Notes under the pieces: model-generated | Seen by the model: only the letters and a program-made list of their open reading frames with translations | The model's database searches: none | What the model was told of the DNA's origin: nothing | Assembly (NCBI GenBank): GCA_040954595.2 | Contig: CM082577.2 | Span: forward strand, 16,127,903-16,191,902 | Reading direction: 5' to 3' | From: Balanoglossus misakiensis | Lineage: Eukaryota > Animalia > Hemichordata | Length of the DNA stretch: 64,000 nucleotides | Position numbers and translations under genes: made by a program | In this document: positions 1 to 64,000 of the stretch, one piece after another | How the letters are laid out: each line of letters starts with the position of its first letter | How positions within the stretch are numbered: the first letter of the stretch is position 1

Positions 1-436
1 AGTTCAACCTCCACACTCATGATATCCGAACAATTCCTAAAAGTGTGTCTCTTTGCACAGAGCACTATAACAGATGGATGGAGAAAAACAAAAAACACTG
101 CAGCATGCCAGATTGTGGGAAACGTATTACATCAACTGTAAAGTGTCATTATGCCTAAAATGTTGATTTGGTGAACGGTTTTTTCATGATCATGGTATGC
201 ACATGAACTTAAGCCTTGAAGAAAAAAGTCCACTGTGTGGAAAATGTTAAATGCGTCATTACAATCTAGTGGAAAAGTTAAAAAAAATGTAGGTGGAATT
301 TCACGTGACCATGATGTTCGGCAACTCATTGACGGTATTGCCTCACACATTATGAACGCAACTGATATTACAGAAAAATCACTCAATAAAATGTCAATTT
401 TTATTGGGGAAAAATTGTTGAAAAGGGAGCCAATCC
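1..436 (+). pseudogene. Degenerate Cys-rich coding fragment, probably TE-derived; cut by the window edge and by the PolB fragment
   Basis: Reads as ...SLCTEHYNRWMEKNKKHCSMPDCGK... and later ...IFIGEKLLKREPILL, with stops or frameshifts in between. Family not recognised. Confidence 0.25.
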
Positions 437-2582
437 TCTTACAGTTTTCGGACGTTTGGATTGGAGAACGTCCAAGTAAATTTCTTTGGAGATGTCATTG
501 ATACGCTTGTTGACCCCTTTGCTAGAAACTTTGTCGTTGGTGCCACCAAAGCAGTAATAGCACTTACTGTTGAGAGCGATGATGCCCTTTCCACTTTAAA
601 CAAACCAGTTGTTCTCTTGTCGAACTGCAGGTGTTCTCGCCTTGGAAACCAATGATGGTTTTCGGCATCATATTGGGGTCGGAGATCTGGTTTGACAAGG
701 CTGTCGAGGGTGTCTGTCGAAATCGCAATGTATGCGGAATTTGTATCCATTTCCACGTATTGGAAATCAGATCGGTTGAAAAATTTGCACATGAAATCAT
801 AATAGAACTCTAACATGCATAGCTTGGCGTATTGATACACAAAAAGACCAATCTGCATGGGTTGATCGATACTGATGATTTTCTTGCTGCTGGATACTCC
901 ATACGAGTCTTCGGAGATATCTGTCAATCTCCTAAAGTTTGGTGAGTTGACCAATTTGCTGGCTACCACCAAATTGCAGATCTTCACATCTACGTGTCTT
1001 TCTTTGTTCATGGGGGTTTTTCTGTATGCGCTGTTGCCGAGGAGTTTCATCATATCTCCCAGTACAGCTTTCGTCGCATCGACATCCCCTTGTCTACGGG
1101 CTCCCGGTACAGACTCACCGAACTGTTTAATACATGGTTTCGGTGTATATTCCAGAACCTGGTGCACTTTTGTTACCACAAGGCCGTGTTCAAGGTACCA
1201 CTTAAGTAGAGGAGTAGTGATGAGCAGATGTTCTTCGTGAAGGCTTCCTATCAAAGAGCGACAAGGAGATCTCAGCTGGTCATGCTCCGCAGCAAACGAA
1301 CACATGTGTTCGCCTATATCCGACCTGCATATTTGAACATTTTTAAATATGGGACACATCTCGGAGAAATAATCTATCAGGCATTCAGGCACATTGATGT
1401 CGCATTCGAGCATACCAAAGACATTGCCCTAGCGGACGGCTTCTAAAATTTCTTCCTCCTTGACCATGTACGCTCTGTCGAGGTATCGATCATTTCTGCC
1501 CTGCCTGAACGCTTTCAAACTGGCATCTGTACGTCTCATGCCTCGATTACACTCCCACATGATGACCAATTCAAATCCAATGTCTTGAATGTACCTGTCG
1601 TTCTTGAGCGTGTCTCTGTAGAGCTCTTGCATGGACTTTCCTCGAATTTCATTGACATCTTCCCCCCCCCCCCCCCCAATTCAAATCGCAATCATGTCCG
1701 TGCCAATAGCACCCATGAAACTGATAAACGGTGTTGGTACTTCGACAAAAGCCATCCACGAGGAGTTGTCGACTGCCAAGAAGTTGTTCTCTGGCATTTC
1801 CTTTGTGCTGGATGTGAATGCCGTCGTTTGCTGCCCCATATTCGAGCCATTTCACAGCTATGGGTTCGGATGATCGGCGTCGGAAGTGGTCACCAGCCGT
1901 TCTGCGAACATAGAACCCCGTGGGCATGTCCTGCATCAATGCCCATAAGTATAATGCATTGGCGTCATATCCGACAATCTTCTCACAGCATTTCTCATTT
2001 CTGATTTTCGTTACGCCAGATTCGTGGTACCTGTGAAAGATGATACTGGAACCTCCGATGATGTTGGATTTGAAGGTGTCGTAGAGGTCCCTGTCCCGCT
2101 CGCTGATGAGACTCAAGGTGGTGTCTTGGGGAAGTTGGTTAAATAAATACCACATTGTAATCCCAGGCAGAGAAATGGCGTCTTTGAAGGGATCCACTCC
2201 CGTCTCTGTAAAAAGCACACATGTTTTCAATGGCTATGAGAAAAGGTTTTACATCCGCGTTGTTGTACAAGACTAGGAAATCTTGAAAGGTGGTCATGTT
2301 ATGGTTTTCCCAGATACGTTGACAATACTCGTAATCTTCCAAACTGATGTTCGTGTTCTTGAGACTGCTGTAAAAGGCCGAGTGGGGTGGAAGCACATTC
2401 TCTTTGAGCTTATCCAAACAGTCCATCCACTCATAAGGAAAGAACCCCTTCTCTTCATTGGCGTTGTAAGCTCGTAAAAATTGGCTGTAACTGCATCCCT
2501 GTGCAATGAAATTGGAAATGTCGAGGAAGTGGAGTGCGTCTGTTTCCAGGACCAGGCAATCGGCACTTCTCTTGATCACGAA
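436..2582 (-). pseudogene. Protein-primed family-B DNA polymerase (Polinton/Maverick type) with an internal VSR-like nuclease domain; frameshifted and truncated at both ends
   Basis: Consecutive minus-strand ORFs 2139-2579, 1649-2230, 1429-1632 and 439-1413. They carry FLDISNF, KGFFPYEW, YNNADV (exonuclease), YDANALY (motif A), VDGF...YQFHGCYWHGH...IMWEC (VSR-like), KLLGNSAYRK (motif B, G>R) and EMDTNS (motif C, DTDS>DTNS). Confidence 0.9.
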
Positions 2583-3141
2583 CCGATAATTTGATGTTGG
2601 AACGATCGATATTCGCCGATATTACAACTGGGTTTTTTAATGATAAGTGAAACGCAATATCATCTTGTGTGCGCTTAGTTGCTGTTGCCGTTAGGGCCAA
2701 CACTTTAGCCTTGGAGAAAAGAGCGCGCAAGTCTTTCAAATGCCGAAAAGACGGACAGAAATCATTTCCCCAGGAAACAACACAATGGGCTTCATCCACT
2801 ACAATGTGAGACACTCTGGCTTGCCACGTCTGATTCCGCATTGCTCGAAATATATGAGGTTGAAGGATGTGTTCAGGATGCGAAAGCACATACGTGTAGT
2901 TGCATGCCTGGAAATCACGCGATGAAGGGTTTAACGTAGACGTAACTTCCACGCTATCAACAAACCTCTGGCTCTGTTCTCGAATAATGTTGCTTAGCGG
3001 AGAAATTATAATAATCGTGCTGCTCGGGCTGTTCATTCCAAAGTAGCGAAGAGACTCAAGTTTAAGGGTTTTCCCGTAGCCTGTTGGCAGGACACCAATA
3101 CAATCACCATCAAACGATGCCTTCAGACACTCTAGTTGTTT
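2583..3141 (-). pseudogene. RecQ-like DEAH helicase, N-terminal RecA domain only, intronless
   Basis: ORF 2455-3183 has VLPTGYGKT (motif I), IIISPL (Ia), HIVVDEAHCVVSWGNDF (II), LALTATAT (III) and DRSNI. The 5' side is cut by the repeat at 3142; the 3' side is joined to PolB. Confidence 0.85.
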
Positions 3142-4740
3142 TAGTGCAGGAGCTAAACCCCAAATTTTGGCATAAATGTGCACTTCGGGTTAAAAGCATG
3201 AAACTTAGTACACTTATGCATTGGCCTATGGCAGCCATTTTCTGATATGGATCCAAAATAACAGCGCCCTCTAGTGGCCAGAAACATACATTCATACTTT
3301 AAAATTGTGCACTTACGGTTAAAAGCATGAAACTTGGTACAATTATTCATAGACCCAGGGCGGACAATTTCCAATATGGATCCCAAAAGACAGCGCCCTC
3401 TAGTGGCCAGAAACTGACATTTACACTTCCCCCCCCCCCATTAATGGCACTTTTTGTCAAGTACCGTAGTTGTCCGGGTAAGAACCCCTGCTCGGACAAA
3501 CGCCCCCCCTGGTTTTAGGGCCCATTTGTAGATTGAGGCCATATCCGGTCTAAAGCCCCCCCCCCCCCCCCCCCCGGCCGAATATCCATTAAATTCTTGG
3601 AAATTTAATAAAGTGCAATGCAAAAAAGGCGGATTTTCATCCCCAAAGTCACTAAAAGTGAAAAAAAAATGTATGATGATTTACTTTCGCGCTGATTATC
3701 GTACCCACCGCGGCCGACTGGCCACGCTGAGTTATATATAGCCGCTCTAGAAAACATTACCTCAGACAGGTCCCTCGGGACCGTGCCTCGAATTCAACAA
3801 TCACGTAGATGGACGCGCTGCCGCGTGTGAGGTCACCGGGGAGCTTTCCAAAGCGGCCGCGTGGAGCTGCTTCAGTCCGTCCTCGACGCGAAACACCCAA
3901 GATCCCGACTTGGACTCGGAGAATGAACCACTCAAAAATGTGCATAAAAGTCGAGGTGGCCATCCCTCATTTGCATAAATCTCGAGGCCATATCCGGGCT
4001 AAAGCCCCCCCCTGTTTTTTCGCTAATCTGTTGGCCCAGCACCCGGGGCTCTTACCCGGGCAACTACGGTATAACACTCAGACACAGGAATGTGGGTTGT
4101 AAAACATGCTTGCTGCCATACATTCCTTTGAATATTCTAATCCTGATGTATCAGATCAATCTTGTATGTTACTAATTGAACAATTTGTTCTTCGGTATAA
4201 CAGAACCAGTTGAATACACAAAGTCATGCAAAGGGATAGGACAATATCTCTTCTCCATAAAGTCAATGGTTCTCAAGAATATTCCTTCTACACAGGCAGC
4301 TCTTGAAGAACATGTGCTATGAGAAACCTAACATAGCTATATAAAACCAACAGAATCCCAGTGGAAATTGGACAACTCTTAGTCAAGCCCAAGAAAAGAG
4401 TCAACCTCAGGAAATCAGTTGCAAAAGTGATGCACATGTTTCTATAGGTGCTTTAGGTCTAGTCTGACCGCAGTATTGTTTCTGTAATGGAAGATGTCAT
4501 CAAGATTGATCTGATACATGTACATCAGGATTAGGATAATATATAGAGGAATGTATGGTAGCAAGCATGTTTTACAACCCACATTCCTGTGTCTGAGTGT
4601 TAAATTTGACCAAAAAGGGCCATTAATGGGGGGGGGGGGGTGAATGTAAATGTCAGTTTCTGGCCACTAGAGGGTGCTGTATTTTAGGATCCATATTGGA
4701 AAATGTCCGTCATAGGTCAATGAATAATTGTACCAATTTT
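3142..4740. mobile_element. Non-autonomous Academ-like DNA transposon with long subterminal inverted repeats; right end truncated
   Basis: Starts TAGTGCAGGAGCTAAACCCC. 4505-4740 is the reverse complement of ~3330-3460 plus 4072-4165. An internal remnant reads LKNIPSTQAALEEHV, resembling the Academ transposase C-terminus. A second copy is at 36403. Confidence 0.7.
3464..4069. mobile_element. Tc1/mariner-pogo-type MITE with TA target-site duplication
   Basis: TA|CCGTAGTTGTCCGGGTAAGAACCCC...GGGGCTCTTACCCGGGCAACTACGG|TA. The homologous repeat at ~36845 shows the empty site (gtcaagtttaacactcag). Confidence 0.85.
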
Positions 4741-5290
4741 CTATGTAATAAAGCTATACGGGGAATCATGACGACGCAGGCACACGAGTGAGGAATACGG
4801 GGGAATTATATGTTTATCACATACATAGATCCGCGAATTGTAATTTTCAAATAAAACTATTTAGTTGTTACGATAAATTTTGGAACTATTTTGCCAAATT
4901 GAGAGGTGTGTGTTATGCGGTCCCAGCTGTCAGGTGATTTCAGGTCACGACGCGACGGCGCGTTGTAAACAATAATACTAGTGCATTGGACTGTTTGGCG
5001 ACCATTGGACTTGGAGGATGATACAGCCGTCTTTGTTGGGGAATGATAAAATGAAAACTACACTAATCTCGAGTTCAAGGTTTTATTTCAAGGTAAAGTG
5101 CACCAGAAACACTGAACGATGCGCAAACGCGCAAATAGAACTTTGCAACATTTTATCATGTACGTTCAACCTTACAACTAGTTGACATTTCCGTAAATCT
5201 GAATTCATTATAATTGAACTTTATGAATGGAACCCAAACACAGAAAATAAATCAGAACAAGGAAAGTTTTCAATTTGTCGAGTCAATGTT

Positions 5291-6642
5291 TTAATATTCC
5301 TGTGAGCTGTCGCTGGTATCGTAGATCACTGCCCTTCGTCGGCGAGATGGCTGTGACGCGAAACCAGATGATCCGGCGACATTGATGGTGACGTTCACCG
5401 TACAACAGGCATCGTGGCACCGGTAAACATTCCCACAGCTGCCGTCGCCACAGCGTTTTGCCGAGAACTTGATTGGGAAGAAATCGAGGCGTGTTGCATT
5501 TCTGCCGATGTTACTGGGGAACCGAGTGGCATGTTGTGAGTGCGTTGTGGTAGTGACAGTTGCATGTTGTTGTTGTCCACGCCATCGAAAATGTCCGACA
5601 TGAGCTGTTGTTGGGGGAGAGAGTTGACAGCGTATGAATTTATTGATTGGACGTTGCGGTGACCTGATAGCTGCATTATTTGGGTTTGTGGGATGCCACT
5701 GTCATTTAATTTCTGGATAGCTGTTTAACGAGCGCTGTGATTTGTTTTGCGTCCCGGTATACCCGCTCGTTTGGCCATAGCTTGCATAATGGTCTCCAAT
5801 TTATTTCTACCCATCGGCTGGCGCTTGAACCAAATATGACCGATCGGTTTGTAGTTTATGGCTAGATAGAAGCGCGAATCGTCCGAGCACATCTCGCGAG
5901 GTCGACGGTCGCAGTATTGTTTGTACGACTCGACAGGGCATATTTCTTTGTTTTCGACGACGAACATCTTTGGCGAATACGGACGATTGATGGCATATTG
6001 TCCGGAACGGGTTTTATTATCGCGTTCGTTGAATTCAACATATTCTCTCCCCGAAGCCGTGACTTTTAATTTTATGTCACCCCACAGCAATTTCTTATTT
6101 TCGTCTGACGCACGAAACCCCAGTAGTTTGGTGTTGTTCCACCAAACAGTATAAAATAGGGACTCTGGCGAGTGGTTACCGAGGACCCCTCTGTCGCTCA
6201 TCAGCTGCATTTCATCGTCCGTCAATGGCTCACTAGCACGAGATTTGTTTCCTTTACCTTTTCCTTTTAAATCGGAACGTTTGGCTCTGATGGCATCCTG
6301 GGATTTGGAGAACACAGTGTCGCGGCATATAGAAAATTTGTATCCGTGTTCTGATAGATATCGGTCTATTCCTCGCTGATAAGTTGTCAGACTGTCAGGT
6401 TCATATTCTGTTCCGTCGCTCTGTCGTGCTCTGATGTAAAATTTGGCCAAGTACAAATCTAAAGTTTCCGGTGGTAAATTGTACAGTTCTTCGTCGACCC
6501 CTTCCTCTGTTTCCTCTAAAAACTTCTTCAGTTGATTAACTGCACTGCTTGTCGATTTAACGGTATTTGACTTCCGCTGTTTTTTTATGAACTGGTCAAT
6601 TTCGCCAGATGAGAGGGCTACGTGTCGCTCGGTAGACGACAT
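5291..6642 (-). pseudogene. Crypton tyrosine recombinase (DUF3504/KIAA1958-ZMYM-like) with one nonsense codon and a C-terminal frameshift
   Basis: ORFs 5725-6642 and 5395-5676 are in the same frame: GFRASDE (catalytic R), KTRSG, TNHSAR*TAIQKL (HxxR, stop where K is expected) and SGHRNVQSINSY (H, Y). The tail GMFTGAT..TVNVTIN..RRRRAVIYDTSDSSQEY follows a frameshift. Confidence 0.9.
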
Positions 6643-6987
6643 GATTAGCTCTGCAGCTCTGCGCTACCGACAGTGTCGGAGCAGACGAACGTTGCAGAAC
6701 ATTTTTGGCGCCATTGAAAAATATGTACATTGGTATAAAACATTGGAGTATTTTTACATGTGAAATATTTTATTTATCGTTGGTAAAACTTCCCATTACA
6801 GCAAACCCGATAACTTTTATTCCAACCCTGTTTTCCGCGTCCGATCAAAGAGGCTTTGTTTACAAGTTGAAAATAGTTCCGATTGGTGACGTCAGAGGGA
6901 TGGGTATTACAATAACGCTTGGTGCAAATTTACCTACGTCTGACGTCATACTATGGTATATGCGGAGCTATGTATGTGATAATATGA

Positions 6988-7119
6988 GGTTATCGTCCCA
7001 TATCACCTCTTGTTGGGCCATATTTGCCGCTCGTGTGGGTTGTGAGCTCGTGTGATGCGGCTCACAACCCACACTCGCGGCAAATATGGCCCAACAAGAG
7101 GTGATATAGGGCGATAACC
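6988..7119. repeat. Long imperfect palindrome (60-bp arms), hairpin H1
   Basis: 6988-7047 pairs with 7060-7119. The TC/TC mismatch on the + strand is GA/GA on the - strand. Confidence 0.95.
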
Positions 7120-7122
7120 GAT

Positions 7123-8246
7123 TTATCATATGCTCAAACCTCGGAATTTACAAGAAAAATGAAAAAATAAAACAAGAACATTTTAATTTTTATGAATTAT
7201 TTTACTCCGCCTAGCGCATTGATATTTTAATAAAATTGTAAATCGGCTTCATTCATGATGATGTTGACGTGACATGACCCGCCATTTTAAAGTGTAGCGA
7301 TAGCATACGGTTATGTAAAAGTATGAGGATAACTGTTAAGATGTAAAATAATGGTAGGAAACGACAACATCGGTAAGTCAAAGATGTTTTAGAATAGTAA
7401 ATTGTTCAAGGACCGCTCTGCATCATGCAAAACAACACATTCTGAAAATTGAACTTGAATCGGTGCAACAACAACAACGAACAAGTGAACGTCATCAACA
7501 TTGCGATGAAATTCAAAATCGGTATGAAATTAGTTAAATTGCAAATAAAGCCAGAGGCCTTTTATTTCAAAGTTCAAGAGTCTCAAAGTCTGCTCATTTT
7601 TTGTGAATTTTCTGATGAGCACGGAGAGTCATATCTGACTGCACGACGGCGTCGTTTGTACGGTGGCGGGGGCTGTGTCATGGAGGATGATCCCATCGAC
7701 GTCGCATTGGAAACGTACAGATATTGAACGAACCGCCATATATCACTGCGTCGCTAAATATACCAACCCTTGTCGCCGTTTCCATCTGACACGTACTTGA
7801 ACTGGTCGAACCAGATTTCACATGTGAAATTGCCCGATTTTCGACGTGTTTGGATGAAGATTGGGCGAGGGTGTTTGACATCTCTTCCTGCTGTCTGAGC
7901 GAGGCGGTATTTTTTAAAGGTGTAACTGACAATCGTGTTTTTTTCTAAATCAATCACACAAGATAAATCTTTTATTTATAACAAATGTCCGAGGCCATCA
8001 GAACCCCATGACTTTCGATGTTGACTACCGGCGCGGTATATCAAATCTCATGAAACCGGGCCCTGTATCAGGTTATATTTGTTTACATTTAAGGTCGCGA
8101 TTTTCATAAACATAGTTCCGGGTATCAGCGCAAGAAATGATGAAGTTTAGTATGAAATATCACCGGGTGATATTTCACACTAAACGTGATGATATTCACG
8201 TTAAACGTCACTAGGAGGAGGTGATATCAGCATGAGCATATGATAA
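7123..8246 (-). mobile_element. Second, internally deleted Crypton-like module abutting hairpin H1
   Basis: Bounded by TTATCATATGCTCA / TGAGCATATGATAA. The minus-strand remnant ASLRQQEEMSNTL...GIFSDAVIYGGSFNI...YKRRRRAVRYD parallels the C-terminal tail of the YR at 5291-5676. Confidence 0.65.
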
Positions 8247-8500
8247 CATGTAAAATTCAAGTTTATAACATGTAGGGTTAACATTTATTACATATGCAGC
8301 TAGCTGATAACGTTTATTACATGTAGAATTAAAGTTTATTACATATTGGGTTAATTGTTATTACATATTGGGTTAGTATTACATATTGGGTTAAGGTTAT
8401 TACATATTGGGTTAGTATTACATATTGGGTTAAGGTTATTACATATTGGGTTAGTATTACATATTGGGTTAATTATTACATATTGGGGTGATACAACAGT
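8247..8500. repeat. Tandem 18-21 bp repeats (TATTACATATTGGGTTA), likely subterminal repeats of the DNA transposon the Crypton inserted into
   Basis: About 8 near-perfect units plus degenerate ones. A reverse-complement-like unit (CTATGTAATAAA) lies at 4741, on the other side of the Crypton. Confidence 0.75.
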
Positions 8501-10942
8501 GCCCTTTAAGCCACACATTTATGTGGCCTTTATACATGCACGGCTTGGAGCTAGTGATTTTTTCAAATCTGACAGTTATGCAAGGGAAGTTTAGAAATGT
8601 ATTTGATCCAGTACATTTTTCATACATGTCGTTCACAATTATGCTTACATAATTTACCAGTACCGGTAACATAATTTTACTACAGGTCGAAATAACATAA
8701 CGTTAAGCTTATATGATATTAAACTATATATAGTTTGTGCTGCTTTATATCACAAGTTACCGCTCCATCTCTTTAGTCTTTGGTGTTTATTAATCTTCCA
8801 CAGAGCAAAATGACCAGAAGTGGTTGACTTCATATGCATTTATATAAATCTAGTTTGTGCTACTTCATATCACGTGTTACTGCTTATTACCACGGGAAAA
8901 TCCATGGATACTAATGGACGCTATTACTCCTGATACAATGTTTAATCATTGCAAGGAGACATTTTCCTTAAAAAAGATACGAAATTGAACATGTTAGGCA
9001 TTTGTATAGGTTATTGTGACAAAAGTAATGTACGCAGTTTTGCTGAGTACTTTGACATATGCATGAGTTTAGTATAAATCAATACATGCTCGTAATACCG
9101 CATGTTATAATCATAAATAAACCATGTAACAAGGTATACGCAATGTTAATCAACACAAACATGTGTCGTTACATTCTATTATCTAGTTGATATGTTATGG
9201 AATAAAACGTACACCAAAACGTTTATTGAAATTTCGCCAAAGAGCTCACTTTTGTACGGTTGACATGTTATACAATAGTTTTGCTGCTGTATTCGAGTTT
9301 GTTCAATGATGGTTTGGTTTGAATCAATATCTTTCAATCTTTAACCTCTCTAACTGAATATTTATGGGAGATACGAGAGTGCCGAAACAGAGTATGTGTG
9401 GTAGAGATATTTATACGCATTTTTCCCCTCGCGGCCATCCAATGAAAGTCTGTATATGGGCTAAATCTCAACTTTCCATGGTAACTGAATTTTTCTGGGT
9501 AACTATGACCTAAATACAGTAAGGAAATGTTTCGTTAGAAGTTTATGGCGGAATTGTAAAGTGCGCCTTGCGGTCCGTGCTGAATTCGGTACTTCACCGA
9601 TTGACCCAGATAATCACCGCCAATATATGAAAATGTCAACCGCCAATCGACTTATCAGCATTTTAAATCACGCGGAAAGCAAAACACAGCAATAAATTCC
9701 GGCAGCCGACGTGGACAGAGGGGTCTCAATCTATATCCTAGGCTGGCAATGTATAGCAGATACAATAAACATGTACGTCAACATGTCTTTTGAAGTACCA
9801 GGTCGCCTACCACTGACCTGACATACCTGACCTTTTTCCTTTTCAGTGTGACCCGCAATGATTGCGAAATTCGCGTTTTATGCAAGTTAGACCAAACACC
9901 GACAACTGAAGGGGTGACGATTCCCAAAGTAGTTGTCGGCTCTGTATGTATCGCTCCGGCTGATCGACGAGACTAGTCGGTCAAAGTGTTGTCAGCATTG
10001 AAGCGGTTCGGAAGAACATTCACATCCGGAAGACACTTGTCGGAAAGGCCGCCGGGCCAGACGATGGAAGAGGGGATGGTATTTCTGCATGACCACGTAC
10101 GAACAGAGAAGGCGCAGGAACGGGTGTCAGAACACATGTATTTGTGGACGTGGAATGCCACTACATTGACGCCGAACACAACAAACAAAACCACAACTAT
10201 TAACACAAAACGAAATAAAAGAAGGTGTCTTGTCTACAACTACTAAAACAACCACTCTGAACACAAAGCCGAGTCCGATCCCCGTCGTCGAGAATTTGAA
10301 TACAACGATGACTGCCCTGGCTGTGGTTCTATTCGTAGGTGGCGTACTTGGCTACATCTTAGCTTGGTTGACATCTTAGCTTGGTACGTTGAACTGTGGC
10401 TCTGAGCATATTCGCCCATTACGCAATACGCCACTTTCATCGAAGAAACCTGGCACGGTCATTTCATATAAGCAAAGCGATGGGCAAAGTGGTGGTTTTA
10501 AACAAACCGACAGCACATGCACACGACGAGAGATTATGTATGATCAAGAAATCCTTGAAGAAGATCTCATCCAGATCAACACCTGTTGTGGCAGTAGCGG
10601 TAGGGTGGGGTTGGTGAAGGTGAAGTTGAAGATGAAGATCGGACGTACAGTACAAAAAATGCTGGGCCCAAGGTCCACATACTGCCAGAGGTCGCATATT
10701 TTGCCATAGAAGTGAAACGAACGAAAAAAGAGTAAGGAAGGAAGGAAGGACGGAAGGAAGGAAGGACGAATTTGACCTATAAAAATTCCCTCATGAAAAT
10801 CAATAAACACGGGAGGGTCCCTCCACTGCATTGCCAAATGGACCGACACAACTGTCACAGGCACATCACAGAACAGCCACAGGCAATCGATATCTGATAT
10901 AATAATTAACATGGACCGAACAACTCCCCCTTTCAATCACCT

Positions 10943-10977
10943 TATATAAGCCAACTGAGTGTGAAGTGGAACTCAGT
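10943..10977 (+). promoter_or_regulatory. TATA box and initiator of the TSP1-EGF gene
   Basis: TATATAAG at 10943 and TCAGT at 10973 give ~30-bp spacing. A putative non-coding exon ends AAG|GTAATA at 11072, and the acceptor TTTTCCACAG lies at 11427, 17 bp before the ATG. Confidence 0.65.
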
Positions 10978-11444
10978 TTGGGCTGCACCACGGTCTCTGG
11001 TTGCAAGAAGCCATTGCAAAGAATCCAGCACGGCGAGTTAATCCAAGTTACATCGCCACTGAAGAAGAAAAGGTAATAGATCATATTTTGTTTGTTCAAG
11101 GATACAAGTGTTTTGCGGACATGATAAAGAAATGTGTCTCTGTTTATTAAGGAACGAGAGAGAGAGAGAGTGATTATGGACAAAGGAAATTCTGCCTTTT
11201 TTGGAGAACCGCAAATCAATTAACATCCTCATAATATTATGAGTCCAACACGGCAATATCATATTGTTGGCAGAAGACATTCTATATTTTTCTAAGCAGG
11301 GATCGATACCAAAACTGCAATTGGCTCTATATAAAAGTTTAACACATGAACTATGAAATTATTAAAGCTTCAAGCTTAGTCGCTTGTTACGGTTGTTGTT
11401 GTTGATGATGATGATGTTTTTCCACAGAAGGGTCTACTGCAACA

Positions 11445-14400
11445 ATGAACAAAAAGACAGTGCTGTTTGCTGTCGTTTTACTGCTGATCGTCAGTTGTGC
11501 GGATGGCTTTTGGGGGCGACGCCGCAGACGGAGGTGTAGCGCAACCAACTGCCAAGTGAGTGGGTGGAGCTCGTGGCGTTCGTGCTCGACCCCTTGCGGC
11601 AACAGCGGAACACAGACTCGTACCCGCACGGTGACCAGGGCAGCTTCGTGCGGAGGATCGTGCAATTATCAACTCACGGATAGTCGATCGTGCAACCGAC
11701 CAGGCTGCAACAACCACGGCACGCCTTTGTCATCCTCGTGCTCTTGTTACGCAGGGTGGACGGGTACCTGCTGCGGATCAGGTTCGCCATTCTGTGTTGT
11801 CTTGGGAACAAGAGTGTGTTCTTGTTATTGCAGTTTAATTACAGATGTCTGACATGTTATGTTTGCGGACGTCAACTTCAGCAGACCTGGGCTACCGTCA
11901 CACCCCTTGTAGCAAACAAAACATACTTGAACAAGTTAAAATTTCAATAGCACTTCAAGTAAAAGTAAGCGACGCATGTCATTTGCAACAGTCGTATTTG
12001 TTGTTTATCGGACAGAAAAAATGCTAAGGCAACTATAGAAACCCAAAACATGCCCATGCGACACGCTATTTTGGACACTATCAAACGTTGTTGAAAATTG
12101 AAGGATAAACAACATGCATTATTCATTGCATACTTTATGCATCCCTGAGTAATTGGTGCATATTTCGCATTAAAATACAACTTGCTCAAAGGCTACATAC
12201 GTACATGCAGTCACCACTTCAGAATGGGGCATAACATGGGTTTCATTGATTCAGTTCATTTCGCGGGAACTTTGACACTCGAAAACATTCTTTATTCCAC
12301 AGACGCTAACGAATGTAGTCACACCAATGGCAATTGTGCCACAACACGTACGGAAGTTATTACTGTACATGCGGCACTGGCTACACTCTGAATACTAACG
12401 GAAGAACATGTAATGGTGAGTTTTCAAGAAAAGTTCGCTGTATGTATGCTATACGCCGTCAAAATATACAGCGGAGAATATTTACCAATAGTGTTTTATC
12501 CAGAATGGCCTTTTGAATGACATCACCCATGTGGTCTGTTAATCTCAATAGCTATACATTCTGAAAGTTTAGTTTGCAGAAGATATTTTGAGAAGAAATG
12601 ACCCGGTGGGAGTAATCACGTGACCCTGATTCTCTTGTTTTTAATTCAGATATAAATGAATGCCAGACAAGCAACGGAGGTTGTAATCAAGTTTGTACAA
12701 ACACTGTGGGAAGTTACATCTGCAATTGCAACACCGGTTACCAATTGGGTACAGATGCCCATACATGTTCTGGTAAGATGTCGGTCTTGCTATTCATGAG
12801 ATAAACGTCCGCTGTGAGCTTATATTACTAGATTTAATATGGCAGTGGCGTGACATCTGTATGTCTCTCGCGGTTAAAAAATACTCAAATCTCGTTTAAG
12901 TATGTTTCTGAAAACAATACAATAATACCAGTCGGTAAACTGTCTGGATACATACAACTTTTTACAACAGGTAATGCCTTAGGAGCCACCATTGGGAGTA
13001 TAGCGCTGTGACTTCAGACATTTTTTGAATACTGTATCTGTGAATAACTTTTAAAACCTTTCAGATTATAATGAATGCTCTACTAATAATGGCGGATGTA
13101 ACCACGTGTGTACGAACAGTGTCGGAAGTTATAGTTGTTCTTGTAACGTCGGATATCACCTTACTTCTGACAACCATCAGTGCGTCGGTGAGTAAATTAT
13201 TGAGTGAGTGGGTGAGTCAGTCAGTCAGTCAGTGAAAGAAGTAAGCAAGGAGAGGTTGGTTGGTTGGTTTCTTGGTTGGTTAGGTGGATATGTCGGTGGG
13301 AAGGAGGGATAATGTGATGGTAGATGGCTATATAGATGGCTTTTGTTCTTTACTATAATAGATACTGACGAGTGTTCTACAAACAATGGCGGTTGTAATC
13401 ACTTCTGTACCAATTCTATTGGAAGCTTCCAGTGTTCCTGTAGGAATGGCTACAACTTGGGCGCTGATGGACTCACCTGCACAGGTTCAGTATCAGAATT
13501 GTAAAATGTCATGTAAAACAACCCAAACTTTTCATACAACGATGCAATCTATAGAACCACTCCCAACATCATCGATTGAGGCAATAACTTTGCTTATACT
13601 TTCACTTGGTTGAAATTAATACATGTATCTTGTCCACAAGTGCACGACTCTCGCGTAGGAATGCTTGTTCAAACCATAGACAGTCTATGTTCAAACGGTC
13701 ACAAAAAGCTAAAGGGGAGGGTCATCCGCCCATGTAAATGCCATCCACGCCTTATCCACTTGTCAACCATTTTACTTTCTTTTCTATCACCCAGACATTG
13801 ATGAATGCTCCCAGGGAACTCACGACTGCGCACAAGTCTGCATAAACGAGCCGGGTACCTGGGCATGTGCATGTAACAGTGGTTACAGGGTTCACGGGTG
13901 TCACTCGAACTTATGCACAGGTAACTGCCACGCCTGTTTGCTTTTTAAGCGTTTATTTATTGTTTACTTGCCTTTAAAGGCCACACAGCTTGAACTTCGT
14001 ATGTCGAGGGCTACCATCTCTGCAGAGATTTACGTGCGAATACGCCTATTAAATTTACGCTATTTTTTCCTGTCATGTGCGATTACCTAGCCGTACGGTT
14101 GTTTTTTATCATTTCTAAGATATAAGTGAATGTGATGAAGTGTCTTCTGGATGTAATCAGATCTGCACAAACACCATTGGGAGTTACCGATGCTCTTGCG
14201 TCGCTGGCTATGAACTCTCAACTGATAACCATACATGCATCGGTGAGTACCTTAAACAGAAATCTGGTACATTGTATTCCATTGTTCGCTGTGAATGTCG
14301 TGGGTTTTGCAGTCTTCAGAAACGGCGATTTTACAACACTGCTATCATCCACATGTATTCCGACGCTTTGCTCGTCATCAACACAATGTATATGTGGCAC

Positions 14401-16739
14401 TGAACAGATTTGCATATAAAGCAAACCGGGTCTTTCACCACAAGAAACTTTATCTCCTGTGAGTGACAACACTTTCATTTATCCTTCAATGCAGATATTG
14501 ACGAGTGCCAGAACAATGGTTGCGATGGTTGTGTTAACGTCGACGGGGGCTTTGCTTGTCTATGCAACGACGGATTCACCCCGAACGCCGACAGAAGTGC
14601 CTGTTTAGGTGCGTACACGTACCAAGATCATTCTAAGAGACTTCACCCTACTTTCAATATTACTAAGAAACATGCGAGAAAAATATCCCCGAATGAAGAC
14701 GTCCGATGAATAGTCTTGTTCGGAAGGGAGTGATTTAACTGCAGTATTGAGTTAATTATCATCTAAAAATGGAAACTGATGACATCTATGGCATTGAATG
14801 AAAACGTACTAGGTCCATACGACTCGGGCAGTAAGAACAACTTTCTACTATATCGTAACATAAAAATGTATTGTGCCATCAAAATCACTCTATAGCGAAA
14901 ATACCAGTAACTTTTGACCCTGTTCACATGTTAACAATTATATTGAACTTCCAGACATCGATGAATGTAGCACTAACAACGGTGGGTGTGACCACACTTG
15001 TACAAACTCCGACGGCGGCTTTTCATGCGCATGTAACACAGGATATGTTTCTGACGACAATGGTTTCACCTGTACAGGTAAATCATAATGTTAAAATTCA
15101 CCATATGGTCTTTGACAAACTTGCCGAAGTTGATCGTCTCGAATTTGATGTAACATAATCTTACAGTGTATGCCACTAAAATGAACGTACGGGACATCAA
15201 AACTGAAACATTACGGACCTATTACAACAAAACATTTATGTCTATATGATGTTTCTCTACAGACATTAACGAATGTGACGTCAACAACGGTGGATGTGAG
15301 CATATCTGCACAAACCTTCCCGGCAATTTTGCGTGTTCCTGCCAAGCGACTTATGACTTGGATTCGAATGGTCGCACCTGCTCAGGTATGCAAATTTTCT
15401 GTTTATTCACTCCATTAACTTAACATAACAATTCAGCAAATGTACGACTTGTACGCAAAAAGCGGCGAACATAACCGTAAAATGACACTGTACGTTAAAG
15501 CCCCAGTATTTCTCGTGTGTATCCATTTTTCATCATCGAAAAATGCCCGTTTTTCCCGTACATTCATCATGGAATACATAATGAAGATAGAAGAAAGGTT
15601 CGGGCAACTGTAGCTACGTGCAAGCTGTAAATATTGCCCGTAACACTTGAAATGATGCGTGGGTTTGTTTACAACGGAAATGTTGTACATGTCGATCAGC
15701 AAACGTGCCACTTTGACATTTGATCGTCAGACCATTTTCGGATTTGATCTGGTTCCATCGACTGATTTCTCCCATAATGTTATCTTCCCAAAATTTCGCC
15801 GAATTAGTGCGCATTTCTTCGCTGAGTCGCTTGATTTGGGGCGACCAAACCTCTTCCGCATAGAATCACATTTGAGTGCGCATGCGCACTAGTCACGTGT
15901 GTCAACAGAGCCTGACTTTCTGTCCGGACAGAAAGTCATTCTTCACTCGTTATATTGTAAATTGTATGAGTTTATGAGCAGAGCTGGGGATGATGACTGT
16001 TCGATTCAGTATCAATTATCATCTACTTTTAGAAATTATAGATGCCGTTTCAAACAAAATTTTGCCCCTACGAGAAATACTGAGGCTTTAAACGATTGTG
16101 TTCATTGAACTTATGGTTATAACTAAAGAAGGTACCGGTACAACCGAGCACAAAAACGTGCAGTATACTTGGGGATTCTCCTTGTATAGGGGTCATGGGT
16201 GTATATTTATATGACTTATATATATCAACCAACAGATATTGACGCCTGTCTGAACTCCAAATGCGATCAGACTTGCGACACGGTCAGTAATAATGCAGTA
16301 TGTTCCTGTACAGCGGGATACGAGTTATCACCAAATAATAAAGCTTGTCACGGTAAGTCATTTTATCTGTTGACAAGATTATCATAAAATCTCCACTAAA
16401 ACTACTCTTCATGAGACTAGTCCAAATAATAATGTTACTTGTCAATCAATTTTGTAAGAGTCATATATATTTACGTTGCAAACTAACTAACACAATCGAT
16501 GCATCAGTAATCAGTCAAACAAACAAACAAACATTGAGTCGCGTAGTTTAAAGCTAAATAAGTATTTTAACCGAGCTACATATCTTATTTATGACCTTTT
16601 AGATATTGATGAATGCAAAGATGGTATAGACGGATGTTCCCAAAATTGTGTGAACAACGATGGCGGTTTCTCCTGTACCTGCCGTACAGGCTACCATTTG
16701 GATCAGGATGGAAAGACATGCGTGTCTGATAATGCTTAA
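11445..16739 (+). CDS. Secreted protein: signal peptide, poly-Arg, TSP1, EGF and 11 calcium-binding EGF domains; this copy has a frameshift in the first cbEGF exon
   Basis: Coding exons with GT-AG, all phase 1: 11445-11781, 12303-12415 (113 nt), 12650-12772, 13065-13187, 13362-13484, 13795-13920, 14120-14242, 14495-14608, 14955-15077, 15263-15385, 16236-16352 and 16603-16739 (TAA). The EGF exons start D-x-(D/N/S)-(E/A)-C. The TSP1 motif is [12 protein letters not shown]...RTRTV. Confidence 0.9.
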
Positions 16740-16974
16740 CTTGGTATCCGTGAGGAGATATTTCCTTCCAGAACTTATGGCATGACGATAAGCACACAAT
16801 CTATGCAACTGATGATACTAGTATATGCCTCTATACTCAAGTCAAGTGCGTTTCTGTTTCCTGTATTCAAGATTTTTCGGCTTGTGTGTACCTGGTCGTG
16901 TATTCAGTTTTATAATCAGTGCCATTGTTGTGGAATAGGAAAATATCACAATATTATTGTTAGCTTATTGTTCT

Positions 16975-16980
16975 AATAAA
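16975..16980 (+). terminator. Polyadenylation signal of the TSP1-EGF gene
   Basis: AATAAA ~235 bp after the stop codon. Confidence 0.5.
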
Positions 16981-17292
16981 ATCATTAAACTCTTATAAAT
17001 GGACGCATTCATTCAGTTTTATTTAAATACAACTGCACGTACCTTGCGTATCCTAAGCAAACTTCCAAGATTTTTACTCACAGTGCCCTCTATGTTGTGA
17101 TTACAAAGCGTGGGTTGTCGAAGTTTAGATTTATAACTTGAACGTACAAGTTCACCTTTGGTTGTTGTGTTTGTACTAGTAGGACATGCATTTCGGGTGG
17201 TTGCCTACTTCCCCATATCTTAACATCGAGAGCGAATACAGCCTACGCATTTGACTGGTAGAACCCTGAATGGAGTCTAATGGTTATTCACT

Positions 17293-18431
17293 CTATGCTT
17301 GGGCCCCTTCAATGCTGTTTGCAGCTTTAATTTCAATTCTGTATTCTGCTGGTATTACAGCTCCACCACCAATCTCGTATACAGGTGGCCGTGGATGAAA
17401 ACTTTGTCTTGGATTTCCAGTTACAAGACTGTAGAAACAAAATAGTAAAAATAAAAAGTAGACATCAATAAAAGCATATTTTTTTACTTCCCCTGAAAAA
17501 AAAATGTATCTCTAACTTTGCCTTTTTAAACATGTTCATTCCTTTTACAGTTACAGGACACAGTAAAGTGCAGCAGACATGTTATCATGCTAGATGTCAC
17601 ATTCTTAAGAAAATTTCAGTTAACTAATGTCAGAATCTTCTGAGTCAAGTGATAATTAACTTATATTCTAATAACTGTCTGAGTTCTGATAGAATTTTTG
17701 AAGTGAAAAGGCGCAAATAAAACATAAAATACTTCCACAGATGATGCTTTTTGTAGCTTGTATATCCATATTTTGAGAAGCCGACACTAAACCAACTTTC
17801 AACTATGTCATTGTGTTATAGTCCTGAATGGTTGATGTCCCTGTCTGCTACTGTCTAGCTGTCTGCATGAATGTCTTTGTTCTTTTAGTGTGACTGGCTG
17901 AAATTACTGCAATTACATGTCTGAACATGTGGAATATCTGAGCCAGGATACCTAGACGGTGCCAGAGGTTGCAGAAATTTCAGCCAAAGTCATAGAAAAA
18001 AAGGAATGGACCTATAGACTCCGGCAGACAGTCAAACAGAAACAGACACCGGCACACTGGAACAGACACACTGACATAATTATATATTACCGGTACACAT
18101 GCTCAAGCAATCAGAAAGGAATAAGTATTTGATAAAGTCATTACAATATTTAAATCCTGTCAATTACAATGTGACTACAGCTCCAAGTTCATGGATGCAC
18201 TTGTACAATCCTTCACTCATGATATATGGAACATGGCCCATTGGTAATCCAGCCACCTGGTGAAGTCTCAGCTGTCTCTTCTCATCAGTGATAACATAAT
18301 GAAAATCTGGATGGATATCTATTAATTCTGGTAACCACACCATCAGAGCAAATTTATCCTTTTTGTTGCCATATTCCTTTCGAACTAATAGTGGTAAACC
18401 GTCAGGTGCTCTGACTTGATAAATGTGGTAC
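17293..18431 (-). CDS. Two exons of a HIRAN-like domain protein; 5' exons not found, probably transposon cargo
   Basis: Exons 18431-18168 and 17428-17293 splice in phase 2: YHIYQ...EYGNKKDKFAL...GHVP...|LVTGNPR...GGGAVIPAEY. Confidence 0.55.
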
Positions 18432-19030
18432 CTTAACCAAAGGAAAAATACATGTGCCTAAATCAGTGTAAAACTACTTATAATTCTCTGATCTAATGAA
18501 GGTTAGCACTGAACTAACCCAGACATAGTAGGTGTAACACTGACAGCAGCGACAGCGGGTGACAGACTGGTAGTATTAAAGGTAGGTGTAACACCAATCT
18601 GATTAAAATCAGATGTAGGGAACGGCGACTTGGTTTTTTTATGCTGTCGCCTCACACTACATCTGACCAACTCTCAATGGAGATCCCGCTGAACTCTACG
18701 AGATTTACTGGGAATATAAACCAATCAGAAGGCGCCTTATAGCAAATGATAGGCAACCCACAATCACATGACCTGGCCCCTTGCGTTTGTTACCATGGAG
18801 CTACCACAGACATATATCCCGGGCGCGAGAGTCGAATCAGCGTGGGGAATGGTTTCGAGCCAGTTCAGCGTGATGACTGAACCTCTATATTCCACCGGTC
18901 AACGAAATGTATAAGACGTGGCAACAAGTCGCAGTAAAATTGTTAGAGAATCGATTACATTTGTGTAAGGCCGTCCCAGGGAGAGATTATGTCGCCACGA
19001 TCGTTTGTATACACCAGAGTGTACCGACCA

Positions 19031-19979
19031 TTTGTAAATGTACTACGCCAGACAAAGGAAGTAGGAAGAAGGAAGATTTAATGCAAATAAAACAAGGCGA
19101 AAAGCCCCAACAATAAGAGACAAATGTCTACCAAAGCAAGCGCAAGAACAAAAGGCAATAAATAAAAAACAAACCTATCTATCTAATACAGTAAGTTGCA
19201 AACTAACTACCTAAAAACTGGTTGGGCAGGGGCCCCTTCGGTTCCGCTCCCGTGGCATGGGCGAACGAGAAAACCATGCTGCAGAAACCGTGGTAGGCCA
19301 GGCACTAGGTGGTGACCTATGGCACGAAATGGGGGGCAGGATGTAATCCATAGCCACACCAGAGAGCCGGACCAAAGGGACAAAGGTGGTGAAAGGGGAT
19401 GGTGGCGGGATGCAGAGAGAGAATAGCTGGGTTGTCGCACTGACGCGGACAAAGACGCTAACTGAGGAGATTGAGAGAGCAATTAGAGGATAAGACAAAG
19501 GATATGCAAATGAGTAGAGGGGGGACGCCAGGTGACGAGTGCAAAAGAAGGGGGAAGGAAAGACAAAGGAAGAAGAGATAGGGAAGGCAGGGGAGCCATA
19601 AGGGGAAGGCTTCATACATTTACAAACCCAATCTGTGATATCACAGATTGTTATTTTGTAAATGTACTACGCCAGACAAAGGAAGTAGGAAGAAGGAAGA
19701 TTTAATGCAAATAAAACAAGGCGAAAAGCCCCAACAATAAGAGACAAATGTCTACCAAAGCAAGCGCAAGAACAAAAGGCAATAAATAAAAAACAAACCT
19801 ATCTATCTAATACAGTAAGTTGCAAACTAACTACCTAAAAACTGGTTGGGCAGGGGCCCCTTCGGTTCCGCTCCCGTGGCATGGGCGAACGAGAAAACCA
19901 TGCTGCAGAAACCGTGGTAGGCCAGGCACTAGGTGGTGACCTATGGCACGAAATGGGGGGCAGGATGTAATCCATAGCC
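19031..19979. repeat. Ngaro split direct repeats B2, A2 and B1
   Basis: 19031-19355 matches 19655-19979 (325 bp); 19410-19654 matches 24423-24667 (245 bp). Confidence 0.95.
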
Positions 19980-20347
19980 CAAACTGAGGTTGTGGGAAGC
20001 ATGACCGAAGTGACCCCCATGAGATGTTAGTAGGTTGGTAGGGAACCATTGGAGGCGTAGTGCGGCCCAATGGGTTGGGTCCTGGGGGACAGACGTGGTC
20101 TGGTCGGCCCAGGTGGATGCAGGTATGGAGGAATCCATTGGAGGCACCGGAAGTAGTGCGGTCCAATGGTGGGGGTCCTGGGGGACGGACGGTGTCGAGT
20201 CGGCCCAGGTGGAAGGCAAAATGAGCTGTGAGTTGTGGCTCACAGTTGGAACTCCAATGGAAGCCAGGGATTGGTGCAGAGGGTACCCGAGGGAGTACCG
20301 GCCTGCGTGGCTCACACTGGGGTTAGTAAGGGGGAGACGGAAGTAGA

Positions 20348-21334
20348 CTACTGAAAGGCCAAAGCTCTAAAGGCAGAACGCAAAAGTCCTTCGGGCGTTC
20401 TAATATATCTACGGTAACAGTCACTAGACCACCTGCCAAGAGTCTGAATAAGGTGGTCTGGGAGATGGGCACTGGCTGCTGAAGTGGCTGCACCGATGCG
20501 GAAAGAGTGGCCGGCGAAGTGTTGAGGATGCAGGCCCAAGCGCGACAACAGCAAGCGGAGACTAGATGTGAAGGTTGAACGGTCGAGTGCCACTCTTTCA
20601 GGTAACAGGAAAAACGGCTCCGTTGGGGTTGTAAGCATCTGTTGGCGAACTTCATAAAATCCTGCGAGCGTCGCCACTGGGCACACAGATGTATATGTTG
20701 GAAATAACCGAAGGTGGAATCCTTTCCGGTACTGATCGGTTTTCGATGACTTAATGTGAATGACCACGCATTCTGGAGAGCCTTGTCCTTGGGTGATCTT
20801 GATGTCGTTAACGGTCAGGTGGAATTTTGGATTGAAAACCCGAGTGCTGCATGTAAATTCACTGCAACGGAGGAAACCATAGAAGGCAAGCAGGAAGGCA
20901 GATTCCAGCAGTAAATCGACGTATGGACCAAAGATCCCCTGACGTAGTAGCACACATAAGCGTTGTAGAATGTCTAGCGTGATCGGGAGTCGCGGACGTG
21001 ATGCTTGACCTTGGAGTCGCAGTATTCCCCTGAGGACCAGATGAAGGTGAGGGTGAAATTGTCCTTGCTGTGACACCAAAGGGTTGTTGAGACCGGCACG
21101 CACGTAATGATTCCGGATTGCAGCCAAGTAGGTGCGAAGAGTGGTGTATTTAAGGTGACAGTTCGTAGCACAGTGAACCACAAAGTAGATGAGAAAGTCC
21201 TCTGACGCTGGTGGGTATTTTGGTGACTGACCTCTGATGTTGAACAAAGCCGTGAAACGAAGCCACGCACGAACCCCTGTGCTGTAAGTCGAAACTGTTC
21301 TTGGGCTGAGTGATGCCGACTGGAAGGTTGCCAA
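20348..21334 (-). CDS. Ngaro tyrosine recombinase, intact
   Basis: 328-aa ORF with GFLRCSEF, KSSKTDQ, GHSFRIGAAT and LGRWSSDCYRRY (R-K-HxxR-W-Y catalytic set). Confidence 0.95.
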   Translation of the reverse strand: MATFQSASLSPRTVSTYSTGVRAWLRFTALFNIRGQSPKYPPASEDFLIYFVVHCATNCHLKYTTLRTYLAAIRNHYVRAGLNNPLVSQQGQFHPHLHLVLRGILRLQGQASRPRLPITLDILQRLCVLLRQGIFGPYVDLLLESAFLLAFYGFLRCSEFTCSTRVFNPKFHLTVNDIKITQGQGSPECVVIHIKSSKTDQYRKGFHLRLFPTYTSVCPVATLAGFYEVRQQMLTTPTEPFFLLPERVALDRSTFTSSLRLLLSRLGLHPQHFAGHSFRIGAATSAASAHLPDHLIQTLGRWSSDCYRRYIRTPEGLLRSAFRALAFQ

Positions 21335-21342
21335 AGCTTCGT

Positions 21343-22949
21343 TCAGTCGAACATTATGTTGGAGGGTATTTGGCAGGGTGTGGCAGACGCGTGTGGGGCT
21401 TCCTGACGAAACCGTTGGTTCTGAAAGCGAGATAAAGAGTCAGCAATTACATTCAGCTTACCAGGGATATGCTCTGCCTGGAACATGAAGTTATTGGTTG
21501 CTGCTGTGATAACGAGTCTCCGCATGAGTTTCATTATGGCGACCGACTTTGAACGGCCTTTGTTGATAATGTGGACCGTGGCCATGTTGTCGCAATGGAA
21601 CACGATGCGCTTACGGCGCCAGTTATAACCCCACAATAGACAGGCCACGACTATGGGATATAGTTCGCGAAAGGCAATTGACAACGTTGGGTCGTCATGG
21701 GGGTCCAAGCCGTGTTGCCAACGTTCCTGAAACCATTGCCCGTGGAAGTAACCGCCGTGGCCAATACCGCTCGCGTCGGTGAAGAGCTGCATGCTGTCTG
21801 CTGGGGTGATAGTCGTTTCCAGGAATAAGGAAATCCCGTTCCACTCAGAGAGGAGGTAGTGCCACATTCGTAAATCGCGTTTGCTTTCTGCCGAAATGGT
21901 GATGAAGTGGTTCAGATGTTTAGCGGACTTAGACAGTTCTATTAGCCGTGAAATGAAGGTACGACCGGGAGTGACAACTCTGCATGCAAAGTTCAGGTGA
22001 CCTAATAGACTTAGTAGCTGTCGTTTCGTGCACGATTTCCGCTTGAGGAAAGAGTCTAGTAAGTCGCGCATGCGGTTGAGTTTGTCAAGAGGCAATCTTG
22101 CTTGCATCTTGATGGTGTCTAACACTATTCCCAGGTATTCGAGCGAGATGGCTGGGCCGACGGTTTTGTGCGGAGCAATAGGGATTCTTAAGCGCTGAAA
22201 GATCAGGGTGAGGATGGCCATCGTGCGGTCCGCGTCGAAAGATGGAGCATCGACTGTCAGGAAATCATCCAGCAAATGAAAAAATTGTGTCGATGCCATA
22301 ATTGTGGTGCGCGATCCAGCAGACGGCAGACGACAGACAATCGAAGATCTTTGGGCTCGAGCGTGACCCAAAGGGCAGGCGGACGAAGAAATAGTAACTG
22401 CCATCCCATTTAATCCCGTAGAGGTGCCAAAGAGACTCGTGAATAGGTATGAGCTTGAAGGCATCGACAATATCTGTTTTACACAGCCAGGCTCCAGCCC
22501 CAACCCTTTGAATTGCGGCTATGGCATCGTCAACTTTCACGTAGGTTAACGAGAATTCGTCTTTATCAATGAGGTCGTTAATGCTGGGGGTATCAGCTAA
22601 GTCACGAGGCGAAGAAGTCCACGATTAAGCGTTTTTTCGAAGAGTATTTCTTTTCGACAATGCCGATAGGACTGCAGCGATACGATGGGAACGGTGGTTC
22701 GTCGAAGGGGCCGATCAAAAACCCCTTCTTCACCTCAATGTTGATCAAGTCCGTAACTGCATCGGGTTCGTTGCGGGCTGATAGTAGATTCGGACAAACA
22801 AACGTAGAGGACGGAGGATCCCTCACCCCGGTGTCGAAGCCGTGGCGTAGGCCGCTAAGCAGATATTCAACAAATGCACGTTCAGGATGGTTTCTAAGTT
22901 CGAACTCCAAATTATCGATATGAACCGGTGTGGAAACAGCAGAGTATAG
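21343..22949 (-). pseudogene. Ngaro reverse transcriptase-RNase H with two frameshifts
   Basis: ORFs 22602-22910 (KKRLIVD), 22265-22540 (KTDIVDAFKLIP, LPFGSRSSP) and 21343-22503 (HLLDDFL; RNase H FTDASG, ELYPI, HCDN, ADSLSR). Frameshifts lie near 22610 and in an A7 run near 22280. Confidence 0.92.
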
Positions 22950-24368
22950 TCAGTTCCTTGACGGGCGTTGGGAGGTAACCATGGTCGCGATACACTTTCC
23001 CGTTACTGAGTTGTGGTCGCTGGAGAAGCAAGCTGTCCAAACGTGCGCGTAGGGACAATTGATCCTCTTGCAGTTATTAGCTGAATTGAAATTATTGCAA
23101 ATTTCTTTGCCTTGGAAAAACAGCCGTTTGCGGCCATTTCTGTCAGTCGTGGACGTAGACTGCGAAGTTATACCGGAACCGGCTGCGATGCCTGGATGGG
23201 CTTTCTTGGCTGGAAAGGCTAACTGTGGGCAAACCTCCGTTGTGTGGGCCACCGATTGACACACATTACACATGTTGGCACGCATCCCGGCGAAGATTGA
23301 ACAATACAACGTTGTATCGCGACGGGACCAGTCCACTTTGATGTTGTGGTTCAGAAGGAGAGCTGCGGCCCTAGCCGAAAATGCCCGATGGTACTCATAG
23401 TATACTAGGCCGCTGAAACGCGTTGACATATCCACGATGTCCCTTTCGTAGGCATCGAGTTCTACACGCCGATTATTGTAGACGGAGCACATGACATTTT
23501 TGTAAACGGCGAATGCCCGTATAAATTCCTGGATGGACAGGGCTCGGGACAACCTGGAATCTTGGGGAGTTTTCAACGTGAACGCTTCGTCGCCCAAGAT
23601 TACGTGGCGCTGCCCTTCCGATTTTTTATAACCGGGTATCAATAGGCATGCAAGGTTGACATCCTTACCTGCCAAGATGTCCCGCCGGATTGAAGGAGAG
23701 ACCAGTTCAATCTGTGGCAGTTGCTCGGACGATGTACCGCGCGTTGAAAGAAGCTGGTTGAACCCCCCGTCCATAATGGAATCGCCCGTATCCAGCGTGG
23801 GTTGGTCGTGACCCTGAACTTCTGCGTTCGCTGCTCGGGCCCCGACGGCGTGGGTAGCGACGTGTTGATTTTGAGCGACCGTCTGATTCTGTTGGTTTGG
23901 TCCTGGTGGCAGGAGGTGCTGCTGAACGATTCTTGTGAGGTTTACAACTGCTGTTTGAAGTTCGGCAAACGACTCCGCCGACACTGACCCCGGCCCCGTG
24001 TTTGAGGTTGGTGCGGCAACAAAAGGTTGGTCGGGTAGGGTCACTGCAGCTGTGCGTCCTCGGCTGGCGCTCCTCTGCTGGACCGCCAGAGCGTCCGGAT
24101 CCGTTACCGATCTTGACGACCCCGCTTGACCCATTTCGTCAGGGACCTCATAAGGCTGACGCACCAGCTGGTCCCCACCGGTCGCTAAAATTGGGCTGGT
24201 GTGATGGCCGGGACTCACCGCGTCCTGCGTCGCAAAACTTCCTGGATCAGTGCGGGAACGGGTCACCGGCCGCTCGTAAGGGGCCACTCTGGTTCCTCGA
24301 CCTCGACCCCTGGGGGCCTGGACGGTAGCTCGGCCTCCAATCGATGGTCTTTTACGGCGGGCTGGCAT
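22950..24368 (-). CDS. Ngaro Gag-like ORF1
   Basis: 472 aa. C-terminal CNVCQSVAHTTEVC knuckle and CNNFN..C....C.YAH zinc finger; lies between A1 and RT. Confidence 0.85.
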   Translation of the reverse strand: MPARRKRPSIGGRATVQAPRGRGRGTRVAPYERPVTRSRTDPGSFATQDAVSPGHHTSPILATGGDQLVRQPYEVPDEMGQAGSSRSVTDPDALAVQQRSASRGRTAAVTLPDQPFVAAPTSNTGPGSVSAESFAELQTAVVNLTRIVQQHLLPPGPNQQNQTVAQNQHVATHAVGARAANAEVQGHDQPTLDTGDSIMDGGFNQLLSTRGTSSEQLPQIELVSPSIRRDILAGKDVNLACLLIPGYKKSEGQRHVILGDEAFTLKTPQDSRLSRALSIQEFIRAFAVYKNVMCSVYNNRRVELDAYERDIVDMSTRFSGLVYYEYHRAFSARAAALLLNHNIKVDWSRRDTTLYCSIFAGMRANMCNVCQSVAHTTEVCPQLAFPAKKAHPGIAAGSGITSQSTSTTDRNGRKRLFFQGKEICNNFNSANNCKRINCPYAHVWTACFSSDHNSVTGKCIATMVTSQRPSRN

Positions 24369-24690
24369 AATGCGTTGCGTTGAAGGGTTGAATAAAGTTG
24401 AGATAAACGAGACAAAGAAAAAATGCAGAGAGAGAATAGCTGGGTTGTCGCACTGACGCGGACAAAGACGCTAACTGAGGAGATTGAGAGAGCAATTAGA
24501 GGATAAGACAAAGGATATGCAAATGAGTAGAGGGGGGACGCCAGGTGACGAGTGCAAAAGAAGGGGGAAGGAAAGACAAAGGAAGAAGAGATAGGGAAGG
24601 CAGGGGAGCCATAAGGGGAAGGCTTCATACATTTACAAACCCAATCTGTGATATCACAGATTGTTATACTGCACAGTGCACTGATTTGAC

Positions 24691-24932
24691 TAGCTCTGCG
24701 TGCAGGTCTTGTGTTCCCGGCGTTACACGGACGTTAGAAGAAGTTAATCGCATCATATTTGGGGTCGGTTGAAGTAGACAGGGAAAGGTTTTTGCTTCGA
24801 TAAAATCGAATTTCGACAGAAAAAGCTGCGGTCGGGCGTCCGGGTCCGGACCGCAGACGCACCAGTTTTGTCTATGGGGCCTTATGCAGGGCTGTGGTGC
24901 GTCGGGAACACACAGACCTGAACGCGGAGCTA
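24691..24932. mobile_element. MITE with TA...TA termini and a 9-bp TSD (AcademH-like)
   Basis: TGATTTGAC|TAGCTCTGCGTGCAGGTCT...AGACCTGAACGCGGAGCTA|TGACTTGAC; the TSD has one mismatch. Confidence 0.7.
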
Positions 24933-25475
24933 TGACTTGACATTCCTTAGCCGAAGTTAGCGTTCTTTTTAAAAATCTGTCACATATTTGTTTTGGGATA
25001 CATGGCAGTGAAATTTGGTTTATTTTTTATAAACTTTTACATGAAGTACGCCATTTTCCCGACTGGCAGCATGACTACGAGGTTGAACATGACAACTTGT
25101 TAGGAGAGTTTATAAATGATCAACGACAGTTCATCATTTGTATATGGCTACAGCTCGACGTTGCACTGCTGTGCGAAAACCACTTGCATACGATGACGCC
25201 AAACAAAGAAAGATATCATGGGATTACATGTAATTGTTCACAAGAGAAAGCCAATCTGTCGTATTCTGTGCGATACTCGAAGTCAACAACAAAATTTCTC
25301 CCATCTCCCAGTGCAATTCTTTAGTCCGCAGAACACGCAATCTGATTGGCCGGGTCGGAATGCGCGATTTCAGCGGGATCTCCATTGAGAGTTGGTCAGA
25401 TGTAGTGTGAGGCGACAGCATAAAAAACCAAGTCGCCGTTCCGTACATCTGATTTTAATCAGATTGGTGTAACAC

Positions 25476-26151
25476 TGACAGCAGCGGCAGCGGGTGACAG
25501 ACTGGTAGTATGACAGGTAGGTGTAACATTGTTGACAGCACCGGCAGCAGGTGACAGGTCAGCTTGGATTGTTGAGATAGTGTTGGCGGGTGGTTGTTCT
25601 AGTAAGGGTTGCTTACTACTTTCTGTGAAATGAAGTTTTTTCCACAACCTATAAGATGGACTTCCTTCCACATCATATCCTTCTGCCATGCGTCGTTTAT
25701 ATTTCTCTTTCTCGGGTGTTGTTAGAACTTCCTCCAACATTGACAACATTCTTGTGGAGTCTTTGTCAACCACAGGAACGTTTTGCTTTGTTTCTTGGTC
25801 ATTATTTTCCATGAATGTCGTCGATGGCAACAATAACGTGTCACTAATTTGTGACCTGTCAGTTGGATATATTCCTCATCTGGTGAAGCCATCGATGATG
25901 TTCTTGTTAGTAACACTCCGCTGCCAAGCAATTCAGCACACCCTTGCAAAGATCTTCTTACTGACTTCTTCACCTGGATTGTCTTGCGTATAACTCTATG
26001 ACTGTTCTACTCCAAGCACTTTCAAGGGGGAGAACAGGGACACATCACATGGTTGAAGAAAATGAGATGCATTAGGTAACAGGCGGTACAGTAGTATGTT
26101 TATTGTCATCAGCCAACTTGAATGTTGAGGTGAGATTCATGGCTGTCATAA
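25476..26151 (-). pseudogene. pogo/Tigger-type (DDE_1) transposase, C-terminal part; continues at ~18500-18594 beyond the inserted element
   Basis: DSHESHL...LLYRLLPNASHFLQPCDVSLFSPLKSAW...IIDGFTR*GIYP with stops and frameshifts. The low-complexity VTPT..TTSLSPA repeat resumes left of the TSD. Confidence 0.85.
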
Positions 26152-27789
26152 TAGTCAGGTGGAGATTTGAGAAATTGTGACCCCCTCTGGCATTTTTTGG
26201 TACAAGCAAACCAAATATGTTTTTTGGTCAATTCGACTACGCTGATTTCGAAAATGCCTGTTCCCAAAAGATCTTTTTGAGATAAGAGCCTCGTTTTGGC
26301 AAATCAAATATGGCCGCCAAGGATCGCAATTCTCACATGAATAGCATCAAAGAAATGTTCACGTACCTCCTTAAACAATGAAAATAAACTACATGTTTAC
26401 AACAACAACTTTTTTGGTTGTATAAACACAAACTAGCAACAATAAAACAATAATTATGCAAAAATTTGCATATTGTATGAATAATTCGTTGATTTTTGGC
26501 TAACAAATAATAATAAAGCTAGGTGTAACAGTACATATACTAAAAACTCACAATCATTGGAAAAAAATTACCTTTTCTTTATTTTAATAAAGGACTTAAA
26601 CCTTGTTCAAAACAACACTTCAAGTGTGAAGTTCATTTTGAGATAAGAGCCTCGATGTGGCAATTCAATATGGCCGTCTAAAGCCCTGTAGTGGAGCGGC
26701 CAAACCCTAATTTTCATAGCGATTGTGCATTTTGTGATAAAAGCACCAAACTTGGCTCAGATGTGTGTTAATGTGTACTAAAAAAATTCAGATAGGGAGC
26801 CACTAAAAATCTGTTGATGAGTTTCCATGGCAACCAATTTTTCAAAATGGCCACCAATACAGATAATTTCACCCACCAAATAACATCTGTAAACACCAAA
26901 ATAAATTTAGATTACTATATTTGATACAAAGAACTGTGGAAAGAATAAGTTGCAAAGATATTATGGTTACTAAACTACTTATAGGGGTAAGTAAGTTATC
27001 AAAACACAATTTAAAGGCACAACTTTTAATCCCTTTCGGATTAATAGGTGCTCCTCTAGAAGTCAAACCATACTGTCTATGGTCAAACATTAGGCTAATT
27101 GCGATATTTAACTTGCAGTACGTAAATTACACATATGAATCACAACAGTTTACCACCTTAGCTAATGATAATCATATAAACAGATCACCGATATATTCGA
27201 ATTGCACACGGATGTGGGCTTGGCTTACTCGTGACTGGTAAAATTTCCTTATCAACTTGATAGGAGAGTCCACTGCCCGAAATAGACGTTGATCCAAACT
27301 GAGTCTGCGGTCGTCACGTTTATTGGTCGACAGACATAGCCTAGGGCCTCAAACGCAATGCAATCTAAATGGACCCCGGGTAACGAACCACGCGGCTTTG
27401 TTTCGACCACAATCGCCACCGCAGCGTTGACAACGTTTTTTCGGGGTGTTGATGTTTGTCAAAATGCCATAGGAAATTAAAGAAACTTAAGTCAAATTGC
27501 TGAAACGTTAATAATCGACCATATGTCTTGATACTTTAGATCATGTATCAGTTCCACTCCAGCAATTTTGGCGACTGTTAACAGAGTTGACCAAAAGATA
27601 AATGGTGTATATGATTCCAAACTCATAAAAATTACACCGGAGGACACAACATTATTTTATTTGTCGAGAATAGTGTCCATCATGCCATAAATATTGTCAA
27701 AAATGTGTGTTAATTATAGAAACCCAACTAAATATACAAGCAGTTGGCCTTTAGATTGGTAAGTGGAAAAACAGGTCTTATTGCAATTT

Positions 27790-28500
27790 TCTGGGATTAG
27801 GTGCCCCAAGGCTCCCAACAAGTCACTTGGAATGTACTTCCATTCTAATATCTCAATGTGTAAAGATCTGACTTTGCAAGATATATTACGGAAAACTTCA
27901 TTTCATTTAATAGCATGAAGTAAGCGAAATCTTACTCTTTACAGAAAAGCTGTGACCCTGAAGACTTTTGGTGTTTTGAAGCTTATTTTCACTTTATCAT
28001 TTTATTCTTAGATTTTGGGGGTTCAAAAATACACAAAATAACATGTCAAAATAGAACTGCTGACTATCATCAAGGTGCGATTAAAATTATCGATAACATG
28101 AGCAATACAAAGCACTTCAAGCGACTTCATCAAAACGCTTTCCGAAGGACAAGTATTGGATGAAAAGTTTGAAACAGATTTTGATTTTGATTCCTAACAT
28201 CTATCTATGTACATGCACCCTAGACATAGTTTGTTTCTATAGTAACTTTAACAAACCAATCGACTGTCATGATACTTGCTTTCTGCCACCATTTTATGGG
28301 GAAGTGATTCTTTATTTGCATGAATCATTTGATGAAGATAAAATAGAAAAGCTGGATTCTGCACTGATTGAAACTGGTCAGATCAATTTATAAGGTTGAG
28401 AAACAAGATGCCGTTTTTTCCTGGGTTGACTAAATTTGGAATTTTGTTCATCAAAGATATTTTTATGGGGAAAATAACGAATCAACTGAGCTTTACTTGT
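27790..28500 (+). pseudogene. Decayed L1/Tx1 ORF2 fragment carried inside the Academ-like element (also in copy 2, ~50025-50740)
   Basis: Remnant peptides KSLGMYF, KRNLTLYRKAVTLKTFG, DYHQGAIKIID and LPPFYGEVI match the post-RT region of L1/Tx1 ORF2. Confidence 0.55.
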
Positions 28501-29722
28501 TAAACTTTTATCACAAAATGCCCAAATGTTACGAAAATTGTGTTTATGCCAGGCCACTATTATAATATATATATGGTTATACAGTGTTTTAACTAAGTTT
28601 GTTGTAACCGGGGTTATTACCAAACTTGAATTTCTTTAGCGACTGAATCTCGATCCTGTATTTACCCCTATAACTAGTTTAGTGAGGATATATATTTTGA
28701 AAATTACTTTTTGAGCAGTTTCTTGTTTCAAATATTGTAATATGAATTTATTGTGGTGTTTTATAATTGTTATTTTGTGGGTGAGATTATCTGTATTGGC
28801 GGCCATTTTGAAAAAAATGAAAAAATGGTTGCCATGGAAACTCATCAACAGATATTGTGGCTCGCTATCTGAATTTGTTTAGTACACATTAACGCACATC
28901 TGAGCCAAGTACGACACCCAAGTGGATTAAACATACATGTATATATGTTGCCTCACTGACACAATGTTCACTTTGCACACAGTATCATATATAAAAACGT
29001 AATAAAAATACACATTACTCTTTACTTATGAAGAGAAATTGTTGTTAGAGACCGGGTTTCAAAAAAACACCGATGACGTCGGGCCATCAGTGTGCATTCA
29101 ACGTCTTATAACTAAGCATGAATATACGGTGCTGGCATAATGTGAGTGTGGCCATACGATGCTTTCGCTATTAATGAACAACTTGTACGTTAACAAATGC
29201 CAGTTTTGTTGGCAAAAAGTATGTTTTTGGCTTTTCACAACATTGAACATACATTCATAGTTCAATAACTTGTGAATTGTGGACCTAAACGTTCATACGT
29301 TCAATGTTCTGGTGTTTTTTAACGGAGCGATCGGCCACGATGTTACCAACGAGCATGTACAGTCTAAAATCCTCGTTGTGTATGTTTATTTGTTTGTTTT
29401 TGTTGTTTTTTACATGCTATTACATGTACATACAAATATGAAAAGTTTCATTTCAGTTATTCATTAAAATGCAAACATTTGCCAAAAAACATGTGAATAG
29501 ACACCTCACAGGCCAGAGTTGTATCATTAGCTTTCAGTTGTCAATTTTAGCATGACATCATGACTAATTAAGCTAATTTTGCATATTTTCCATGCTGCAC
29601 CTTGTCTGACAAGGTAAACGATTGCATATTTGAATTCCTTGACCCTGAAAACATTGGAATAGACACCTCACTTAACACCGTTGGCTCTCTTTTGTAGACC
29701 ATTGATTTTAGATGGGCGTGTC

Positions 29723-30788
29723 ACCTAATTAACATAAAATAGCATTTTTACCAATTCACCAAATGTTTCTAAATTAAAAAAATTGTGTAAAAATATTTAA
29801 ATGATATAAGAATATGATTTCAATAGACTATTATGGTGTTGACCTGTGATATTGCACCATAATGGCTACAAACAGCGTTTTCTTTTAGGTATTTCTAAAT
29901 TATGACGTCACAAATTAATTTGCCATTTTCGACATGAAAACGTGAAAAGAATTTTTGGGAACAGGCAAATTCGAAATCAGCGTATTCGAAATATCCAAAA
30001 ACAACTTGTTCCCAGCTTGTACCAAAACAATGAATGACATGCTTTTAAAATGCTCATTTTCTGAAATTTCCACCTGGACCTAATTAACATAAATTAGCAT
30101 TTTACCAATTCACAAAATGTTTCTAAATTAAAAAAATTGTGTAAAAATATTTAAATGAATATAAGAATATGATTTCAATAGACTATTATGGTGTTGACCT
30201 GTGATATTGCACCATAATGGCTACAAACAGCGTTTTCTTTTAGGTATTTCTAAATTATGACGTCACAAATTAATTTGCCATTTTCGACATGAAAACGTGA
30301 AAAGAATTTTTGGGAACAGGCAAATTCGAAATCAGCGTATTCGAAATATCCAAAAACAACTTGTTCCCAGCTTGTACCAAAAAATGAATGACATGCTTTT
30401 AAAATGCTCATTTTCTGAAATTTCCACCTGGACCTAATTAACATAAATTAGCATTTTACCAATTCACAAAATGTTTCTAAATTAAAAAAATTGTGTAAAA
30501 ATATTTAAATGAATATAAGAATATGATTTCAATAGACTATTATGGTGTTGACCTGTGATATTGCACCATAATGGCTACAAACAGCGTTTTCTTTTAGGTA
30601 TTTTGAAATTATGACGTCACAAATTAATTTGCCATTTTCGACATGAAAACGTGAAAAGAATTTTTGGGAACAGGCAAATTCGAAATCAGCGTATTCGAAA
30701 TATCCAAAAACAACTTGTTCCCAGCTTGTACCAAAAAATGCCTGACATGCTTTTAAAATGCTCATTTTCTGAAATTTCCACCTGACTA
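29723..30788. repeat. Three tandem ~355-bp units forming the right end of the Academ-like element
   Basis: Units start at 29723, 30078 and 30432, each ending in the TIR core AAATTTCCACCTG. The same triplet occurs at 51958, 52313 and 52679. Confidence 0.9.
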
Positions 30789-31936
30789 CATCGAAGCAGA
30801 AGGAATTGTCTGCCTTTTGGGGGAATACAAGTAATTATGGACAGTTATTTTCAAACATACTATTCATCTGACTACCATTTACAGACAGCAGGACAGTCAT
30901 CCATGCCCTAAATTCGATAAGAATTGGCAGGTATGATGAAGAGACAGTTAATTTGCTGATGTTAAATCAGAGGTCAACCCACATCTACTTTAACAATATT
31001 GATGTTGATTTTCACAACATGTGTGAGCTCGATAAAATGCCTGGTAAACACCATGTGTTCAACTCTATTGATGAAGGAAACCATCAAGAAATTGAAAGAG
31101 GGTGCATTGCTCCAATAACGTTATGTGTAAAAGAAGGGGCTCCAGTGATGCTGCTCTACAATTTATCTCGGGAATTGCACAATGGATGCATTGGGACATT
31201 TAGGGGACTTGACGAGAATGGGCTTCCGGTGGTCATGTTTATGGACAAGGAGATTCAGTGTGCAATACCTCGTAAAACATTGACTGTAAAGAATAATGCA
31301 GGCAAAGAGGTCGGTAGGTGTACCCAGCATCCTTTGAAATTATGTTGGGCCATAACATCCCACAAGTCTCAGGGTCAGACTTTGCCAAGTGTTGTAGTGC
31401 ATGCTGGCAGTGAATTTGTTCCGGGCCAACTTTATGTTGCTCTATCAAGGGCCAAGTCAACAGAGACACTACAACTGTTCGGCTTTCAGCACACCAGAAT
31501 GCTTCCAGTACATGAAAGAGTAGCTTCATTTTATGAGTCCCTTGTAAGCTGTGAAGATGATTTACCGGTACATCTTGCCTGTTGTAGAGAAGAGGTGCCA
31601 AATGATGTTGTAACCAAAATAATGGGTGAAGGGGTCGGTTATCATTCTGGCGATGATGATGGATTTGCTGAAGACATGTATGCGGCAGAAGCTGACAACG
31701 AAGATAATGTTGACCTCACAGAAGTTTATGCAAATATGAAGGGAAATTGCCTTGAAGATCTGCCACATGATTTTTGCCTGACGACCTTTTTACATGAGCT
31801 CCGTGATTCCACTCCATTTGCTGATGTTGTAGGATCACTTGCATGGCATACCAATTCCCTTGTTGAGCAAATTGAGTTTTCTGAAGAAAAAAATTCCGTT
31901 GCAATTTGTGATGGGTTAGGTGTCCAAATCTCGTAG
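30789..31936 (+). pseudogene. PIF1-family SF1B helicase, C-terminal half, intronless and 5'-truncated
   Basis: PFGGIQVI, LTTIYRQ, EGAPVMLLYNL...LHNG, QHPLKLCWAITSHKSQGQTL and GQLYVALSR. Confidence 0.88.
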
Positions 31937-33262
31937 ATTGACTAGACTAGTAATCCTCCAACTCCCGCGAAAGACTTGATTGATGGATAATTTTTTGTTA
32001 ATTTATCTGTAAAACTTGCATTTTCATATGTTTTTACAATCTCCGCGATTTACTAGTATTAATGTTTGAACATATCACTTAGAATGTTCAGCTACTGATT
32101 GACTTATCGATCAGCTGTTCGATCGTACACATGAGCTGTTCCATAATACTTATGCAGTTTCTCGTTGTTCCTATTTGACCGAGTACTGTTTTTTTCCGTG
32201 TACCTTATTAAGGTGTTGTTGTTTATTGTTCATAAACAATCATCATATTGTTTGTGTAGGAAGTGATTGTATGGGTTTGGATCAAACGGATCAAAGCCTG
32301 GTTGGTTGTTCACGATGTTGTGTAGTGTTTCAGGCTGCATAGAGTATTCAGATTCAGGGCCTCAATGAATGCAGGCGGCTCACGTTAGTGCTGCTACAGG
32401 TTTTTATTTATGTTTTTGACGTCTGCAAATTCACTGACATTGACAAAACTATAAAATAATAAGAAAAATGTACGCCCCAAAGACACTCGAAGCCGAGTAC
32501 ATTATGGAGTACAATGTGTGCTTTTGTCCATTATGGGTCTTTTGGGGGGACATTATACTTTAAATAAAGCATGGTGACCATACGATTTTATTTTTAATTG
32601 ACTGAGTTATGTGTAAAGTTTCGTGAAAATGACAAATTATAGAAGTGGGTTTTCTAGCTACTCCCCATGTATGCGTCCTATGGAAAAAGACGAATGCGCG
32701 TAGTTTTCCAATTAATGTTCTGCGCTTACATCCTTAAAAGAAACTGTTTAATGTACGTAACTTGGATATAAACAAAAAGACGATCCATCCGAAATTTTAC
32801 AAACAATAACACATTTAACACATATATGACGCGTGCAAGTCACGGCACGTACACCTTAAAGAAAACCCGTGCTTGAATGGTCACGCTTCATTTTAAAACA
32901 ACAATAAATGTTATGTAGTAACCACCAAACACATTCGGATGAGGTAGCTCAAAATTGGACTATTTGGAACCACATGAAGATGCCAACCACAAAGTACATG
33001 CAGCATTTTTTGTCCAGTCATAGGTATAGCCGTGCCACGCAAGGCTATCATTCATAAAGACTTTCTTCGGTTAACGACACAGAAAACAATAATGCATGTA
33101 CTCACCTTTGGCATATAAGAAGGTTATCTTATAACCTTTTAATGCCAAGGTTGTGCAACCAGCCACAAACGAAAAAGTTATAGGCATCAGAACTTTTGAC
33201 CGGCCTGGGGGAGATTTCTCGCTCGCGCACGTACACAACACTCCTTACTAAACCAACTCACG

Positions 33263-35311
33263 ATGGCGAGTTCAAGTTCGTTTAGCGTCGCGTCTCCCAT
33301 TTTTGGACCTTCGCCTCCACTGTTAAAGAAAGTCAGAGAAAGCGTCAGCTCGACTTCGATACTAGTACTGGGAAGTCAAAGAAAACCAAAAAAGAAGCAC
33401 TACAACAAAGAACGAAAGGTAATATATTGTTAATTAATGTGCACCGCTGTCAGCCGCTACTCGGTTCACGTTAACCGTAGGCGATTAGTTTGTTTTGTGT
33501 GTTAACTGTGAGGTCATCCCCGCCCACTTGTATGTAAATAGGACAATTGACACTCATTATCTGAGGTCAAGATGATTTATGTTGTTTAGCCGAACTCCGC
33601 AAATATTATTCCGCAAATGTTATTTGGTTGTATTATCAAAAAGCGTCGTGTAAAACATATACGAAATATACGTTTAAATTAGCCCCAACATTATCAGGAA
33701 AATATAGCAGTAAAGCAATTATTTGGTTTCTTCATAAACTTTCTAACACTTTAACAATTGAATCTCGACACAGACAATGCTGATAGACTTATTCACCACC
33801 ACAACAAACACCCTGGCCCTAGTAAACCGACCAGCAGTGGTATCGTAACCAACAACAACAACAGCAACAGCATGAACAACAACAACAGCATCAACAATAA
33901 CAACAACACAAGCAAAATGAATGATATATTAAAGATTGTAAAGAATATCCAATCAAAAATGGACAAAGTCCTGGAGGAGCAAGAAAAAATAAAGGCGGCT
34001 GTTCACAAGCTCTCAAGACAACAGAGTCAGCATTTTGAAATAAGAAAGGGATCTTACGAATACGTAAGTAATTCAATGTAATAACACAGATATATTAACG
34101 TGTTTAATAATTTTATCAACTTATTTACACATATATGTATGTTTATAATTATATTTATTTATAATATTTGTGTGTTTGTTTGCTTGTATGCATATTATAA
34201 TTAAATAATAACACATGATAGCGAGGGCAATATCACGATTTGAAGCCTGCACGAGGGATGGTGATCTCTGACTACAATATTGATGATGCCCGAGCCGCAG
34301 GCGAGGGTATCATCAATATTGTGGTCAGAGATCACCAGCCCGAGGGCAGGCTTCAAATCGTGATGTTGCCCGAGCATCATGTGTTATTAATTTTATTACG
34401 CCGAACATTTGAACGTACATGTACATACAAGGCAGGCATAGAAGAACGTAGACGCGCGTCCATATGTCGTACGTTGCTGAGAATGTAAAATGTCTCGATC
34501 TCCCAAGAATTATACGATACCTACTTCGAACTTAGATTATTTGGAAAATACTGCACTGTTGGTTGCGATTTTGTTGTATTTACTGTCCGTTTGTGGTAAA
34601 ATATCGTCCAGTTGAACAGGTGTTAAGCCTATGTGTCGCTTTGAAGCCATAGATGCGGGAGTTGACTGATCGTGGAGGAAGCCATTGAACGACAGTTTGG
34701 AACGCGCAGAAGTCGCGCGCAGAACACAAAACAACCCAGCGGGCAATATCAGCGCATGCGACAGGGCTTTATCAACTCTAGCCATGTTATATCACTTTTT
34801 TTTCTATATCACGTGAGCGCGTCTCAGCCAATCACGAATATGGTATAATACGTGAGGTGTAATAAATTTATTTCAAACATTTTGCGTGTGCATTTATCAA
34901 CAGAACCCCCTGGTCCAACTATTAGCAGGACTGTATTTCAACAATCCGTCAAGGGAGGTTCCCAGACAAGACATTTATGTAAGTCTGTACATAGATCTAC
35001 ACAAAATTTCCAGTTTCACCACAACAAATAAATCAAAATAACAAAACATGTTACATAATCAACTTGAACTATTTATAATTTCTCAAGATGCCATCAATGA
35101 TCCATTCCTTTCTTTATGCAAGTTTTCCTTGTATTCATAAAATGAAAAAGGTCAAAAACTGATTTTATCACATCACAAACAAATATATCATGAGTATTTA
35201 CAGGAAGAAGTGCAGAACAACTTTGAGGGATATAATGGGAATGCTGTCCAAAAAATGATGAAATTTGCTACGTTAAAAATACAAGAATGGAAGCAGGAAG
35301 AAGTGAGAAAG
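33263..35311 (+). pseudogene. Multi-exon gene fragment of unknown function, possibly the accessory gene of the downstream CACTA-like element
   Basis: ATG at 33263 (MASSSSFSVASP..., with an apparent frameshift). Exon-like blocks with GT donors end near 33418, 34063, 34978 and 35311. Contains Asn-rich and coiled-coil segments. Confidence 0.4.
34207..34866 (+). mobile_element. Non-autonomous Crypton-like element: ~180-bp hairpin (H2) plus a module bounded by short inverted repeats
   Basis: Hairpin 34207-34388, then TTTATTACGCC...GGTGTAATAAA. Same layout as 4813-7128. A matching module end also occurs near 41295-41310. Confidence 0.7.
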
Positions 35312-35338
35312 GTACACTTGAAGTACATGTCAAATTAA

Positions 35339-36080
35339 GGTGGCATTGCATGAAACCGTCAAGACTTTTTCAGAGGCCTATTTCTCATCAAAGACAACGT
35401 TAAAACCCCCCATAAACCATATATATTCTGGAAGCTGAGTTTTTGAACTTTTGTTTGAGTTGCAAATATTATCGATCCCCGGAAATGGTGGCGATTTTGG
35501 GTGAAAAACCCCATTTTTTGATATTATGTCATTAAATTTAAATTAGGTAAAAAAGTTGACCATGCATCATGCATCTTAATACATTGTATGTCATTTGAAA
35601 CTAGAGTACACGTGCAAAAAAATGGTAATTTTGTTTTGCGTTATCTGCTTCCATTGAGAAGTAACAGCGTTTGAAAGTTAGATTTTTAGTAAAATTTGAT
35701 CAAATTCACGGTGAGTTGTATTGAATCAGAGTTTATTCCCGCCAGGGACACTTTATCGACTAACAAAAATACCGTTTTGTTGGATGGGTCATACACAATC
35801 CCCTGTTAAAATTTGAGCAAATTCGGCCAATGCAGAGCGAAGCTATTTTAGTCTGAAGTTGTCAAGAGCAGCGAAAATGCAAACTGAGAAAAACGGCCAT
35901 TTGCATTGTTGACACGTATTTGTTTAGCTGTGAACTCATTCAGAAAAGTGCTATTTTGGGGTGATTATGCACCATTTCCGCCAAGACGTATTAGTCAGGA
36001 TGTGGGTCAGTATTAGGCCTACCGATTTATGTAAAACAGTAAAATTTGGCAAAAATCACAAGTTTTCATGCAATGCCACC
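35339..36080. mobile_element. Kolobok-type MITE with TTAA TSD
   Basis: TTAA|GGTGGCATTGCATGAAA...TTTCATGCAATGCCACC|TTAA. Confidence 0.85.
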
Positions 36081-36124
36081 TTAAGGAAGAGATATTTTTT
36101 GTTGTTTAAGCAAACATATGGTGA

Positions 36125-36355
36125 CTGTATGTACGTATGTCTGTCTGTCTGTATGTATGTATGTATGTATGTATGTCTGTATGTATGTATGTCTATCTGT
36201 ATGTCTGTCTGTCTGTCTGTATGTACATGTATGTATGTATGTATGTATGTATGTATGTATGTCTGTATGTATGTGTGTTTCTCTTTCTGTATGTCTGTCT
36301 GTCTGTATGTATGTACATGTATGTATGTATGTATGTATGCATGTATGCATGTATA
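36125..36355. repeat. (TATG)n/(TCTG)n compound microsatellite
   Basis: Seen directly in the sequence. Confidence 0.95.
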
Positions 36356-36402
36356 CGAAGTATGCGGTTCGACTGGTCCGATACAAAGTGCTCAATACAA
36401 GA

Positions 36403-37310
36403 TAGTGCAGGAGCTAAACCCCAAATTTTGGCATAATTGTGCACTTTGGGTTAAAAGCATGAAACTTGGTACACTTATGCATTGACCCATGGCGGCCATT
36501 TTCTGATATGGATCAAAAATGACAGCGCCTTCTAGTGGCCAGAAACAGACATTAATACTTTTAAATCGTGCACTTTGGTTTAAAAGCATGAAACTCGGTA
36601 CACTTATGCATTGACCCATGGCGGCCATTTTCTGATATGGATCCAAAATGACAGCGCCTTCTAGTGGCCAGAAACAGACATTAATACTTTTAAATCGTGC
36701 ACTTTGGTTTAAAAGCATGAAACTTGGTACAATTATTCATTGACCCATGGCGGACATTTTCCAATATGGATCCCAAAATACAGCTCCCTCTAGTGGCTAG
36801 AAACTGACATTCACACTTTTCCCCCATTAATGGCACTTTTTGGTCAAGTTTAACACTCAGACACTGGAATATGGGTTGTAAAACATGCTTGCTACCATAC
36901 ATTCCTCTGTATATTATCCTAATCCTGGTGTACATGTATCAGATCAATCTTGTATGTTACTAATTGAACAATTTGTTCTTCGGTATAACAGAACCAGTTG
37001 AATACACTAAGTCATGCAAAGGGGTAAGACAGCACCTCTTCTCCAAAAAGTCAAGGTTCTTGAGAATATTCCTTCTTCACATGTAGCTCTTAAAGTACAT
37101 GTGCTATGAGAAACCTAGCAAAGCTATATCAAACCAACAGAATCCCAGTGGAAATCAAAGTGGACAACTCTTAGTCAAGCTGGAGAAAAGAGTCAACCTC
37201 AGGAAATCAGTTGCACAAAGTCATGCACATGTTTCTGTAGGTGCTGTAGGTCTAGTCTGACAGCAGTGCTCTGTGTTACTGTCATCAAGGTTGATCTGAT
37301 ACATGTACAT
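36403..37310. mobile_element. Second, truncated copy of the Academ-like element at 3142
   Basis: Same TAGTGCAGGAGCTAAACCCC start, three ~129-bp subterminal units (one more than at 3142) and the LENIPSSHVALKVHV remnant. Lacks the MITE. Confidence 0.8.
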
Positions 37311-37545
37311 TAGCTTGTAAGCTAATTTTCATTTTATGTTGTATCTTTGATTTTTTTAGGCAACTTAAAACTTTACGACATGGTAATACTTTTTCCATTT
37401 TTTTTCAACACAATAACAATAATCAGTAATATTTCTGAAGATTTGAGGGCATGTAATCATGTGAACTCTCAACTGTCCTTGTTACAATGAAAATGTACAT
37501 GTACCAGTAATTGGCTCTTTTAATTAATGTATGATGCATCCCTAG

Positions 37546-40500
37546 AGGAAGAAGTACTGGTTGTCAGCCCTGTCTTCCTAGTGAAAGCAGACAACAAGAG
37601 ACAGTCTGATGTAGTCAGCCACCTTGGATCATGCGCAGTCAAGTTCTGTCAAAAGTGCACCGTAAGTTGATTCTGTATTTTTTGATTAGCATAAATACAT
37701 GTGTAAGAATTCAATTCTGCGTATACATACAGGTCTAAGGTATGTGGGAGTGACTTACTGTCTCAGCAGTATTCTTATTTGAGTATACTATTGTTGGTTA
37801 CATGGTTTGTCCCAATTCACAATGTTTTTTTTACCAGATCTCACAAGTTGATGGTGATGTCAAAACTGTAGGTGATGTTAGAAGTAAAAAGTATGTCAAA
37901 GAAGCTATTGAAAAAATCAAAGAGGTTGAAACTGAGAGGTTTGTAGTACAGACTATGACAGAACTCCATGACCTCAGCCCTCGAGCTGTGCCGTCCATAT
38001 GTTATTTTCATGAGTGATGCGGTTGTATCCTGCGGCCGTACTTTAAAGTACTTGACTGAAAGTGAAGTGAACAGAACCTTGCACCTGCTAGAATTTAATT
38101 TGCTTTCAGCGGTTAAAAACATAATTGAATAACAGATATAAAAATAGCTACAGCTTATTTTGAAAAGAAATGTATATAATCCCTAGATCTTGGATAACAG
38201 TGATGTTGTCTGAATTGGTACAAAGAAAGTAATGTCTTTCAGACTTTTTCCGCCAGTTTACATTATCACATGTGTATTATTTGACAGTGCAAAGAAGACT
38301 ATCAGATCGGAGTATGGAGTAACGGAAGTAGAAAATCCGATGATGAATCTTGATTCTTTTGACAATGCAAGGTATGTATGCAATGAAGTTTTGGATTTAG
38401 CTCAAATTGTTATGAAATTTATGTATTTGGAGTGTTGGGGTAATTTCGTCTGTTTTTTAGCAAAAATCATCATCTCTGAAATGACTTGTTAGTATACTGG
38501 AGTATTTAATTAGTAGCTTTGGAATTTGTCCAGTCTTTGTATAATACACTGTATGTATATCTATGTATCAGTCCACCTATTTATCCACTGTGAAAACTTG
38601 AAATTCACTGTCCATGTTGTAAGTTAGAGTTAGCTGTGGTGATGGAATTTTGGTTGTAGAATGTCGTCGGTGATGATATGTTAAATGTGTCACTTCATTG
38701 CTTGTGTTTTGCATTTCAGATATATAGCATATGAGAGATTGCACAGCATCGAACTTGGTTTTGTGAAAGTTGTCACACAGCTAACAGTTTCCAACATGAC
38801 TCAAAATGGAAAAGATACTGCAGCAGCTAAACTTGAGGTAGTATATTAACTTGTCACGTGGAAACATTTCACCATATTTATCAAATACAAATGTATTGTC
38901 ATCTTCAGAGATTTTAACATAATTCCCTTCATTACAAAACTGTAAAGATGTCTGATTTTAAATTGAGGGTACATTTCTTATAACATTTATGAAAAAGCTT
39001 CTTTTATTGCTAGACTTTCTTTCAAATAGACTGTTCAAATAAGAATGTACATAGTCAATTTGATTAATTTTTATCAAGCTTTTGAGTTTGTTTTAAGTAT
39101 GATCTGTGTCATATTTTCAAAGAGATACATGTAAAATTTTAGTCTTGATCTATTTCAGTTTGCATTAAGTATACGGCTGATTGTGAACAGACAGCAAGCA
39201 ACTTCTCGTCAGTTGCACTTCAGGATAAAAAGATTTCTTATAACTAGTGTTATTGATTTGTAAATATAAAGGGATGTATGTGATACATGTAATATGTTTC
39301 ATGATAGTTTGGGTCACCCAACCTCAATTATATCATATTTAACTTACAGGCTTTCGATTGGAGTGCATACGGAAGAAGACTGTCCCCCTCCTTTATCGAA
39401 AAGCACAAGTCATTTTTAGGCAGGGACTTCAAAGTTTTTGCCCAAGTTGCACCTTTTGTATTAGCTGAATCCATTCTAAGGGAACAACTAAACATATGGC
39501 ATTTGATAAGCAAGGTATCTCTTACAATGTCATCATGCAGTCAGGACGTAAGTGGGGTAATTAAACAGCAGGGGATCATGCAATGCAAACACTTGAACTG
39601 GCCAGTAACGTTTGAATTGCTCATTTGCATACAGTTTTTCAACTTTTTTCACAACGAAAGTTAAGCAACTTGCAACCCATTTCTGACAATTATTTCACCC
39701 CAGGCACATTACTGGTACTATGAGTGTACTACATGTGATTTTTCATGAAGTTTTATCGAGAAGAATTTCTTTACTTCCACTGACAAAATTGTGATCACGA
39801 AATTCAAAGTGACCTTGAAGTTAAAAAATCCAAAAAAAAATATCAGCCATACCCACACAAAAATTAACCCCCTCAGGTTTTAGAAACATTATTAAACTCC
39901 TCTATTCATAATTTTGACATGAATATATCCATGCCGAGAGTCAAGGACCACAATTTACAGTGCCATAGGTCAGTCCTGAGAAGTCAGTCAGCGTGAATAG
40001 TGTATAGACTCCGTATGTAATATGCTAATGAGAGTTAACGACGCGTTGAAAAGGAAGCCATTACGTCATAGGTTAACATGCGTTGACCTACTTCAATGCA
40101 TACACATATGGCAAACACGGCTGTACTCGTCGATGGCGAAGGCAATTTTTACACCGTCATTACTCCACAACGGAGCGGCTCACACTATTATAATTTCACG
40201 GTAACTTAGTTCAATATCTTCCTAACCTACCCAATTTTTTTCAAGACAAGAAATCTTTGCCGAGAGTCAAGGACCACAATTTAAACCAACATACCGAAAC
40301 TGTCTTTCTCGGGAACGCGTCGTTAAAACTTCACGAAAAATCATCCTATCATTGACTATGGTGTTTCATACACGTCTTAGAAAAATGGGTGCACTACGAT
40401 CACTTGTAGTACCGAAAATCTCCGTTTGAAAATTTTTCGAACTGGCCGTAACTGCCACTCAGCGACGTTCACATTCAAATAGATCTCTTTGATCTCACCG

Positions 40501-43500
40501 CCGTAATTACCCCACTTACGTCCTGACTGCATGCTCACGTATATAAACTATATAATGTCACACTGCATGACATGGTTTTTCATAAGACATTTGTTTTATG
40601 AACAAGATATGAATTGATAAATTGTTACACAATGGTCATGCACATACCATTCATTCTTTGGAGAGAAAAAAAAATATTTCAGGATAAATTCGGTTTATGG
40701 ATTCTCCTGATTTGACAACTTGGATTCTCCTGATTCGACAGGTTTTTGTAATAGTAGGTTTATAATAAGGTTACTGTTTCTCATCTTTCTAGGTTTTTAC
40801 CATTGTTCACTCTGACAAATACAATCAGTCAGATGCTGAGAACTTAAAAGCAACTGTCAGTTCTCTGTTGACCAAACTGAAGCAGACCTTCCCAGAAGTC
40901 ATGAGAAAACCAAAGATACACATGTTATCACACCTTGTTGAAGATCTTCATATGTTTGGACCATGCGACTGTTATGACACTGAAAGGTACAGTAGACACA
41001 TGTACATGTATAAACAGCATTCAGGTAGCGTCCCGTGTCGTTGCATGCAGTAAAAGTCTCGATCTCTGGAGAACTGTAGCTGTAGGCCTACTTTAAACTC
41101 AGATAATATTGGACAACTGATATTGTGCTGTTGATGCGCAGAATGTAAAAACTGTTCCCAGTGGTCCACATCCACATTCTGTGCGCCGTATCCCCTACAT
41201 AGGGCCATAGACTCTGCCAGCCATGTAATATCACATTGTTATTTTTTCTATGTCACATGATACGGTCTCAACCAATCAAGAGTACGGAACACAGTGTGAG
41301 GTGTAATAATAAAGTGTGATGTCGGTAAACTTCTATACAATTACCAAAATTTGTATTTATTTCATACCTACTATCAATTGTTCTAGTGTGTGCCAAATTG
41401 GCGTAAGGGATTATCCTTGATACATCACTATTAGTGGGAAGAAGTGTTGGTTATGGTTCCTATGATTTAATAAATGAAGTCATCTTTTAACTCTAATTTG
41501 TTTCACAAATACAGGTGTGAGACATTTATGGGTCTTGTCAGACTAAAATACATATTCTCCAACCACCACCATCCATCAAGGGACCTTGCACTATCCTTTG
41601 GCAGACTGCAGCAGTTGCGCTTTATCCTCAGTGGAGGGATTTGGAAAGATGGTCATAATTATAGGTATGTAGTGACAAAAAATACATTGTACACTAACAT
41701 TTATTATTTACATATTTTTGGAAATATGATGATACTGGGGTCTGTTTCCCATTGTCACCTTGTTTTGATTGTGGCCAAGAGTCTTTTTTTCCTATGACAT
41801 GAGCTCAGTTCCAAATTCGAAACTCACTCACTACCACAAGCACGCCCGAAGCAAGCATGCACACAAAAAGTATTGAGATTCCAAAAATCACCAAGAGACT
41901 AGTGTGCTAGCCTAATACAGGACCATCACTTTGTTACTTTGGTTCATTATACTATGAGGTTATTACGAAAATACTGCAAAGTATGCATGAGGACGTTAGC
42001 ACAGGGTATCGCCCGACGCGTAGCAGAGATGCGCTGCGCTATTGTCCGAGTTCATACTTTGCTGTATTTTCGTAATAACCTCATAGTATAATGTTTGTTA
42101 TGTAGATATGTCTTTAGGGGCATTCCATACATAGACACTTCTGATCTATTGAACGGCTTGATTTTAGGAGGTGTGGCCCCGCCGTAAAGGAAATGTACAA
42201 AAGTGATGTAACTCAAAATTTCCTTAATGGTAAGAGGAAATGCGCACTTCTTGGACCTGTTTTGAAGAAGGTTAGTTGAGGTCATATTGAACAAATCATT
42301 TGTCAGAAGTTACAGTTACCATATCCTTGATGCTTTATGCAGGGTATTTAATTTACAGGGAATGAATTGTATTTTGTAATTTGTCTTTGAGATTTAAAAA
42401 TACAGTACGGCATTAATAATTTATTTACAACAACAACTAAACATAAATCGACATTTTGTCACATATCAAAGAGATGTATCATTTACATGGTTTTATCCTG
42501 TTTTTTTAGTTGACAGAAACAGGGCTTTTTGAAAATGAAAGCAGAATACTGAAAAGGTAAGATAGGTATACTTATGTCTACATAGGGGTTTCAATTCAAC
42601 AACTGGCATGCACACATTCACATGAGTATGTACAATTCATTGACAGTCTTGCTAACTGTCATCAGTGTCATGGAATAAAATGGCCTTTCTTGTCATAGTC
42701 ATTCACCCAAGGTCATGGGAAGTGGCATCAGTGCAATCAGATCTTTCTTCGATTGACTACTTAGCATACTGCTTGATGTGCTGCAATCAAAATAAAAACT
42801 GGAACAAAGTTCTACCCTTTTTTTGTGTGGGAGGGGGGGGGGGGGGAGGGAGAGGCAGATTTTATTATATCGTGAATTTTTTTCATTTAAGTATTTCAAA
42901 TCCCAACTAGTGGTTCTTACACTTATAATATGTGGTCTGGGTACTCGTGTCATTCACATTATTCAAGGACATGGACTATGTAAAGAATAATGAGGTCTTA
43001 ATCAAATGTACGATTACAGCAATAAGATGTTATCTGTTCCATCACAGGAGTCCAGGATTATGGAATAAATCCAGTGACAATGGTGACACTGAAATGCTAT
43101 TCTACAAGGCAGTCGACACGACAAAGGGGATCATCAATGCTGGCGCATACTTGGCATATTATAACACAGATGGACAGGTGATCATCATATTGATGTGATG
43201 ATGTGTGGGGTGTCTACCTTCTCAAATTTGTTAGTTGTTGCCAAAGAGTTTGATAGGGAAATCTGATTTCACCAGCAATTTATACCTCGAATTAACCTTT
43301 TCGCCAGTGGTTTTGTCTTTCCCCAAACTTTTTAGTAAAGTTTACCTCAAAATAGAGCATTGACCATACTTTGACTGATGAATTTTTTTACTTGACTCAA
43401 TAGTAGGGGTAGGTTATCTCGCTATTCTCCATGGGAAGAGTCACAGGCGCACAGTTTACCAGTTGACGTTCAGTGCTAGCATCCTTAATAAAAAAAACAC

Positions 43501-43943
43501 TTCTTTTTACTTGAGAACAACATTTCATAATGTCTGAAATGTAATAAGTTTCAATTGTATCTCTGTACGCTTTTTAACTCTCAAGTATTTTCCAAATGAC
43601 TTGTGAATTATTGACTCTTCTGACCCGTCTCTCATTTACAGTATGTACGAATAATACTTATACAGGTGCCAACATATTTTTTATATTTTGTTTTTAGATT
43701 TCCTATGGAAAACTGATCCGCAGAGTCAGGGTGAAACACACAGCTGGCCACCAAGATGCCTGTGAAGTTTTTCAAATTCTGCCCTGTTCACCGCAAAGAT
43801 ACGACAAATTCAACTGTAGTGTTGTGAAATTATCTGATTATATTTTATTTATTCCTTTGCAGAACATTATTTCAAGACGCGTTTGTATCCAGCATTGTTG
43901 CAAATACACAACTTGTAGAGTGGTTGGGGAAATACCAACATGA
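37546..43943 (+). CDS. Intron-rich CACTA/CMC-like transposase: 11 exons with an open spliced frame, N-terminus not found
   Basis: Exons 37546-37661, 37838-37938, 38288-38371, 38720-38837, 39350-39514, 40793-40986, 41515-41664, 42168-42229, 42517-42556, 43048-43177 and 43698-43943 have compatible phases. Motifs: EEVLVV..KADN..HLGS...FCQKC, ERLHSIELGFVK, SFLGRDFK..AQVAPF, KPKIHMLSHL....FGP....TERCETF, SN..PSRDLA, CIQHCC. Confidence 0.78.
39538..40529. mobile_element. Intronic MITE with 26-bp TIR and a 4-bp TSD (Academ-like terminus)
   Basis: CATG|CAGTCAGGACGTAAGTGGGGTAATTA...TAATTACCCCACTTACGTCCTGACTG|CATG. Confidence 0.8.
41945..42093. repeat. Solo hairpin H3, same family as H4 at 59859
   Basis: CATTATACTATGAGGTTATTACGAAAATAC...GTATTTTCGTAATAACCTCATAGTATAATG, with GA/GA mismatches and a GTA loop. 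Confidence 0.9.
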
Positions 43944-44232
43944 ATCATTATATAAATATTTTAGAGTTAACAATTTTTTCCTTTCAGATGATTTAAATAT
44001 GTAAGAAATCCTGTGTACGGCGATATATTTCCTCTGAAAATCCTCTATCCATTAAGACAATGTGATTACATGTGATGTGCAATGATATTTTGTTTAATAA
44101 AATGCCTTGGATAAATAATGTGTACCTGTATACGCAATATATACATTCATTTACACACAAACATACATAGTTTCCGTCTCAACAGACAAGCATCACATTT
44201 AACAAGCAAAATAAATTGGGTAATCTTGCCAA

Positions 44233-44650
44233 CCCGTGCTGTCAGCAGGTCTGACCGAACAGGTCTGGTGCAGGTCTGCTGCAGGTCTGTTCTGACAGGT
44301 CTGGTGCAAGTCTGACGGGACAGGCCTGCTGCAGGTCTGTTCTGACAGGTCTGCTGCAGGTCTGTTCTGACAGGTCTGGTGCAGGTCTGTTCTGACAGGT
44401 CTGCTGCAGGTCTGTTCTGACAGGCCTGCTGCAGGTCTGTTCTAACAGGTCTGCTGCAGGTCTGACAGGACAGACCTGGTGCAGGTCTGACAGGACAGAC
44501 CTGCACCGGGTCCGACAGGACAGATGTGGTGCAGGTCTGGGGCCATATTGCTGCCCATGACCTGTTGGTCAGACATGCACCGGACATGCACCAGACCTGG
44601 TGCAGACCTGGTGAACTTTAGTTGTGTATTGTACCTTTTTCAGCAGCGGT
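44233..44650. mobile_element. Small element built of tandem and inverted CAGGTCTG subterminal repeats (EnSpm/CACTA-like MITE)
   Basis: More than 20 CAGGTCTG/CAGACCTG-type units. Imperfect termini CCCGTGCTG...CAGCAGCGGT flanked by AA. Confidence 0.55.
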
Positions 44651-44689
44651 AACCGCTTTATAAATAAATTATTATTATTATTGTTTCAG

Positions 44690-45206
44690 GGAAATTGGCA
44701 GTCCGTATTTTGTCAACTTTCCTACCAAGATAGCATGCACTGTATTGTGGTTGATGAGGCACAATGTGTTGTCGAGTGGTAAGTTTTGTTTCCTACTTGA
44801 GTATATATGACATTCTGTTTTTCGTGAGATTTGGCAAGACTTTCATGATAAACGTTAGCAACATGTTGCCTGCTTAGTCTCGGTTACCCAGACTCCTCTG
44901 CTTCTTCCAACCATGATTGTGTAATGGGAGCATACAGCTATAACCCAGGACTTCAATTTTGATGTATTTAAAAAAATATTAGGACAGGACATAATCAAAA
45001 TGTTGTGCATGGACAAATGTGAAGTTATTACAACTGACCTTGACCATGGTAATATCTTTTACCTAGCTATAAGAGCACAATTATCAATAGCTGATACCTT
45101 CTGCTGGATGACAGATGAGTTGAGGACAATAAACCCAAACTGTAAGAAGTACATTATTTACTGCAAAAACATCAATGCATGTGCAGCCTTGTACAAGTAC
45201 TTTTAG
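44690..45206 (+). pseudogene. Second RecQ-like helicase remnant, intron-containing
   Basis: HCIVVDEAQCVVEW|GT at ~44778, then DLDHGNIFY...KKYIIYCKNINACAALYKYF (motif IV). Confidence 0.7.
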
Positions 45207-45789
45207 TTGAGCTGGGTGATGAGGCATTGCAAGGTCGACCGGGCATTCAAAATGCTCTATTTGCCATGTATATATATGATATCTTTGAACAATTTAGATT
45301 ATGATATGTGCATTGTTTTGTTTTTATTCATGGGTTTTATTCTCACAAGGTCAACAATGCAAAACTCACTTTTAACTTCTTGCTTTGTCCAATAGCATTC
45401 ACATCGACCACGTAATCAGGAAATAATGGGACACTTATTTATGCAAAGTTATGGTGAAATAAACAACATTACATTACATCAGTTTGAACATTTACGAAAA
45501 ACAGTATTCCATCCAGATGGAAATGACACTAGCAACGAGAGCGAAGACGACGAATCGACAGAATATGATACTGCCAGACTTACACATACTGATTGAGTAA
45601 GTGTGGGAATTGCATTACCATGTCAACTGTACCAGAATGCATCCACCGTGTTAAACTATCTCAGCTGGCAAACAGGTTTGGGGTAAGCGTCTTTCTTGAG
45701 CTTATAGTCAAAGTTAAATGACGAAAATCTTTCTCACCACTGGATCCTTACATCAAAGAGAGCATGTCATGCTGAATAATTTTGGCTGG

Positions 45790-46380
45790 CTATAAAAGAC
45801 GGGTAACAAGAGAGTAAAGAAGACTCCACAGTTGAGGTCTTTGCCACCAACGTTACACCAGAGTCCTTTGATAAAAATGTGAAAAGGGCATATATTCATC
45901 AGCAGCAATTCGAACAGGATCCACCAACCACAGAATTTGGCTTACCGATCTTTTATTTCCCGTGAAAACTCGGGCTGTTTTTCTTTCGCCAATTGAGGCG
46001 AACATTGTCCAAAAATTGGTCGCCACATTTGATTTCAATTCGCATTTGCAAAAGTTGCCTGGGGTTCAATAAGGGTAATTGCAAATTTGGGCCTACATGT
46101 AATTATGCCCATATCTGCCTAGATTCTTCATGCAGAAAACCCCATCCCCAAACTGTCCATGATGCTACCCCCTTCCCCAGTTCAAAAAACTAATAATAAG
46201 CTTCACTTCCAAACTCTTTCCTGCCCAACCCACCTACCACTGAGTTCTCCCTTAATGATTCTATTTTGCAATCGGAGATAAAAATGATCCTAATGCCGAT
46301 TTCCTTGTGAAGGGCATCTGGGAATTGGCTTGCACATCATTTATAATACCTCCCATTTGCAACCAGGTTACACAAGAAAT
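45790..46380 (+). pseudogene. Old DIRS/Ngaro-like gag zinc-finger remnant
   Basis: CLGFNKGNCKFGPTCNYAHIC...C..PH followed by DPNADFLVKGI. This parallels the gag/RT junction of the element at 19031-24667. Confidence 0.55.
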
Positions 46381-46403
46381 TATCATCAGCATCCACTGCG
46401 TCA

Positions 46404-48480
46404 ATGCCGGAGAACAGTCATGTAAGTCAAACCCCACATTATAGCCGACAAATATCGAGAAATATCAATTTGCCAAAACTCACACTGACCCCGTTCAGTG
46501 GTGATATTCTCGAATGGCAATGTTTCAAAGATGGGTTTGATGCCGCCATCCACAACGACACGAGCCTAGGTAATATTCAGAAGTTTCAGTATCTGCAAGC
46601 ACACCTACGTGGGGAGGCAGCAAGAACCATCGAGAGGTTACCACTGACCAACCGGAACTACATAGCAAGCAATCGACTTACTGTGTAAGAGGTATGGACA
46701 ACTACAGCAAATCATCAGCACCTACATAAAAGCATTATGGCAGCTGGGTCACTGAACAGTCCTGTAACTTTTCATGACACTAGAAAGTTACATTCGAGGC
46801 TTAAGTGCACTCTGAAAGACAGAAGGCAGTTACAGAGACCTGTTGATCCCCATCATTCTGGAGAAGTTGCCTGCGAACATGCGAAGACAGATTTCCAAAG
46901 ACAAGTGCGACGAAGAATGGACACTAAAGAAGGTGAGAGATGCCATTCAACGTGAGATAGAAGCCGACACAGCTGGTGAACCCATTATCGACCTTCAATT
47001 CGAAGATTTCGATCAGCCTCTAGCCACAGCTGCATTTCTGACGACAGAGACCAGTGAAATTACAACAGTGTGCCTTCTGCAAGAACAATGATCACAATCA
47101 GCAGATTGCAACGTCGTCATCGACAAGAGACAAGAGAAGTTGTCAAAAGGGACAAGCTATGCCAGATTTGCATACGCAAACACCACACCACCATATGTAC
47201 ATGAGAGATAACGGAACATCCAGCCACGTCGAGGGATTACATCAAGACACTTGTATCGTCCGATGCCAGTAGAAGTACGACAGTGCTGTTGCAGATGGAC
47301 GTTGCGGACATCGCGGCCAAAGGATCCACGACAAGGGATTCAGCAACGCTGCTATTCGACGATGGATCACAAAAAAGTTTCATAGCCGAAGGGACAGCAA
47401 GATCACTTGGTATAGACATTGACATTTGTAACTCAGAGACAGTAAATGTTTCTACACTAGGGGCAAAGTCAACTAGTTTGTGATCAATGAAGATAACAGA
47501 AATCACTGTAATCACACCGGGTGGATCAAATGCAGGTATTTCCGCTTTAGTTGTACCTAAGATTACTACACCACTTAGAAATCATTTGGGATCTAGTGAT
47601 GATAGTGCAGATGGCCGCATTTGCAGGGTTTACATTTGGCTCATCCTGTGACTGACTGACAATTTCGAAATTTCTGTTTTAGTTGATGCTGATCACTATT
47701 ATTCATTTGTTGGTGACCATATTATCAGGGGTAATGGGCCCACTGCAGTTTCTTCAAAAAATTGGGTAATTTGTTGTAGGGCCCCGTAACATCACACAGT
47801 CCCGATTCTGTTCCCACTTCTACTGTAATGCATGTTGCCACACACACATCCACAGAAGACTGCCTACAGGAAAACGTTTGAAAAGTTGAGAGCATTACCA
47901 ACGAGTATGAGTATTGTCCTACAAAGGACAATCCAGCAGATATGCTGTCTCGCGAAATCCAGACAGTTCAGCTCACCAATAACAAAATGTGGTGGCAGGG
48001 ACCACAGTGGTTGAAATCGGCTGACTGGCCTGTTTGTCAAGTTTTTGATAACCAGGTGTTGCACATTACTGAGGGTTCCGACGTTCACGAAATTGCGCGT
48101 AGCCACGTTTCTATCCATAATGGTGTAACTGACGTCATCAGTTCATCAAACTACAGTTCTCTCACTTAGTTTCTACACGAAACTGCCTATCTTACGGTTT
48201 CTACGTAATTTGAAAGTCAAGAAGCAAGACCGTCAACTGTCTGCCTTGACCGCGACAGAGATAGACACAACAGAGAAACTGTGGATTCGTGAAGTTCAAA
48301 ACCGCGCTTACTCATCAGAGATACAGACTTAGCGCACAAAGCAAAAATCTGCAGATCTCAGGGAAAGGGGCCTCACAGAATCAGATTTGGGTGGTGGATG
48401 TAGTCCTTGTGGAGGACAAATCTGTACTCTTAAGTCACAGGTTAATCAATGTCTTAACACCATTGTTCTACCAGTAGGAG
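46404..48480 (+). mobile_element. BEL/Pao LTR-retrotransposon internal remnant (gag, protease, RNase H end; RT deleted)
   Basis: LPKLTLTPFSGDILEWQCF...IQKFQYL (DUF1759-like), CAFC, LLFDDGSQKSFI (protease), CPTKDNPADMLSR...WWQGPQWL and DVVLVED. No LTRs recognised. Confidence 0.88.
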
Positions 48481-48573
48481 GTGTTATTAAATGTTAGGGT
48501 TCAAACTTGGCTATATATACTGTTCATTTTAGACATTAAAGTAGAGGCCACATTTGACATCCCAACGAAGTAC

Positions 48574-51500
48574 TAGTCAGGTGGAGATTTGAGAAATTGT
48601 GACCCCCTCTGGCATTTTTTGGTACAAGCAAACCAAATATGTTTTTTGGTCAATTCGACTACGCTGATTTCGAAAATGCCTGTTCCCAAAAGATCTTTTT
48701 GAGATAAGAGCCTCGTTTTGGCAAATCAAATATGGCCGCCAAGGATCGCAATTCTCACATGAATAGCATCAAAGAAATGTTCACGTACCTCCTTAAATAA
48801 TGAAACTAAACTACATGTTTACATCAACAACTTTTTTTGGTTGTATAAACACAAAATAGCAACAATAAAACAATAATTATGCAAAAATTTGCATATTATA
48901 TGAATAATTCGTTGATTTTTGGCTACCAAATGATAATAAAGCTAGGTGTAACAGTACATGTACTGAAAACTCACAAGCATTGGAAAAAATTACCTTTTCT
49001 TTATTTTAATAAAGGACTTAAACCTTGTTCAAAACAATACTTCAAGTGTGAAGTTCATTTTGAGATAAGAGCCTCGATGTGGCAATTCAATATGGCCGTC
49101 TAAAGCCCTGTAGTGGAGCGGCCAAACCCTAATTTTCATAGTGATTGTGCATTTTGTGATAAAAGCACCAAACTTGGCTCAGATGTGTGTTAATGTGTAC
49201 TAAACAAATTCAGATAGGGAGCCACTAAATATATGTTGATGAGTTTCCATGGCAACCAATTTTTCAAAATGGCCACCAATACAGATAATTTCACCCACCA
49301 AATAACATCTGTAAACACCAAGATAAATTTAGATTACTATATTTGATACAAGGAACTGTGGAAAGAATAATTTACAAAGATATTATGGTTACTAAACTAC
49401 TTATAGGGGTAAGTAAGTTATCAAAACACAATCTAAAGGCACAACTTTTAATCCCTTTCGGATTAATAGGTGCTCCTCTTGAAGTCAAACCATACTGTCT
49501 ATGGTCAAACATTAGGCTAATTGCGATATTTAACTTGCAGTGCGTAAATTACACATATGAATCACAACAGTTTACCACCTTAGCTAATGATAATCATATA
49601 AACAGATCACCGATATATTCGAATTGCACACGGATGTGGGCTTGGCTTACTCGTGACTGGTAAAATTTCCTTATCAACTTAATAGGAGAGTCCACTGCCT
49701 GAAATAGACGTTGATCCAAACTGAGTCCGCGGTCGTCACGTTTATTGGTCGACAGACATGTCTTGATACTTTAGATCATGTATCAGTTCCACTCCAGCAA
49801 TTTTGGCGACTGTTAACAGAGTTGACCAAAAGATAAATGGTGTATATGATTCCAAACTCATAAAAATTACACCGGAGGACACAACATTATTTTATTTGTC
49901 GAGAATAGTGTCCATCATGCCATAAATATTGTCAAAAATGTGTGTTAATTATAGAAACCCAACTAAATATACAAGCAGTTGGCCTTTAGATTGGTAAATG
50001 GAAAAACAGGTCTTATTGCAATTTTCTGGGATTAGGTGCCCCAAGGCTCCCAACAAGTCACTTGGAATGTACTTCCATTCTAATATCTCAATGTGTAAAG
50101 ATGTGACTTTGCAAGAGATATTACGGAAAACTTCATTTCATTTAATAGCATGAAGTAAGCGAAATCTTACTCTTTACAGAAAAGCTGTGATCCTGAAGAC
50201 TTTTGGTGTTTTGAAGCTTATTTTCACTTTATCATTTTATTCTTTGATTTTGGGGGTTCAAAAATACACAAAATAACATGTCAAAAAAGAACTGCTGACT
50301 ATCATCAAGGTGCGATTAAAATTATCGATAACATGAGCAATACAAAGCACTTCAAGCGACTTCATCAAAACGCTTTCCGAAGGACAAGTATTGGATGAAA
50401 AGTTTGAAACAGATTTTGATTTTGATTCCTAACATCTATCTATGTACACGCACCCTAGACATAGTTTGTTTCTATAGTAACTTTAACAAACCAATCGACT
50501 GTCATGATACTGGCTTTCTGCCACCATTTTATGGGGAAGTGATTCTTTATTTGCATGAATCATTTGATGAAGATAAAATAGAAAAGCTGGATTCTGCACT
50601 GATTCAAACTGGTCAGATCAATTTATAAGGTTGAGAAACAAGATGCCGTTTTTTTCCTGGGTTCACTAAATGTGGAATTTTGTTCATCAAAGATATTTTT
50701 ATGGGGAAAATAACGAATCAACTGAGCTTTACTTGTTAAACTTTTATCACAAAATGCCGAAATGTTACGAAAATTGTGTTTATGCCAGGCCACTATTATA
50801 ATATATATATATGGTTATACAGTGTTTTAACTAAGTTTGTTGTATCCGGGGTTATTACCAAACTTGAATTTCTTTAGCGACTGAATCTCGATCCTGTATT
50901 TACCCCTATAACTAGTTTAGTGATGATATATATTTTGAAAATTACTCTTTGAGCAGTTTCTTGTTTCAAATATTGTAATATGAATTTATTGTGGTGTTTT
51001 ATAATTGTTATTTTGTGGGTGAGATTATCTGTATTGGCGGCCATTTTGAAAAAATGAAAAAAAATGGTTGCCATGGAAACTCATCAACAGATATTGTGGC
51101 TCGCTATCTGAATTTGTTTAGTACACATTAACGCACATCTGAGCCAAGTATGACACCCAAGTGGATTAAACATACATATATATATGTTGCCTCACTGACA
51201 CAATCTTCACTTTGCACACAGTATCATATATAAAAACGTAATAAAAATACACATTACTCTTTACTTATGAAGATAAATTGTTGTTAGAGACCGGGTTTCA
51301 AAAAAACACCGAGGACGTCGGGCCATCAGTGTGCATTCAACGTCTTATAACTAAGCATGAATATACGGTGCTGGCATAATGTAAGTGTGGCCATACGATG
51401 CTTTCGCTATTAATGAACAACTTGTACGTTAACAAATGCCAGTTTTGTTTGCAAAAAGTATGTTTTTGGCTTTTCACAACATTGAACATACATTCATAGT

Positions 51501-53035
51501 TCAATAACTTGTGAATTGTGGACCTAAACGTTCATACGTTCAATGTTCTGGTGTTTTTTAACGGAGCGATCGGTCACGATGTTACCAACGAGCATGTACA
51601 GTCTAAACTAAATCCTCGTTGTGTATGTTTATTTGTTTGTTTTTGTTGTTTTTACATGCTATTACATACAAATATGAAAAGTTTCATTTCAGTTATTCAT
51701 TAAAATGCAAACATTTGCCAAAAACATGTGAATAGACACCTCACTGGCCATAGTCGTATCATTAGCTTTCAATTGTCAATTTTAGCATGACATCATGAGT
51801 AATTAAGCTAATTTTGCATATTTTCCATGCTGCACCTTGTCTGACAAGGTAATCGATTGCATATTTGAATTCCTTGACCCTGAAAACATTGGAATAGACA
51901 CCTCACTTAACACTGTTGGCTCTCTTTTGTAGACCATTGATTTTAGATGGGTGTGTCACCTAATTAACATAAATTAGCATTTTTACCAATTCACCAAACG
52001 TTTCTAAATTTAAAAAAATGCTTAAAAATATTTAAATGAATATAAGAATATGATTTCAATAGACTATTATGGTGTTGACCTGTGATATTGCACCATAATG
52101 GCTACAAACAGCGTTTTCTTTTAGGTATTTTGAAATTATGACGTCACAAATTAATTTGCCATTTTCGACATGAAAACGTGAAAAGAATTTTTGGGAACAG
52201 GCAAATTCGAAATCAGCGTATTCTAAATATCCAAAAACAACTTGTTCCCAGCTTGTACCAAAAAAATGAATGACATGCTTTTAAAATGCTCATTTTCTGA
52301 AATTTCCACCTGGACCTAATTAACATAAATTAGCATTTTACCAATTCACAAAATGTTTCTAAATTAAAAAAAATTGTTTAAAAATATTTAAATGAATATA
52401 AGAATATGATTTCAATAGACTATTATGGTGTTTACCTGTGATATTGCACCATAATGGCTACAAACAGCGTTTTCTTTTATTCTTTTAGGTATTTTGAAAT
52501 TATGACGTCACAAATTAATTTGCCATTTTCGACATGAAAACGTGAAAAGAATTTTTGGGAACAGGCAAATTCGAAATCAGCGTATTCGAAATATCCAAAA
52601 ACAACTTGTTCCCAGCTTGTACCAAAAAAAATGAATGACATGCTTTTAAAATGCTCATTTTCTGAAATTTCCACCTGGACCTAATTAACATAAATTAGCA
52701 TTTTACCAATTCACAAAATGTTTCTAAATTAAAAAAACTGTTTTAAAATATTTAAATGATTATAAGAATATGATTTCAATAGACTATTATGGTGTTGACC
52801 TGTGATATTGCACCATAATGGCTACAAACAGCATTTTCTTTTAGGTATTTTGAAATTATGACGTCACAAATTAATTTGCCATTTTCGACATGAAAACGTG
52901 AAAAGAATTTTTGGGAACAGGCAAATTCGAAATCAGCGTATTCGAAATATCCAAAAACAACTTGTTCCCAGCTTGTACCAAAAAATGCCTGACATGCTTT
53001 TAAAATGCTCATTTTCTGAAATTTCCACCTGACTA
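48574..53035. mobile_element. Non-autonomous Academ-like element, copy 2, with a 3-bp TSD
   Basis: TAC|TAGTCAGGTGG...CCACCTGACTA|TAC. Lacks 187 bp present in copy 1 (27338-27524). Confidence 0.9.
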
Positions 53036-55159
53036 TACTGGCCATCCCGTCTCTCTCTTCATTCCAAACCTTTTCCCAAGTGTACGCCGTACATTAGGTG
53101 GCAAGTGTGACACATAAAGAAGTTGACAACAATAACAAAGTAGATGAAACTTCAAGAAAAAAGAGAGAGAAGATCAAAGAAAGGCAACAATTCAGAGAGA
53201 CAATGTCTTAAAATACAAAGTATGGCAGACAGTAGCTTCTTTGATGTGAGGTAAGGTGGAAGATATCACAAAGTTAGTGAATTTACCCTCTTGTAAATAT
53301 GATCCCTGTGAAGTTCAACACGTCTTCAACTTTGAAAATTCAATAACTCAGGAAACTGTTTATTTATCAGCATAATTTCAATAAAAAGTTAAAAATTATT
53401 GATGCTGTATTAATAGTGATTTGCTCCCTTTTTTCGGTTATGATAAACCTCATGAAGAAATTCCAGTGTCTATGTCTGATGACAGTTACAGTGACACAGA
53501 TGACTCTCACAGACATAATTCACAACATACAGGTTATCATGACAGAAATATACCTGGTCTGTAAATGAAAAAAACATGTAGAACTAGCACGGTAATTCAC
53601 TACACAAAAATAGCTACACAATTGGCAGATAAACAATAACAAATTTCTCTTCCATTGCAGTTCTGTAATCATAGATGGAACTTACATGCCATGTCAGGCT
53701 AACACAGCAACACTTGGCACATATGATGACATCATTGCAAAACTACCAATTGAAGTTGCATACAGAAAACGTCGTAATGCCATATAACAGAAATAAGGTA
53801 ACATGAAATTATGAAAACCATATGCTTTATATTTAAATGAACACCTGTATCGTATTTCCATTACCAACCAGTCTATAGATACAAATGAAAATAGCGTCAA
53901 GGACACCGTGGTCCCATTTGAGGATTATGAGGAAACAGTGACACACCATAATAAAAATTGCAGGTGACATTGCAAGCAGATATGATCTTACCATATAGAA
54001 ATATGGAATGTAAAAAAATTAACAAGGAATATGCCCAATAAACTGTCATATGTCATGGCAGTCTTACAAGTGGTGCTAATAAAAAATTGACCAAAAATTG
54101 TCTGTACAAACACATATGAGAAGCAACTTCTGTCAGTCAGCCCTGGAACAGACACACAGACAGACAGACACACACACACTGACCTGCCACTGGTTATTAA
54201 ACATTTAATAGCTGGTGGTCTCTGTAACAGCTGGCCTATTAAAGTTATGTAAACATGTTTTAGTTTCGGGGTAAAAACTCCTTGTAAATAGTAACTTTAA
54301 AAACAACTGGACAATTGGTTTATAAGAAGATTTGCTCACCAAAAACAAAGAAACTTACAAAAAAAACTCGCTAAATATTGAATATTTCTGATATCAGAAT
54401 TGAATAAAAGTTGCACATATACATGTATGTGTTAAGAAATTCTATCCTACATTTCAAAGCAATCAGAGAAAAAAACAAATTTCAAAGCAATCCAACAGGC
54501 AGTTTCACAGAAAATATTTGTTCAAAAGTGGCAAAAACTCAAATATGCAAATATCACCAAAATTGTACAATATCACCGCGTGAAATGTTCCGTAAGGAGA
54601 TTGCATGACGTGGAAAGTTCAAGCAGTAATGTGCAAAATTTAGTTTGTGAAATTTTGAGAGAGTCAAAAGTATTTTCTGTGCATAAAATGCAGGAATTTT
54701 TGATCTGAGTGCAATTCCAAAATATGTTATGTGTTTGTTCACATTGGCGGAGATTCATATTCAGGTCTAGAAAATTTCTTTTTATAAAATCACACACAGA
54801 CACACACACACACCACATCACATTTACCATTCTGTGTTCAAATTTACATCCAAGAAATCATTTGTAAGTTAATTGACTGAAAAGTCCATGAACAATTTTA
54901 TTTACAAGTTAAATAATTCCAAGAGATATTTACAATTAATGTGAAGTCATCAAAATAGTCATTGAAAAAGTCTTTAAAATCAGATGTCATGTAAACTTGA
55001 AACCAGATAACTAGAATTACACGGTTTGCATTCTCCAAGCCCAGTAAAATGTAGACAATGAATATGAACTCTTGAAGTAAAATAGCCAAGCAAAGGTTAC
55101 AGTACTGCAAACTCCCTCATTAGATACACAGTAAGTGATTAAAATAGCACCAGGTTCAT

Positions 55160-57550
55160 TTAAACTACTTGAAAGTCAATAGGGAGCGATGAATTGTTTA
55201 GAGGCACAACAACTGACACTTTTTCTCCACTGTTTTGGCAATAAGGAACTTTAACTTTGTCCTGTATACAAACACAAAGACTGTGTATTCTCTGAATAGT
55301 AACATACTCAGCCCCTTGCACACATTCAATATCCGTGCCCCAAACTTCTACATTGTTGCCAAAATTTCATTGGATGTCTTTTGAACCATAGCACTTTCGC
55401 AAGCATGTGTGGGACCTTCCTAACTTTGCCATCCGTATCAATTAAAACCTCACTACGTACAATTTGTTGAACAATTCCTGGGCGTAGCTCACAACTGAGG
55501 TCAACTGGACAGTATCCATATCTGTTTTCTCTCCCTGTCCATTTGGCACGAATACAAGCAGAGCGATTATTTCTTTTTTTTTTTTTTTCTTTAAAGTAAT
55601 GTTTATTCAACTCAAATTAACGTACATTTTTACATCCCACTCAATTAACATACATTTTACACATGCGTCTGATAAAGGCAAGATCCAACTTTACAATGTT
55701 TCTGTTCATTATCAATATTTCAAATACATATAGTTATGGTGAACTCTATAATAATTTTACATCTCAAAGAAGACTTAGACACTCTTGAATTTTTCCATCC
55801 TTTTTTATCTGTTGAGAGTACGTTAACTCTTCTATTAATAATCGGCGTATGTGATTTTCGTTAATAATTCTTGCTTTGTATACACAAAAAGTTGCCACCA
55901 TTATGATCATATTTAGTGATTCAAGCTTGTCACATTCCATCATGTACCCAAATACAATATGCTTCCAAATTAGCTTTATGTTAATATTGTACACAGTATT
56001 AATAAGAGCGTTCAGTCTTTTCCAAAAATGCTTCACAACAGAGCAATCAAAAAGAAACTGCATGCAGTCATCCGTACATTTACATATTTTACAATTCGGA
56101 TTGTCTGCTTTCTTCCATTTCCACAGATTTAAACCGTGTGGGATTTTGTTGTAAAGTAAAAAATAATTAAATTGGGCAATTTTTTTAACACCCAAGTCTT
56201 TTATTTTAATTTTCATGGTTAATGCCCAGTTTATGTGTTCTGTATCACAAATATTTGCCCAAAATGTCGGCGCATATGACTTCAACGCCTTTCTGTTCAC
56301 AATGTTCCAATAAAAATCTTTGCATAAAAAATCATGTATATTTTTGTATTTCCCTGTGTGATCTTTTTTCATTATTGTCTTTATATCTCGATTTACACAC
56401 AGAAAGTTCTTAGCAGACATCATTCTTCTCTTCCATTCGTTTGGTATGGCTTTTTTCAGTATTAGATACTGTGTTATCCAATTTCTTTTGTTTTTCAATT
56501 TTTCTAATAAATAGCCCCGTTTCATGAAAACACCTTTTTGAAACAAATCTGAAACATACATTATGTTGCAGTCAATCCATTCAGTAAAAAACAAGACTCT
56601 ATTATTACATGTTATATGTTGATTTCCCCAAATTACTTCCTCTCCAATATTGTTCAGAGACATTTTAACCTTGTGGTTATTCATGACAATATCGTACCAG
56701 AGCGATTATTTCTTGTATCATCGATACTTATCACATTTCCAATATACAAAACCTTTCTGTATGATTCTACAATAGGAATGACACTCAATATTCTGTCAGT
56801 GGGATATATATCTGTGTACATATCAAGTAAAGTATCTGTGGCATCTGAATCAAAATACAATGTTTTCTCTGGAGGCAATGGTACAATGTGCTCATCTTCA
56901 CTAAAATTAATATCTGTAGGATCTTCTGACACAGCAGTTTTGTGACTCTGGCAAATATCATTTATTTGAACCACTTTTTCACCTATAACCCCTTGCTGTC
57001 GTTGCAAATTGCCTGACAAAAGAATGCTATGAAAACCTTCACAGCCTTTAGACCATTCAATATCATCTAACTGCTGGCCCAAAGTAAATTTTCTCATCAA
57101 TTGGACTGTTATGGATTGATTGTTTGTGTGGAAATTACCCAAAATGCCATTGTAACGCTCAAATGAAAAACACCAAAAGCCGTACACTGGGCCATAATCA
57201 AGTATGCAATCCTTCAAATGAAGATGGAGATGCATATTGATTGTGCACAATTCTGAACCATATAGTCTCCGATGAAAGGTACAAAACTGATACAAAAAAG
57301 TGTGTGCCTTCTTAATATCATCAACTGTAATTAATTTAGAGCAAATTATCCTGCATGCCTTAACATATAAATTCCAGCAATTGTAATGGTCATTGGATAT
57401 TATTCCCTTTAAAGCATAGCTGGAGAAAATCAATACCCAGTTTTTCCACTGTTCTGCTGCAGTGAATCCACAAAACCCTGAAGCAATTTTACGCGGGATT
57501 CTGCCTACATTACCCGGAACTTTCAATGTGTCTACCCTATGCTGTATTGT
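55160..57550 (-). pseudogene. EnSpm/CACTA transposase, C-terminal half, interrupted by an L1/Tx1 insertion
   Basis: GRIPRKI..GF.GFTAAEQWKNW, NMHLHLHL.DCILDYGPVYGFWCFSFERYNGILG. Removing the insert restores DTRNNRSACIRAKW...LRPGIV...AKVLWFKRHP. Confidence 0.92.
55576..56697 (-). mobile_element. 5'-truncated L1/Tx1 non-LTR retrotransposon with poly(A) tail and a ~17-bp TSD
   Basis: TSD CAGAGCGATTATTTCTT at 55559-55575 and 56698-56714; poly-T on the + strand. ORF 55764-56684 has IWGNQHI and a zf-RVT-like CKICKCTDDCMQFLFDC. Confidence 0.92.
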
Positions 57551-57921
57551 CTCTTCTTCTTACAATGTTAAAATGACTATTTTTCAGAATAAATTCACAA
57601 CATAATATCAGCATCAGAGTTAAACTTATTGACATACTCCGGGAGAAGTGCCACGACTATTCATATGAGGAACATTGCAGTAAGTATTATTACAATAATT
57701 ATGTATTTATTCCAGGGATACATGTATACTAGTTCGTTTTCTAATAATCAACTCCCCTTCATGTATTGGTAGTTTATTATAATAAAAGTGTGACAGCTTT
57801 TGCCAAAAGTGTTGTGTTGTCATAAAATTATTTGTTGCCAAAGTTCAAATTGCATCTATCACTTGCAGCCACGCAATTAAACCTGTACATTAACAGCTAT
57901 ACCTTTCTTTTGTATTTTAGT

Positions 57922-58506
57922 AGCTGTAACAAGGCGGTACAACACCGAAAGAGTGAGGTACCGCGAGACGGAAAATTTAACATTTGGAGAAAATCAAAGA
58001 CAGCGACGGAAGTTGAAGAGTCGACAGCACAAGGTATCAGTATATACATGTTAAGCTTCATGTTATACTTTCTCATCTTTTCCATTTACAATTAATGTGA
58101 ATCAATGTGATGACAAAAAATCCAACGTGATCATATGCACATAATGAAGCTGCTGTGAGTAGACCAAGAAACTATATTACCGATAGGCAAAATATTGTAA
58201 AGAAACCCTGCACCTAAGGTTATTTAATTGATGGCTTATCAATTTTATTACGTAGAGACACATTTTTAAGTGTACTAATCAAATAATATTTGTTTTTAGA
58301 TTTTGAAAAGAAGATCAACGGCAGTCATTGAAGCAGAAAAAGAATTTTGAGGCAAAGTGACTGCAGAGTACATGTCGGACGAGGAGGTGCAGCCTGATGG
58401 GACGATTGTCGCTTCTCGACCACCATGGAGGAGTCATCGGCTTAACAATTTAATCGACACATTGAACACTAGACTACTAAATAATCAAAAATCTGCTGAT
58501 TATATG
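57922..58506 (+). pseudogene. Remnant of a CACTA-type accessory ORF
   Basis: Exon-like blocks at 57922-58032 and 58300-58506 with MSDEE.....RPPWRS..LN.LID.L. Confidence 0.5.
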
Positions 58507-58730
58507 GACAAAAAGTCATTCGAGGAATTTTGCTCATCGATTTTCCTTCCGTGTGCGGGCGATTTTTCCTGATCTTTTTACTTTTGCGCCGCGGATCACG
58601 ATATTCAACGTGTTTCATATTTTTTTTCCTCGCAAGGAAAATTACTCACCGTGTGCGCCGAACAAAGTAATTTTACTTACGTATCTAGCCTAATTGCGCA
58701 TGCGCTGGCATCACTTGACGACGATATAAG

Positions 58731-58913
58731 ATGGCCGCCTCCACTGAAAGTGAGCATTGTAACTACATAAACGAAGCCGTCCTTGAAGACAAGTTGGTAG
58801 AACTATGGGCAGAGTTTCCGGTCCTCTTTAACGTAACATCGCCCGACCGTGACAAAAAGGAGCATGCGCTCCAAGAAATTGGAGGGCAACTTGAAAAAAC
58901 AGGTAAGAGTTAA
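58731..58913 (+). pseudogene. MADF/Myb-SANT DNA-binding domain exon, Harbinger ORF2-like
   Basis: EDKLVELWAEFPVLFNVTS..RDKKEHALQEIG followed by a GTAAG donor. The upstream sequence matches 63903-64000, which follows a Harbinger-like terminus (TTTA|AGGCTGCCGCACAC). Confidence 0.6.
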
Positions 58914-59858
58914 AACTTTACGTGACAATACATTTCCATTAATGTGCAACAAAATAACAACTCTCTACTGACATTGTTACAATAAATGTAACTTGTACGT
59001 TCAAACACGTGGCGTACACAAAGCACCAGTGAATGAATGCCGTTAACGGTCTACTCCAGACGTCCTGCAATTGTCTGCCTGTTTCTTAATGGCATATTAC
59101 GTGAATAAATTACAAGCTCGACACGTGCCGGTTTCGGGATATAAATTGCACATCGATTCATACAACCTTAAAAACTGGTATTTCCTACACTTTCATGCAT
59201 GCAATTTATTAAGTTCTTTGACAACAAGAAGTACTTGCTTCTTTAAAAAAACACGCAGATACAACAAATCAGTGATCTCGGACAAGTCCAGCAACAAATA
59301 CAGCAACAAACCCAAACCACAACAGGTTATGTACAGTCAGTCAATGTCATCTTTAACTACCACTGTAAAAAATAATACCACATGTCCCTCCTACCGCCAC
59401 ACTTATCAGATGCAACACATGCAAAATGAAGCTAACTACCTCCAGTCTATTACCATATATGGTACTTAAACTGCTGTTGAGTAGCTCAGAACTAAAGTTT
59501 CATGTTCCTCATTCAGTTGTTCAAGATTTTCTCGACCGTTCTGAAAAAAAACACCTGATCACCGATCCAGATGCCACAGAGGATTATTTCCTCACAATTG
59601 GATCACCTCTTACACTGCAACATGACAATAGTCATGTAGAATACATATAATCAATCAGACAACTACCTCGACCACATCAGATCCACCTGAACAAAATCAA
59701 TCATGTCCAAAACCAAAAGAAGAGTAAAAACCCTATTTATCCAGAGAATAGTCCAGGATGGTATACCCAAAATTGCACCTGCAAGTCAACCATGTGCTTT
59801 GTCTACGGAGGATGAAAGCAAACTAGCCTGTGTATGATACGTGAGGTGAAATAATATG

Positions 59859-60300
59859 AGGTTATTACGAAAATACCGCAAAGTATGCATGAGGACATTA
59901 GCGCCAAGTATCGCCTGACGCGCAGCGGAGGGCGATGCGCTGCGCTAATGTCCGAGTGCATACTTTGCGGTATTTTCGTAATAACCTTATTATTATACAT
60001 CTTACATCTCCGTTAGTTCTTGTGTTGCATGTTACTTGGCCCAAAATGCCGATACAATCGATCGAAAACCGCTCAGTTGACTCAGTGAGCAGCCATCTTT
60101 GTTTTTTGTTTACGTGTGCGCACGTGCGTTGGAGTGGGGGCGCCTTGAAAACGTCCGCATAACAACGCATACCTGTACACGGTGAGTTGGGGCGCCTTGA
60201 AACCTAAAACTTATTTAACGCGCGTTCCGTACGTACCGTTCCGTACGGCTTTTTATTGCACGCCAAAATCTATTGTTCTCGGCACTAGATGTATAATAAT
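59859..60300 (+). mobile_element. Non-autonomous Crypton-like element: hairpin H4 plus a module with a 14-bp inverted repeat
   Basis: Hairpin 59859-59987, then ATTATTATACATCT...AGATGTATAATAAT. Confidence 0.7.
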
Positions 60301-61084
60301 AGAAAGATAACATACTTGTAAGAATTTTGATCCAGGAATCTTAATTTACAAGTTTATATGTCATACACATCTTTAAAAAATGTCTTAATGAAAGAAGTTA
60401 TTATTTCAACAACAAGTTTTCATACATTTGTTGCGTCGTTTTGATAACTATATGTGAGCGCACAGTGACACATTGTTTCTGTCTTCTTAAAGTAAGCCAC
60501 TATTACAGGCCTCTCAATTGCAGGGATAACCATTCTTATGCACTGTCTTTTGTTTCAGATTCAGACGTTTCGTGTGTTAATTACAAAGACAGCCTAATTA
60601 TTACAGAGGATGTACCAGCCATCTCATCAGACATTTCCAGGGAAAGTTTCAGTGACATTTCAAGTGATCCTATAAATAGTGATGTAGAAAGCATAAATGG
60701 TACAGGGAGCCAATCAGATATCATTACTGTAAAATATCATTACTGTAAAAGATGCCCTACCCTCACACCCTCACCATCCATCACTAATCTCTTCACACCT
60801 AACTTTCCATGCACAACAACCTGCACCTGCTACAAGACTCTGAGGATCTTGAGGACTTCCTCTTGCAACACCCACACTCCATCATTTCTAGTCACCACCA
60901 TGCTACCTCAACCATCACCCTCTCTTAACAACACAGACTCAAATATTCCCATCCCCCTTCCACAAAACTATCAATTCACCATGTGTGCACAGAAACTCCA
61001 CCCCCTTCAACATCAATGCACAAACTTCTCTACATTACACCTTCCCCTTCATTCACTTCATTTGAGTTTCCCTGATATTTGATT

Positions 61085-61440
61085 TCTGAAACTTACTGAT
61101 TTGCTTCTTTACTTTTACTTGCCATTTTTTTGCTTTTAACAAGTTCTCAATTAATTAGTTAATACTTACATTTCTACTTTCATTTACATTTTTATGCCTT
61201 CTACACCATTTTAGTATTTTTGCGATTTACATTACTTTCAGTTGCCCTTTTCTACACATTCTTAATTAATAAGTTACTATTTACATTTTCACTTTCACTT
61301 ACATTTCTATGCTTACTTCATTGTTTCATTAGCTTAGTGATTTGCTTCTTTACTTTCACTTGCCATTTTTATGTTTTTTACAAGTTCTCCATTAATTAGT
61401 TGCTATTTACATTTTTACTTGAAATTGCATTAATCTTAGT
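61085..61440. repeat. Degenerate T-rich minisatellite
   Basis: Repeated TTTAC(T/A)TT(T)CACTT...CATTTTT-like units. Confidence 0.7.
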
Positions 61441-61949
61441 TAGTTATTTACTTGTATGTAAGGTCAATCAAATGTTATTTTGGCCCAATAGCATACTCCT
61501 TATGGTTTGTGTGTCTGGCCAAATTTCATAGTAAATGTTTGGTAGTTTGGAGATCACATTGAGCAGGAAACTTAGTTTTTGATAAACAACTAAGCACATA
61601 CAGTTCTAGGCAACTTATTCTTATTTTTTCTGTCCTGCTTACCCACTCATCCTGCATTCCCTTCAATGGGTATAATAATTTACTGACAGAGGTATTATTG
61701 AAATATTTTTGTAATATGAGTGGCAGTTTTAATTTTTTACTTTCCAAAAGTATATAAAATTGTCCTTTTCAAAGATATACATGTAAAATGTATGCACTTT
61801 ACATTTGTAAAGATCTCTTGCTTTGTTATGGGAATTTTACTACATCTATTACAAAACTGACACTCATATTGGGTTTAGCATCCCTAGGTAATAGAATAAT
61901 GATTATATACGTATAAATATGTTCATTTTATTTCTTCATTTTTTTTCAG

Positions 61950-62970
61950 AACATTCACACTGGCTGCCAGTGCATTTGATACAGTGGGTAATTTCCTCAC
62001 GGATATAAGGAGAGGTTTTGGAGGTGGGTTATTCACTTTTAGGGTGAATAAAGCCTCCTTCAACCAGTATTATTCACAGCTCGTTGATGAATTCCATGAA
62101 GGAGATGAACAGACACTTCACTACAGCAATGTAATTGGCCGACAAGATAGTACAAGTTATGTGGTAGTAGGCAAAAATGTAAGTATTCCAAACAAATTCA
62201 ATATAAATATTGATAATTTCATGAATATGGAAAGCAAAAAAATAGTTTTAAAAGTGTATAATTTATAGTGAGCATAATGGTTCAGGGAGTTTTCACATTT
62301 TATTTTTCACTGGAATTTAATAAATATTACTTGATAATCAAAAATAATAATCTTGACAATAATAGGGTTGCAGTACCCGTATTTTTTTGTAGTCAAATGA
62401 AATGATTAAAATATAAAACTTTATGTAAGTAGAGATATTAATACCTATTGTATAATATTGACTTACATCAATCTATTGGGTGTGGGTATAGTCACCACAA
62501 GTCCATCTGAGGAAAACATAAAATGCATCCAAAGTAAATAAATCATTCAACATTTTCATGATCACAGTAATTATTTATGGTAAACAGTAATTGTTTATGG
62601 TAAGAATACATGTATTATTTGACTTTGAAAAACAAGTTTGTGTCTTCAAAAAAGAACTGCCAAGATTAAAGGTCTACTTGCAAAGAGCAAGTGAGCCATC
62701 TTTCTATATTTAATTAAACTACATTTTATATGCTTATAATATTTATCAAATTATTAACATTATAATTTTTAGGTCCACTTTGATGCCGGGAAAGTACTAA
62801 CACCAAACAAGTACCAATGGTATGTATGTGAAGAGGCCCAGAAATTTGGGTTATGTGTCCCAGCACAGGTTAACATACCAAAAATGGCTGGTATAATGGA
62901 AATGGCCAACACAGCCTTCCTACGAAATGCATTTGCATTCCATATGGCAATGGCCTTTACAGTTGCTGCT
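61950..62970 (+). CDS. Two spliceable exons of an unidentified protein
   Basis: 61950-62178 (...SNVIGRQDSTSYVVVGKN|GT) and 62773-62970 (VHFDAGKVL...YQWYV...FLRNAFAFHMAMAFTVAA|GT) are in compatible phase with no stops. Confidence 0.5.
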
Positions 62971-63408
62971 GGTATGAACACTTTCTTCGAAAATGGGAAG
63001 ATTTTATATACAATGTAGGAAAGGTTTTTAACTGTAGTTTACTAGTACTTCAATTTGTAATTATGCACAGAAAAAATTTAACAGAGAAATGTACCAAGGC
63101 AATATAAAATTCTAAGAGTGTTTAAGGGTGAGATGCAGTTTTGCTGGTGATTTTTATTGACCTTGATTCAAATTAGTACTTCTAAAAAACAAATAAACAC
63201 AGATAATATATATTTTTTGATTGCTCTTTATCACAGCTTTATGTTCATTTTACTGTACGACCGAAAATAAGTGTAGTATTGATGTGAAAATGTGAATTAT
63301 TTTATAATCTGTATTTTTCTTCCTACGTCTTAATATTGTTGTTTGTGATTACACTGTTGTTTTTTAAAATTGCTTCATTTTCTGTTTTACACCCAAGATG
63401 CTGTTTAA

Positions 63409-63660
63409 CCCTCTGCGCCCCAGAACCCCAGAAAGGCCTGAAACGGCCTAACTAATCACATTCCAGAATGCCCAATTAGGCCTGATACGGCCACGTACGT
63501 ACACAGTGCGGTAATCCCAATAAGGCCTGAAAAGGCCTGCACGTCATAAGGGTACACACAAAGTGATTACATCACTATTTCTAGCCGTGACAGCTATACA
63601 TAAATCACTGACACTTGTGAACATGTTGCCTACAAATGCATTTTCCCGCCCCTCTAATGA
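63409..63660. mobile_element. piggyBac-like terminus fragment
   Basis: TTAA|CCCTCTGCGCCCC followed by three AGGCCTGA(A/T)A(C/A)GGCC subterminal repeats. The other end is not seen. Confidence 0.5.
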
Positions 63661-63675
63661 ATAATCAATTGAATC

Positions 63676-64000
63676 ATTGAACACTAGACTACTAAGTAAT
63701 CAAAAATCTGCTGATTATATGAAGAAGCGGGTGTATGGTGAAGAAAGTGTCAGGGCAATTCCAAAAAATAGGCAGCCTGCTCTATTAAGGTGATGAGAAT
63801 GCATAGGCCTGGATACCGGGGTGGGGGTGGGAGGGGGTTGCATTTTGTCTTTATTTATAGTGTGCATTTAAGGCTGCCGCACACAAGAGAAGTTAGCTGA
63901 GCAAAAAGTCATTCGAGGAATTTTGCTCAGCAATTTCCTTCCGTGTGCGGGCGATTTTTCCTGATCTTTTTACTTTTGCGCCGCGGATCACGATATTCAA
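63676..64000 (+). repeat. Duplicate of 58460-58608, including ~180 bp absent from the first copy
   Basis: Both copies contain CATTGAACACTAGACTACTAA...GATTATATG and CAAAAAGTCATTCGAGG...CACGATATTCAA. Confidence 0.85.

What the first reader, a model, noticed from the sequence alone, without database searches (positions are those of the whole stretch)
6988..59987. Four Crypton-associated hairpins share a strand-specific structural code: tandem GA/GA mismatches plus a GNA triloop
Seen: H1 (6988-7119), H2 (34207-34388), H3 (41945-42093) and H4 (59859-59987) fall into three unrelated stem sequences, yet their imperfections recur in the same form. H2 has three GA-opposite-GA mismatches and a GCC-GCA-GGC apex. 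H4 has two, with CGC-GCA-GCG. H3 has two, with a GTA loop. H1 has GA/GA on the minus strand, which is the YR coding strand, and its apex reconstructs to GAGCC-GCA-GGCTC once a short insert copying the nearby TCGTGTG is removed. Established: sheared tandem G.A pairs and C-GNA-G triloops are unusually stable in single-stranded DNA, while the complementary strand (TC/TC, TNC loop) is not; integron integrases are tyrosine recombinases that recombine strand-specific folded attC sites. Inference: these hairpins are selected as folded single-strand substrates or origins for Crypton YR, implying an ssDNA or cruciform step rather than plain dsDNA circle excision. Palindromes in Crypton-like repeats may already be catalogued; the hypothesis concerns the strand-specific code.
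Basis: partly seen in the sequence, partly recalled or inferred. Interest (0 to 1): 0.8.

Follow-up and report, generated by a model that had tools for sequence, protein, structure and literature searches.

The report
Crypton transposons with strand-coded hairpin ends
The four hairpins are one end of small jumping-gene families built like recombinase-coding Crypton transposons, and their G·A mismatches and loop sit on the same strand across distantly related families, which suggests these elements likely move as one folded DNA strand, a route known from bacteria but untested for these animal elements.

Summary
The hairpins are real and the code holds beyond this window. In 36 terminal hairpins from 14 families (recombinases 30-72% identical), tandem GA/GA outnumbers TC/TC 70 to 4. 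136 of 140 sites read Y-GA-R; 22 tips are GNA and 1 is TNC. Fifteen other palindromes near the gene show no GA/GA.

H1 heads its own 1.26-kb element, inserted at the YR element's end, and this copy is flipped with a 21-nt tip deletion. The GA strand follows element polarity, not the YR coding strand.

Layout: target ATAH | 7-nt spacer | hairpin | IR | body | IR ending ATAA. Scars are one-sided, an H2 empty site exists, and one natural end-to-hairpin junction was found. Best reading (0.55, inferred): the YR cuts one folded strand, attC-like.

Against: the enzyme model is Cre-like, computed folding shows no strand bias, and 9 testable YR loci lack the hairpin. The tip also occurs in bacterial REP-like repeats. 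I found no description in print, but this scan already reported the same on four other genomes and another piece of this one.

The parts
4748..4813 (+). Remnant (3' arm only) of the YR element's own terminal hairpin; its tip and 5' arm are missing here and another repeat (4501-4741) lies in their place
   Evidence: L001 matches the window from 4748 and continues left into a GA/GA + C-GTA-G tip; repeat I1/I2
4814..4828 (+). Inner inverted repeat (IR-L) of the YR element
5292..6642 (-). CryptonA tyrosine recombinase gene (DUF3504 + QRICH1 domain; R, H-x-x-R, H, Y catalytic positions present); in this copy one stop at 5725-5727 and a later frameshift; copy L001 is open for 450 aa
6968..6982 (+). 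Terminal inverted repeat (IR-R) and end of the YR element; also the site at which the H1 element begins
   Evidence: L001 and L002 end at the same base with other flanks
6983..8246 (+). H1 element, non-autonomous: 7-nt spacer 6983-6989, hairpin 6988-7119, IR-L 7123-7135, IR-R 8234-8246
6988..7119 (+). H1: family hairpin, here inverted and with a 21-nt deletion of the GA/GA + C-GAA-G tip
8137..8193 (.). Short internal palindrome of the H1 element without the GA code
34201..34865 (+). H2 element, high-copy non-autonomous, 665 bp: spacer 34201-34207, hairpin 34207-34388 with three GA/GA and C-GCA-G, IR-L 34393-34402, IR-R 34856-34865
   Evidence: sharp depth edges, loose ends at 34201 and 34865, empty-site joint skipping 665 bp with 4 shared letters
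41219..41309 (+). Isolated right end of an H2-like element
   Evidence: 75% over 91 nt
41953..42093 (+). H3: hairpin of the H4 family; spacer present, no IR-L or body found, 3' foot complementary to the left flank (likely a template-switch product)
59832..59854 (+). 23-nt match to the right end of the H2 element, directly before H4 (E=0.003; weak)
59855..60299 (+). H4 element, 445 bp: spacer 59855-59861, hairpin 59859-59987 with two GA/GA and C-GCA-G, IR-L 59990-60002, IR-R 60287-60299; ends inferred from this one copy

Best explanation
The hairpins are one end of CryptonA transposons and of short derivatives with the same end layout, and the recombinase likely uses one folded strand (the GA strand) as its DNA substrate, in the way integron integrase uses attC. 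Shown: on the GA strand the order is host ATAH, 7-nt spacer, hairpin, 5-nt spacer, IR-L, body, IR-R ending ATAA, host. Inferred step 1: when this strand is single-stranded (replication fork or cruciform), sheared G·A pairs and the C-GNA-G tip let it fold almost like a perfect stem, while the duplex stays an imperfect palindrome. Inferred step 2: YR cuts that strand only, after the 4-nt ATAH/ATAA at both ends, and closes it into a circle. In the circle IR-R pairs with IR-L and extends the stem, leaving about 2 unpaired bases at the cut. Inferred step 3: the folded junction recombines with a double-stranded target ATAH-N7-TA without spacer homology, and replication completes the insertion. The G·A stem lies 10-80 bp from the cut, so it likely selects the strand by folding rather than by touching the catalytic site.
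For: Code: 70 GA/GA vs 4 TC/TC in 36 terminal hairpins; 61 of 85 strict 2x2 loops are GA/GA; 136 of 140 half-sites are Y-GA-R; 22 GNA tips vs 1 TNC, 20 of 22 closed by C:G; 15 control palindromes have 0 GA/GA. Without sorting into terminal and control, the 36 hairpins within 1.3 kb of a YR match give 48 vs 4. The 10 YR families with the hairpin, plus the window's YR, are 30-72% identical in protein. Decay pressure is visible: 3 flipped copies (window H1, L089, L053) and 4 arm-corrected copies (L040, L073, L091, L092), yet every family keeps GA on the same polarity. One-sided scars: the left 7-nt spacer is fixed in 11 of 11 H1-family copies (9 independent sites), while the 4 letters before it vary (ATAA in 3 of 9). 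Right ends found by inner motifs end in ATAA in all but two listed cases. None of the 27 distinct right flanks repeats a known donor spacer exactly; the spacer is unknown or unresolved for some families, and one flank matches 6 of 7. Target half-site 7 nt past the cut: T in 19 of 27 (p=2e-4), A in 15 of 27. H2 empty site with 4 shared letters. Natural IR-R-to-hairpin junction in L080, and the same junction type between elements at 6982/6983. Joined ends fold with IR-R on IR-L. attC precedent: PMC5027507 introduction.
Against: No biochemical or circle data. A model of a relative is closest to Cre (Z 21.2, rmsd 3.2, 304 aligned), not IntI4 (Z 15.8, rmsd 4.4, 271 aligned). ViennaRNA DNA energies favour the GA strand in only 19 of 36 hairpins, mean -0.06 kcal/mol, so the strand advantage rests on recalled data for sheared G·A pairs. 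The circle junction ATAA-N7-TTAT already looks like a normal duplex YR core without folding. 9 of 27 YR loci with at least 1.3 kb downstream show no such hairpin, a tenth cannot be judged, and 3 more are decayed or partial. One family (L016/L032) has no GNA tip on the GA strand. L091 and L092 share loss of the outer GA/GA at two sites, so that mismatch looks dispensable. The L080 junction has 5 spacer letters, not 7 (AT-repeat context). The cut position is unresolved in several coral-type families. Families share ancestry and are not independent draws.
Confidence: 0.55

Rival explanations
1. One-strand copy-out on duplex ends, as in bacterial SE elements. The YR core is the ordinary duplex ATAA-N7-TTAT, and the coded hairpin works afterwards as a single-strand origin or protective fold for making the second strand of the circle.
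For: Explains the one-sided scars equally well. SEs make strand-biased circles with YRs (PMC9345347 passages). The G·A stem is far from the cut. The same tip occurs in a viral contig (exact 23-base match) and weakly in a small plasmid near its replication and mobilisation genes (E=7). The enzyme is Cre-like.
Against: Does not explain why IR-L sits 5 nt behind the hairpin, placed so that it pairs with IR-R only in the folded circle. An H2 empty site exists, though it may be a pre-insertion allele.
Confidence: 0.22
2. Classical two-strand excision of a duplex circle (the Goodwin model cited by Kojima and Jurka). The palindrome is a duplex or cruciform binding site, and mismatches only keep it stable in the genome.
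For: The standard model for Cryptons (PMC3212892); Cre-like fold; a 4-nt shared ATAA at the H2 ends.
Against: Any mismatch would stabilise a palindrome, yet 61 of 85 2x2 loops are GA/GA on one strand. Two-strand exchange should put host letters at right ends and lose the fixed left spacer, which was not seen.
Confidence: 0.12
3. No function: the pattern is a mutational or assembly by-product inherited from one ancestor.
For: Template switching does reshape these hairpins (flips and corrections); families are related.
Against: Those processes erase or flip GA/GA rather than create it. The stems are unalignable between families while the code and its polarity persist. CGA sites are lost by CpG decay in copies. 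Control palindromes lack the code.
Confidence: 0.05
4. The hairpin acts in RNA, or is read in trans by a Helitron/Helentron HUH enzyme rather than by YR.
For: Tandem G·A pairs are also stable in RNA (recalled). IR pair plus outer stem-loop resembles Helentron derivatives (recalled). A Pif1-like helicase fragment lies at 30872-31936.
Against: C-GNA-G triloops are a DNA motif (PMC3201870 abstract). The GA strand is antisense to YR in 8 of 10 families. No Rfam match in the window. The same layout flanks YR genes in the metagenome loci.
Confidence: 0.06

Closest known systems
CryptonA DNA transposons and non-autonomous derivatives (Kojima and Jurka 2011, PMC3212892; fungal Glomhopper, PMC13465315)
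   Same: DUF3504-type YR as the only gene found; multi-copy; short derivatives far more abundant; no true target duplication; hemichordate and cnidarian hosts are listed in the paper.
   Different: The 2011 paper found no terminal repeats in animal Cryptons and cites excision as a DNA circle; 'hairpin' and 'palindrom' occur 0 times in the main text of either paper. Here there is a 10-30-bp IR pair, a 100-190-nt outer hairpin with a strand-fixed code, and one-sided scars.
Integron attC cassettes (PMC5027507)
   Same: Imperfect hairpin at one end, usually 3' of the gene; one strand marked by unpaired features; outer arm completed only in the circle; short shared word at the crossover; insertion next to other elements' ends.
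   Different: Enzyme is on the element and Cre-like, not IntI; shared word is ATAA, not AAC; strand mark is sheared G·A and GNA rather than extrahelical G/T; no attI platform seen; strand-selective cutting untested here.
[quoted passage not shown]
   Same: YR-driven circle from one strand, with a 6-bp spacer taken from one end.
   Different: SEs carry four core genes including two YRs; no folded terminal hairpin is described in the passages read.
CGTC/TGTC-tagged bacterial REPs (PMC3733652)
   Same: The exact H2 tip 19-mer occurs about 1200 times in GTDB genomes; 42 of 146 distinct matches follow GTCAT.
   Different: In 0 of 153 bacterial and viral matches does the stem extend as in H2; no YR link was tested or seen; likely convergent use of a stable single-strand tip.

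Membership tests
CryptonA | DUF3504-type tyrosine recombinase with R-H-R-Y residues | tested here: met
   PF12012 E=2e-19; residues; YR fold
CryptonA | YR only, no GCR1_C or other C-terminal domain, no RT | tested here: met
   Pfam on residues 1-312 gives DUF3504 and QRICH1 only; the 2.2-kb element holds one long ORF; full-length relatives list only these and PF00589
CryptonA | Dispersed multi-copy element with different flanks | tested here: met
   YR element: L001, L002; H1: 12 or more matches in each of two genomes; H2; H4: only H3 as a second copy
CryptonA | No target-site duplication beyond a short shared word | tested here: met
   H2 empty site, 4 shared letters; one element only
CryptonA | No terminal repeats in animal members (as published in 2011) | tested here: not met
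   IR pairs of 10-30 bp, one terminal and one behind the hairpin; this revises the published description rather than the enzyme family
CryptonA | H1-H4 elements are mobilised by the CryptonA YR | not testable with these tools
   inferred from shared layout, IR ends and target word
Integron attC cassette | IntI-family integrase | tested here: not met
   the protein is DUF3504 family; model of a relative scores Cre Z 21.2 vs IntI4 Z 15.8
Integron attC cassette | Conserved AAC triplet and RYYYAAC/GTTRRRY boxes | tested here: not met
   shared word is ATAA/ATAH
Integron attC cassette | Imperfect hairpin with strand-distinguishing unpaired features and an unpaired spacer at the core | tested here: met
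   7/5 spacers in H1, H2, H4, unresolved in some other families
Integron attC cassette | Strand-selective cleavage of the folded strand and replicative resolution | not testable with these tools
   only indirect scars
SE (strand-biased circularizing element) | Four core genes intA, CDS2, intB, CDS4 | tested here: not met
   single gene
SE (strand-biased circularizing element) | [quoted passage not shown] | tested here: inconclusive
   one-sided scars fit; the H2 empty site may be a pre-insertion allele
Helentron/HINE (features recalled) | HUH Rep/helicase as the autonomous partner | tested here: inconclusive
   elements of this layout carry YR; mobilisation in trans by a Rep was not tested
CGTC REP | GTC tag and short 8-9-bp stem | tested here: not met
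   H2 stem is about 90 bp with no such tag

The most novel reading that the evidence does not exclude
Animal CryptonA elements are self-mobilising attC-like cassettes. A Cre-like eukaryotic recombinase reads a folded single strand whose identity is written in sheared G·A pairs and a GNA tip, exchanges one strand only, needs no spacer homology, and stacks elements end-to-hairpin into arrays.
Probability: 0.45. Interest if true: 0.85.

Novelty: new variant of a known kind. Interest (0 to 1): 0.68.

Why it matters
How Cryptons move has not been shown in the papers I read, and animal members were published as having no terminal repeats. This work gives defined ends, a target word, a predicted cut site, a predicted active strand and a naturally intact enzyme (L001), so the question becomes a bench test. 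If true it extends folded single-strand recombination by tyrosine recombinases, known for IntI and XerCD in bacteria, to animals. It would also bear on what the Crypton-derived DUF3504 proteins (ZMYM2/3/4, QRICH1, KCTD1, KIAA1958) descend from, and offer a compact integrase with relaxed target needs.

Tried and rejected
No whole genome was held, so there is no genome-wide census. Genome-index searches for the left end of L001 and for full H4 copies did not complete. The 5' arm of the YR hairpin, H4 copy number and the three H1 matches spaced 1332 bp on B1:C8 therefore stay unexamined.

Broad alignments A1 and A2 could not seed a locus search; A3 worked. No YR relative was found in viral contigs. 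No Rfam match.

Folding energies did not separate the strands. Contigs laid on 3500-9500 and on H2 showed no end-to-start joint; short contigs through palindromes make that no evidence of absence, and they cannot count flips either. Compensatory changes were set aside as evidence for folding, because template switching homogenises arms (PMC8604942, search listing only).

The plasmid resemblance is not significant (E=7), and its identity as a primosome assembly site is recalled only; PMC5778457 passages describe only the phiX174 site. Rejected: H1 as the YR element's hairpin; a 'TCGTGTG insert'; a fixed relation to the YR coding strand; descent from bacterial REPs.

Rows left out: the AT-repeat-targeting L029 family (5 ends) from the flank profile; L046, L051 (no ATAA end), L031 (cut off) and L080 (junction) from the same profile; duplicates with shared flanks counted once. 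L089 and L090 enter the 36 with partial hairpins. Terminal versus control grouping was made after seeing the data, so the ungrouped 48 vs 4 is also given. For L005 and L009/L019 the IR pair was not established.


Full report
Observation. The four hairpins are at the stated places. H2 has three GA/GA mismatches and a C-GCA-G tip; H4 has two and C-GCA-G; H3 has one clear GA/GA and a second beside a GTA loop. H3 and H4 are one family (87% over 140 nt). The window is likely from an acorn worm: the nearest named relatives of its YR are from Ptychodera flava (68%). No whole genome was held.

The YR element. 5292-6642 (minus) encodes a DUF3504 recombinase with the catalytic residues, one stop and a later frameshift. 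A 98% copy at another site (L001) and a 78% copy in another genus (L002) both end at the base matching 6982, just before H1. L001 is open for 450 aa. It has its own GA/GA + C-GTA-G tip at the far end, 3' of the gene, on the template strand. The window copy keeps only the 3' arm of that hairpin (4748-4813). A 15-bp inverted repeat pair (4814-4828, 6968-6982) brackets the gene.

H1 re-read. Ten H1-family loci from two genomes were fetched, of 12 or more matches in each. Nine keep the tip region and seven have an intact C-GAA-G loop, with GA/GA on the strand that is window +. The window copy equals the inverted family hairpin minus 21 nt at the tip (2 mismatches vs 7). L089 is flipped and deleted independently; L091 and L092 have the outer GA/GA corrected to a perfect pair. 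H1 heads a 1264-bp element (6983-8246) with its own IR pair, inserted exactly at the YR element's end.

H2 and H4. Contigs of two runs of one sample show H2 as a high-copy 665-bp element with sharp ends at 34201 and 34865, many different flanks, and an empty-site joint with 4 shared letters, ATAA. H4 is a 445-bp element defined by its IR pair in this one copy. H3 lacks a body.

Test across families. A metagenome search gave 289 relatives, of which the best 80 loci were kept, all turned so that YR is on +; they form 33 DNA families at 80% identity. A fixed rule (hairpin within 1.3 kb of the match, read on the strand where it precedes the gene) gave 36 hairpins with 48 tandem GA/GA and 4 TC/TC. 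Twenty-one are of the long terminal type, in 10 families; in 8 families the hairpin is downstream and in 2 upstream, so polarity follows the element, not the gene.

Adding 15 host-side hairpins gives 36 terminal hairpins in 14 families: 70 GA/GA vs 4 TC/TC, the four all in two flipped copies. 61 of 85 strict 2x2 loops are GA/GA, 136 of 140 half-sites are Y-GA-R, and 22 tips are GNA (20 closed by C:G) against 1 TNC. The 15 other palindromes have 0 GA/GA and 1 TC/TC in 21 such loops. A strict tip motif occurs 16 times in 272 kb against 0-1 in five Markov resamples; 4 of the 16 belong to a separate short repeat and 1 to another element. The recombinases are 30-72% identical.

Limits of that test. 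Of 27 loci with at least 1.3 kb downstream, 14 have the hairpin, 3 have decayed or partial forms, 1 cannot be judged and 9 show none. One family lacks a GNA tip on the GA strand. ViennaRNA DNA energies do not separate the strands (19 of 36). The extra stability of sheared G·A pairs in Y-GA-R is recalled knowledge; that of C:G-closed d(GNA) loops is in PMC3201870 (abstract).

Why selection is likely. Three flips and four arm corrections appear among the 36 hairpins, and CpG decay hits the CGA sites. Template switching is known to homogenise arms and invert spacers (PMC8604942, listing only). Such events should randomise or erase the code over the distances seen, yet no family has switched polarity. 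Families share ancestry, so I give no formal p for 14 of 14.

Anatomy of the ends. On the GA strand: host ATAH, 7-nt spacer, hairpin, 5-nt spacer, IR-L, body, IR-R ending ATAA. The 7/5 pattern is clear for H1, H2 and H4, probable for two coral-type families and unresolved for others. The left spacer is the same in 11 of 11 H1 copies and in H3 and H4, while the preceding four letters vary (A, T, A in 10, 11 and 11 of 12 sites). Right ends located by inner motifs end in ATAA in all but two listed cases. Among 27 distinct right flanks none repeats a known donor spacer exactly, one matches 6 of 7, and T and A are enriched at positions 8 and 9 (19 and 15 of 27; p=2e-4 and 2e-3 before correction for 14 positions). 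This reads as a two-armed duplex target cut on one strand with no spacer homology.

Junctions. Joining the ends in silico lets IR-R pair with IR-L and extends the stem by 10-15 bp, with a small bulge at the cut. L080 is a natural permuted copy: IR-L, gene, IR-R, then the 5' arm of the hairpin up to the tip. The YR/H1 boundary at 6982/6983 is the same kind of junction between two elements.

Mechanism. I commit to an attC-like route (0.55): the GA strand folds, YR exchanges that strand only, and replication resolves the product. The topology matches attC as described in PMC5027507 (abstract and introduction). All enzymatic steps are inferred. The main rival (0.22) is one-strand copy-out on duplex ends with the hairpin as a single-strand origin, as suggested by SE elements (PMC9345347 passages). 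A model of relative P0004 (mean pLDDT 76.9) is closest to Cre, ahead of IntI4, so there is no integron kinship. The attC paper notes that XerC/D also handle folded substrates, so a non-IntI enzyme does not exclude the route.

The tip is not unique to Cryptons. The H2 19-mer occurs about 1200 times in bacterial genomes, often behind GTCAT like the tagged REPs of PMC3733652 (passages), always with short stems (0 of 153 extend). A coral-type tip matches one viral contig exactly. This supports a general single-strand design and lowers its specificity.

What is in print. Ten searches found no description of these hairpins or of a single-strand route for Cryptons. PMC3212892 (abstract, parts 1-2 of 7, passages) reports no terminal repeats in animal Cryptons. 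PMC13465315 (passages) calls the ends variable or poorly conserved. PMC5753468 (passages) files Eulor5/6 as Cryptons without mentioning palindromes. I saw no supplements, and Repbase, Dfam and most subscription papers were out of reach; palindromes in such consensuses may be recorded there (recalled, unchecked).

Earlier notes of this scan. Five reports reach the same reading, four on other genomes and one on another piece of this genome. They are unchecked AI notes and not independent support. I had noted the attC idea before reading them; one gave the lead to the Glomhopper paper and the wording of one-sided scars, which I then tested.

Verdict. A real, well-supported structural code at the ends of a known transposon class, with a new and testable but unproven mechanism. 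New variant of a known kind; interest 0.68.

Noticed in passing
window 20348-24470 (minus), with direct repeats 19410-19654/24423-24667 and 19031-19330/19655-19954: Three long ORFs that read by eye as gag-like, RT/RNase H-like and tyrosine-recombinase-like, with split direct repeats: likely a DIRS/Ngaro-type retroelement. Pfam gave no hit at E 0.001.
   Followed up: no
window 439-2621 (minus): Broken ORFs that look by eye like a family B DNA polymerase of Polinton type; no Pfam hit for the one piece tested.
   Followed up: no
window 2455-3189 (minus): DEAD/RecQ-like helicase fragment (PF00270).
   Followed up: no
window 30872-31936 (plus): Pif1-like helicase fragment (Helitron-like), weak Pfam hits.
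   Followed up: no
window about 26150-30800 and 48570-53050: A roughly 4.5-kb duplicated segment with internal inverted arms and 354-bp tandem units.
   Followed up: no
window 12645-15315: Repeated EGF-like coding exons of a host gene.
   Followed up: no
B1:C8:16556746, 16558078, 16559410: Three H1-family matches spaced 1332 bp: a possible head-to-tail array whose junctions would show the circle junction.
   Followed up: no
L080:2540-4321: Circularly permuted Crypton copy: IR-L, gene, IR-R, then half of the hairpin.
   Followed up: yes
L049:2310-2400 and 5210-5240; L080:1070-1100: A different repeat starting with TTATT or TAATT and a mini-hairpin GA-GC-GNA-GC-GA; possibly another Crypton group.
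   Followed up: partly
L010, L016, L032, L040, L073, L079, within about 260 nt upstream of the YR match; window 8137-8193: Short internal palindromes without the GA code, in several cases beside a CCAAT word; possible duplex binding sites for self-regulation.
   Followed up: partly
L094:1490-1535; L093:1495-1535: The coral-type tip occurs in a viral contig upstream of a terminase-like ORF (judged by eye) and, weakly, in a small plasmid between replication and mobilisation genes.
   Followed up: partly
L123:2038-2325: A GIY-YIG-like ORF (motif match only) lies next to a GTCAT-tagged repeat with the H2 tip.
   Followed up: no
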